From Glaucostegus cemiculus (lineage: Eukaryota), in contig CDPCPM010000114.1 in the NCBI GenBank assembly GCA_976551045.1, positions 620,001 to 684,000 on the forward strand: a stretch of 64,000 bases of DNA, read 5' to 3'. How positions within the stretch are numbered: position 1 is the stretch's first letter; the number at the start of each line of letters is the position of its first letter. Positions 1 through 64,000 of this stretch are shown piece after piece. Position numbers and translations under genes: made by a program. The notes under the pieces are model-generated. The model made no database searches. It saw only the letters and a list, made by a program, of their open reading frames with translations, and had not been told where the DNA came from.

Positions 1-850
1 GCAGGTGCTGCTGGGGGTTCTTGATGGGATGAGAATTTGAGTAGTTTGGGAGGTGATGCATCCCTTCCACTGTTTCCACATAGTTTCTACCGGCTCCTGA
101 TGAATAGACTTGAGGTCCTCAATGCTGTCCCAAATGCTCCTTCTGCAACTTGAGCAATCATGGGCCAGGATTCCCACAAGTTGGTGGGCATATTACATTT
201 TTTCAATGAGACCTTGAGGACATCCTTGAATTTCTTCTTCTGTTTATCTCTTGCCATGACAGAATAGATAGTCTATTGTGAGAGTCTGGTGTTGGGCATT
301 TGACTGAGATGGCCAATTCATTGGAGCCAACTTAGTAAGGCTTCAGTGCAGGAGATGCAGGCCTTGGAGATGTCACTGATGTTGGCTTGCTTTTTCTGCC
401 AGTGCATTCAGAGGATTTTATGGAGACAACATTGATGGTATCTCCTAGTGCTTTGGAGCTATGTGCTGTAGTTAGTTGATGTCACAGAAGCATCTAAGAT
501 AGCAGGGATCATAGGTTTGAGTCTTGATCTTCTAATCTTATTGTTCCTTAGACCACCAAGGCTGTACTGGTGTACTGAAGGTGATGTTGAATTTCATTAT
601 TTAGATGTCTTCTTTGAGAGGTGGCTCCTGAAATTTGGGAAGCAGATCATGTTTTCCAGGATCTCATAGTGGACCTTTATTTTCAGAGGACAGTTTTGAA
701 CAATGGGCAGGTTGATGGAGGACCTTGTTTAGTGGATGTTAAGTGTATGCTTCAGTGAATACATTGAGAATGGTTTGGAGCTCAGCTTCCAAATGTGTGC
801 AAGTGACCTTAGTTCTGGAATGGAAGTTGAACAGTTTCCCATTTGTCCTG
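1..850 (-). mobile_element. Decayed RTE-clade LINE, C-terminal part of the RT ORF
   Basis: The minus strand of ~171-240 translates to KKKFKDVLKVSLKKCNMPTNLWE, resembling the RTE C-terminal 'KRFKDxLKxSLKxxxI...WE' segment; no long open frame remains. Boundaries approximate. Confidence 0.75.
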
Positions 851-2876
851 CAGATTAATGAAACTTGAGCCCTTAAAGCTCTGAGTCAGAAGCAAGTGGC
901 CTGCTTGTTGAGCCACAGCTGAAACTTTTCCTCTCCTTTCCAAATCAACATCTTGAGTTACTCAAGGCAAAATGCACTCTCATCTTCCGACTATCTGGAA
1001 AGTTTTGTGCAGTAAAAATGTTCATTGCTCATTGAATTAAAAAAAAGTTCTGTATAGGTGATAGGGTGGATTAGTGGTTTGTTCAAAGTTGATCAGCTTT
1101 AATTGCTGAGAGAACGATTGTTGGTAAAAAGGAAAGCATGGGATTAAATTTTTCAAAGCACATTGTAAATCTATTGGCCTGGTTCTTTCCACGTTGACCT
1201 TTTCTGTTAAGGATTAATTCATGTTTTAAATGCAAGTGTGAGCAGTTTTATGTCATAATGATACCACAATTAATATTGTATTAAGAGCTGGAATCTAGTG
1301 TTGCAGACTGCCCCGAGATCAAATGGTTCTTGAAGTTGGAGCCGTACTTCAGATTCAGTTCAGGCCTTGATACTATAGTGTATGATCCACAAGTTTCGCG
1401 TGAAGCAATTTTGACTTTGTACCAACGTTGCAGTGTTTATATATATTCCAAACCCATTGAAGTGCTAGAGAGTAGAAGATTTGGGGTTTGATTCCTTGAA
1501 CTTTGAAGAGATTTACTCTTAATGCAAATCATACAGAGGCATAGACAGTTACCCAAAAGAAATGAAGATGTATTCACGACATGTTACTTAAGTTACCACA
1601 GTGCATTTTACAGTAGAAATCTTGAGTGATGAGATCACCATTGTTGATTTTACAATTAGTGCTGCTGTATGAAGGGAAGAACCCCATAGAAACCCTGATT
1701 TTTTTTCTGATAATAGTGTTTAACTGGTGAAGAGCACTGACTTTCCTGCAGCTGCAGCAAGTGGTCTCATCTGATCAAGTTTTCAACTTTCCTTTATTCT
1801 GAATAAGCTGTGGGAAAAGGTGAAGTTTTTGCCTGTAGCACAGTTGGCCAGGAATCAACAAATAAATTACTTAAAGACTGCAATTAGCATTTGGGAAAAA
1901 AGAAGGGGTGCAGAAAAATGTGGCCAATGATTGAAATACCACATTCGAGATATGTGAACAGGATGACTGAGTTGGAAACTATGACATGGTTTGGGAGACA
2001 ATATCTAAAGCATTGTACACAACTATTACCTCTGATTGTATTTGTGCAAAACCTGCAAGGCATACTTCTCTTTTCTTTGGTGGAAGTAACATACATGAAA
2101 CAAAAATCAAGTACTCAGGCTTTCAGCTCAAAATGTCCTTCTGCTTTTTGAGGGTTTCTCAGCAGAGTCAGCAATCATAGCTGTAAAGTCATTGGTGTCT
2201 GAAGAGTTGCACCTTTCACCTCCATTCTGATCCCTGCTCGCATGCACCACCATCACTGTTTGGTTTCCTTTTAAAAGAGGGACTTATTTTCCTAGTTTTG
2301 AATTCAGCAAGTAAAGAACCTGGTACGTCTTTGCATAGTACTGTTAAAATGTCTGCAGGAAACAAAAAAAACAGGAAGAATGCACTGACAGCCAAAGAAA
2401 GCAATGTTATCAACAAGTACCACTAAAGCATGGGACAAAATGAACTAGAAATGCCAGCCATATCAGTCTTATTTAATAAACACCATGTTCGGCTTGAGCA
2501 ACCAGCCCCCAAAATCCTATTGCACCCATGTTTAAGAACAAAAGAGAGTCCGTGGTACCTATCAAGAGACCATATTTACTTAATGGATTGATTTTAATAA
2601 TTCACACTAATAGCACAGCTTTATTTTTGCAATTAGAAACTACTGTTCCAGTGTATGAATTTGGTACATGAGGGCACAAGGCCAGTTTTCTAAAGGAAGA
2701 GTCATTACTATTCCCAGACTCTCTACTGCTTACAGTACCTTAGAAGATATGGCTTCTTGGAGACGGGAAATGTGGGTTGAGGCCAGCTTGATTCAATTTA
2801 ATGTCTTTTCCATTCAAAAGGTTCTGTTGTAACTTAAGATCTCTTCCATAATTTGTAATTAGCACTATGCTACAGA

Positions 2877-3445
2877 GTGTCTGCTATCATGAAGAAGGCA
2901 CGCCAGTGCCTCTACTTCGTTAGGAGTTTGAGGAGATTTAGTATGTCACCAAAGACACTTGCAAATCTCTATAGATGTATGGTGGAGAGCATTCTGACTG
3001 GTTGCATCACAACCTGGTATGGAGACTCCAATGCACAGGACTGCAAGAGGCTGCAGAGGGTTGTAGATTCAGCCATCTCCGTCCCAGGCACAACCCTCCC
3101 CACTATCGAAGACCTCTTCAAGAGGCGGTGCATCAAGAAGGTGGCATCCATATTAAGGACACTCACCATCTGGGACATGCCCTCTTCTCATTACTACCAT
3201 CAGGGAGGAGGTGCAGGAGCCTGAAGACCCACACTCAGCAATTTAGGAACAGCTTCTTCCCCTCCACCATCAGATTTCTGAATGGTCCATGAACCCATGA
3301 ACACTACCCTGTTATTCCTTTTTTTGCTCTGTTGATTTATTTTTAAATTTATAGTAATTTTATGTTTTTGCACTGTACTGCTGCTGCAAAGCAACAAATT
3401 TCATGTCATGTAAGTCAGTGATAATAAATCTGATTCTAATTCTGC
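2877..3445 (+). mobile_element. Rex1/Babar-type LINE, 5'-truncated 3' fragment
   Basis: The ORFs read KKARQCLYFVRSLRRF...ESILTGCITTWYG and, after a frameshift, HLGHALFSLLPSGRRCRSLKTHTQQFRNSFFPSTIRFLN, typical of the Rex1 RT C-terminus. It ends with AATAAA and a (ctgatt)-like tail at ~3424-3442. Confidence 0.9.
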
Positions 3446-4499
3446 CTTATTGGTGATAGTCAGCATCAGGTAAGCTATTAGAGATGTGACTTTGTCTCCC
3501 CGTTCATTTTGGGGATTTGGATAGGCATAAATCTTGTGGTGCAATTGATGGATGGGTTTGAAGCTTTTGTGTTGGCTTAAGCAATATTCCTCCCATAAAC
3601 TACAACATCAAGAACAGATTAACAATTTAACATATTTCAAAGTAAGGTATAGTGCTTTGAGGACCTCTGGGGAAACTAATAAGCATGGTAAAATACATTT
3701 ATTTGTATACAGATTTTTACAGTTCACAATGCAACATCAAAAACATGTGTTCAGCCATTCTCCCAAACTCACATTAACAAATACTTCCCAGGAATGACTG
3801 CCAATTAGTTTAACACCAACAGTGAAAGGGTCTATAGACAATTCATCAACAGATCATTGGTATAGTATCATCAGCACAATGTCATCAGATGTCAATTTTT
3901 GGATATTTGTAAAAAGCAGTGTTCAAAAACTGTGGTGAAGATGATGTAAACATGCTTTTGCTCTTTCAGATGATCTACTGCTAGACACAAACAAGAACAT
4001 CATAAATGGAGGTGTGTTGATACACCATCCCCTAGTGAAACAAATTCTACAAGCACTATCTGCCAGTCTGCGCAATACCTTTATTATATATTGCAGTGTA
4101 ATTTACTGGACCTCGGATAGCATTTGGATCTTTTGTTAATGAAATGAAAGAGTGTAGAGCACACAGAGTCCTTTGTACGTATTACTAGCATCCTACAAAT
4201 TACATGGTAATTATGGAGCCTGTAAGAATCACACGACATCTGCTCTAAACGTTTAATAGATCTGCGATTTGGAGGATCTGACGGAGAGTTTTGAAATAGT
4301 AGATTATAGCAGTCTCCCATGATGGAAGAATCACCCAACGACTCACAATATGTCACTGTTTTATGTATACTCCCCATGGCTTTCTCTGTCATTTACGAAG
4401 GTTTCAAGGGTTTAAAACAAGAACTGAAGGGATCCTGGACAAAGAAAATTAACGCTTTTATTAATTATTTGAGAAGCTAGATATATTGTTAATTTTTTT

Positions 4500-7400
4500 A
4501 ATATAAAAAGGAGGGAAGTTTGAACAGATTCCTGCCGCGATGCGGTGCCGCCAGCTGTGTTCTGTGTTGGGGGTCAGGCGGTGAAATTTGAGCACACGTC
4601 ACGTGCTTCTCAGCAGCTCCCTTGAGGCATGACCCGGCTCCCCTGCTTTACAGCACAGAGTGTGCTAAACGTAAATAACCCGCGCTTGTATTCTGCTATA
4701 TATTGCAGAGAGTAAACCAGAAACTGAAGACAACTGTGTGACTTATAATCGCGCACGTTAATTTTAAAAGCAGTAAGGGAGGGCAAGCATGTAAATGATC
4801 ATTGCATTTTAAATTGTATTTAATTGTCATTCTTCTCAAGTTGTAGTTTTATAACCGAAATATGTTGTCGTGACTTTGAGCTTCAAACGTCGTTGTAGAA
4901 GTTAATTCACCTGTGTGGATACAATTATACGTGTTCAGATTGCAGTGAATAGACGTGTCAACTACTCACTATACTTATTGTAACAGAGTCTAAGCACCTT
5001 GCTAATAATTAATGCCTAAACAATACAATTATTTTCTGATGTTGTAGTGTATAGTGTGCACAATGTGATTAAACTTTTGGCATAGTTCACTTTTTATAAT
5101 GGAGTACAACAGCACGCAAACATGCTGCATTTTTAGTCAGATGTGGTTTTCTTCATGGTGGTCAGTTTTATTTAACATCAATTGTTATTGCGTTAGTCAA
5201 ACGTGCAGGATGTTTCTTCAACTCAGCGAGAACCGTATCTCTCAAAAATATATAAACACCAAATCAAAAATAGATTGATAGGCTTTACTTCCCCATAGAG
5301 TTTGGACGCTTCAGCCAATGTACTTTATTCCATAATGTAATGGGTATCGTGTTAGCTGGCATTTAAACACAAAAACATTGCATTGCCTTGTGTGTGTGTT
5401 CCGCCTTCCGGAGGAGAAGCACTTTGTAATATTACCAAACGTTACGCGTGGTTCAGTAAATGCAATATAAATTCATGTTAATTAACTAAACGTATTTAAA
5501 CCAGATTAGAGCATACCCACATTTGAGGTTTTGCACAAAATATTTTAAACGGCTAGGACCGGACGAACATGGATATATATATTTGTGACAGGGAAGGGGA
5601 GCAGATGAATGAACTAACATAAAATGTGAATCTACTTGCATATTCTTTCTATAAACCTCTTTGTGGTGTTGGGGCTCATACAAAGGGGCTCTGATTCCGT
5701 GTAAAGAGCAAACAGGTTCGAACATTCCGGGGATTATGCGTCCTTGTCATGTTTAAGATAAAAATAGCGGAAATTAATGCAGAATACGGTACATCAATTG
5801 ACCGTTGACTAGAGTTAGTGCAACAGACTTGATGGGAACCGCATGTTCCACTGTATTTAAATGAAGCGTGCTCTGTAAATTTATCACAGGTCATAAAAGA
5901 CAGCTTGCCTCTGTAATCAGCAGGAAGCATGTCGGACTTATGACGGAGGTTGGGTGGCAGTGCTGATCTTTATCCAGTGCTTAAGGGGCTCTTGTCTGGC
6001 CGCGCTGCAAACTGAAGCCTGAAACCAAAATGATACAAGGACCAAAGTGATACTATCACCTGTTCTGTTTTAATCGTAACGGATATCTATAGGTCGCAGT
6101 TTTGTGGTGATGCACAACAACGATATAAGTGTTCAACAATGCAAATAGAACTAGTCTCTAGTGAAGCTTATTGGTCATTTAGATACAGCAGTTGCGGCTG
6201 TCACTTGGTCGTTTAAGGACCACACTAAGGTTACTTATTTGATTCGTGAATAATTACTTCAGTTTCAGGCGCAGTAAACATGCCTGTGGTTCGTGTGAAA
6301 CAAAGGCACTTTCTGTCACTCTCACTCCCATTCTTAGACACGGCGGACTATCCTGGAACTCACTGCAAATCATCTGTGTGTCATGCGGGGAGGTCTGTTA
6401 TCTGGAGTGACTCCAGACGTTAAAACATTCTGTTTGGACATTGAGTGTCACGTAAAATCACATTGGCTTGAAACTGCGTGTCTCTCACGACATATTTAAA
6501 ATGTTTTTTTTCTTCTGCAGTAGTGTAGATTTTAAATGTTAACTTGGCAGTAATGCTGATTCTGGCCGTCATAATGTATGTTCGCACTCGGCAATTTTCC
6601 AGAATGAATGAACTCGTGTTGCCTGGTTGCACGCTGTATTGTGCAGCATCTGCGCAGCAGACGAAGTAAAGGTTTTAGCGGAGGTTTAAGCTGAAGCCGT
6701 GTCAGGGTGTGGTGGAAGATGATTTAGCAGGGGAGTAGTGAATTGCTGCTGTGGAGATCGATCTTGTATGAAGTAGTGCGTGTTGTAAGTGGTGATTAGA
6801 TATGCGTGGAAGGAGTATCTGTTGGGGCGCTTGGTGCAGAAATTGCACTCACGCTGAAGTCAGAAATTGCAAAGTCGAAATCTTTTCTACCATCGGATGA
6901 AAAGAAAATTAATTGACAGGTTTTGAAATTCTTTTGGGAGATTCTTCGACATAGCTGCCCTTATTTGGATAGGTTCCTAAGAGGAATGTCAATATAGTTT
7001 AAATGGTTGAATTAAAATGTAACAGCTTCAATTGAAAATCAAATTAAACTACGGATGCTGGAAATTGAAATGAAAACAAAGTGCCGAAAACACTCAGTAT
7101 GTCAGGTAGCAATGATTTGGGCATAAATCCTTTCTCATTATTCTGGGCAGGGTAAAAGTAACTTGAATTTCTTACTGGTAGGGCGTATCGCTAACATTAT
7201 CTACTTATCTCATTTGTAGTAATTTGAGTCGGTCACTTTCTTAGAGGTACGCCGTGTTGGCCCCTACCGGCTACTTTCACCTTTTATTCCGGATGAAAGG
7301 ATCATGACTTGGGTCGTGGGGGGAGAGAGGTGGGGGTGGGGAGTCATGTGACGTGATAAGGAGATGTTTCGTGTGAAGTTAGGCGTAGATCTGGAAACTG

Positions 7401-7620
7401 AACAAGTTGTGTAAATACATTTAGGAAATTCTGAGAATGTTAACAGAAATAAAATGGGATGGAGTAAGCAGAATGGCAAACTAGAAAATCCGCCTCAGTG
7501 GAACGGGTTTATGAATGAAATGGGCTCCGAAGTGAATGGGTCAGGCAGCATCAATGGAGAGGCAAACATAGTTAACGTTTCCGATCAATGACCCTTCGTC
7601 ACAACTGATGAAGGGACGTT
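4500..7620. promoter_or_regulatory. CpG-retaining block 1 (putative non-methylated island/promoter)
   Basis: CG dinucleotides are visibly frequent here versus the depleted flanks. Motifs: GTCACGTG E-box at 4598-4605, TCATGTGACGT E-box/CRE overlap at ~7344-7354, G-tracts at 7311-7341. Donor-like sites occur on both strands (+ GTAAGT at 6785; - GTGAGT at 6852-6847). Confidence 0.55.
7051..7114 (-). repeat. Penelope-type terminal-repeat half unit
   Basis: gatgctggaaattgaaatgaaaacaaagtgccgaaaacactcagtatgtcaggtagca matches the repeat family that recurs about 15 times in this window. Confidence 0.65.
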
Positions 7621-7700
7621 GAACTGAGTTTTCTCTCTCCACAGATGCTGTCTGACCTACAGTATTTCCAGCACTTCGTTTTTATTTTAGATTTCCAGTA
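7539..7700. mobile_element. Inverted pair of Penelope-type terminal repeats with decayed hammerhead motifs
   Basis: The left half (tcaggcagcatc...gttaacgtttccgatcaatgacccttcgtcac) is the reverse complement of the family unit. The right half (ctgatgaaggg...tctctccacagatgctgtctgacc...gatttccag) is the sense unit. Confidence 0.75.
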
Positions 7701-9270
7701 TTCCTGTCTATTTACCCGTAGAAGCTTTCATTGTCTACTTGTACATTATTTGCTAGTTTTCTTTCTTACTGATTTTTCTCACTTTTGATAATTTTCTTGG
7801 TATTTCTGGCCTACCATTAATCTCTGCAACATTGTTTGCCTTTTCTTTTAAATTGATACCACCCTTAACTTCCTTTGTTAGCCATAAACAATGCATCTTT
7901 CTCATAGGTCTTTTCTTTCACACTGAAATACACCTTTGCTGAGATTTATTAACTATTTCCTTAAATGTCTGCCATTGCTGATCTGCATCTTACCCTTTTA
8001 GTCTATTTTCCAGTCCACTTCAGTGAGCTTTGTTCTTGCACCATTGCAATGCCATAATTTAGACACAGACCTTCGCTTTTGACCCTCAAACTGCATTTGA
8101 CAGTTGACCAGACAATGATCGCTCTTTCCTAGGGGATTCTTTCCTGTGAGATATATGAGACTACCAGATCTAAAATAATCTGCTCCCTAGTGGGTTCCTC
8201 AACAAGTGTTCAAATAACTCATTCTGAATACACACTATGAGCCTGTCCTTAAGGCTAGTTTTGCCAATTTCATTTCTCCAATCTATATAATTATTAAAAT
8301 CACCCTTGATTATTCTGCTTTTTTTTTACAAGACCACATTATTTATTTATTTTTACAGCAGTATCTTAGGGTTTTTTAATATTACTCCCACCAGTGACTT
8401 CTTACCCTTTTTTCTTAACTCCACCCAAACTGATTCCTGAAGTTTTGAGCTTCTGAACCTCAATATCATTCCTCACCATTGTGGGATTTCATCATTTATT
8501 AACAGAGCCATTACAGCTACTTTTTCTTTCAGCCTATCCTTCCAAAATGTCAAATATCCCTGAACATACAAATCCCAATTTGGTTACCTTGCAACCATCT
8601 CTCTAATAGTTATCAGATTATTCCCATTTATATTTGCGCTGTCAATTTGTCTATCTTGTTGTGAGGGGTACAATCAGAAAAACAGAATTTCATTGTATTT
8701 TTCCTTACCCTGACTTTTTGCCGGAGTATGCTCTGTTCATTCCTGATGAACTCTGCGTATCATTACATGTACAATTGCCTCCTTTCTTTTCGCCTTCTAA
8801 AATACCACTTCACTGAACTGCTACCTTCTACTTCAAACTCAGTTTTCCTCCTGCTTCTAACTGTTTCCCAACCCCTTGCCAAGCTAGTTTAAACCCTCCA
8901 CAATAGGACTAGCAAACCACGCTGTGAGGATATTGTTTATATTCCTGTTGGAGTGCAACCTGTCTGACTTGTAGAGGTCTATCTTCCCCAAGAAATTATC
9001 ATTGTTCCACATCTCTCCAGTCATGCTCCAATCTGCTCTGTACACCGACTTTTGCACACACTAGCACTTAGCATTGGAAATACTTTAGAAATTCCTACTT
9101 TGATGTCACTAGCACATGGTACTGGTAATAATTCAGAGATTACTATCTTTTGAGGTCCTGATTTTTAATTCCTTAGCTCCCCAAGCTCTGCCTGCAAGAC
9201 CTCATCTCCTTCTACCAATGCTGTTGGTACCAATATGGACCATGGCCCCTGCCTGTTCACCCTCCCCTTT
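7700..9270 (-). mobile_element. Old CR1 LINE: ORF1 end plus ORF2 endonuclease region
   Basis: The minus strand of ~8161-8203 reads VEEPTREQIILDLV (CR1 APE endonuclease 'EPTR...LDL'). The minus strand of ~8884-8934 reads NILTAWFASPIVEGLN*, resembling the end of a CR1 ORF1 esterase. Heavily decayed. Confidence 0.75.
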
Positions 9271-9399
9271 CAATGGCATGAAATAGTCAGATTCCATGCA
9301 TGTGCTGGCAGAATTCAGCTCTACCTCACCACCAGCTCTCCACTAACTATAGATTGTTGGTTGGAATATAATTGCTATTGACTTTGCCTTTGCACCACC

Positions 9400-10110
9400 A
9401 TCTCAAACTTTAGTATCTGACCATTAATTTCTTGCCACAACCTTCCTTTTTAACCACCATGCCCACCCCAACTCCTCCCCCCATCCCATACCCTTTCCAT
9501 TGATAAGGCCACCTTTTCTACCTCTAATATCATCCACTTTAGTTTATATTTATCTTAAAACCCTCATCCATTATTTCTTTATCTCCATTGCTCAAAATCT
9601 GAAGTTGACCTGACTTCACTTTCATTTCAATCTTTCATAAACTCAGCCACATCACATTTCTAATCTTTGTGCTTCAACTTTTCAAGACCAATTCATCCAT
9701 AAACCCTACACAGACTGATCAGTATACTGATCTTTCATGAAGTAAAAGATCATGTTTTCAAATCCCTTTGTCCTCATATCTCCTTTCCTTGCAAACTATC
9801 CCTTTTCAACAATTCTCAGAAACCTCTATTTGTTCAACTCTGCCTTTCTTGCATCCTTAGTTACTTTGCTGCACATTTGGTGACTACCTTTCGATACTTT
9901 ATTGGAGGCCAATCATTCAGCCACCTTGCCCCTAAATTGTGTAATTTTGCCCTGTAATCGCTGCCTTTCCATTTATTTCAGTTGCTCACTAAAATCTACA
10001 TTTTTGACCAAGCTTCTGGTCCTTTTTTATTCTTTCTCTGTTTTTGCCTAATTAAAAACCTGGTAAGTGTATTTGGGTGTTTTTTAAGAGTTCAAATCGT
10101 TATTGTTGTT
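9400..10110 (+). mobile_element. Very decayed L2-like LINE remnant
   Basis: Pyrimidine-rich tract ending in 'tttttgaccaagcttctggtc...gtaagtgtatttgggtgtttt...ttgttgttg', similar to the L2-type 3' ends at 17100-17220, 26660-26700 and 41570-41660. Confidence 0.45.
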
Positions 10111-10139
10111 GCTGGATTGAATTGACCTGTGCTGTGCTC

Positions 10140-12570
10140 CCGGGTTAAGATACTAATGTTGTGAGTGGTGCGTAGGATCGTGGAGCCTCTAGAAGAGAAA
10201 CCCAGTATTGGACATGCACAGGTGATGCCGAGACAGAAAATGAATAAAGGGAGCTGATGCGATCGTGTCGAGACCGCTGTTGGTGGTGGTGTGTGAATAT
10301 GTCAGAGTGGGAGTTGACGCGTGTATTAAGACATTGTTGAAGTGTGTCAGGTGGGAGGTGAAGCACTGCGTAGGGGCTGTGCGTGGAATCTGAATGTATC
10401 AAGAATAGGCTTTTTGTGCCTGCGTGAAATGTACATTTTATCTTTCCTTTGTTATGTGCACTCGCAGCGTTCACTAAACTTGGTGCAACGCCGTGCACGA
10501 TCTAGTTCATTCGCTGCTAGTCGACATCGTGCTGATAGCTTGCTGGAACTAAGAGCTTTGCGGGCTGGAGTAAAGATATTTTAGCAAGTCTCTTTCATTC
10601 TCGTGTGTCACGCGGTCAGCGCCTGTCGGTTGGAAAGATCTTTAACTCTTAAGCACCGGTGACAGATTTGATATAATTATTGGTTCGAAGCTGGGGAAAG
10701 TCATCGATCACCAAGCCGCAGAGAGCGTCTGAATTTCTGGACGGATTCCAAACCGTTTCGCAATACTCGGGAATAATAAATAGGCACTTCCAGGTTGCCT
10801 TGAAATCCCAGAGTATTCAATGACTAAGGAGCTTGTGAAAGCTCCACTCAGTTGATACAATTGTACTCAATGGCGAATGTTTTCCATTTAAACCATGTGG
10901 TGGAGGAGGGGAGGGGTGGGTTGGGGCAGGTGGAGTAAATTACTACTACCCACCATGGATTCCAAATATGAAACATGTTGCATCTGAATGCTTCTGTATC
11001 TCACTATCGGTTTGGCTTTGAAACATTCTCCGGAATTGCCCGATTAAGTTAAAGTATTGAACGGTAATGTGTTTGGAGTTGAGTTCAGTATATTTCAGTA
11101 AATCTTATCAGCTCATTAAAGGGGGGAATTTGATTCGTTTGTAAAGGAATAAGAGAGCACGATGCACAATGGAAATAAATGCTGTCATGTGAAGCGGGGG
11201 ATTGGGCTTGGTGAGTACCGCGGAATGCGGCAGCGTGAGGGACTGCCACGGTGGTTACCGAGGCCAAATCACGCTCGAATCGCGGAAGCGGAAGTCCGAG
11301 CGCTCTTCTGCTCCTTTTCTGGAGGAGAGTCACTATGTCGGCTCTATTGCCGGTACAAAACAATTTTATAAAGAATGATTTGCATACTGCTGCCACACGT
11401 AGGAAGCCTGCTACCGACTTTATTTCCGTCGGGATAGTGCCTCGGGTGACAGGGAGGCCGAGAAAGCTAGTACTGTAACTTGTGAAGCGTTAGGAAGGAG
11501 CTGTCGTATGCGTGAAGGGGGCGGAAAGCGGCTTTCCGCCCCCTTCACGCATACGACAGCTCCTTCCTAACTTTGGCCGAGTCAATCACACACATAGGGT
11601 CACTGATGGTGAACAAGATTTAGGGACCATTGACGATGAATTGGAATAAACACGGCCTTCTGCCATACAGAACTGTCAGATGGTTGGCCATTTCTTTTGT
11701 ATCGCCATCATGTCAGTTTTTGATAAAATGAACTGCTTAAGCCTTCCTTTCAGTTCCACCCCATATCCACTAACCCCCCCCCCCCCCCACACGCACAAAC
11801 ATACAGACACCGGTTGAGTACTGACTGCTTTGTATGTTAGCAAGATACTATTTCCCTTACTAAGCGCTGATATTACAAGCACGCTCAGAGGTGTCGGACT
11901 AGCGGAGCAACACTGAACCTTCCGCGTGCCCATCAAATTCAAGAGTATGTCGACACCAAATATACTGAATGATTGACACAAGTGTCTTGGAAAGTCTATA
12001 GGTGTACTATTTTAGTAAAACATCGTAAAATATCCTCAGAGTTATTAACTTACCAATTCGATCGCTCGAGATTGACACCTTCCGAAAAAAAATAGCAATT
12101 TAAGTTAGCTCTATCTCAGATTCAGCTCGACGATCACAACATGCAAAATTAGTTGAGCTGGAACAGCAGCCTATTAACCGTGAATAGTACACAGCGCTGG
12201 CATTCAGATGTTGTATCAAAGAATAGTTGATTTGCAAATGATGAATCCCTGCACATAACAAATCTCAGGGAGATGTCCAGCGGAGGATAATAAGTTCTTT
12301 TGCGAAGAATGGAACATAATATTTTGGAGGCCTATTGCGTTTTTTTCTCCCTGTCGGATTTCTTTTTCCATACAGTTTTGCCGAAAAGGTGGTAGCTGTT
12401 TTGATGCAGTTCCACAGTCATTTTCCTGGAATTCATTTTTTTCAGTTACATGACAGTCACGGACTGTCATCATCTTCTTTGATAACAATTGCTTTTCCTC
12501 GGGACGATTTTCTATGGGAGCATGAGCAGGTCAAGTGAGAAAAGGAGAACCTCCCAATCAACCCATCGTG
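10140..12570. promoter_or_regulatory. CpG-retaining block 2 (putative promoter/first exon)
   Basis: Dense CGs; tandem ETS-type GCGGAAGCGGAAG at ~11282-11294; four G-tracts at 10908-10926; donor TTG|GTGAGT at 11210/11211. Confidence 0.6.
11489..11571. repeat. Perfect inverted repeat, 41-bp arms with a 1-nt spacer
   Basis: gttaggaaggagctgtcgtatgcgtgaagggggcggaaagc (11489-11529), then g (11530), then the exact reverse complement (11531-11571). Confidence 0.98.
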
Positions 12571-13069
12571 CCCATTCAAGCCCCTCTTTGTGTCAGCAAC
12601 TGTAGATTGCACATTAGAACCAAGTCATCCTCAAATTTGAAGGACTACTCAAGATTCAATTTTTTTCAACTATTATATGGTTCTCTTCCTTTTTTGTTTC
12701 TATTCCATTTTTGTTCCTGATTATTTCTCTCTAAATTTTATTTTGTCAATAATTTTATTATTTTCCATTTTGCGCCCCAACAGAATTGCTTGCAGCCATT
12801 CCCATAATTTGCTGCTATAATTCCCAACTTTACATGTGGATGAAGAAGTAATTATTCCACATCTTTATCCAGCTCATTGTTCTATCACTGTCATTTTTAA
12901 GTCTAATATTCCTATTAGTGTCTGGTTTCTCCATTTTGTAACTCTCTTGTCACACTTATTGCTAGGGTTCACATCATCATGTAGAAATACATGATCTGTG
13001 TTTGAACAAAGGAGGATTAAAGTATGATGTAATCAGTTTTGGGTTCTTAACTCTTAGCTGGTAGATTTT

Positions 13070-13520
13070 CTTTTATTTATTCACATTTTGGTATTCCGAT
13101 CTGAATGTTATTGCCCATTCCTAAATGGCCTTGAGAGTGTTATAGTGAGTCACTTTCTGGAACAGTTGCAGTTCCTTCTCATGAACTTCCAAATCAAGGA
13201 TAATGACCCAGTGATAATGAAGGAACAGGGAGAAGTTTTCAAGTGAGGATGGTATGCAACTTGGAACAGAACCTTCAGGGTGTGGGGTTCCAAAGTCCTA
13301 AAGCTACTGTCCTCCTTGGTGGTAGAGGTCGCAATTTTAGGAAGTGTTTTGGTGTAGTTCCTGCAAGTAACTGCAGCAGTGCATTTGGTGGGTGGTACAT
13401 ACTGAATTCTCTCTGTGGCATTGGTGAAGGTAATGAATGTTTAGGAAGATGTTTAGGTGTGGTCCAGATGATGTTGGACCAAGGCCACCTACTAGAATAA
13501 TGGATAACACATGCCACTGC
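13070..13520 (-). mobile_element. Old CR1/Jockey-group LINE 3' fragment
   Basis: Starts with the family 3' end (ttgcccattcctaaatggccttgaga). The minus strand gives ...HYLHQCH...VCTTHQMHC, a decayed form of 'HSLHHRR...VCTIYKMHC'. Same family as 13970-16810 and 60640-61620. Confidence 0.7.
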
Positions 13521-13969
13521 TTATTTGGTCTAGATATGGAGGGCATCTCTCACTTGTTCTCACACTGTGGCTTGGCAAAGTCTGAGGCCCTGTCCTGAAA
13601 TACCCCTGACAGCTTGAAGTAAGACCTTCAGCTATGAAAGCTGCTTGTGATTTTAATAACAGACAAATGTCAGAGACATTTTAAAATTAAAATGTGAGAA
13701 GGAATTAAAATTTAATCTAATTAAAAACATTAACCTAGAGCAAAATAATTTTAATGAAGTAATTTACCTTTGTGTTTGCCCTAGATCTACAGCCCCCTTG
13801 AAGTGAACAGTGTCACTGATTCTGAGCCATATTTGACCAGGTGCAGAACTTGAGCAGTGGTTTTCTCCAGTATAATGGTGACAAGTTTTTGGCTGTCAAA
13901 ATCTGACAATAAGTCCAGACTTCTGTGTTTTACAGCTTTCATGCAGAAGTCTGGGAATTATGTTTTTTT

Positions 13970-16810
13970 TTATGATTTATACATTTCTGGGATGTGGGTT
14001 TTGCTGACGTCCTAAAATATTGTCCATTTCTATATGCCCATGAGGCGGTAGTGATGAGCCACTTCTTGAACCACTGTGGTCCTGCTAGCAGAGCCACTTA
14101 CATTGCTGATGGGTAGGGAATTTCCAAGTTAGAGTATTGTGAGATTTAGAGAGGAATCTACAGGTGATTGTGCTCTCATGTTCCTGAAGCCCATTTTTTT
14201 AAGCAGTGGAAATTGTGGGTTTGGGGGGGCATTGAGGAGTAGCTGGGATGAGTAATTGCAATGCATTTGTAGGTGGTACACACTCTATAGTGATTTTGAG
14301 TTGGTGGTAGAGGGGGGGCCAAGCACGTTGCTTGTCTTTGGTAGTGATAAATTTCCTGAGTGATGTTGGAGCTGCATTCACCTAAGCAAATGGAGAATAT
14401 ACTATCACACTCCTGACTTAGGCCTTGTGGATGATGGAGGGGCCTTGGGTGTCAGGAGGTGAATTACTGGCTGTAGAATACCAAACCTCTGGCCTGCTTT
14501 TGGAACCACAGTATTTATGCACTTTCAGATGAAGGATCTTCAGCCTGAAATGTTAACTCTGTTTCTGTTTCCACAGATGCTGTTAGATCTGCTGAGTGTT
14601 TCCAACATTTTCTGTTTTTTATTGTGGAATTTATGTGGTTGGTTTAGTTGATTTGCTTGTTGATCAGTTGTGACCATCAGCATCACACCCCCCCCCCCCC
14701 ACACACACACCCCTCTCCCAGATGTTGATAATAGGGAACTTGGTGAAGGTAATGGCAATGAATATCAAGAATAGGCAGTTAGATTCATTATTGCTGTAGA
14801 TGGTCATTACTTGACACTTTTGCAGCGTCAGTGTAGTATGTCACTTGTCATCCCATTTGTCAGATTTCCATGTTTTTGCAGGAATGGACTACTGCATTTA
14901 CTGAGAAGTTGTTAATGGAACAGGACATTGTGCAATCATCAGTGAATATCTCCACTTCTAATCTAGAGTTGGAAGGAACATCATTAATGAACCAGCCAAA
15001 GATGGTTGGGCCTACAACATTTTCTTGAGGGACTGCTGCAGTGATGCCCTGGGACTATCAGGATTGACTGAAACATCTTTCATTGTGTTAGGTTTGAATC
15101 CAGTCATTGGAGTATTTTCCCCTTGATATCTATTGAGTTCAGTTTTACCAGGGTTCCTTAATGGTACACTCAGTCACATGTTGTCTTGATGTCAAGGACA
15201 GTCACTTTCAGCCCACCTCTATAAATCAGCTCTTTAGGCCATGTTTGATCCAAGACTGTGTTGAAGTCGAGAGCTGAGTGGTCCTGGTGATACCCAAACA
15301 GATTACTGTGGAGTTTTTGAATGGCACCGTCAATAATGCCTCCAGCACTTGACTGATGATAGAGAATAGACTAGATGATAGTTAGATTAGTCCTGTCTTG
15401 CATTTTGTGAAAAGGACACAGCTGGAAAATTTTTCATCTTGGGTTGATGCCAGTGTTGTAACTGTACCGGTTATAGAGGTACAGGTAGCACAATTTGTTT
15501 GGTATTATGGTTGGGATGTGGACCAGTCCTATAGTCTTTGCTGCATCCAGTGTTCTCTGTGGTTTCTTCAAATCTCATAGGGTGAATTGAATTGGCTGAT
15601 GACTGGCTTCTGTGATGTTGAGGATTTCAATAAGAAGCTGAGACAGATAATCCATTTGGCACATCTCATTTTACGTTGTTGTGGGTGCATCAGCCCTGCT
15701 TTTAGTATTTACATGCTGGGCCCTGCTATAGTTGAAGATGAGAATGTCCTTGGAGCCCCCTCCTCCCTTTAGCTGTTTTATAATCCACTGCCGTTTGTGG
15801 CTAGGTGAGGCAGGACTACAGAGCTTTGATCTGATCTGTTGTTGAAGGATCACATCTCTGCCTATTCATACTGTTTAGTACTTGTGTAGTTGTGTGTAGC
15901 ATTTTTGTCAAGTTGGTACCTTATTTGGTGCTACTGCTGCAATGCCCTTCTGCATTCCTCATTGAACCAGGGTTAATCCCTTGACTTGATTGTAGCATTA
16001 GTGTGGGGGATATGATGGGCCATGAGGTTACATATTGTGGTGGTGTTCAGGTTTTGCGGTTCTGGCTGATGGATACCCAGTTTTGGGTTGCCGGATCTGT
16101 TCTGAATCTATTCTATTTGGAATGATTGTGATGGTGCCTAACATGAAGCAGGTTCTCAATGGGTAGATGGGATTTTGTTTCCACAAAAATTCTGCAATGG
16201 TCACTTCTACCAAGATTATCCTGCATCTGCTAGAGGTAGGTGGGCAAGGATAAGTAGATTTATCCCTGGTGTTGGTTAACTCACTACCTAAAGCATACCT
16301 AGTCTTGTCACAATGTCCTTCAGGGTTTGGCCAGCTCAAACAGTGATGGTGCAACCAGTCCATTCTTAGCGATGGTCAATGAGATTATCATCCAGAATGC
16401 ATTCTGTGACATTGCTATTTTCATTGCTTCTTTCATGTATTCTCCAACGTGGAGGAAATTTGATTCATGAGTTGAGGAAGGATTATATGTGATATTCATA
16501 AAGAGGTTTCTTTGCCTATATTTGACACAATGTCATGCGGTTTCATAGGATCTGGACTCATTGTTGAGGGCTCCCAGGAATATTCTTGCCTTTATACCAC
16601 ATTGCTGCTTCCTTGGGTGAGTCAGTTCTGTACTTGGGACAAAGAGTTATGAATCTGTGAGTACAGTTGTGTCAGGCTGTCACTTAGCTGTTCTCTGGGA
16701 CTGCTCTCCCATTTTAGGCACTAGCCCTAGATGTTTGTGAGGAGGACTTTGCAAGGTCAACTGGACAGGGAATAGCTCTTGTGTTTCTGAAGTTGATTCT
16801 GGGCAGCCTG
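13970..16810 (-). mobile_element. Long decayed copy of the same old LINE family (RT and upstream region)
   Basis: The minus strand of ~14370-14436 reads IIHKA*VRSVIVYSPFA*VNAA, a decayed form of IYKAQVRSVMEYSPLAW. The segment at ~15660-15860 is homologous in reverse orientation to 19900-20030. It is interrupted by a short terminal-repeat unit at 14520-14628. Confidence 0.7.
14520..14628 (+). mobile_element. Solo Penelope-type terminal-repeat unit inserted in a LINE
   Basis: cagatgaaggatcttcagcctgaaatgttaactctgtttc...ccacagatgctg...tccaacattttctgttttt; flanked by the direct repeat ATTTATG (14513-14519 and 14629-14635). Confidence 0.75.
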
Positions 16811-16899
16811 GCCTGTTTTATTCTGCTTCATGGTTACAAGGGCATTGAAGAGTTAAAATGGATGGACAATGGCTGTTCGAGTTAGAACTATTTTGAAAG

Positions 16900-17220
16900 C
16901 AAGGAACCATCCAGCCTGCTTGTTATCTCTCTACTTTCTCTAACCCCACAACAGCCAAGATCTTTATTCTCCCATTCTAGCATGATTGGCTGGTTCCTTT
17001 TCCATTAGAAGCCATACCTTCAGCTGCCATGACCCCTAACTTCCTCCTTAAGCCTTTCAAAACACTCTATTTTTACAACTCAAGTGTTAAACAAAGTATT
17101 TGTTTACTTGTCTCATTTTCTCTGTCCTTAGAAGCCAAATTTTGTTAGAAGCCAGTCAAATGGTGCCCCTTGGGATGTTTTACCATATTAAAGCTGCTGT
17201 ATCAATTTATGTTGTTTTAT
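16900..17220 (+). mobile_element. L2-like LINE 3' remnant
   Basis: 'ccatacct tcagctgcc...ccctaac' followed by the 3' tail 'ccttgggatgttttaccatattaaagctgctgtatcaatttatgttgtt'. Confidence 0.5.
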
Positions 17221-18559
17221 TGAGTTAGTTGATCCCAACCACAGATAGTGGGAAGTTAGAGACTGTTGTGTGACAATGGATTGGTGAAGGGAAAAATAAC
17301 CATTGTTCCCACACTCTTAACATCCAATAACCCTTCTCTGAAGGAAAATGTATGCTTCAGATGGTAGGTCAGCTATGATTTGATTCAACGGCTGGATAAC
17401 ATTGTCAAGTAGCATTAGATCTAGACTTACGTACAAGCATGGTCAAATGAGTGAGAGATGAAAGAACAGCTGGCACCCATGAAATTGTAAATGAATTAGG
17501 AACTGGTGCTCCAGAGAAATGAGGAGGCTCAAGTAAATTGTCAGAAATACTAATTGGATAGTTAATCCTTTAACTAAGTTTCACAAACTGAATCACTATT
17601 TGTACTTTAAAGATTATCAAGGAGATCATAAGGCACTAGTCTTATATTGACCTCCATGAAGAACCTATTTTTATGATGGAGTTTGGTGTGTGCTCCTGAG
17701 TAAATTGTATACCTAAGATTTACTTCACTCTGTTTGCAAATTTATTTCAGCATTACACGTTTCTGGGTATTGTTTCTGCTTGCAATGCAAGTGAAATTGG
17801 TTACTACTTTTTTGGATTAATGTAACTCAAATTATATTGACAGTCTTAACAGAAACATTGGTTTGATCTTCTGGGTTAATAAGCTAGAATCCATAATTGC
17901 ATAAGGTATTGTCAGGTATTGTGATGCTGCAGTGATTAAGAACAAAAACGACAAGTAGCCCAAAACTTATCTGAAGGAGTCTTGGTAGTTTGTTACCCAA
18001 AAGCATGCTTTTATTTTTAACTTTAGCATACAGCCACGGTCTACAATGCAGGATGGCATCACGGAATAAACTAGAAGACACAAGAAAGCAATGTATTCTA
18101 TTTCCAGTGGTTCTCTTTTGTTTATGAACACTGATAAAACACAAAATATGTTTTTACAAACCAAATGTGTAGCTTCTTATGTTTGTCCACACAGGTTTAT
18201 CAACTTGACCAGATAAACTACATCTCCTGAATGACTAAATTTATGCTTCAGGGGCTTTCACAATAGTCTTATTTCTATTTGTACATTCCATTATTACAAC
18301 ATTAAAGTAATTATCTTCGCCATTATATTGCCTCGTGAGATTTAAGTCGACTGAAACCAGAAGAGTAGGAAGAGACTGAGGGAGTTCAATTGGTTTGACG
18401 TCTCGGGATTAGAATTATTCAAAAACAAAAACATCTGATATTTTCATGACCAGTGACCTTATTTGTCCAAATATACAAGAACTTGAGAAATACTGGACAT
18501 TGTATACAAGGATAAGAAATTTATAGTGTATTTATCAAGCTTCTGAATTGGACATCTCA

Positions 18560-18925
18560 GGAAATGGATGTCTCAGAAAGGCAACATCCACCATTAAGAA
18601 TCCCCACCATCCGGGCTGTCCCATCAGACAGGAGCTACAGGAATCTGAAGACCCACACCACAGGGTTCAATAACAGCTTCTTCTCCATTGTCATCCAACC
18701 CTGCCTTGGACTACATTTCTTTTTTTCTCACTCTCAACTTGCACTAATGTCATTATGATTATTTTGTTGTGTAAGTTATATATGATTTATGTTAATCTAA
18801 GTTTGTTAACTCATGTTTGTCATCTTTGTAATGTATTGTGCTGCAGCTGCTGTTGCAAAAAGCTGAATGTTAATGGCATTTATACCAGGGTATGTATGCC
18901 TATGACAATAAACTTGAACTTGATA
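18560..18925 (+). mobile_element. Rex1/Babar-type LINE 3' fragment
   Basis: Encodes PSDRSYRNLKTHTTGFNNSFFSIVIQ; ends with 'atgacaataaacttgaacttga'. Confidence 0.8.
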
Positions 18926-19279
18926 TTAAGATTGTAGAAGGAAAAGCACACTATGTAGAATTTCATAGTTTTAGCACCTGGGAATGGAAGAATAGATGGT
19001 ACAACAAAAATCCTTAATTTAAATTCATGGAACAAGCAAGATGAGACGTGGTTGCAGCATTGAAGGAATAACAGAACAGCCTGAAGAGCACTGACAATGG
19101 TTGAATCAATAAAGAGACAACAATTGTTATCAAGGGATTGGAAGGTTAGAGATGAGTTGACATAAGTATGGTCGTCTTATATCTCAACACATTCTGTAAT
19201 TTGCTATTGTACAGAACTGTAAAAGTAATGACATTCCCAGATGTCAGAGTGGTATGGGCCTACTGGTGTTCAAGTCGGG

Positions 19280-19600
19280 GATATACTAGTAAAGTGGTCA
19301 GATTACTAGACTAGTATCTAACCTGTTGATCCATCCCACAGCTTAAATTCAAGTATAAATTCGGTATAAAAAACTACCATTGGTAAATGCTGACGATGAA
19401 ACTACTGGATTGTCATATAACCTAGTATGCTATTGTCCTTAATGGAAAGAAACCTGCCATCCTTACCCAGTCTGGCCTGTATATAATTCCAGACCGACCA
19501 AGGTGGTTTAGTCTTAAATGCCCAGCAGGCTGCTCAGTTTAAGAGAAAATTAAAAATGGACAATAAATGCTGGCTTTAGCAACAAACTCCATGACCTTTG
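19280..19600 (+). mobile_element. Old SINE sharing its 3' tail with the old LINE family
   Basis: Body 'aaacctgccatccttacccagtctggcc...ccagacc...gtggtttagtcttaaatgccc'. The tail 'atggacaataaatgctggc' is complementary to the LINE 3' end at ~60660-60690. Homologous copies lie at 39265-39560 and 48810-49040. Confidence 0.65.
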
Positions 19601-19639
19601 AACTAATAAAAGCCACTGAGGAACCACTCCATTGTACTC

Positions 19640-20080
19640 TATGACTCAGATAAGCGGCAGTAGATTTGGAATCGTTTAAAACCATGCGGTACTGTTGCCA
19701 CTCAGTAGAAGAACTGTGTTCCAGCACAATCTGTAACCTCATAGCCTGGCATATCTCTCACGTTGCCTTTACCTTCAAACAAAAGATTGGAGGTTACTCA
19801 AGGAAGAGCACCAGGCATATGGATTAATGCAATGCCAGTCTGATGCAGGTACAACATAGAGCCATATGCTAAGCAACTGAAGTGAAAAGATAAAGACAGT
19901 GCCAGGTGGTCCCACCATCAATAGATCAGGTCAGAGCTCTAGTCCTACCACATTCAGTTGTGAATAATGATGGAAAATTAAACAAATCACTTGAGTTGAG
20001 AATTCATGAACGTATCCATTCTCACAATTCATGAGCCCAGTTCATTAATGCAGAGAACAAAACTGAAACACATTGCTGAA
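19640..20080 (+). mobile_element. Internal fragment of the old LINE family
   Basis: 'atagatcaggtcagagctctagtcctaccacattcag...tggaaaattaaacaa' is the reverse complement homologue of ~15770-15840. Confidence 0.55.
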
Positions 20081-20549
20081 GGTGCTATGTGTGTTTGGAT
20101 AGTGTGAGAACAGAATTAATGTATTTTAAAGCGATTGCATGTGAAGGAAAATAATTGGAGATTGCTGTAATTATGCTGCAGGAGAAACTTGAATAAGAAT
20201 GAATCACGGAATGCATTACAGCATAGAAGGGGACATTCAGCCCCTCAAGCCAAGTCTGCATCAGCTCTAGGCAAGTGCAATCTAGGTAGGCCCATTCCTC
20301 CGTCCTCTCTACATAGCCCTGAAAATTCTTTCTATTTAGATACTTATCCTGCAACATTTTCAGTGCTACAGTTGAATTTGTTGCCACAATTGCCTCTGTC
20401 ATTTCTGGGACTTTTGCCAATTATTCATTCTACTTCTCCTAGTTCTTGTTTCCTCTGCCAATGGGAAAATTTTCTGTCTATTCTGACTGTACACTTCATG
20501 GTTTAAAAATTCTAGATTAGATCTCCTCACAAAAAATAAGAAAAATGAA

Positions 20550-20890
20550 ACATTTATAAATGTGAGGGTTTAAAAGATATTGATGTTTGGAACAACCTGG
20601 ATGTCCTTATACATGAATCACTGAAAGTTAATGTGCAGATATGGAAAGCAATTAGAAAGGCAAGTGTTGTATTGGCCTTTACTGCAGAAAGATTTGGAAA
20701 CAAAAGACAATCTGCTGGAATGATATAGGATCCTGGTGAGAATGCATTTGGAATATTGTGTACACTTCTGATTCCCCACTTAAGAAAGAACATATTTGTA
20801 TTAGAATGAGTTGAGTGAAGCTTTAACAGTTTAATTCCTGGGATAGCATGAGAGATTATACCAGTATATCTGAGTTTAGAATAATCTCAA
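20550..20890 (+). mobile_element. Decayed CR1 RT fragment
   Basis: 'ctggatgtccttatacatgaatcactgaaagttaatgtgcag...gcaattagaaaggcaagt...ttggcctttact...ctggtgagaatgcatttggaatattgtgtaca' corresponds to CR1 'LGVLVH.SLK...LVRPHLEYCV'. Confidence 0.75.
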
Positions 20891-20934
20891 ATACATCTTC
20901 CTTTATGAAAACAATGTTATAAAACATTTAGTAC

Positions 20935-21560
20935 TTCAGGCAGCCTCCATGAATAAATTTCCATTTTCATCTGGTTGGGTTTAGTCCTCCTCTTACACCT
21001 TTTTTACCTGAAACACTAACTGATTCTCTTTCCACAGACACTGACCATTTTCAGCATTTTCAGTTTCAGATTTCCAAAATTTGCTGTTTTCCCCCCACTA
21101 AGAATAAGGTAAGAAGGTAATGTGGTAATATGGTTATAATTTTAAACACTAAAGAGGTCATAGTATTTAGATTCCTGCAAAAAAAAACACAGTCTTGGCC
21201 ACTTTTTCTCTTAGAAACATGAGCAGTTTGAGTCTGAGCTGAAGTTTATACTGTAGATTTGATCCTTTGCCAGTGCTGCTGCTTTTTCCACCTGCTTACA
21301 ACCATCTTTCTCTTCTGCCTGAAGGTGTTACAACCATCTATTTAGAAATCATTTTATCATTTCAAGGTTTGATTTTCCTTTTAAATAAAATTAGAAATTT
21401 TCAACTCAGTCAGTATCTTTGGAGAACATAAGTCAATATTTTGGGTTAAATCTTTCATTAGCATCAACTGATATCTTGTTCCTATTTCTCACTCTATAGC
21501 TACTGTCTGAGCTGAGGAGCATTACTAATATTTAATGTTTTACTTAAGATATCCAACACC
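20935..21560. repeat. Two highly decayed inverted Penelope-type terminal-repeat units
   Basis: 'cctgaaacactaactgattctctttccacagac...cagcattttcagtttcagatttcca' at ~21005-21080 and a second decayed pair at ~21380-21560. Confidence 0.5.
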
Positions 21561-22199
21561 TCTATAGTTTGATAGTTTTGATTTTGATAGTTTTCCATTA
21601 TGTAGTCCCAGCACCCTCAAAGCTCCTCTAACCTTTTATCAACCAGGTACACTGGCTCCATATGTCCCAATGTCCCAAAAATATTAACTCTGGTTTTAAA
21701 ATTCCTGCATCACCACCTCATTCTGTTTGTGTAATGCATTTTTTTCTAACTACAAGGCCAATCCTAGTAACCCATTTTGATATTTGGCTTTACGCTGTTT
21801 GTTCCTGTTCATTTCACCCAGTTTTTTTAAGGCTAATATTTTATTGATTACTTCTCCCTCAAGGTCCTGTTTAAAACTATCTATTCCACTTGTCTTCTAC
21901 ATCTGAAAGAAGCCATTTGGCTGTTAGTTGCTCTCTTTCTATCTCTGACTCCCCCGTCTAACTCTTCCTCCTCCTCCACCTCCACCTCCAATCAAATTAA
22001 TACTTCTTAGTTTCATTCATTTCTGGACCTTGAAGTGCTCTGGATGTTATTGTGTTCTTTTACTGAAAACTGTGCTCATTTGGGGGATGCAATATATCAT
22101 GAGCAAAGATGTGAGTTTATGCCATCTTCCACATTTTCCCCCAAGTATGTACTAATTTTCAATATTACCAAAATATTCCAATTGACAAAGGAAAATAAC

Positions 22200-23509
22200 A
22201 CTTGGAGAGGTATGGCATGATTAGAAATAGTCAGCATGGTTTTGTCAAGGGCAGGTCCTGTCTTACGAGTCTTATAGAATTTTTTGAAGAAGTGACCAAG
22301 AACGTCGATGAAGGGAGATCGGTAAATGTAGTGTATATGGATTTTAGCAAGGCGTTTGATAAGGTGCCCCATGCGAGGCTTATGGAGAAGGTGAGGAGAC
22401 ACGGGATCCAGGGGGACGTTGCGGTGTGGATTCAGAATTGGCTGTCCTAAAGAAGGCAAAGAGTGGTTGTGGAAAGGTCGTATTCTGAGTGGAGGTCGGT
22501 GACCTCCGGTGTACCTCAGGGATCTGTGCTGGGACCCTTGCTGTTTGTCATTTTTATAAATGACCTGGATGAGGAAGTGGAAGGGTGGGTTAGTAAGTTT
22601 GCGGACGACACGAAGGTTGGGGGAGCTGTAGATAGTTTGGAGGGCTGTCAGAGGCTACAGACGGACATAGATAGGATGCAGAGTTGGGCTGAGAAATGGC
22701 AGGTGCAGTTCAACCCAGATAAGTGTGAAGTGGTTCATTTTGGTAGGTCGAATAGGTTGGTGGAATATAAAATTAATGGTAAGACTCTTGGCAGTGTGGA
22801 GGATCGGAGGGATCTTGGGGTCTGAGTCCATAGGACACTCAAGGCGGCTGCGCAGGTTGACTCCATGGTTAGGAAGGCATATGGTGTATTGTCCTTCATC
22901 GGTCGAGGGATTGAATTTAGGAGTCGGGAGGTATTGCTTCAGTTGTATAGGTCCCTGGTCAGACCCCACCTGAAGTATTGTGTTTAGTTCTGGTCGCCTC
23001 ACTACAGGAAGGATGTGGAAGCTATAGAGAGGGTGCAGAGGAGGTTTACGAGGATGCTGCCTGGAATGAGGAGCATGCCTTATGAGAGCAGGTTGCGGGA
23101 ACTCGGTCTTTTCTCCTTGGAGAGAAGGAGGATGAGGGGGGACCTGATTGAGGTGTATAAGATGATGGGAGGTATTGATAGTGTAGATAGACAGAGGCTT
23201 TTCCCCAGGGCTGAAATGGTGGCCACAAGAGGACATAGGTTTAAGGTGCTGGGGGGAAGATATAGGGGAGATGTTAGGGGTAAGTTTTTTACTCAGAGAG
23301 GTATGAGTGCATGGAATAGGCTGCCGGAAATGGTGGTGGAGGCAGATACGATAGGGTCTTTCAAGAGACTGTTGGATAGGTACACAGAGGTAAATAAGAT
23401 AGAAGGCTATGGATAAGCCTAATAGTGTGGGGACATGTTCAGCACAGCTTTGTGGGCCGAAGGGCCTGAATTCTGCGGTAGGTATCTATGTTCTATGTTC
23501 TAAGTTCTA
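22200..23509 (+). mobile_element. Young 5'-truncated CR1 (HER1-like) LINE with RT pseudogene and 3' tail
   Basis: SQHGFVKGRSCLTSL, YMDFSKAFDKVPH, GVPQGSVLGPLLF, KFADDTK and IERVQRRFTRML all lie in one reading frame (22202, 22463 and 23015 share a frame), broken by in-frame stops. The 3' UTR has 'gggccgaagggcctg' and a (ttctatg)n tail. Confidence 0.97.
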
Positions 23510-23512
23510 AAT

Positions 23513-23595
23513 AAAATACTGCAGATGCTGGAAATCTGTTTTTCTCTCCACCAATTCTACCTGACCAATGAGCCTTTTCAGCATTTCCTGTAAAT
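23513..23595. repeat. Collapsed Penelope-type terminal-repeat unit
   Basis: 'aaaatactgcagatgctggaaatctg' is joined directly to 'tttttctctccacc...cctgacc...tttcagcatttcctg'. Confidence 0.6.
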
Positions 23596-25479
23596 ATCTT
23601 CCATGTCTTCTAGATATAACATCACAAATGTTATGTTTGAATCCAATTATCTCTTTCAGTAGTATTCAATACATCTAAGGAAATCACAGCCCTTCTCCTG
23701 CACTATTAAAACTTTGGTAACTATCAGTTCAATATGACCAAGTGAATATTTATTCCCATTCAATTGAATGTTAAAGGGAATGGAAAGGGTAATCATTGAC
23801 TCTTGGGTGAATAACTTAACTTTGTGCTTCTCACCACACTAATCCAGCTGTGTAAAATAGATTCCTTCATGTCCTTTCAGATTTCTTGCAATAGATAGCC
23901 ATACATATTAGATATACACTCCCATATGATATCGGATTAAAGTATTGTAAAATCTGGCATTTCATTATCCAGTTTTACACTTTTATAGATATTAACCAAA
24001 GTATATCATTGGTCATCTGAATGTTAAATATTTCAGGGATGTCCCTGCACTGCCTGAAAATCTTAACCAAATGGAGTGAATAGAGCTGATTCACTCCCTG
24101 TGGTCTCCTCCCACCTACACTTGCCTGGGCTGGATTTGAAGGGCTGATATGAGTAATTGTGCACAAGCAAAGCATTCAGCAAGGCAAGGTGAGGTCTCAG
24201 GGTACTGCTGAGGTCTTGTCTCTAGAATGGCCTTACAGACTTTGAAAGGATGCAAAACTGGGAGTGGAATTCTGTATTTTGTCAGAGCTGTGAGGCTTTT
24301 TCAAAAGTCTGGTGTAGGATTGGAGGGAGGTGGATTCTCAAGAATAATGGATGTGGCCTCACTGTTGGTTCCATATGAAATCCACCAAGTCCTGGACTTG
24401 AGTAGCAATGCTATGAGTCCAGGACTAACATATGTGGGAGCAGATGAACATCTTTCTCTTTGGAAATTGTTTCTCACCGCCAGCACATTTCAGTACATGA
24501 AAGTAGAACTGAGATATGTAAAATTATATTCTCATCCAAACTGTGTATATCTATCTTTCAAGCTTCCTCACCTCTCCAACCTTTTCAAAAAATAATGAAT
24601 CACTTGGTGAGAATTCTGGTTACAAATCATTAAACTAATTTATTTCAGATGGGAAGTGAATGTTAGGTCAGAGTAGCTGAAACTTGCACTTGATTCCTGC
24701 ACTTGAAAAAATAGCTAACAACTTGTATTTATATAGTACTTTATCATTGTAAAACATACCACAGACTAAAAACGTCAATCCAGCCTCTTTACGTTCACTC
24801 ACTTATTCGGTTTAGACTTCTAACTGAAAAGGACCCATTTTAAAATCGTCCTTGTCTAGGCCTGAATATCTGCCATTGTCTCTTAAAACCTTGACCCACA
24901 GGATCCTTTCTGTAGACAGCTAGAAGACTTGCATACTAACTTCTAAGTTATTTGTAATTTTCCTGGCAACTAAGTATCTACCTCTCCTCTTCAAAGCAAA
25001 CTTGTTTTTGATGAATGGGATCTTTCTCCTCACAAATAGCTCTGAGGAGAGTTGATTGAGGAACTCCTGTAGCAAGTCCTGGGACTGAGATGCTTACTCT
25101 GATTAATTTTATCCCCAAATCCTTTTGGTGAACAAAAATTTCCAAAGCACAACACCATTTCAACAATTTAGAGAACAGGAATACCTTTCCTCCTTTGAGA
25201 ATCATTGTGTGCCTAGCTTATTGATGATGATGCTCTGTCATATTCATCAAGGAGAACTATCATTCCCAAGATCTCTGCCCCTAACATCGATTCTGGTGTG
25301 CACTCAATTCCAGGCTATTGAGGTTGTAGTTTGGCAAAATGAAAATAATTAATCCTACCAAGCACTTGGGCTGTACAACATTGAATTGTTTGTTCAATTT
25401 TGTTCCATTAAAAAATCCACTAAGGTTAAGTGTCGAAAAATGTGACTTGTGGTACATTTTAGGAAGCAAAATGTCATTT

Positions 25480-25985
25480 TATGGTATTGGTATTGGTTTG
25501 TTATTGTCACTTGTAGCAAAGTACAGTGAAAAACTTTTATTGGATACCCATGGTACAGGTGAATTCATTACACAATGTAGTTACATTGAGTTAGTACAGA
25601 GTGCATTGAGGTGGTACAGGTAAAAAACAATTACATTACACAGTCATGTCACAGCTACAAAGAAAGTGCAGTGCAATAAGGTGCAAGGTCACAACAAGTT
25701 AGATTGTGAGGTCATAGTCCACCTCGTTGTATAAGGAAACTGTTCAATAGTCTTATCACAGTGGAGTAGAAGCTGTTCTTAGGTCTGGTGGTACCTGCCC
25801 TCAGGCTCCTGTATCTTCTACCTGATGGAAGACCATAGAAGGGAGAATGACCTGGGTGGGTGGGGTCTTTGATTATGCTGGCCGCTTTGCCAAGGCAGCA
25901 AGAGGTAAAGACATGGTGTCCAAGGAGGGGAGGCTGGTTTCTGCGACGCGCTGGGCGGTGTCTACATCTCTCTGTTATCTTGCGA
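25480..25985 (-). mobile_element. Rex1/Babar-type LINE 3' fragment
   Basis: The minus ORF reads CLGKAASIIKDPTHPGHSPFYGLPSGRRYRSLRAGTTRPKNSFYSTVIRLLN; (caatac)n tail seen as 'ggtattggtattggttt' at ~25483. Confidence 0.9.
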
Positions 25986-26344
25986 AATAAGGCCGAGTGA
26001 TAAACACGTCTGAGTGGTTGAGATGTAATGACGATATTATTTCCAGTTGTCAGAAAGTATTCGAGCATGCCAGGTATTATTTGTACGAATTCGAGAATTC
26101 GTTTCCCCATTTTCGAAATATTTTGACTTAGCAGTTAAATAGGCACACCCCCACGGTATATAGAGGTTTGTGCTACATCTGTCATAACTCGCACTATGTC
26201 CTGCTCCGCCATCGACCGTGCACTCTGACTTGAGGGTAGGGATTTCGGGAGCCAATTTATTTTCAGATCACGCAATGGCCTCGCTTCACTGGATCTCTGT
26301 TGACCCCGTCCAGTTAGACAACCGTTTGAGACACTGGAAAGCGG

Positions 26345-26482
26345 GAAACTGCAAATGCTGGAAATCTAAAATAAGAATAAAATATGCTGGAATCACTCAG
26401 CAGGTCAGACAACATCTGTGGAGTGAGAGAGAAACAGATTTGATGAAGGGTCATCGACCCGAAATTTTAAATCTGTTTCTGC
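26345..26482. mobile_element. Penelope-type inverted terminal-repeat unit with a hammerhead-like motif
   Basis: The antisense half 'tgcaaatgctggaaatctaaaataag...ctcagcaggtcagacaacatctgtgg' is followed by TTGATGA-A-GGGTC-ATC-GACCC-GAAA at 26440-26464, closed by agaaacagatt/aatctgtttct. Confidence 0.8.
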
Positions 26483-26489
26483 CCTTATA

Positions 26490-26700
26490 ATTCTTTGAGA
26501 TACCTGTACTCCACTGGTTATCCACATCCCAGGATTTCATCGCTCCACCACTGGAGTTTGTTCCTTCAACCGCATGAGTCCTGAGCTGCGGAATTCCAAC
26601 GCTGCCCCCACTTTTACTTTATATACCTTTCCTTCATTCTGCCTCTTTCAATGCATTCCTTAAAACATTCCTCTTTGATCAAGCTTTTAGTCACCACTGT
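26490..26700 (+). mobile_element. L2-like LINE 3' remnant
   Basis: 'tcatcgctccaccactgg...ccttcaaccgc...ctgagctgcggaattcc...aaaacattcctctttgatcaagcttttagtcacc'. Confidence 0.6.
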
Positions 26701-29700
26701 AAAGTTATACCACCCGGCCAGTTGCAGATGCTTACATCGGGCCTTTCATTGATTCCTTCCCTGCACCGCAGAGAAACTCTCAAGTTCCCACGAAGTCCGC
26801 TTCCAAAATTTCACGTGTGTAACAAATTCATAACCAACTTATACAAAACAAAATTAAAATGTCAGTTGAAGTGGAGGTTGATGTGTATCTGCGAGAGTAC
26901 TACCTTCGCTTGAAGGCTACATTTTGATCCTGGTTCATCCCTGGGAAACGTTACGGGAGAATTAAAAAAAAACGTTGAACCAGTTTAAACAGCGTAAGTA
27001 AGTCATTGCAGAGCATTTGAATATAAATTTGAGCATGCAGCGGTTATTTTGCAGGTTTCATAATGTCTTGTACCAAACTGAGTGAGTACACTGTGTACAT
27101 ATGTATTTGAATTTTGTATACCATGGTTTCAGTACGTGTGCCTATATTTTGTCTTTGCAAAATCTACGATGCAAAACGCACTGCCACTGTGGAGTAACAT
27201 TTGGTTCGCTTTTCGAGCAGCAAATAACTTCCCATCCAGTTACCGTCACAGGATTCCAGCCGGCAGTTTTATATCCAAACAGGACCTAGTCTGTTGCTGA
27301 AATCAAAACCTCACGAGCTTTGTCCGACAGAATTAATGGGATATATCCAATTAAAATGAAAAAGTCAGATTGGTTAAGACTTCCACTATAGCTATCATAT
27401 TGATTTGTAAAGCGACTGGAGACATTTTAATTAAGTTCCAAAATGCGCTGCGCTACTTTCGACAATTTTACCCGGCAGTAGTGACCAAACTTATTTAACA
27501 TTCACCTTTGGCCTGGTGCTTACGAGAATTTAAAAGTAAACTAAATGCCATTTATCCATTTGTAAAGGCGAATGTAACAAACAATTGTGTAAATTGCCGA
27601 ATTATATAAAATAAACAATTAGGATTGACCAAGAGCCGTCATTGATAAATAGCGCCATGATTGAATATAAACTACGCGGCATTAAGATTAAAAAGATCAT
27701 TGCATAAATACTGTTATACAACAGGGAAACTGGTCCTTGGTCCGCAGTGTCCGTGTCGAGCATCAAGTACTCTCTGTACTAATCCCTCTTCCCAGCATTC
27801 GGCCCGGAGCCTTCTATGCCGTGGCATTTCAAGTGCTTTTCTAAATACTTAACACATGTACATACAATCCATGTTTAAAATGCTTATCTTGGAATTCCAA
27901 AACTGAGATTTCCGATCCGCTTTTATACTTTTGGGGTCTCATTTTTTACTGTTCATTCGTAATTTCAATCACAGTTCCTTTTTGGTAGTGCTTAAAAGAA
28001 ATGGTGCTAATGGTACCAAGTATTTTGATGTATATTCCTTTGTTGGTTCAGACTAGTCCTCTTGGAGGAGAGGCTCATTTACCGACCTATTTAGCTGGTA
28101 AACCAGATGTATGGAGAGGCTGATAAACTTTAAAAAATACCAATTACTTATAAATAGCCTAGATGATTTTAACCTAAAGAACTGCACAGGCACTTTCAGG
28201 TTGTGTTGCAGAGTGCATCAAAAATCTTCCTTAAAACTTAAATATTTAAGTATTTCAGAGGCATGGACTTATGCAAATGCTAATTCATTTGGTTGATGGT
28301 TTAATTTTTCCTCTTATTTATTTGCTTTACATTCGTTGAATGAAATCAAGTTTGACCAGGCTTGGCAAACCTAAAGAGGGCCGTTTTGTCCAAGTTTATT
28401 TTAATTCCAAACAATGTGGCCAAAAAGGACGTTCATTGAAATATCCCATATTTCTGTCTTCCCAGCAAGGCGATTTAGCGAGGCGTTGTTGAGGCCACCG
28501 TGCGGGTATGGTTCTCTCAGCACGAACCATCATGACTTTGCACACTAGCTGTTTGGCGAAACATTAGCTACAACAATGAGGGGGAGGGAGCGGTGCCTCG
28601 CAGCCATAAAGATCTGTGAAGCTCTGATACAAAGAAGTAATAATGTGTTTGTGGGCTGATAGGCAGGGCCTGGTCGAGCTGGTTTCTGCTGATTGATGTT
28701 TCTTCTCTCGCGTTTGCAAATTTCTGGGTTGTTTGGATATGTCAAGCGAGATTTCGCAGGTGCCGGAGGGAAAGGGGGGTGGGGAGAATGATGATGCATC
28801 AACGGTGGTGGAAAGTTGGGAAAGGATGGCGCGCTTTTACTCTGAGTCGAGCTGTTTTGAAATAAACTGGTTTCAGTGTGCAGCTGAGCGGAAGGAAGTT
28901 CTGATGTTTCTGAAGCCCGCGTGTTCAAGGACCTCACTCAAGGAGGAACGACTGCTTAAAGGAAAAAGGGGGCGGTTAAAAAGGGTTAGAGAGGTTTCTC
29001 TAAACTCGACAGAGTTACTTCTGCTTTTAAAATGGAACAGAAACTGCTCACCACAGCATACATTCCGGAGTTTTCCATCATTTAAATCCCGCTAAACTAG
29101 GTGTAACTTACTTTTTTTCGCAACTTTAAATAAAGAATGTGATATTTTCATGGATTCGCAGTTGTATGCTGGTCAGCCACTGAACTCCGTGCGGAGGCTG
29201 GACCCGCCATAAGTTCCGTGCCGTCGCTTTATCGGGCGGGGAAAACTAAATACCGGGGATGTGAGAGTGATAAATTGTAAAATGTGTATTTTCCCTCATT
29301 TTCAGAATTTAATTTCTAAATCTCGCGACACAGTTTGTGCATACCTGTTTGTTCTATGGGTGTGTTACGCGTACGATCGCTGGAGGTTTATGTGTGCTGT
29401 GTGTGAGAGAGAGTGGGGGAGGAGTGGTTACATGACGCGACATAAATTACTTATTTTATCCATTTCATATTGCGTTTAAAAGGCCACGGCCAGGCTCACT
29501 CTGATGTAACTTTGAGATGCAGTCCGTTCACCATTAGTCATATTTTAAAATAAGCCCAGTGTCGCTCGAACTTTTTAAACATGCCCTGTACATTTCATTC
29601 CACACATCAGGATGTTACATGTGCTATTTGTTTCCAGGAGGTCCCGATCACCCAAATAACTGCGCGGGCGTGTATGTGTTTTATTTCATCTATTGAACTG

Positions 29701-30558
29701 ACGGCCAAGCAGAGAGAACCTGAAGGTTGTTCAGTAAAAGGCATTGTTGGACGTGTTTTGTTCCTCTCCTTTGGCGGTGCAGCAATGGGGAGGAAATGAG
29801 TTCACGGCCGTTCTGCTGACACAAGCATGTAATGAGAGATGAAGCCGCGATACCGCACTGAGGCGTCTCATTCACCCGCTTTTCGCCTGATCGCTCTGCC
29901 AGGTGTTTCGTGGTCTCGGTTTCAAAATGTTTTGCACATTTGTAATTCTCCCCCATCCGCTTCTTCAGGCTGAACACATTAAACCATATATACCGTTTAC
30001 ATGGCTACAGCCTACGTGTATACAACGGCGACATTGTGAGCGTGTCCTCATTCTCTAGATTGATGTAAGATGGTTGATTGATGTGCTCAATACGCAACCT
30101 GAATTTTTAAAGGGCACTCGGCATTTCCATCCGACTTCATGTGGGTTCGCGTTGAAGTCTTTGAAGTACGGTGATTGGTTAAATTTGGTAAACATTTGCT
30201 ATTGAACATTTACTTTCTGTTTTGCTGCTGAATGTGTTCTGTACTACCAACGCGTAAGAATTTCCAGTCGTTGGTGGATTTATCCGATAGGAGTCGGTCA
30301 GTTCTGAATTAATCAAACAGCTTTCGGGTAGTTAAATACGGAAACATGTAAGAAAATTGAACATTTACCAATCAAAGCTTGATCATTTGCTGTAAATATT
30401 TTCTTCCAGACGTTGATTTATTTATCGCAGTGGTTTAATTATGGCGCTGTGCAAAATTGAGCTTCTTTTGTAAGCGTGAGAATGCCTTGCGGCAGTGATT
30501 TTGTGTTGATTGCCTATTATCACGGATAGACTGGCAGTTGTTGATTGACGTTTTACAG

Positions 30559-30622
30559 CGTCGAGCTGATACTGGGCTCATTCCGAACAGCAATTCAAAG
30601 GACAGGGACATGGGCACACCGG
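30559..30622 (+). other. Candidate 64-nt exon containing a possible start codon (MGTP, phase 1)
   Basis: Acceptor 'ttgacgttttacAG' at 30557-30558; ATG in GACATGG context at 30610; donor CGG|GTAAGG at 30623. No homology recognised. Confidence 0.3.
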
Positions 30623-31799
30623 GTAAGGGCAAACTACTTATAAAATTGCCCTCTTTCATTCCAGTGGCTACATTCTTTCAGGGAGTTGCTGAATCTCTTG
30701 TTCCAAGAATGCCTCCTCCAATCATTAAAATCAAAGTAAACATGCGTTCAGTAACTTTAATACATAAGCAACTTACTTCCATTCATCAACTTTTTTGTTG
30801 ATGTACAGTGTAGTAAAGATATTTGTGAATGTAATTACTTGTTCTATATTGTAATTTCAGTTGTTATTTCACATGCTTTCGATTTAAATCAGTCAATCGA
30901 AAAATTGCAATATCTCGATATATCCAGTTTACCACATCAGAAGTCAACCTTAGTTTGATCATTATGTCAGGAATAAAGCAATAGATGAACGCATCTTTGT
31001 TATTTATAACGTGTGTTATCCGACAAATTATAGCGGAAGGCTATGAACATCCAATCCTGGTCTAAATTTTTACACAGGTGGAAACTTCTTGCCTGTATTA
31101 TTTTCATATTACAGATTGATTTCACTAATTTGAATTTTCACTGTTATCTTTTTGGTGGGGATACTGTTTGAGAAATATATATTGTATCGGAATACAACGG
31201 ACACAGGTTAAGAGCCATTGACATTTAATGGTTTCCAGAATCCACGGTAGTGCAGGGAACCTGGACACGTTTATTTTTGTATTTCTTTTCCTTGCACGCA
31301 TATCCTTTGAACCGTCATTTCTAACTGCGGTAATTAAAACGGTGTCGGAAATTCTGTTCCTATCTACTACGTCAAGGTATATGTTTTGCTGCGGGGGCGC
31401 GCAAGGAAGTAAATGAAACTGGCACCAGTGATTAGAGCAGTCTGTGAGCGTCTTTGGACTGCATTGTTACAGAAAGCTCTGGACATGAATAATACAAAAG
31501 TGCCTGAAATTTTCAGCCGTAAGATACATATCCGGGTTTTTCAACAACGTATTTATATAGCTGTTTTAATGTTCGCTCAACGTCTGAAGGCGCTTCATGG
31601 GAACATTGTCAAACAAAACTTGGCAGTGAGTCACATGAGCAGGAGTTGATTCACATTAGCAAAAGCTTATCAATGAGAGGTTTTAAAGATCACCTTAAAG
31701 GGGAGATAGAGATGGAGGGCATTTCAGAGCTTGGGGCCTTGACAACTGAAGAGACTGCTGGCAATGGAGTTGTGAGAACCTCAAGGCTGTGCATCAGGA

Positions 31800-32880
31800 G
31801 AGTACACTGAAGCCCTGCCTGGGTGGCAAAAGGAGCATACTGCCTCACATATTACCTACCCACTGCCCTATCAGACACATCCTGCAGTGTCTATGGAAGA
31901 GACTACATTTCCCACATTGACCTCATTCATTAAGAGACTGCTGAAGAAGAAGGCCTAAGGAACCTATGGTGGATGGAAAGACAGCTGAAGGTCCAGCAGT
32001 TGATTGATAACTGAAATTCATGTTCATCAGCACCATTAATGCCATCTCTGACTCTGAAATGCCCACCCTGGAGCGAGTCAAAGGAGGTGAACATATGAAG
32101 AACAAGCAGTTAGTGCTCACTGAAAGGCACACATTAAAGTATTCTTCCATCATTGTTTCTGTCCTTTGTGAGATTCTTGACTCCATAACAACCTATATTT
32201 TTCAGCCTCATTGACACCCTAACTGATGAAAAGTTGAAAAGACTGTATGTCTACTGAAGAACAACTTGGTTTTAAAAGCAGATAATACCCCTTATGAAGC
32301 TTTAAAACTTGGTGGAGAGGAGCTTTGGTCACTAATCCATAATCATATCTTCCAGATCTGGAAGAAGGAGGACATTCCAGGACACCAAAAAGATGGCATA
32401 GTTGTGATAATCTTTAAGGAAGGAGACAAAATCTGATTTTCCCTGCTTCTTGCCTTAAGGAAAGTCATCATTTGGATCTTCCTTAACTGCCTCCTCCCAG
32501 TGGCTGAAGAGCTGCTCCCAGAATTGCAGTATGGATTACATACATTTAGAAGCACAAGCGGCATGATCTCATCATGTAATAACTCCAAGAACAATACAGA
32601 AAGCAGCTTCAACCTTTTAAAGTGTAATATTTTTAAAGTGTAATATTTCCATTGACTAAACAGAATCCCTGCCTCACAACCACTCAAAAAGAAAAAGGAG
32701 CATTCAAGGTGGCATCAAGAGCCGTGATTCCATTAATTGGGAATGCACATAAGTCCAGGCTAAATGGCAGAAAGATTGCGAACTTGGTCCCAGCTGTCTG
32801 CAGGTTCCACATTCATCTCCTCAGAACCCACTGAATTGGAGTCATAGCAAGTCAATATTAACCCTGACAGACTAAGAAGG
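31800..32880 (+). mobile_element. Decayed RTE-clade LINE fragments
   Basis: ~32344-32430 reads HIFQIWKKEDIPGHQKDGIVVIIFKEGDK and ~32482-32538 reads LNCLLPVAEELLPELQYGL (early RTE RT motifs). RTE-type 3' ends lie at ~31880-31940 and ~32790-32880. Confidence 0.7.
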
Positions 32881-33556
32881 GATAAATCTAGAGATGATGG
32901 GGGGAGGTAGATGGAGATGTTTGAGAGGTCATAGTTGGAGGAATGCGAAAAAATGGGTTATGGACATAGAAAATTACTAGGAGCAGAAAGGGTGAGCCTA
33001 TGAAGTGAATAGAAATCAAAAACATATGATCAAACTGTTGATTTAATCAGGAGATAATGTAGTTGAGAAAGCACTAGAATAATGTAAGAATGGGACTTAT
33101 TGTAGGTTAGGACAAAGCACTAGAGTTTTGGATGATGTCAAGTTTAGAGACCAGAGAATGACTAAGGCTGACTAGGTGTGGTGTTGTAAGAGTCAAGTTT
33201 GAGAGTAACAAGGAATTGGATGATAGCTTTAGCAGAAGTGATGTGGAGCAAAATTGTAGATATGGAGATAGGCATTCTTAGTAAAGGAGCTGACATGTGG
33301 CCCAAATATAACACCATAGTTATTACTGATTATGGCATGGTCGGAGCAAATCATGGTATGGAGCAAATCATGGTATGGACCGGTGATTTGGTCCATACTG
33401 GTTCCCAGCAGAGCAATCCAATTAGCCCCATTCCCTTTTACCTTAATAGGTCTGCAACTTATTCTCCCTCACATGCCCATCAACTACCTACACTAACTCC
33501 TGCATCATTGTACAACACTTTCTGAAAAATCTGGTTCAATATCAGATAATTACCAT

Positions 33557-33599
33557 GGAGAGGGAACTGTCACTCCATGTGAGTGACAGTTCCCTCTCC
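33557..33599. repeat. Perfect inverted repeat, 19-bp arms with a 5-nt loop
   Basis: ggagagggaactgtcactc-catgt-gagtgacagttccctctcc. Confidence 0.97.
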
Positions 33600-36500
33600 T
33601 CTTCCCCATCCATTAACTGGCCTCTGCCTTTCTGGGACTGGGAAGACCCAATTTTATGCCATTTAGACCTGGCATCGAATTGGAGGTACTGTTCATTTGA
33701 ATGGATATTCCAGCCTATAGATTAGGAGGAAAAAGTAGCTATTGTTTTCTGACTTCTGTTGTAATTATATTAGTACTTCAATGTTTTTAACTTAATTTTA
33801 AAAATTATTAACAACTTAAAATTTTTAAATGTACTGTCCCTGAGTATAAGAGATATTTAAAACTTACAAACTGCAAAACCAGCATTTAAGTATGCAAAAC
33901 TTGTCTCCTGTCAAAGACTGTCAGAGCAATCCTAGAGCAATGCCACAGCAGTAGGTTGCCTGAGGCCTATTTACTGCTGAGGCTGTGTTAAATATCCCTG
34001 GGTGCTTCCTGGGTGCAAAGAGTCATTTTGCCCAACCCACTACATGCAGCTTAGATGTGTGGAGGCAATAGATCACATCTGGCTCTTTTAGCCCAATAGC
34101 TTCAGCCTATACAATAATAATTTTTGGAAAATTTCTGTTTTTCAATTTTTGGATATCAGTGAAATGGTGTGATAGTTTTGATAATAGTGGACGGATTGAG
34201 AGAGGATGGCAAGGAAAGAGACTGCTTGTCCTTACTGTATTTGTGGAAACTGGCAATGTTTCTGGACGATTTTGCTGAGGGACTGCACATTATGTGACAA
34301 AATGGGTGGCGCTCCAAAAGTAACAATTGATCATGGTAAAAGAAACCATTGCCAGTGTCTCTGTGTTTGGTAAACTAAGAAATTACATTTATTACACAAG
34401 CTAAGTACTCTAACAAGTTAATCTAAATACTTTATTTGAAAACTATTGTTTATACTTGCTTTTTGGAAAAGGGAGAAAATAAAAAAAATTACTTAGTTCA
34501 CACATAAAACTTCAATTTTACAGTTTTAATCTACGATGAAACTTGGCAGAGGATTAATAAAATATTCTATTACACTATTGTTAAATATAAGTATCTTACA
34601 ACATGCAATATAGCAATGGATGTAAGACAAACAGTATAATGGTAATCATTAGTTGTCAGACTACTGTGCTTTGAAAAATAGTATCTTTAATAGGTCATGG
34701 CTAGGATCGCCAGTATCATCGAAATTAAATGTGCTCATTTACCAACCACAGCAACCCATATTTATACTACAAATTGTGCAGCATGTTTAAAGGCTGACAA
34801 ATAATTGAATTAGATAGAAGAGGTGGGTGGATGAGGGAATTATAATAGTAGGCAGAGGTGATGAACATTGGGGAGGGATGATCAGATGTTAAGGAGGAAC
34901 TAGGAGGTATCAAGAGAGTGTGTTGAAGGGGAGACGTTAGGGAAATTAAGACAATTCTGTCAAGCCTGAGTTTAGTGCTTGAATTTTTTTCTTGGTGGGG
35001 TTGGAGATGGGTGCTGGTTGAGGAGTAGGAAAATAGGATATAGTGCAAGAAAAAGTGAGGAACCTTGTGGACTTTGGGGATGAGCAGAGATTCAGGATCA
35101 GTGTTGGGGTTTGTTACTTGTGCTTACTGGTGAAGGAATGTTATATTCCATGTTCATCAGGGAAGACTCACTGCTCACTGGGATGGATCTCTGATACCTT
35201 CCTTGTCACATTCCTGGCCACTTTAGAATGTACAATGCATGTTCATTGGTTCCAACTCATTGGCTGGTATTTGCCTCTTTCGGTTCTGGTCTTTTGCTTA
35301 AATTGGCTGTTGATCATTTCAGTCAGTGAGGGTATATGATCTTTTCAGTTGCTGGGAAGCCAGGGAGAGGGGAGGTCATGTTCATTTGGAGGGGACTGTG
35401 GGGGAGGTTTTGATCTGTTGGTATTTACATCAGGGTAGAAGGAGAAATTGAATATCAGTGGTGTATGCTGATACATTCCTGATCAGAAATTATCAAATTT
35501 CAATTTTTAGTTAGAAGGGGTGTCAAGATTGACTAATTTTCCTCCACATTGGGATATTGATATACATTATCACATTATCCCTCACTGCTCTCTTGCTATG
35601 AAACAGATGGCTTCCAGCAGATTTTTTTTTCCTTTGGGGTCTCCACGCCTTGGCTGCAGCTGATGTTGGGCCACAGTTTTTACGTTTGCATCTCTTTGCA
35701 CCCCACCATTTGACATCTTCAATTTTATAATCTATGGTTTCCATATGTCATGCGGGATTTCTTGAATGTTACTTGACTTGCATTTTTAGTACTAATTTTC
35801 TTACAGTGATGAGAGTTGATATCTAAGGACAAGTGCTGCCTGACATACTTTCTGCTGCACTTAGTAGTATCTGCAAGGTTGTAATCACAGTTTATTTTAG
35901 GAAATGAGGAATTGGGGATTGTTTGGAGTTCCATTTGAGGCATTGAAATAAGGTTATATACTGTCCCATTATTTTCAGGTTGTCACAATGTGTTCACTGC
36001 ATTGCTGTTGTTGTACCTTTTGGTTCTTTGGTTAAGGGTTACATGTAAATAAAATAAATTCTTAGAACATTCCAAAGTGCCTCATGGCTAATGAAGTACT
36101 TTTATGCTAATCATTGATGCAATAAAGGAAAACATGGCAGTCAGTTTGTATGCATGGTCACAAAATGATAACCAATTGTACCTTAAATAATGGGTCAAAA
36201 GTATTCACACAGTTTTTATTGGAAGTATATTGACTGCCATATTGGGTTAAAAACAAAATAAAAGGTGTTCTGTTTCTATGTATGATGTGCTTTGGACCCC
36301 GAGCAAATGAAAATAGAGGAGCAAATGCCTGCTTAAGACCCTCACTACAATATTAATTTGTCTTAAGTTAGGCAGCACCACTGTGTGGGAAAACCAGCCC
36401 ATTAACAAATGAAAATAACTTTCCTGAGTATGAAGCAGAAGTAATTTCCCTGACCCCACAATAAAGGATCCTCTCGCTAATTCTCCCCACCTCTTTCTCA

Positions 36501-36629
36501 ATCCTCCAAGACATCTAACTCCCACTCTACTATCACACTATAATTAGTTCAGAGCCCAAAAATTTGCATTTTTGGCATTGGGTGAGTGCTTACAGTGGAC
36601 CCACTGGAATTTATAGGCCAGTGTGTTTA

Positions 36630-36960
36630 TTGATTCTGGTTGAGGGATAAAATTTGACCAGTCAAGACACTGGGAGAACTCTCCAGCTGTTGTTCAAGTT
36701 ACTCCATTGGGTCTTTTATGTCAGTTTCACATTAATAACTTCTATTGCAAAAAAAAAGTACTAATGACAGAGCAGTATTTTCTCAGTATAGTGCCAGAAT
36801 ATTAGCTTGAACATATTCATCATTATGATGTGGAGTTCACTGACATGGTTGGCATTTATTTGCCTAACATTTCTTTTCTTAGTTGACCTTGTGTTCTAAT
36901 CTACGAGTGATGCCTGAACCTTTGGCCCATTGGTTCAGAGGTGAGGATGCTACTATTAAG
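36630..36960 (-). mobile_element. Decayed DeuSINE/SacSINE-type SINE
   Basis: 'ggttgagggataaaatttgaccag...acactgggagaactctccagctg...ccattgggtcttttatgtc' and '...gaacctttggccc...tcagaggtgaggatgctac' match the recalled family consensus and the copies at 52620-53760 and 53930-54320. Confidence 0.6.
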
Positions 36961-37567
36961 AATAATTAGTTAATGTTAATTAAGAATAAGAATTAAGAAT
37001 AAGATTAAGAATAATACATTTTGGAGAAAAGATTAAGATGACAAAAACTTAAGGGTTAGGGAGTGGAAGTTTTAAGTCTTCAGATGTACAAATCTTTAAT
37101 TGGAGACTGTTAAAGCTATTCTTACAAAATATATGTATGATTTTAAAAATGACATGAATTAAGTATAAAAGTTAATTGCTAATGCTACACCCAGTCAAAA
37201 AATGGGTTAACTCATGCTTAGAAATTTTTTTATCCAGTTTTCAGTGTTGTACTGCAAAATTAATCTTGACACAGTGAAGTTTTAATTGCAGCTTTTTAAA
37301 TTAATACCATCACTAAAAAGCCTTTGGTTATATGGAGAAAACAGAGAAAATGGACATTTAAGGGCAAGACAAAATCACAGTTGTTGGATGTGTTCAAAAT
37401 TATTAAGGGTCTTTTTAAAGTAAATTAAGAAAAAATAATCTCTAGTGGTCAGTGAGTTGGTAACTAGAAGTGATAAATTTAATATCACTGAAAGACTGGA
37501 GAGATTTTGTTATATGCTGATTACATTTGTAATGTCTACCACCAACAGCAAATTGCAGTTTTTGAAA

Positions 37568-38090
37568 AGCAAAAAATTGTGGATGCTGGAAATCTCAAAT
37601 ATAGACATTAAATAGTGGACTTACTCTGCTGATCATGCAGCATGTGTGGAGAGAGGAAGATAGTTAATATTTTGGTTCGATGACCAACAGAACTGGGAAA
37701 AGTATGAAAACAAGACTGGTTTAAGCTACAGAGAACAGGAGAGGTGGAAAGAAGAAATGAAATGGTTGTGATAGGATGGAGAATAAGTTTGTCTAGGTGA
37801 CAAAAATGCCGTTGATGCTGTCCAGGTGAGTGTGATGTATGTCTTTTAATCATAGTTGTTCAGTTTGGAGAAGTGTAGATAGAACGAGATGAACGAGGCC
37901 AGTGAAGAGGTGGGGGTTGGGGGGAGGGGAGGGCAGCGCAATGCTGGAATTGTGAGATGTATGACAGCAGTTGCTGGAAATCTGAAATAAAAGGGAATGC
38001 TGAAAATATTCAGCAAATCAGGTAGCATTTGTGGAGAGAGGAAAAAAAAACAAGTTAATGTTGCAGGTGGATGGCCTTGCATCAGAAATG
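37568..38090 (-). mobile_element. Two tandem Penelope-type terminal repeats flanking a purine-rich spacer
   Basis: 'tgtggatgctggaaatctc...cagcatgtgtggagagagg...gttaatatttttggttcgatgacc' at 37578-37695 and 'gttgctggaaatctgaaataaaa...ggtagcatttgtggagagag...gttaatgttgcaggtggatggccttgcatcagaa' at 37970-38087. Confidence 0.7.
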
Positions 38091-38660
38091 GCTTTGGAAT
38101 TGTTGGCTCAGGGAAACATCTTTTCTGCCTCTGACGTGTTGAGCCCTTTAAGAATTTTATAAATTAAAATGAGATGACATCTTATTCTTTTAAACACCAA
38201 AGAATACAAACCTAGTCTACTTAATCTCTTCAAGTGCAGCAAACCCATTGTCTATGTATTATTGTTGCACTCTTCGGGAAGCATATCCTTGTGTAAGGAG
38301 ACCAGAACTGTAAACAATACTCCAGGTGCAGTCTCATCAAGGACCTATATAGTTGCAGTAGAACTTTTTACTCCTGTCCTCAAATCCTCTCCAGATAAAA
38401 GAGATGTTACTCTTTTAAGATCTGCTAAATATGTTAGCATTTTCTGTCCTTATTTCAAATTACACTTTTTCTTGGTATTATGTTTTATGAAGTTTTACAA
38501 GAAGGATGAAAAAAGGGGAAACATTACACATGCCTCCTAAACATTATCTGGTGCTTACAGCTAAAGTCTTCTGGGATATGATTATCGAAAAAAAGACAGG
38601 TGCAGGCTCACATATGGTGCTGTCTCTTTTCCACATTCAAATAGCCTGCCAATACTTGAA

Positions 38661-38789
38661 GTCCAGGCTCACACACCAAGCATGACTTTTTGCTTGAGAT
38701 ATTGAAGGATAACTGATACCTCTGGTCCAGGCTCACACACCAAGCATGACTTTTTGCTTGAGATATTGAAGGATAACTGATACCTCTGG
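38661..38789. repeat. Perfect tandem duplication, 64-bp unit x2
   Basis: gtccaggctcacacaccaagcatgactttttgcttgagatattgaaggataactgatacctctg at 38661-38724 and 38725-38788, with no mismatches. Confidence 0.97.
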
Positions 38790-39264
38790 AATATTATTAT
38801 AATTTGAATCAATCTTAAGGAATGGGGGGGCAATATAAACAATAAAAGTAATTTAGTTTGATTATCGGGGCCAATGAGGGGAAAAGGCATTTCTATAAAA
38901 TGGGAAAGAGTGTAAGCACGTGAGAAAGAGGGGCAGGGCTAGGCCTTTCAGCCCCTTGGGTCTGCTCCTTAAGATCACGGCAAAATGTTGGACATGTGTA
39001 TTCGGGATTTGCAAGCATTTGACAATAATAAGTCAGGGTACCATTCTGCCATAGTGGAAATGTAATCCACCACTTCAGATGGACTGAAAGGGAGGTGAAT
39101 ATTCCAGTAATAAGGACAAATTGACGCAGCAGCTGACAGGCGCAATAATCAAAAATAGAAAAATGATACAAAGTTTTGATGACGTACAGAATTCCTGACA
39201 ATCAAGCTTTGAAAAACACAGGTCATTACGTATCAAAGACCTACTGGATCAGTACTCCGGGGGT

Positions 39265-39560
39265 TTGAACTAGTAATATAGACGATGAGAGTTCAAATCC
39301 CCCTGTAGCAATTGGAAATTTTACGTTTGAAAAATCTGCAGGTGGAATGTTTCCATCAGTACATGCGACATGAAGTTGCCGGATTGCCGCTAAAATCCAA
39401 TTGGTTCAAAAATGTATTTTTTTATTAAAAAGAAACACGCGTCCTTACTTTATCCGGCCTATACGTTACTGCACTCCCACACAAAACTGGTTGACTGTAA
39501 ACTGTTCTCTGAGGTGCCCTTACAGGGCATTCAGTTGCATTCAAACCACTGTTGTTTCAG
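39265..39560 (+). mobile_element. Old SINE (same family as 19280-19600)
   Basis: Head 'actagtaat...gagttcaaatccc' (B-box-like GTTCAAATC); body 'gtccttactttatccggcctatacgttactgcactcccacac...tggttgactgtaaactg'. Confidence 0.65.
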
Positions 39561-40629
39561 AAACAGCCACTGCGACCTTCTCGGGACAACAACCTTTCAG
39601 GGAATGGATACAGCCCGAAAATTAGACACGTATAGCTTTTCCGTGGCGCAGCACTAAAATGGTAAATTGGAAAAAAGATAATGTGCATTCATGTAAGATA
39701 TTAATAGATAAGACGTGCTGGAAATACTCGACATTTCGCCAGTATTCTAGGGTTGCCAGCTTTTGGATGACTGGACTCGACAAATAAATCAGTAAAATAT
39801 AACCCATAAACTAATTTATCGTGTTTATTTGTGCAGCGTGCCCCCTTGATGTGATTTTTAAAAATCGGTTTCCAAAGGGTTGAGACAGAGCGTTAGAAAC
39901 TTGAGCTCAAGTTGTGGGCGACTCGGCTGGTGAATGGGCAGCCGCGTTCACGTGACTCTATTTTGTTTCGCTTTATTGCAGCTAATTTATTTCCCGAGGC
40001 CACATTCTTGAAGGCAGGAAGTAGCAGTCAGGCCCGAGACTCCTCTGTTCGAAGATAATCCTGGTGGAGGCTGTTGTTGCAAAAGACAAGCGGCGCTAGA
40101 ACTTCAGAGATTAGCCCGACAGGCTGCTAATCTTTTTTAACTGGGTGGGGAGCTGGGAGGTCGCGGCTTTTCGCTGCAGCACCATTGCACGAGCTGGTTT
40201 ATCCAGGCGTTTTTGAGACGCGGCCGTAATGCCCCAGCTTTCTTTCGCTAGAATACAATTTTTTTGCATACCGTTTCATTTTTCCACGCATACAAACTAA
40301 CGTATCAAAGGTGAAGGGGCCATTGTGAGAACATCAGTACTCACTCAAGTTGGATTAAAAAAAAACTCGTGTTATTTGAACTGAACTGAACAATTGTCGG
40401 GGGGGGGGGGGGTCAGGAAAAGACCGGTTTCGCTATTCTGACTGGTGAATGATGTTAGCAGAGCCTCAAATGGTAGCTGTGTGTGGGAGGCATACTTCGG
40501 TCGACGATCGCCCAACGAATCCATCAAATGCACAGGAGTCATAAACGGAGGGTTATATTCCTCCAGCGAAACTTAAGATCTGGATTCTGGACTTGCCTGG
40601 CTGAAGCGTTTTCCTCAGTGATCCTGGAG

Positions 40630-40698
40630 ATGGAGGACTCGCAAGCAGTCCATCGAGGCCGTGCAAGTACGGCGGGGAAGCTTCGCAGGAAGAACAAG
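40630..40698 (+). CDS. Candidate alternative first coding exon, MEDSQAVHRGRASTAGKLRRKNK (phase 0); host gene unidentified
   Basis: ATG in strong context (GAGATGG), 23 open codons rich in G/C third positions, ending at AAG|GTGACA inside a CpG-rich block. No downstream exon identified in the window. Confidence 0.4.
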
Positions 40699-41019
40699 GT
40701 GACATGACCTGTACTATGTTCTCATACACAAGCTATTCCGATTGCACCTTCAACCACTTGTACAAAAAGTTCCATTAAGCACGTCGAGGAAATGTTAATG
40801 TCGCATTACAGATATCAGGTTGAGGACACGGCTAAATCCATATGCCATCTGAAGTCACTTTTACTAAATTGTAAGACTTAGCGAAAATAACGTTTAGCAT
40901 GTTTTGAGTGGGAAACGTGACCCTGGCTATAAATTTGAAGGTCTTGCAAGCACTCGTAACATTTTCTCCAACTAATTACTGGAAAAAGAAGCCATTGTCT
41001 TTAGTCCCCACTATTAACT

Positions 41020-41660
41020 CTATTCTCTTGGCACTGACCTCACCCCTCTTCCTGGTCATTGTCCGAGGCTGAAACAAACTACTCACAGCCTTGATGTCCT
41101 ACTTGACCCTGAGCTTCAAACCTTTTTTTACTTATCACTGAAACCAGCTACTTCCACCTCCATAACATTGCCTGATCTAACCTCTGCCTCAACTCGCTTC
41201 CTTTGGGAAACGCTATTACCTTTATTGTCTTGAGATTCAAATAACTCCAAGCCGGCCTTCCACCTGCCCTTATCTAAGATGGTTTGTTATCGATATACTA
41301 ATTCTCAAGTCACTTTCATCCTTTCCTTGCTGACATTTGGTTTCTATTCTAGCAAAGCCTGGAATTTAAAGTCATTATCCTTGTTTTCAAAGCGTTCCTA
41401 AACCTCATTCCATCCCATTTCTAATCTCTTCCCAGTCCTAGAACCTCTGAAATCTTAATTCCTGGCCTCATGCACATGCCACATTCCATTTCCCCGCCAT
41501 TAATTCCGTAAATTGATTGGAATAACGTTACCCATTTTTTCATATCTCTAGCTCTTCTCTTTTTAAGATCGCTCTAAAAGCATAACTCTTTGTCCAAAAT
41601 GTCCTTGTGTAGTTTGCTATTAAACTTTGATAATCCTTCAGCTAGACCCTAAAATGTTTT
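41020..41660 (+). mobile_element. Decayed L2 LINE 3' portion
   Basis: 'tacttccacctccataacattgcc' (YFHLHNIA, compare L2 'FHLRNI') and 'gaatttaaagtcattatccttgttttcaaagcg' (compare 'FKILxLxFKAL'); the tail resumes after the insertion at 41850. Confidence 0.7.
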
Positions 41661-41849
41661 CAGAAACACAGGAAATTCTGCAGATGCTGGAATCTGGAGC
41701 AATACACAAAAAGTGCTGGAGGAACTCAGCAGGTCAGGATATTCCTGTCCAGTCCTGATAAAGGGTCCCGACCCGAAACGTCGACTGTTTATTTCCCTCC
41801 ATGGATGCTGGCTGACCTGCTGAGTTCCTCTAGCACTTTTTGTGTATTG
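41661..41849. mobile_element. 189-bp Penelope-type unit: inverted repeats around a minimal hammerhead motif, with putative TSD
   Basis: The arms 41699-41737 and 41812-41850 are reverse complements with 1 mismatch. The centre reads CAGTC-CTGATAA-A-GGGTC-CC-GACCC-GAAA-CG-TC-GACTG (41750-41787). It is flanked by ccctaaaatgtttt / ccctgagatgtttt. Confidence 0.88.
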
Positions 41850-44800
41850 CCCTGAGATGTTTTAATATGTGCAAATTGATGTAAGGGACCAACCTCGGTT
41901 CATTATCTCATAACACTAACAGCATAACAGAAGGAAGAAAAACATTTCTAAACTGACCTTTGTTGTTCAGTTGCAATCTGACGCATTTTTGGACGGTACT
42001 CATTACAATCTTTGGATTAGTTCAGTAAAGCAGCTAATGAGCACGACCCATATTTGCCATCTTGATTTTTATTTAATTATAAAGGTTATTGTTGAATGTC
42101 AACATTTGATAATTTTGGTTTTTTCCCCAAGAGTGCATTCATTCATTATATATGTATGTATGTATGTATACACGAAGTAACAGGTTTATGATTCTATGCA
42201 AAATAGTCAGTATCGTACTGTGCCGGTGGTATACTTATTTCATGCCTGACAAATGATAGGACGGAAAACTCTCCTGACCTAGTGGGAAAGGCGTCTCACA
42301 CGTTAAGCAGTTCTGAAGCATTTCTCCTTGCAATCCCGTGGCTGTCTGTTGCGTTGGTTGCATAGGAGGTATTGCGCCTCTGCCCTTGGTGGGATCCCTG
42401 TAAGCAGGAGGTGAGACGCAGAGCGCTGTAACTGATCTCTATTCATCAGTTTCCGTCTGAGACATCGCTCAGCTCTGGGGTCACCCGGGGCAGGGGAGTG
42501 GTAAACTAAGCCGAAACGGATAATTAATCTGCATCAGAGCTGCTGGCGGCTGACACGACTCCGGCATCACTAGGCTTTTTCCAATCCATTCTTAATAGCA
42601 AGCACCACGGCATCTATAGAATTCTGCGCGTTTATTTTCGGTATAAAAGCAGCCATTATAATCAGAAATGAGTGATAAAATCTTTAGGGTTAGGTGTGGA
42701 ATGCGAGATGTACGTTCGTAAATATATGGATTAGAGAACTACTGAAGCATACCGCGGGTTTCTGATGCGAAATCCTTCATTCTTTAATGAACTGAAAGCG
42801 GTAGATTGGATACATTGTATTTCGGGCAGCGTGGGCAAGGATTGGAAATCACACATCTTTGAGAAGCAAACTAAACCCTGGATTTGGTGAATCCCTCTGG
42901 CGACATTTCTGGTGACCATTTTGCAACTTTAGCAACTTCTGCAAAATGTTATAGCCTTTAAACGATAAACAAGTCGAACTGCAAAGAATAGGATTTTTTG
43001 TCCAATCGCCGTCCCATGATAATGAGTCCACGTAAAGTTCTACAATAATAAAAAATGCCGCAGCGCGCAGTCTTAATCGCATCTCGACTCTTTGGAATTG
43101 AACACACATTGACTCTTAGGACTTCATTAGTTCAGTAGAAGGTACAGAAGCTTACAGCAATTGCGTTAGTTAGGAGACATTCTTCTTATCATTGACGACG
43201 TCTCGACATTTTTAATTTATGCAAAGATGAATTATAATAAAGATTCCGGGAACTCTCCAGGTGGATCAAAGATTTCAGATTGCAAACGCTCCCATGAAAC
43301 AAGCTTGCGCTTTGCGTTTATTCTATTGCTTCATCATTGCTGTTTTATGAACACAGTTGAGGAATGTAGAAAGGCATAATTAACTTTGTGCGACGCAGAA
43401 CAGTTACTAGTGGAACCGGCTTATAAGATAGATGTGTCATTAATGAATTCTTCGTGGTAAGAATTTGTTGTCCAATATAAGCATAGGTTTTCAATTCTTT
43501 AGCTCTTCACGCATGAAATTACTGATAATGTTATCAAATACTATTGATAAGTAGAATGGATATAGTAGTTCTAATAATGCTCATCAGTAAAGGAAACTTT
43601 AATATGTAACTTCAGTTTTTATCTTGACTCTATTACCTCTTCAGAAAATGTTAATTCATTTAGGACATAGGTGTAAATGTTCTTTCACTGTTTCACTGAA
43701 ACGTTTGTTATGACGTGTGGTCCAAAGGACTGCTATCAATAGGCTATTCATCAGGGGTGTACGTTTTTATGTAGGACCTATTAATATAGCTTAATGTCCC
43801 ACAGTGCTTCATTTGTGCCATTAAACAAAACTTGATCCTGAGCTAAATAGATATAAGGATATGTGACACAAAAACTTTGGTCCTGTGTTGGAGATTTGTT
43901 TCCAATTTGTCATACTGTTTGGCCAATGGATTCATTGGAAGATAAGATACAAGGTAAAGCTGGGTATCATCAGTATGCATGTGGGAATTGATGATATTAT
44001 TTTGATGATCTCACAGGCTCCATTTAAATAAGAAATAGGACAGAGCCAAGTATTGTCCTTTTGGCACTCCAGAATTTGAAGGAGAGCCAATGCCATGATT
44101 GGATATCTAGGAATGAAACTAATGAGGGCAAAACAACCTCGTATAAGTACAGATGTGAGACATTAGAGGAAGATAATGTGATCGACCATGTTAAAGTCTC
44201 AGGAAAAATAATTTACCAAAACAGTTCCAGCCTCAAAGGGTGTTATTTGTAACTTTAAAAGTGTTTCAGTTCTGTGTGGGTGGAAGTTTGATTGGGGGAG
44301 GGGAGGGTTGGTGCAGGATATTCAAGCTGAGATAAATGGAAAAGATGGACATGATAATTGAAAGCATTACATGTGAGCTTAATTTTGTTTGCAAATACAC
44401 GTCAATAGGCATCATTGAATAGTGATCAAAACAGAAGCTAAGGGTGAATTGTTGCATCTCTAACCAGCAAAGATCATGGTCTATTACAACATTGTGTGGT
44501 TTATGATATTGACATGATACTGAAGAAGCACAGAACGTGTATTTATAATTTAAATCTTCATCTGGTTGTGTTTTTGGAACTTGATATTCCAGTTCCCTAA
44601 TGTACGGTCACCTTTAGTCTGATTAGGAAGATTTAACTGGCCTTATTATTATTGTAATTTGTTATCACCTGTTAACATTTTTCTTAGGGCATAGTAGATC
44701 TTTTTGCATTTAGATTCTGTTTGTTCATGCAGATTACATGTTTGTTCATGGTGGCACAACATGGTGGGCTGAAGGGCCTGTATTGTGCTGTATTGTTCTA

Positions 44801-45367
44801 TTACTTCAATGATGTTAACTTTTTCATTCTGCGTCTCCACCACAACCAGTGAAAGCCCCCAACCAAGAATTGCCATCCTTGATCGTTAGTTAATTGTCTC
44901 CTTTGTATTTGACTCAAAATGTGAGCTGGCACAGTGAGTTAGTAGTTTATTCACTTATGGGAAATCACAGAACCTAAGCCCTGTGCATACCGTAGAAGTG
45001 CATATTTCAGCAATATAATCAAAAAGATAATAAGAACAGGACAAGTCTAATAATCCAGGATTCCTCTTCTTGTGTGTCAGTTTCCAGCTGATCTCAACCT
45101 TGTTTGCTGTCAATCAATGCTGCACTTGAACTGACTATTATAACTTGTGGTTGACATTCCTAGTTATTCAGGTGTTACATCAGCCTCTAAATTTTGGAAG
45201 AATTCTTGGTCTCACCTAGCTAATATACATAGAGTCATATTTGAATATCTCATGACTATTATGTTCACTAATACGCAGTGTTTGCAATTAAAATTGGTGA
45301 GCATACAGAAAATATAATAATTGAATGTAAAATGAATTTGAGGCCATTGATAATTTTTCTGTAATGG

Positions 45368-45965
45368 AACAAAACAGAAAAAATGCAAGCAGCATCTGTA
45401 GGGAGAGGAAATTTCAGGGTGAAGCTCTTTAATCAGAGCAGAGAAAAGATGTAGACACATGAGGTTGCAAATTCTGGAATCTGGAGCAACAAACAATCTG
45501 CTGGGGGAACTCAGCATCTGGATGCAGAGTTTTGCCCTGAATCATCGACAATTCCTTAGACCCCCTCCCCCCACAGATGCTGCTAACCTTGAGATCCTAC
45601 AGCAGATTGTATGTTATAAGATGTAGTAACCTATCCACGGCCAGATAAGCCATGATCTTATTGAATGGTGGAGCAGGCTGGATGGGCCAGATGGCCTACT
45701 CCTGTTCCTATTTGTTATGTTCAGCTCCTTTTGCCTTTTTGCTCCTGAGCTCCATCCTATCACAAATTTAGTTTTGTGTCCCCTTTGCTCCTCCCCTCTT
45801 TCTCTTTGGCTTAAGGTTTTTTTTTACCTTTAACTTTTTTCCAGTTCTGATGAAAAGCTGTCAAACTGCAATGTTAACTCTTTGCTCTGCTTACAAACAC
45901 TGCTTAACCAACTGAGTATGTTTGGCATATTTTTAGCTCAGATTTCCAGCAACTGCAGATTTTTT
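45368..45965. repeat. Cluster of Penelope-type terminal repeats plus a CR1 3' tail
   Basis: Units lie at ~45368-45440, ~45460-45615 (inverted pair 'ctggagcaacaaacaatctgctg' / 'agcagattgtatgtt') and 45841-45960 (agtt-ctgatga...gttaact). A CR1 tail 'ccatgatcttattgaatggtggagcagg...ggcctactcctg' lies at 45645-45720. Confidence 0.7.
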
Positions 45966-46440
45966 TTCTTTTTGTAATGGATGTATTTGGCACCTACAAA
46001 CTGCTGAGAAATAACATGATGATGATGATTTTAAGTCAGCTGTAGAGCATGATGCATGTAGATTGACAGTGGGAATACTTGTCAGTGAAACTATGCTGGT
46101 AAAGAAGTTTCAGACACAAATTTAAAAATGCCATCATACTGGCCACTTGCTCTGCAGTTGATTATGCATGAAACCGTTAAAGAAAGACAATGCTATAAAT
46201 TATATATAAGTTTTGTATCTTGTAATAATATCAGTGTGGGTTCATCTTCTTAACACACAAAAGACAGATAGAAAAATGTGATCTTTAGTTTTGTGAAAAT
46301 CTGCTTAACTGATAATTGAAAATCTATATAAATCTATGAATATAGGTATGGAATTAGATAATAACACATGCAGGTCAGTCAACATTTATTGAGTTGATAG
46401 AAAGGGGGGAAGTTGACATTGAGAGCAGGCATGGTGGTGT

Positions 46441-46732
46441 TGAGGGCAGGCACGGTAGTGTAGCGGCTAGCATAATGCTATTACAGTGCCAGCGACCCAG
46501 GTTCAATTCCCGCCACTGTCTGTAAGGAGTTTGTACATTCTCCCCGTGTGTCTGTGTGGGTTTCCTCTGGGTGCTCCGGCTTCCTCCCACATATGGGTTA
46601 GGAAGTTGTGGGCATGCTCTGTTGGCACTGGAAGCATGGCGACACTTGCGGGCTGCCCCCCAGAACACTTTATGCAAAAAGATGTATTTCACCGTGTGTT
46701 TTGATGTACATGTGACTAATAAAGGTATCTCT
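46441..46732 (+). mobile_element. tRNA-derived V-domain SINE (HE1-like), near full length
   Basis: tRNA-like head 'ggcacggtagtgtagcggctagc...ggttcaattcc' with A and B boxes; V-domain 'gtgtgggtttcctctgggtgctccggcttcctcccaca'; 3' tail 'gatgtacatgtgactaataaag'. Confidence 0.92.
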
Positions 46733-47528
46733 AATCCCTACAGTTACAATGAATGCAACAAATGACACATTGCCAAATTTATGGGCTACACTCAAATGTT
46801 TGAATTCTTTGAATTCATTTGCTTTATTCCTCCATCTATTATAATCATTATTGTTGTTTCCCATTTCTTCTCAATCAAATGTCAAGTGCACTTAGTGAGG
46901 TGATGTGGCTAGGACATTTTGCCTTCTGCTGCTCCCATCTGGAGTGATCAGCAATACTGTTTTCTTTCTTATTGCACACCTACATGCCTAGTTGTTGAGT
47001 AAAACAAGGATTAGCTGTGATCAAAAATAATATCATCTGAAATCTTTGTTTTTCAATTGTGTGGATTCATTCCATTAGTTTTCTGGCCATTCCAAGGTGA
47101 ATGTTGCAATTACCACTTGTGCAGGAGTTGTAGATTCAGAAGGGATCACTGGTTATTCAGTTACCTTCATCTTGTTACAGCAATCCTGATTATATTTACA
47201 TGCACATTTGGGCTCTATGGATGGCTTACAAACCCAATCAATGTCTCTGAACCATATAGTTTAGTCATTGTTTAATCATGCGTCTATTAAATTCATGAAT
47301 GTATTCTTCAGGTATCAATGTTACAATTGGAAATTTTGATTGAACAACAACAGCTGGAAGTGTGCAAGTGAATGATGGTGGGGATTTGGATATCATGATC
47401 TCCATACATGATACTCCATCTTGACATCCCCAAGGCCCTTCCACCATCTACGGGGCACCACGCAGGAATGGAAAGGAGTGAAATACCCTCCACGTCTGCG
47501 TGAGTGCAGCTCTGACAACATTCAACAA

Positions 47529-47835
47529 GTTTTTTTCCCCAGAGCGCAGATGCTCAAGACGAGAGGGCATGCCTTTAAGATAATTGGTGGAAAGTATAGG
47601 GGAGATGTCAGAGGGAAGTTTTTCACCCAGAGAGTGGTTGGTGCATGGAATGCACTGCCTGGGGTGGTAGTGGAGGCAGATACGTTGGACAGGTTTAAGA
47701 GATTGTTAGATAAGCACATGGAAGAATGTGGAATAGTAGGATATGAGGGTGGAAATAGTTAGTTTGGGAGATGTTTGTAGGATGGCACAGCTTGATGGGC
47801 CGAAGGGCCTGTTCTGTGCTGTATTGTTCTATGTT
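47529..47835 (+). mobile_element. CR1 3' end inserted after a fragment of the old LINE family (~47240-47528)
   Basis: FFPRAQMLKTRGHAFKIIGGKYRGDVRGKFFTQRVVGAWNALPGVVVEADTLDRFKRLLDKHM; tail 'gggccgaagggcctgttctgtgctgtattgttctatg'. Confidence 0.92.
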
Positions 47836-48809
47836 TGTTCATACTTTGTTAACCTGTCCCACTATCTAGTCTTACCAATGAATAATTGTTACTCATACAT
47901 AATCATAGAGAACAGTAAGCCTATGAGAAATTATATCCCAGTAAGGAGTTCTGTGTCCTCAGAAGAGAACTTCTTGGACAATTAGTGATGGGCAATAAGT
48001 TTGCCGGTAATGTTCACATCCCATGGATGAACAAAACAAAATAACACTTGCACATTTCAACAAAACACTGAGCAGCAGCAGGAAACCCAAATGATTGTTT
48101 TTGTTTCTTAGTCCTGGTGACTCTAATACAAACCTATGACATTTTAGCTGATCAACAATACACTTATTCTTTTAAAAAAGGATTCCTTATGTGTCAACAT
48201 TTCTGGGAAATCCAGTGTTTATTGCCTCTTTTTAGACTGTTGGCTCTTTATCCTCTGTAGCCTATCTTATGTGTTTGATGCAACTTGCTTCTGAGAGTGA
48301 TAAGGAATCAGTTAGTGTGGTCTTAAACTATCATTGCTCAAGTCCAAATTATAATGCATTGATAATATTTTCCTTTTGTACAATGAAAGCATAGACTCTT
48401 GCAAATATATTGTAAGTCATAGCACATTCTATGTAACAAGAATCTACAAAGTGTTTGTTTTCGATAATTCCATGATGCCACTGAGAATTAAGAGTATAAC
48501 TGGCCTGACATGTTGGGTGGATATGCCATCAGTGTTAAACTCCTGTTGTAGTTTTTCAGTTTTCATTGGTGACATTTAACTGCAGTATTTTGACCTGCTG
48601 ACATTACCAGAATCCTTGTTGACACTACAGTTTTTGTACCATTATTAGTCTAGCATAATTGGGAGTTTCCAGTCACTCATTTATAGCCATTATACTTATT
48701 TCAATTAGCTTCCAGTGAAAATCTATGTATGCTGCTGTTCCATTTCAACAGCTTCATGTGATCAGAACAACTGACTTCAACTTTAGTAAATCCAAATATG
48801 CCATTTCAG

Positions 48810-49040
48810 AAGACAGTTTAGAGTCAACCACATTGCTGTGGGTCTTGAGTCAAATGGAAATTAGACTGGGTAAGCATTCTAAATTTCCTTCCGAAAAAAA
48901 TGGAATGTGGTGGTTCCACCTTTATCATTATTTTTACTGGATTTATTTAATTAAATTTAAATGCCACCGTATTTGACCTTGTACCTCTGTATCATTAGTT
49001 CTGGCCTCTGGATTTCTGCTGCAGTAACACAGTATTATAA
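48810..49040 (-). mobile_element. Old SINE (same family as 19280 and 39265), reverse orientation
   Basis: 'cagtttagagtcaaccacattgctgtgggtcttgagtca...agactgggtaag...atttccttcc' is the reverse complement of the family body. Confidence 0.65.
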
Positions 49041-49249
49041 TCAACACATTCACTTGCCACAGGTGAAAATGATGCACAACCCCTATAGGCTGTCATGCTG
49101 CATAGCTGGTTAGCAATCGCTATCTGAACTATATGATGTGAATAGGTGCTGGAAGGCTGCTGGCACGCCCAGGGCTATTTCCAAGCATATCACTTCAGAA
49201 GAGATCAGAGAAAATTAGAATCCAGAAAAGCAGTACGTTCTTCAGAAGC

Positions 49250-52200
49250 TGCCAAGTGTTTCTGTGGAGTTAGGTTTCACTGACTTAATTTGCTCAAAGG
49301 CGCTGCACGTGAATTCGAACGGGGATTACCTTGGATTGATTATGGAACGTAAAAATGGCCCAAGGGTAGAGTGGAAGTAATCGTCCGAGTTGGCCAACAG
49401 CACAGCCACAATGTCCATTAGTGGTGTTTGTATCTACTCACAACATTTGCCTATAGCGATTGGAAATGTGAAAAAGTTAATTGATTTAGATTGCGTAATT
49501 TTGGGGAAACAGTAGGGAAATAATACTAATTGGACCCTACACACATTCAGTGGGCTAGATGATTTCCTGCTGTACTGTATGATTCAATTACTCTATTTAC
49601 GGCAGCTTTAGCCCTACCCTTGCGGAAAATGGGTGCCTTCACAGTTATGGAGTGGTGCACCATTTTACGTGTGTGAGTGCATGAGTTGACGTCAGAAAGT
49701 TCACTTCTCTGAATTAATGTTCCTCTTTCCTCTGAAGAGATTAAAAATTGCCCTTAAGGAAAAGAAGGAAAACAGAAACCGAGTAAATAAACCATCTTGA
49801 TGAATTTTGGTCAGTTTTTAACAACCAGCTGTAATAATATTTAAACAGAGGTAAACTGCGAATGAGAGCGATGCAATGCCCAAGTATCTTTTTGACAACA
49901 GAGACCTACAGGTGACCCAGAAAAATGCTGGCGATACCACATTTCCCAAAATATGGGTCGCTGTATTTTCAATCTGCAGTCACCCAGGGTCTTGTCTACC
50001 TTCGAGTAGTAACTATTTGTGGCAGGATATAAAATAAAAATATTGAGCAGGTAGTAAGGTGGATAGAAAACATCCGCTATAAATTGCCTGGTTATGACGT
50101 CATAGGTAGGTGTCTCAGCGGTGAAAACATTTCCCTCCAGTGCAGCAACCCAAACTACTTGGTGCCGAGAAAGGAAAATAATCGAAACAATGATCTGTAG
50201 GTTACTTGTAATATCCGGTCACTCTTTATTGGTGTACGTCAAACGTAGTTAAGTTTGGGTAGTATTTATTGTTTACTTAAAAAACACATAAGTTTAATAG
50301 TTAGAGAATTCTTACGCGTATTTCACCTGGAAACATGCTTCAATTTTGATTTTAAAAACTTGCGTCTAGCCTGTAGAATGCAGAAATATAATGCAGCTAG
50401 CTTGATCTTTAAATGCAAACCGGAGAGTTGAAAGACCTCGTGGCAATCACCCATCCCTGAGTGCAAGGAAAGCAATCGCTTCAGTGCGAGTATTGTAAAC
50501 TGACGGGCGTTGGGTTCGCTGTTTACACACTTGTGTCCGGATATCAGGAAGCTGTCAGTGTTGTATAATGCATTTATTTAGGAGGCATTCGCCTTCAGTA
50601 GTACTGCTGTTCAGCCTTACTCCTCGACCTATTTCTACTCCTTTAATACGTTACTTCTAAAAAGAAATTAATGATTTACAATAAATACGCTAATAGGGTG
50701 AATTTAATCTGTCAATTGATCCTTCAGATGCTTCATAACCTAGCAGGGCCTTATTTTTTTACATTAATATTTTATGAATTTTACTGGCATTATCAACTGC
50801 CATACTTTTTTCCCGGAAGTATGTTGCTTCTCTGGAAAACTCTATTTGGTACCGTGGTTCGAAAGGTGCAGGTACTGACATCTTTGTTTTTCCTCTCCGC
50901 TGGTTCGTTGAAAAACTTTCCTCTGATCCTGATCTTGCAGGGGCAATGCATTGCAGAAGGCTTAAATTAATCATATATCTTAACATTTTTATTGTTTTTT
51001 TGTATGGGGAGATTGGTGGAAGACATCATTTCGTACCTAAAATATACCTGTTGCTGTTATTTATTAGCAATGTATTTACAGTTTTCACAGCTTTTGACAT
51101 TGATAAGTTTGCATTACCTCCTACTTGTCGGGGGGAGATGTTTTGACAACACGCACTAGTTAATAAATTACAGACCGAGTAGTGAATATGCTTCAGTTAT
51201 GAATTTGATTGTTCGGTGTGGCTTTTATTTTAAAAATTCACGATACTGTTTCGGGGCAGTCAAGGAATTGATAGAATCTAGTGTTAAATTGATAGCTGAA
51301 TGTTTCCAGCCTTCTGCAGTCAAATTCATTGGACGTTATAGCGAACATCATTGGGTTTCATTAACTCAGCTTGTAGTTTATTAAATGGTGTACTTTCAAC
51401 TCTCTGCAATGCAGATCTCTTTCAACGGCTGGCTTTTCATGAATATACCGCTTCATTATCCATGGGACCTGCTGGAAAGTGCAGCGTGATACATGGTAAA
51501 AGTTCCTTTATTATCGCCCTGATGTGCAAGGAGAACAATAGGAGCAAATATGCCTGTGTTCAAAATAGCTACATTTCCTGTTCAAAGGTTTTCCTTTATT
51601 GTAGCGATTTTAAAAAAAAGATTTCTCTACATGAGACTCTTCATCTTTTCAATGGATAAGCCTTGAGGTTGGTCTCTTCCATTATTTATTGCCTACCTCA
51701 CACTGAAAAAGAGCTAGTTTCTACCGACAATTTTGCCATTTAATCTTCAAATTGCGTTCCCGTGATGGATTTGATAGACCGGTCGAGCTTTCCATTAGCA
51801 TCACTGTCGGGATTCTTCGTTGTAGGCACGGTGAAATTTTTGTCTGTGCAGTGCAGCTCGGGTCAACGGGAGGCTTTGCAGTGCTAACCGCCCCAGGCGA
51901 CCATTAGCCATGACTGGGTAAGCGCTCCCTCTACCTGCTGACACGCCATTACTCATTGTGCTCCTGCAACTCTGTTCCATCACATCATACGAGAGTTTAG
52001 TATAGGGTAAACCGCACGAGTAGATAAAACCAGGGTGTGAAATAAACGATCAGGTTTCCGCATTTATCTGAGCACTTCTCATAATCACCAGGGATAAATT
52101 GCTCTGCAGAGATGATTTTGTTGCATGCCACAGTTTTACCTTTCCAGAACCTAGCTTTTCAAATCCACTCATGACCACCAAACCACACCCCCACTTCCAA

Positions 52201-52500
52201 CAATCGTGTACTGATAGGCTGATTATAATCAGTCAAAACGAAGACCAGCAAACTTTGCTCGATAAATCGCCTGAAATGTGTGCATTTTACAGTTTCACCT
52301 TCCATAGAGAGTACATTATATTAAGCAAAATAAAAAGGAACACAAAATGCTGCAATTGTTCAGCAGATCAGACTGCATCTGTGGAGCGAGAAATAAAGTT
52401 CAATACATGTGATACATTAAACTTGACCTTACTTGTTTACAATGGAAAACGATGTTACTGGTTATTCATTTATGGCTCGGCAGTTGTAATAGCATTTGAA
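49250..52500. promoter_or_regulatory. CpG-retaining block 5
   Basis: CG retained in an AT-rich background; full CRE palindromes TGACGTCA at ~49687-49694 and ~50095-50102; GCCATGACTGG|GTAAGC at 51907-51923. Confidence 0.55.
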
Positions 52501-52619
52501 CTTCAGTGCACTGGTGAGGTTGTGATAACAGGTGCAATCTCTCAGGCAAGACATTAGACCAGGCCTCCATTGACCTGACAAATTAGACTAATGCCTAGGA
52601 GAATGCTTGGTTTGGGATA

Positions 52620-53760
52620 AAAGAAATGATATGTGTTTTTTATAGCACTTTTCTTGATGTCAGGATATCCCAAGACACTCTACATCCAATAATACACTTT
52701 GAGTGTAGCCATTGTTCTAATGTAGAGTAATATGGCAGCCAATATGTGCACCACATTCTGCACAAAAGTCAATGAAATATTGACTAGATGATCTGCTTGA
52801 GTGATTGATGGCCAGGGCTACACAGGAATATCTTCTCTCATGGAGTCATACAGCATGGAAATGGGTCCTTTTGGCCGAACTGGTTCATGTTGACCACAAC
52901 ATTCTCCCTGCCTTCCCAGTTGCCCACATTTGGCCCATAACCCTCCAAGCCCCTCACCTCCATGTACCTATCCAAATGTCTGTTAAATGTTGCAATTTTA
53001 CCCACCTCAACCACTTCCTCTGGCAGATCATTCCAAGTACTCATACCCTCCATGTATAGAAGTTACCTCTCAGGTCTCTTTTTTAAATAATTGCTCTCTT
53101 ATCTTGTATCTGTGCCCTCTAGTTTTGGACTCCCCAATCTTGGGGAAAAGACAATGACTGTCCACCTTATCCATGCCCCTCATGATTTTCTAAACTTCAA
53201 TGACCTCATTCTCCTACGCTACAAGGAATAAAGATCCAGTGTGGTCAACCTCTCCCTATGACTCAGGCCCTCTAGTCCAGGCAGCATCCTTATAAATATC
53301 TTCTGCCACTTCTCCAGCTTGACAATGTCTTTCCTGTAACAGGGTGACCGAAAATGATTTATATAACTGCAACATAATGTCCCTGCAACTAAACTCAATG
53401 CCCTGACTGATGAAGGCCAGCATGCTAAATGCCTTCTTAACCACCCTGTCTACTTGTGTGGCCACTTTCAGTGAACTGTGCACTTGTACTCCCAGGTGCT
53501 TCTGTTCTACAACACTCATCAGTGCCTTCTCCAATAGTGCCATGGGATCACTTATTCTCACCTGTGAGGATAGACAAGAACTGGTTTAATGTCTTGCTTG
53601 AGAGATGTCATTCCTTTTATCACAATCTTAGTGCTGCACTAAAATGTCGGTCTAGTTCACCTGACAGTAAGACTGCCATCGTGGAGTCAAGGATGACAAC
53701 TAATAGGAATGGAGGTAACACATACTCATGTGGGTGCATGCTTTCAAGCTTCAGTCACAA
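52620..53760 (-). mobile_element. DeuSINE/SacSINE-type SINE split by a CR1 insertion
   Basis: The left part 'tatagcacttttc...tcccaagacactctaca...atggcagccaat...ggccagg...cttctc' continues as 'cttctccaatagtgccatgggatc...cacctg...ggtttaatgtct' after 53526. Confidence 0.7.
52838..53525 (-). mobile_element. CR1 3' fragment with 6-bp TSD
   Basis: The minus ORFs read KHLGVQVHSSLKVATQVDRVVKKAFSMLAFISQGIEF and WNDLPEEVVEVGKIATFNRHLDRYM; flanked by CTTCTC (52832-52837 and 53526-53531). Confidence 0.92.
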
Positions 53761-53929
53761 TCCTGCTTTTACTTCCAAATATGCTTTTTAATGATTTTTT
53801 AAAAAATTAAGTTTATAATGACTGTCTTTTCCACAAGACGACAATAATCTGGAACCTTCAGAGTTAGAAAGAGTGTCACTGTGATGTCAAAATACTTTAC
53901 AAGTCAGAAAGGTGAGCACCAAACAGAGC

Positions 53930-54320
53930 AAAAGGTGACTGCATTTATAAAGCATCTTTTCCATCCATGGGATTCAGCAAAATTCTATGTTGCCAATCTT
54001 TGAAATAACAGCATTTGTGTTTTGGGCAAACTATTCACACATCAAGGCTCTACAAACAGTGAAAGTGATAAATAATCCACAGCTCTATGCTGATCATGGC
54101 TGAGAGATGAATATTGAACAGAATGCTAGGAAACGTCTCTGTTAAAATTCACATGATGCCAGAGTATTATATTTATGCTCTGACTTCGTTCAGTTTAAGT
54201 TCAATTTCTGAAAAAAATGTCTTTGGCAAAGGGGCATTCCCAGTGGTTCATTGAAACATCAACATTTGCAAACTGCTCCAAACTTAGCAACAGAATTGAA
54301 CCCATGAATTAGAAACAATA
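53930..54320 (-). mobile_element. Decayed DeuSINE/SacSINE-type SINE
   Basis: 'actgcatttataaagcatctttt...ggctgagagatgaatattgaacagaatgctaggaa...tgccagagtat...cagtttaagttc...gcattcccagt...ttgaaccc'. Confidence 0.5.
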
Positions 54321-55954
54321 TATTGGTTGAAGAAATGTATCAAAGAAAGAACTATTTGAGAGGAAATTGTAAGCTAGTGGAATAGAGTGAAGACCATGAG
54401 ATTTTGGAACAATTCCAAATGACTGAAGCATGAGTTTAAAGATGAACAAGCCTAAGATTAGATGGCAAAAAATGGCTGGAAAGGAATAGTTGAAGCTGAT
54501 TTCAGAAGTAGGAGTGATATGACACGGAGGATTTGAAAATGAGGATCTGAATTCATAAGGGATTCATTGGAATACTGGGTGGCAGTGGGATGTGGGTACG
54601 GGGTGGTTGTGAGGATGAGAGTAATATCAGGATAGTTAAGGAATTTTGGATTAATTGTAAATGCTGGAAATCTGAAACCAAAATGAAAAGCATATTAGAT
54701 CCAACAATTGGGGAGATAAGATAACTTAGTGTAAGATGGAGGATGATGTAGAACAGGGGCATGGACAAATATCAGCAACATATTTATGAAATTAAACAGA
54801 ACAATAAACAACATAAAACAGTAAAGTATTTGAAGTTACCAGTATGTGTAGGGAGAAACTAGCTGGAAATTGCAGAGGCAGACAAACTAGGTTGGACTAT
54901 GCTGGGCTTTGGGGTAAAACTAAAAGAAAACTAAGAGTGTAAACTCTTCTCCATCATCAGAGAGCTGTACTCTACTAGGATTCCATCCTGTAATGTCAAC
55001 CACTCCTTGTTTGTGCTGCTGTAAAGGAAACATAGGCTATGGATGAGTGTTATTGTTAAGTTTCTAAAGCCGATCTTCAAGTCAGATGACTAAAATGTGC
55101 ACATGAACTCTTTATATGATTGGAGAATGTGCCCCACTAGGTTCAGATTGAGGGATTGACAATGCTCAGAATGATACAGTTATGCAAGATAGTTTAAGGT
55201 TTTTGTTATTGAGCTGTATGATGGTACAATTTATTTCAGTAGTTAATGTGAAAACAGTAATGCTGGAAAGAAAGCTTAAGTCCATGACTTGATGTCTGGT
55301 GCTACAGTTACAGTACTTGTGTCAGTAGTGATGAATTGGTGGAGCTGAATGCATATGTGGATATTGATCATACTTGCCAATGATTTTGCCAAAGGGTAGC
55401 ATGCAGATAATGAATAGAAGCAGTCCAAAGTGCCCCATGGCAAAACAGAAATGATGTGCATACAGGAGAAACTATTTGATGATAGTTTCAGGAGAGGTAG
55501 GAATGGAAAAGCAAGAGCAGTGCCGCCAATGTGGACTACATAAGGAAGTTAAAGACTGGAATGTTTTAGATGTTGGCGAGTTTAAACAAGATGATTTCTG
55601 TGGTGGAGGTTAATTGGAACTGTCATTGGATGAACTTAGTGGGAACACGAAGAAAGATGAGCATGTATTTTAATGTGGAAAGCATGTATTGACTTCGTGA
55701 GAGGGCAATGATAGATGTTCACTGAATGAGGGCATGATGAAGGTTCTGAGAAGGTTCTGAGATCAGCAATTGAAGTAATGGATAAATGGGAGACGCCATG
55801 AATATAGGGCTGCAAAGGAAATAAAGAATGGCTGAATGGAATGCCCTGATCTTAAATGCAAATGATCCATTCATCTAATATAGGTAAGAATTAAGCATGT
55901 TATTGAGGGATCTTGGTGGAATTTGAAGTAGAATTGCCACTTTTCATTCAAAAT

Positions 55955-56292
55955 CAAAAAAATACACATTCTGGAAATCTAAGATATAAACAGAAAATTT
56001 TTGGAAACACTCTGCAGGTCAGACAGCATCTGTGGAAATAGAAGCAGCATTACCATTTCACATTAGACCTTCATGGGGTTAACTATCTATCTGCTTTGTT
56101 GTTTGCCATGTATCCTCATGTGTAAAGTGCATGGATGAAAGAATTACAAAGATAATGGTCAGCATGGGAAACTGTCTAGTGGTGAGGAAAATAGTTATTG
56201 GAGACAAGGGATAGATTCTGACAAAAGATCTTTGACCTGAAATGTTAACTCTGTTTCTTTCCACAAGCCTGACTTGTTGAGTATTTTCTTTT
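55955..56292. repeat. Inverted pair of Penelope-type terminal repeats separated by ~140 bp
   Basis: Antisense unit 'ctggaaatctaagatataaacagaaa...caggtcagacagcatctgtgg' at 55971-56075; sense unit 'ctgacaaaagatctttgacctgaaatgttaactctg' at 56218-56292. Confidence 0.7.
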
Positions 56293-57210
56293 AGTGAGCA
56301 TGGTTTTGTGTATGGGAAATTTTGCCTCACAAATTTAATTTTTTTAATTTGAGAAGGTTACTAAGAAAAATAATGAAGGCAAGGCAGTAGTTGTGGTATA
56401 CATGGACTTATTAATGAATTTGACAAGACACCGTAGCAAGGACCAGAAAGTTAGGGCACATGGGTCCAAGATGTCTTGGCAAACTGGATCCAAAATTGGC
56501 TTGGTGATGGGAGGCAGATGCAACCCTCCATGGAGGGTTGTTTTTCTGACTGGAAGTCTGTAAGCAGTGATGTAGTACATGGGTCGGTGCTTGGACCTTT
56601 TATTTCTCATGTATATAAATGACTTAGACAAAAATGGTGACACAGGTGGGTTGGATAGTGAAGAAAGTGTTTTAGTTGCTTGCCTTTATGGACGGGTACT
56701 GAGTATAAGACTTGTGACATCCTGTTACAACTGCACAAGACATTGGTTAAGTCACACTTGGAATATTGTGTACAGTTCTGGTCACTGAACTACAGAAAGA
56801 ATAAGAGTGTAGACAAGATTCACCAGGATGTTGCCTGGAATGGAGGGCTTTAGTTAGCAGGAGAGATTGGATAGGCTGGGATTGTTCTCACTGGAGCACA
56901 GGAGGCTAATAGGTAACCTTATAGAGGTTTATAAAATTACAGTAGATAGTCACAGTCTAAAACTATACAGGACACAGATTTAAGATGAGAGGGGGAATGC
57001 TTGAAGGATATCTGAGGGACATTTTTCACACAGTGAGTGGCGGGTTTGTGGAACCCGCCACTCACTGTGGTACATGGTACATGGATAAAAAAGGAATAAA
57101 TGGATAAGGACCAAATGCAGGAAGATGGGATTAGTGTAGCTGGGCATCTTGATAGACATGAACAAATTGGGCTGAAGTGCTTTTTTCCATGCTGTATGAC
57201 TGACTCTATC
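56293..57210 (+). mobile_element. Decayed, internally deleted CR1 RT plus 3' end
   Basis: 'cagcatggttttgtg'-like start, 'tatataaatgacttagac' (YINDLD), 'cacttggaatattgtgtacagttctggtc' (HLEYCVQFW), 'ttcaccaggatgttgcctgga' (FTRMLPG), and tail 'gctgtatgactgactct'. Confidence 0.88.
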
Positions 57211-59874
57211 TCGGCTTGTACAGAATTTGGTTCTGCATTATTCAGGGGCAAATTGCATTATGTAGGCCCGAGTAGAGAGGGTTAGGGTGTTCATGGATAA
57301 TGGATAAAATTATGAGAGCTAGAGGAGGATCAACAGACTGGAAATAGGGCAAGCTGAATTTTATTGTGGATTAAAGTCACTTGATGACCAGTAATCAAAA
57401 CAGTGATGAGGTGTGGGCAAGCATATGGGAATACTGCTAAGAAGGAATCAAAGGCTTCAAGTAAGGATAATAGATGATAAAGATATGAAGGCAATTTAGG
57501 AAGGATGATAGTGAGGTGTTGAAATAAGGAAAATATGCATGGAGAAACAAGGGGGATAAATTGAGGTGAATGATGTTCTATCTGCACTCTTTGAGTAAAG
57601 CTTCAATTTAAAATGTCAAGCTAACAGTTTATAGTATTGCTGTTGCACATGTTGTTAATCATTCGTAAGTTTCCAAATAAAATCTGTAGTATTTGCTGAA
57701 GGTAAATATTTGCTGAGAAGAATCTGATGAGCAAAATGCATTTAGTAAATTATGCTATTCATGAAGGGAAACATGAATTTAAATTCATGTAATTTTTTTG
57801 TGATGTCCCAAAGAATTTCACAACCAGTGCTTTATTTTTAAGTTATGTTACTTTGTTTTAAATTTGCATTCAGTAAATTTTATTTAACTTTAACAATATA
57901 TAATAGATTGTAGCAAATAATTGTGTGTTGATTATAGTGGATGTTAACTGACAATCTATGACTAAAGTCTGATCAGCCTTTTAGCTCCTAGGCTGATAGT
58001 AATAAGTACAACCTGTGACTGGACAAATGCGGCAGCTGGGCAATCAGTAACTAACATGAGAATCTTTAAAAGTATTGTTTACTGCAGTTGAACGTAAAGA
58101 AGAAAGTCAGATGAGCACTTGGTGATGGTTTGTAGGACCAGAGGTGGAAGGAATACTGTCAAAAGATGGAAGAATTAGTCAAGATTTGACTCAGAGTTGA
58201 GATGGGAGCCACTCTGTCTTTTTTACCCATGGCAGTGCCATGAAGGGTGACCAAGAAAAACAGTGTGACAGGTCAGTCTAGGCCTGCAGAAACAATGAAT
58301 GAAAGGACAGGAAGACAAAGGGAACCTGACTGGAAAACATCAGGCAATGGACTACAGCCTCTCTATTCAAGCTGCTCCAGAAGTCCCAAGACTGTGCATG
58401 TTGCAGGCTATTAACTGCATGGACTTCCAAAGGGGCAACCTTATGATCAAATTGGACATGAGAATTGTTGTAGTAATAGGCATAATTTAGTCTTGCCTTT
58501 GCTCTATCTGATGTTTGATTTGATCTAACCAAAACTAGATTCAAATTCATACAGTTGGTTTTATGGCAGCAGAACTAATCAAACAAGCTATTTAGTGTAC
58601 AAATTACCATAATATTGGAATTAATTCTGCAATAACACAGTAAATCACTCTTATGTAATGGTGCCAATACATTACATCTATTCAGGATGGTGGTGTTCTT
58701 TTTGGGGGCAATTATAATTATTGAAGCCCAGTAACCAGCATCCACTGTGATGTTATAATATCATGACATACAAAAGAGCAAGGATGCTTTGTTGTTATTG
58801 AGCTGCTATTGTTGCAGTTGACTTACACCAGTAGTAGATTGTTGAGTGCTTGTCCAAGTGGAGAGCACGCTGAGGGCATTGTAGCTTCTTCTGCAACTTG
58901 AGAGCTCCATTCTACATGCACAGACAGAATTTGAATTTACTTGATGGTCCAATCACTGATTAGATGAGAAGGTGAAAAACCACTTTGCTCTGTACTGCTA
59001 ACTCTCATTAAGTTAGAATAAGCATATGACAGCATGTGTACAGGCCTTGTCTATGAGGACTTGTCAAGGTACTGCAGCAGATGAAGAGTGATGATACCTT
59101 TTGTCACACATTTCAGGTGATTTAAAATAACCTTTATTGTACAGCTTAGAGTTCTTATCAGTAAAATGGGGCAAGTATTAAATAAAATTATTAAAAGTTA
59201 CTTATTTGTTTCCTGAACAATTACTGGAAAACACAAATTTGTATAAAATAAAATATTCTGTATTGTCACTTAATCAATTAAATTAATCAGTAACTTAATT
59301 ACATTTTGCATTGCTTAGAACAGTAGAGTTAAAATAGTGCAGCTATTTAACAAAGCTGCAAGACTACAACTTTGGTTATTTTTGAGGTGACCTATTCACT
59401 TTTTATTCTTACCCACTGAAGTTTGATGGGTATAATCTATGTCCTCACTGCCAGGTCTTTGGGAACTATTATTATTAAACAATCAGCATGTAGTCTTATT
59501 TGTTTACTTTTCATTCCTCCCACCTTGAACAAAAATTAATTGCCTCTAATTTAACGCAAACTTGAAAAAAAAATGCAGTGAACAATCTGTGCTTGCTGGG
59601 AGCTAATCTTGCTAAAATAATCATAGAATGAAAAGGTAATCAATAGAATAAAGTAAGGCTTATTGGGATGAATTTGTTCTCAGTAACTTTAATGTTTGAC
59701 AGACAAAGCATTGACTTGCATGCCACATGGATGAAAATGACTTCCTTAATCTCCTTGAATAAAAATCAGTTGAAGAGAGAAATTAGAAATTCGTCATGCC
59801 AAATCTTCAAGTATCTGAGAAAGAACATTTGCATTCAGTGGCTAGCTAGAGATCTGCTGTCCTCATTTAAACAT

Positions 59875-60480
59875 TAGAAATAGTGGCTAGAGTAGGTCAT
59901 ATGGCACTGCATACCAGCTATGCCATTCAAAAACATCATGGCTGATCTGATCTGATGATGGAGTTAAATCCATTTACATGCTGTTCTACACAATCCTTGA
60001 CTCCCATTTAGCCCAAAAATCCACCTATCTCAGCCTTGAATACATTCAGTGATTAACACTCCACAGGTGTGTGGGGTAGAGAATATTATGATTTACTATA
60101 TTCATCACTTATACTTCCTTAATAATAGATTGCAGCAATTCCCAATGACAGATGTTATTCAAAAATTAGTAACTAATATAATTAAATAAAGTCATCATAT
60201 TTTTATGAAAGGGAAATAGTGTTTGACAAATCTAAAGATCTTGAAGGATGTAACAAGCAGTGTACATAAAGGGGAACTAGTAGATGTAGTGTATTTGGAT
60301 ATGGTGTCTTGCTTTCTGTCAGTCTCCTTTCTTGAATAGAGGTGTTACGTTTGCAGTCTTCCTGTCCACTGGGACCTCTTTAAAATGTAGAGGCTCAGCA
60401 ACCACTTCTTTTCAGACTATTGGATGCAGACCAGCAGATTCTGGGATATATCGCCATTTAATCCCATTTATTTTACTCAA
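59875..60480. mobile_element. Three short CR1 fragments in mixed orientation
   Basis: A minus 3' end 'gagtaggtcat...ccattcaa...catggctgatct' at 59875-60090; a plus RT piece 'aaagggaaatagtgtttgacaaatc...gatgtagtgtatttggat' at ~60200-60300; and a minus piece at 60305-60480. Confidence 0.65.
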
Positions 60481-60639
60481 AGATTACATTGGATTCACAA
60501 GACAAGATGCAGGCTTCCACATCCAAATAAAGCTGCCAAGTTAAGTAGTTCCATAGGTCTGAAAGGTATATTGAGAAATATGATGATTTATCTTTTTTTT
60601 CTCTTTGTTACTTAGCAACCATGCATTGTTTCTAATTTT

Positions 60640-61620
60640 ATTTCATGGGGTGTTGATATTGCTGATATGACCAGTGTTTATTGGCATTCCTAATTTGCTG
60701 CTTTAAGCCACTTGTAATTGGTGAAGATACTTCCATATTAGATAAGGTGTTCCTGGATTTTGAACAAACAAGGATATAGGAATGATACCATACTTCCAAG
60801 TCAGGATCGTACGTGACTTGAAGGGAAATTTGTTTAGGATGATGTTCTTATGCATCTTTGCTCATCCCTTTAATCATGGGATATGTGGGCTTGGGAGATA
60901 CTGTTGAAGAAACCTCAATGTTGTTATAATGCATTTTGTAGATGCTACACACTGCAGCATTGGTGGTGGAGAGAGTGAATACTTGAAGTATTGGAGGGGG
61001 CATTAATCAGCTGCGTTCTTTTGTCATCAATAGTATCAAGTTTCACAAATGTTGTTAGAGCTGCACTTTCCAGGTATGTGGGGAATGTTCCATTACACTC
61101 TTGACTTGAGTGTCTAGGTGGGGAAAAAGGTCTGGGAGTCATGAAATTAATCTTATTGAAGAATATCCAGCTTTCGACCTGCTGTTGCAGCCACTGTATT
61201 TGTATGGCTGGTCCAAGTTAGGTTCTAATTAATGGTGACCCTTAGGATTTTAATGGTCAGGGATTCAGTTTGTGGTAGAGCCATTGAAAATCAAGAAGTA
61301 GGGTTAGCTTTCCTTCTTGGGTAGTGTCCTTCATCAACAATTGAGTGGCACCAAACCATTTGTCAGCCCAAGCCTTGCTGCATGAGGGCACTGATTATTT
61401 CATTATCTGACCATTGTCTTTGTGCTGCAAGGAAGATCATCGATGAAGCAGATGAAAATGATTAGACCTTGATTACTCTGAGGAACTCCTCTTTGGAGCT
61501 GAGATAAATGCCTCCAAAAACTTTAACCATCTTCATTTGTGCCAGGTGAAACAGTAGCCAACAGAGGGATTGCCTTTGATGTACACCGATTTTAATTTGA
61601 CTAAGGTTCCTTGATGCCCT
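60640..61620 (-). mobile_element. Old CR1/Jockey-group LINE 3' portion
   Basis: The minus ORF reads SAALTTFVKLDTIDDKRTQLINAPSNTSSIHSLHHQCCSV; the 3' end 'ccagtgtttattggcattcctaatttgc' is shared with the 13070 and 13970 copies. Confidence 0.72.
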
Positions 61621-63634
61621 AGGGCTCTAAAAATTAACTGATTTCCAGTCTTTTATTTGGAAGTTTAGATAATATTGAATGCTGTTTCAGTAGGTAGTAG
61701 TAAGATTATATAACTGTAGGTACTAAAGCTGATTTTACAAGTGCAAATGAGATTCTTCATTTAGGTCCCCAATATTATCTGTTACTTTGTACTTGTTTAG
61801 AGTCAGTAACAAGACCAATTTACTTGGATCATTTTGTTCAAGTTGAAAACCAATGTAAGGAAGTACAATTACCCACAGCTCCTAGACTGCATCACATCTG
61901 GAACTCCTGGGTTCCTAGGCTTGTATGAACACTTAGGAAAATCATGTGAAATTGCTTTATTGCTTCCAAAGTGTCCTATAAGTCCTTATGTATCAGTGTG
62001 CTTTGCTGTAAACTTCTGTTTTATATTGTTTTATATAAGTGACAGTCATTTTAAATTGAAATCTGCTGCAAAGTTTGTGGCTAGTTTGTTGTTTGTTTGG
62101 CTTCTTTCCCTCCACTTATTGGACAAATGATTCTACCAGTGTGCAAATGACACTAAATCAAGCTAAAGCTGCTGTTATATGCAGGGAAAACCAGCAACTG
62201 GTTTGGATCTTTTCAGAAACTCACTCGGGACATTCTCTGGAACAAAATAGATAGTTAAATAACCAATTGTGCTACATCCAGCAAATGTAAAAATTCATGG
62301 GTTTTGTTTCAGGATTAAAAAATACTTGAGATAACATGTCCAAATTATGTTTCTGTATATCCTGTCGTGCAGCAATGGGGCAGCTTTGGAGATATGCATA
62401 TCACATTCTGAGTTGCCCATTCTGTGGATAACAGTCTTAGCAGTGCACCCTGGGAAACTAGAAAGGAGAGAATGGAGATGAGAGATTAAAACAAAATTTA
62501 TAATGCAGTTAAAAATGGGATATCAGATCTTCTTTAAAAAAGCACAAATGAATGTCTATCAGTCAGTTTGTATACGTGTTTAGAGATGCTGAAGGTGCTT
62601 ACTACAAATGATAAATATAAAATGATAAATGTTGTTGGTACTATGTATACACATACTCCTAGACAAAAGATCCAATGACTCCACAGGCAGTCTTGAAAGA
62701 TTTCTTTCTTTTTAATACCTGATAGACAAAATCAACAGCAAGTTTTTTATTGCTGGGGCATTCCCAAAATTTCAACTAAGTGGCTGTTCTTAGAATATAA
62801 AGTTCAGTATGTTTTCTTGATCATCTGGGAAAGGGAGAGTGAATAAAACAATCAAAGCTGTTTCAAACTTCATCTGCCATTAAGCATGCATTTTACAACT
62901 GGAATTATAGGAAAGTGACCAGCTGCTGTTCTCGCCTTTCATGGTTCAGAGACACTGGGACAACTTCCATCATTCCCACTGCAGTCCTGCTAATTAACAT
63001 AGACAAGGGACCAAACCCAGACATTTCTGTTGTGCACTACCTGTCAACACTCCACTTAAAATACTAATGTTGCAATTTTGGAGTGCAATCCACTTTTCAG
63101 CAGTCAAATGTAGGTGAATTTAGAAATACCAATTATAATCTTGTAAAATTTTTTGATTTTGGGAATATTGTCCATGCCAGTGACCTTTACAATGCCAAGA
63201 TTTACTTGTTTTCATCATTTTCATTTCAAACAAACCCTGTATACTACATGCCTCCCAGCATAAGAGTTCTCTGGTAATATTCTAGTAAATGCTAAAGGTA
63301 GGCATTTCTCTCTTTAGTTAAGCTGTCTGGAAAATTGTTTCATGAGGGACTTTGAGGGACTAAATTTCAGCAAGATTCTTCCATAGAACACTCTGTATTA
63401 CCTTGTTCGTCAGTAACCAAACAGGCTTGTTTCTGTCAACAGAATGGACGCCCTTTTTGGAAGATTCCCAGTATGAATTTGATCAAACATTGTAACAGAG
63501 GTTAACATTTTGTAAGGAGGTGGCTCAGGACTACAGAAACGATTGAAACAAGAACAACAACAATTCTGGCTTTCTTCATTTGAATATGAAGTAATAAAAT
63601 ATGTAGAGTAAAGGAGCGTGAAATATGAATGAAA

Positions 63635-63720
63635 GTTGCTGGACATGTGCAACTGGTCAAAGGACCAGTGAAGAGAGAAACAGAGTTAATATTACAGGTT
63701 AATGACCTTTCATCAGAAAT
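63635..63720 (-). repeat. Penelope-type terminal repeat with a decayed hammerhead motif, followed by a purine-rich tract
   Basis: The reverse complement of 63684-63718 reads TT-CTGATGA-A-AGGTC-ATT-AACCT-GTAA-TA-TT-AACT. Confidence 0.65.
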
Positions 63721-64000
63721 AAGATTTTAAGTTAGTAAAAAGTTCAAAATTGGGGTAGGTGTGAAATAAACAAAAGGGAAAGTTTGTGACAATTTTGATG
63801 CCTGGAATCATAACCTCTGCAAATGAATCCTGCCGCACAGCAAAAATAAGTGATTGCGGGACAAACAAAGAAGGAAAGGTAGACCCAAAAAACATGTGAA
63901 TCATCATAGTCAAACTGCATGGGAGGAAAGAATGGGAAATGTGGTAAAGAAGGGAAGACTTACATAGTCTGGTAATGCAGCAGAAAACACAAGTAAACTT

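What the first reader, a model, noticed from the sequence alone, without database searches (positions are those of the whole stretch)
7539..63720. A dense family of short repeats whose consensus rebuilds a minimal type I hammerhead ribozyme, with stem covariation
Seen: about 15 copies of one terminal-repeat family, of which at least seven retain the motif: 7570-7606 (-), 14526, 26440, 41750, 45843, 56214 and 63684-63718 (-). Overlaying them gives stemI-CUGAYGA-A-RGGUC-loop-GACCY-GAAA-CG-UH-stemI'. Stem I covaries: CAGUC/GACUG with a GUC site at 41750 versus AGUU/AACU with a GUU site at 7606 and 45843. Stem II loops vary (CC, AUC, AUU, UUC, UUU) while pairing is largely kept. Established: Penelope-like elements carry minimal type I hammerheads whose helix III is a palindromic ACGU that folds as a dimer, and an extra A after A9 is a tolerated variant. 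Every copy here has at least one core lesion (G8A, C3U, C3G, U4A, GAAA>GUAA/GCAA). I recognise no Penelope RT or GIY-YIG coding sequence in the window. Inference: this is a very high-copy, largely non-autonomous ribozyme-bearing element in this lineage. It is the best candidate in this window for an under-described system.
Basis: partly seen in the sequence, partly recalled or inferred. Interest (0 to 1): 0.72.

Follow-up and report, generated by a model that had tools for sequence, protein, structure and literature searches.

The report
Penelope retroelement stubs with decayed hammerheads
These short repeats are the worn end pieces of a very common jumping gene (a Penelope-like retrotransposon, likely of a shark or ray) and carry broken copies of a tiny self-cutting RNA motif already published for this class, so the feature is real but ordinary, apart from one lineage with an untested change in the motif's core.

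Summary
Observation confirmed. The window holds 21-23 fragments of one family, 13 with the hammerhead part, none intact. Genome-wide, 2,570 copies match an exact intact core (control 0); about 300,000 hammerhead-bearing copies are estimated. The repeat is the pseudo-LTR of a coding element: it lies downstream of the GIY-YIG match in 30 of 30 loci, and one locus is pLTR-ORF-pLTR in partial tandem. So 'non-autonomous, under-described system' is not supported: motif and anatomy match published descriptions (PMC4209133, PMC8557442, PMC3846280). Stem I covariation is real but is one subfamily-level change (C-G to U-A). Lesions follow CpG decay (32% versus 3.5%). Two smaller points: a coding lineage has C instead of A after G8, and many copies begin 3-4 bases before the core, not at the cut site, suggesting uncut templates. 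Self-cleavage is untested. This scan has reported the same kind many times (168 notes, at least 23 genomes; 8 in this genome).

The parts
7044..7111 (-). pLTR 3' fragment without hammerhead
   Evidence: nhmmer E 1.3e-6
7481..7611 (-). pLTR copy, subfamily C type, hammerhead 7570-7607 with C3G lesion; head-to-head with 7604-7701
7604..7701 (+). inverted partner copy with partly deleted hammerhead
14520..14632 (+). pLTR copy, subfamily C type, U4A lesion
21006..21089 (+). decayed pLTR fragment
21406..21560 (.). decayed head-to-head pair (21406-21462 minus; 21483-21560 plus, the latter only in the looser search)
23535..23595 (+). pLTR 3' fragment
26345..26487 (.). head-to-head pair: 26345-26431 minus (with tail) and 26440-26487 plus (hammerhead, C3U lesion, intact 5-bp stem II)
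37569..37699 (-). pLTR copy with tail, core partly deleted
37958..38094 (-). pLTR copy with tail; C after G8 and GCAA lesion; 9-bp direct repeat at 37945 and 38095
41662..41849 (.). palindromic insertion: inverted arm with tail 41669-41738 minus, direct pLTR from 41746 plus with hammerhead 41750-41787 (subfamily B, G8A lesion); flanked by a 14-bp repeat with 2 mismatches (41647, 41850)
45386..45441 (-). decayed pLTR copy with hammerhead remnant
45456..45616 (.). palindromic insertion, subfamily D type (C after G8), perfect 9-bp target-site duplication at 45446 and 45618
45839..45966 (+). pLTR copy with tail, subfamily C type, GCAA lesion, stem II broken
52339..52401 (-). pLTR 3' fragment
55958..56064 (-). 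pLTR fragment with tail
56215..56288 (+). pLTR copy, subfamily C type, G8A lesion
63596..63720 (-). pLTR copy, subfamily C type, GUAA lesion

Best explanation
The repeats are truncated, CpG-decayed pseudo-LTR ends of a protein-coding Penelope-like retrotransposon (reverse transcriptase plus C-terminal GIY-YIG endonuclease, likely Neptune clade) and each carries a broken copy of the published minimal type I hammerhead, which is likely inert in these window copies. Shown: the full element is pLTR-ORF-pLTR of about 3.2 kb in partial tandem; the hammerhead sits about 290 nt after the stop codon; 3' ends fall at two points about 35 nt apart (optional tail); stubs often come as head-to-head pairs with a target-site duplication. 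Inferred mechanism: a promoter in the pLTR (TATA-like box 31 nt before an Inr-like TCAGTY) starts RNA at the foot of stem I; the element's RT primes internally at the pLTR's 3' end, as shown in vitro for the anole element; priming in the first pLTR of an uncut RNA would give a 100-135 nt stub ending 3-4 nt before the core, priming in the last pLTR gives longer 5'-truncated copies. The ribozyme would be under selection only in the master elements, where it would cut weakly, as a dimer through ACGU and probably helped by the element's protein.
For: Same-strand pLTR downstream of the GIY-YIG match in 30 of 30 loci chosen by protein, 27 including the hammerhead part. L320: C-terminal coding piece, pLTR 3117-3250, ORF to 5939, pLTR 6218-6341. 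Protein shows YIDD, a CX4CX2C linker and CXXC inside GIY-YIG; 80 homologues, best from sharks and rays at 56-62% identity. 2,570 exact intact cores, control 0; 64 hammerhead-bearing copies in 600 kb taken at round coordinates, 3 of them intact. In 83 subfamily A copies chosen independently of the hammerhead letters, mismatch rate is 3.5% at non-CpG core positions, 5.6% at non-core non-CpG positions, 31.8% at CpG positions. Between subfamily majorities the core differs only at free position 7 and at position 9 of subfamily D. 5' ends: 15 of 90 anchor-chosen copies end at -19..-3 from C3, 3 of 90 at -50..-20, 0 of 90 at the cut site; 3 of 300 at the cut site, level with neighbours; in contigs of another organism the top unrelated-flank junctions are at -4 and -3 (54 and 43 contigs). 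Bimodal 3' ends near +95 and +131. Literature: PMC4209133, PMC8557442, PMC11167929, PMC3846280.
Against: No cleavage was assayed. Pfam RT and GIY-YIG scores are all below the curated cut-offs (E 7.6e-4 to 0.068). No intact full ORF was seen; longest open stretch of the element 525 aa. No tree with reference PLE proteins was built, so 'Neptune' rests on the linker motif. Nearest-neighbour folding puts the dimeric hammerhead 11-16 kcal/mol above alternative dimers in 7 of 7 usable sequences. RNA reads show no pile of starts at the proposed start site (fragmented libraries, one study, possibly another species). Part of the -3 boundary could come from GUC microhomology at inverted junctions, although 46 non-inverted copies show it too. 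In the looser 300-copy mapping the pile is modest: about 4 ends per base at the stem I foot, similar to the density inside the hammerhead, then a drop.
Confidence: 0.88

Rival explanations
1. The short units are a non-autonomous family (retrozyme- or MITE-like) that spreads on its own through ribozyme-cut, possibly circular RNA, using the Penelope protein in trans.
For: Stubs far outnumber coding copies; 88 of 215 hammerhead copies lack the upstream UTR and 42 of those have an inverted partner; some units have target-site duplications; one RNA joint runs from tail end back to the stem I foot (11, 1 and 3 reads). A 2026 preprint derives animal retrozymes from pLTRs.
Against: Of 42 inverted units only 5 pairs share an upstream 24-mer, three of them within one duplicated trio and one a reciprocal view. 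One head-to-tail subfamily A pLTR dimer genome-wide by exact pattern. No excess of ends at the cut site. All four subfamilies have coding-linked copies.
Confidence: 0.07
2. The conserved pyrimidine tract plus YAG just before stem I is a 3' splice acceptor, as in Drosophila virilis Penelope, so splicing would remodel stem I; the 5' boundary reflects RNA processing rather than a promoter.
For: CAG is kept in all four subfamilies even where stem I pairs only 3 bp. Subfamily C shows CTAAC-like words, a pyrimidine tract and CAG or TAG in many of 15 UTR-bearing loci. PMC4209133 maps the D. virilis intron end to helix I.
Against: The boundary is at -4/-3, not after AG (-2), and flanks are unrelated (agreement 0.33-0.35), so no shared first exon. 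No GT..AG joint among the 15 joints shown of 206 or 15 of 26. The whole UTR is pyrimidine-rich. It can coexist with the best explanation.
Confidence: 0.15
3. The hammerhead is a non-functional relic even in the master elements, kept only because the pLTR letters are needed for promoter or RT recognition.
For: Subfamily D amplified with C at position 9; subfamily C has a G-U or A-U pair in place of G10.1-C11.1; hammerhead mutants did not block insertion of the anole element in vitro; the 3' part of the pLTR is as conserved between subfamilies as the core.
Against: A compensatory stem I change and variation confined to position 7 and loop II among subfamilies A-C fit selection on the fold; the motif matches the cross-phylum consensus.
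Confidence: 0.15

Closest known systems
Minimal hammerheads (min-HHR) in pLTRs of metazoan Penelope-like elements, Cervera and De la Pena 2014, PMC4209133 (read: parts 1-2 of 4 of the text; part 2 of 3 of supplement 2; supplement 1 not searchable)
   Same: Consensus CUGANGAH, G-started stem II, GAAA, palindromic 15.2-16.2, NUH site, 2-6 bp stem I; mostly single truncated copies; opposite-strand pairs.
   Different: No cartilaginous fish row in the supplement part read, and 0 occurrences of shark, skate or Callorhinchus in supplement 2. Copy number here (about 300,000 estimated, 2,570 exact intact by one pattern) versus about 4,000-9,000 descriptor hits in coelacanth and Xenopus. No row seen has C at position 9.
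EN+ Penelope-like elements, Neptune clade (PMC8557442 passages; PMC3846280 passages)
   Same: RT plus C-terminal GIY-YIG, CX2-5CXXC linker, partial tandem, inverted pLTR, 30-40 bp tail at one end, 8-10 bp target-site duplications, TATA and Inr-like motifs in the pLTR.
   Different: Clade not tested by a tree; Repbase and Dfam could not be searched, so whether this family already has a name is unknown.
PAc (Poseidon of Anolis carolinensis), Frangieh et al. 2024, PMC11167929 (read: parts 1-2 of 4)
   Same: Two 3' end points defining a tail; hammerhead in the pLTR; uncut RNA as the main template; no RNA-seq reads ending at the cut site.
   Different: PAc is Poseidon clade; its ORF starts in stem II, which I could not establish here because L320 is frameshifted.
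Non-LTR retrozymes (Li et al. 2026 preprint 10.64898/2026.07.22.740005; read: parts 1 and 3 of 5 and passages; supplements closed)
   Same: Type I hammerhead, pLTR-related, reported from one chondrichthyan.
   Different: Retrozymes are head-to-tail tandem arrays; here copies are dispersed, head-to-head or single, with one exact head-to-tail dimer found.

Membership tests
min-HHR of metazoan PLEs | Core CUGANGA ... GAAA ... NUH | tested here: met
   2,570 exact genome matches, control 0; majority intact in subfamilies A, B, C. Not met by any of 13 window copies or by subfamily D at position 9.
min-HHR of metazoan PLEs | Extra base between position 9 and stem II; palindromic 15.2-16.2 | tested here: met
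   Majority A then GGGU; ACGU in all subfamilies, eroded by CpG decay.
min-HHR of metazoan PLEs | Stems I and II with compensatory change | tested here: met
   Positions 2.1/1.1 in copies with U17: C-G 99, U-A 18, U-G 6, C.A 5, other 4; genome-wide C-G 2,560, C.A 73, U-R 204 with 41 of the first 100 listed U-A, counted by eye. One event between subfamilies; window-only test is weak.
min-HHR of metazoan PLEs | Located in the pLTR of a PLE | tested here: met
   30 of 30 protein-chosen loci; both pLTRs of L320.
min-HHR of metazoan PLEs | Self-cleavage as a dimer or with protein help | not testable with these tools
   Needs an in vitro assay; folding energies neither show nor exclude it.
EN+ Penelope-like element | Single ORF with RT and C-terminal GIY-YIG | tested here: met
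   YIDD and GIY-YIG in one 407-525 aa frame; Pfam hits below cut-off; 47% identity over 488 aa to an 889-aa RT protein.
EN+ Penelope-like element | Partial tandem, inverted pLTR, optional 30-40 bp tail | tested here: met
   L320; 42 of 88 UTR-less copies inverted; 3' ends near +95 and +131.
Neptune clade | CX2-5CXXC linker before GIY-YIG | tested here: met
   CPRHRCNTC-type motif; feature as defined, shared with Nematis and Naiad.
Neptune clade | RT phylogeny with reference PLEs | not tested
   No labelled reference set was fetched.
Non-LTR retrozyme | Head-to-tail tandem units each with a hammerhead | tested here: not met
   1 exact head-to-tail subfamily A dimer genome-wide; none among window copies. 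Only subfamily A and an exact pattern were tested.
Non-LTR retrozyme | Circular RNA | not testable with these tools
   One tail-to-start joint in few reads cannot tell a circle from a genomic tandem.
Rfam hammerhead families | Covariance-model match | tested here: not met
   No hammerhead hit at E<=10 in the window; intact genome copies were not scanned.

The most novel reading that the evidence does not exclude
Subfamily D is an active natural hammerhead variant in which the bulged base sits between G8 and A9 (or A9 is replaced by C), a core form not seen in the published alignment rows I read; and the hundreds of thousands of stubs are complete short cDNAs running from the internal RT priming site to the transcription start, giving a genomic record that the Penelope RNA starts with the ribozyme and is copied uncut.
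Probability: 0.25. Interest if true: 0.5.

Novelty: new member of a known kind. Interest (0 to 1): 0.25.

Why it matters
As a kind it is known, so it matters mainly as a resource: a vertebrate genome with roughly 300,000 hammerhead-bearing stubs in at least four subfamilies lets one ask whether the Penelope hammerhead is needed at all, which published work leaves open. The lineage with C at position 9 is a natural test: if it cuts, the accepted core consensus widens; if it does not, a Penelope lineage amplified without a working ribozyme. The window copies themselves are likely inert.

Tried and rejected
Rfam scan: no hammerhead. PDB sequence search with the 525-aa stretch: 0 hits at E<=1. Cleavage footprint in genomic 5' ends: not found (0 of 90; 3 of 300); a signal of a few percent cannot be excluded, and the 90 copies are the first 90 of 16,118 matches, on contigs C1-C5. 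RNA loose ends 2 nt before the cut site (359 and 217 reads) read as a diverged copy, not cleavage. Sequencing-run search: no RNA holder listed; raw RNA of organism A laid instead: 8,739, 12,595 and 27,354 reads of 11.1, 12.9 and 12.9 million records, both strands, no start or end pile; taken as passenger transcription, one study, species identity with this genome not shown. Splice joint into the AG: none among joints shown; 2 of 9 rows (L160, window 7606) dropped because my stem II routine failed; the labels 'C' and 'A' in the upstream table are both subfamily A (my classifier erred); subfamily C was read from the 15 loci printed below it. One search had one misplaced pair and was redone. Target-site duplications are individually weak: 9 of 60 random intervals score as high as the 41647/41850 pair, 3 of 60 as high as the 9-bp perfect ones. 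Lunse et al. (about dimers of such variants) is not held; I know it only from its citation in PMC6765202 (passages), and it may already include shark motifs or position-9 variants. Literature searches for a shark or ray hammerhead: 4 papers, none on it by listing; 0; for position 9 variants: 0; 3, unrelated by listing. Penelope-like elements in whale shark and elephant shark are mentioned in 10.1101/443036 and PMC4350176 (passages). PMC2377424 and PMC6155905 were read as passages.
Full report
Observation. A profile built from window copies finds 23 fragments at E<=1; a second profile finds 21 at E<=0.01, 13 with the hammerhead part. Several are head-to-head pairs: 7481-7701, 26345-26487, 41669-41849, 45456-45616. 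The unit at 45456-45616 is flanked by a perfect 9-bp repeat and the one at 41662-41849 by a 14-bp repeat with two mismatches; such scores occur in 3 and 9 of 60 random intervals, so only their position against the unit ends makes them credible. None of the window copies passes a strict descriptor, Rfam finds no hammerhead, and no Penelope coding sequence lies in the window, although a coding piece of this family lies 2-3 kb beyond its right end.

Genome context. The window is G000:C114:620001-684000 of a 2.85-Gb assembly. One exact intact-core pattern has 2,570 matches, the reversed control 0. Sixty 10-kb stretches taken at round coordinates of large contigs hold 100 fragments, 64 with the hammerhead part, 3 intact; scaled up, about 475,000 fragments (Poisson 387,000-578,000) and 304,000 hammerhead-bearing copies (234,000-388,000). 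The sample is not strictly random.

The parent element. Open frames upstream of intact motifs encode a GIY-YIG-like end. Searching with one gives 44,637 first-look candidates, 150 scored; in all 30 loci returned a same-strand copy of the repeat lies downstream, 27 with the hammerhead part. The protein shows YIDD, a CX4CX2C linker and CXXC within GIY-YIG, the last two being the Neptune/Nematis and CCHH features described in PMC8557442. Pfam scores are below cut-off, but 80 homologues are found, the best from whale shark, stingray, bamboo shark, devil ray and zebra shark records (56-62% identity), many with RT domains, so the host is likely an elasmobranch. L320 is a frameshifted full-length copy: a C-terminal coding piece, pLTR, ORF, pLTR. 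The repeat is therefore the pLTR, about 290 nt after the stop codon, with 3' ends near +95 and +131 from C3, the optional tail of PMC8557442 and PMC3846280.

The ribozyme. In 170 copies chosen without regard to hammerhead letters, four subfamilies appear: A (83; A at position 7), B (53; U7, GUC site), C (23; 3-nt loop, U2.1 in 22, A1.1 in 19, U11.1 in 20) and D (11; C after G8). The published consensus fits A-C letter for letter. On window copies alone the test is weak. Lesions in subfamily A run at 3.5% in the non-CpG core, 5.6% outside it and 31.8% at CpG sites: copies decay after insertion with little sign of selection. Folding shows that ACGU cannot close a helix in a monomer and can in a dimer, but the dimeric hammerhead lies 11-16 kcal/mol above other dimers in the 7 usable sequences, in line with the low activity reported in PMC4209133 and the protein dependence in PMC11167929.

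Subfamily D. A non-A base right after G8 occurs in 633 exact matches, mostly C in the 100 listed, against 64 at the next position. C9 is inherited: 9 changes on a tree of the downstream part against at least 28 in 200 shuffles (34 of 221 copies, some picked by that letter), and 2 of 34 have RT/EN coding upstream. Either the bulge lies before A9 or A9 is replaced. No row in the supplement part I read shows this and two searches found nothing, but the largest paper on these variants was not available. Activity is untested. Window copies 38094(-) and 45521 carry this C.

Where copies begin. Of 90 copies picked by a downstream anchor, 25 end inside the pLTR, 15 at -19..-3, 3 at -50..-20, 47 further up, none at the cut site. 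Of 215 hammerhead copies 88 lack the UTR; in the 46 non-inverted ones A(-4) and G(-3) are kept in 30 and 33 while C(-5) falls to 21, against 121 of 127 in UTR-bearing copies. Contigs of another organism show their top unrelated-flank junctions at the same two bases. A looser mapping of 300 copies shows 3 at the cut site and a drop in density upstream of stem I rather than a sharp peak. Subfamily A has TATATA 31 nt before the A of TCAGTC, D has TTTATA at about that place; PMC3846280 notes TATA and Inr-like motifs in rotifer pLTRs. I infer a start site at the foot of stem I and stubs made by priming in the first pLTR of uncut RNA. RNA reads did not confirm a start, a cut or a splice.

Against a separate non-autonomous family: inverted junctions are nearly all unique, head-to-tail dimers are rare, and all subfamilies have coding-linked copies.

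Verdict. A correct and well-spotted catch of a known kind: a new member of the Penelope minimal-hammerhead class, already reported many times by this scan in this and other genomes. Interest 0.25. The subfamily letters A-D are my labels; hammerhead numbering follows the usual convention, recalled.

Noticed in passing
L007, L009, L010, L013-L016 (G000 C3, C4): A subfamily B hammerhead copy with a broken stem I pair is carried inside a larger repeated unit of up to 3 kb (L015/L016 98% identical), so part of the intact-core count is passenger duplication.
   Followed up: partly
L246, L248, L249 (G000 C3); eight matches on C110: Further copies amplified as passengers of larger duplications.
   Followed up: no
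window 11489-11571: Perfect inverted repeat, 41-nt arms, 1-nt spacer, unrelated to this family by the profile searches.
   Followed up: no
window 22451-23413, 44752-44801, 47533-47832: LINE reverse-transcriptase piece (PF00078, E 2.9e-14) and repeated 3' ends; recalled as CR1-type, label not from a call.
   Followed up: no
window 51342-51656: Weak beta-propeller match (E 0.0046); may be an exon of the host gene on the plus strand.
   Followed up: no
L151-L178 upstream of the hammerhead: Subfamily C carries branch-point-like CTAAC, a pyrimidine tract and YAG just before stem I, a possible splice acceptor.
   Followed up: partly
P0002, P0006, P0042, P0075: Fragments of this element's ORF are annotated as isoforms of host genes in ray and skate gene models: exonisation or annotation error.
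   Followed up: no
L327:2000-2743 (just right of the window): Truncated coding copy of the same element family, 47% identity over 250 aa.
   Followed up: no
window 38652-38779: Two head-to-tail copies of a 64-nt unit, 94% identical.
   Followed up: no
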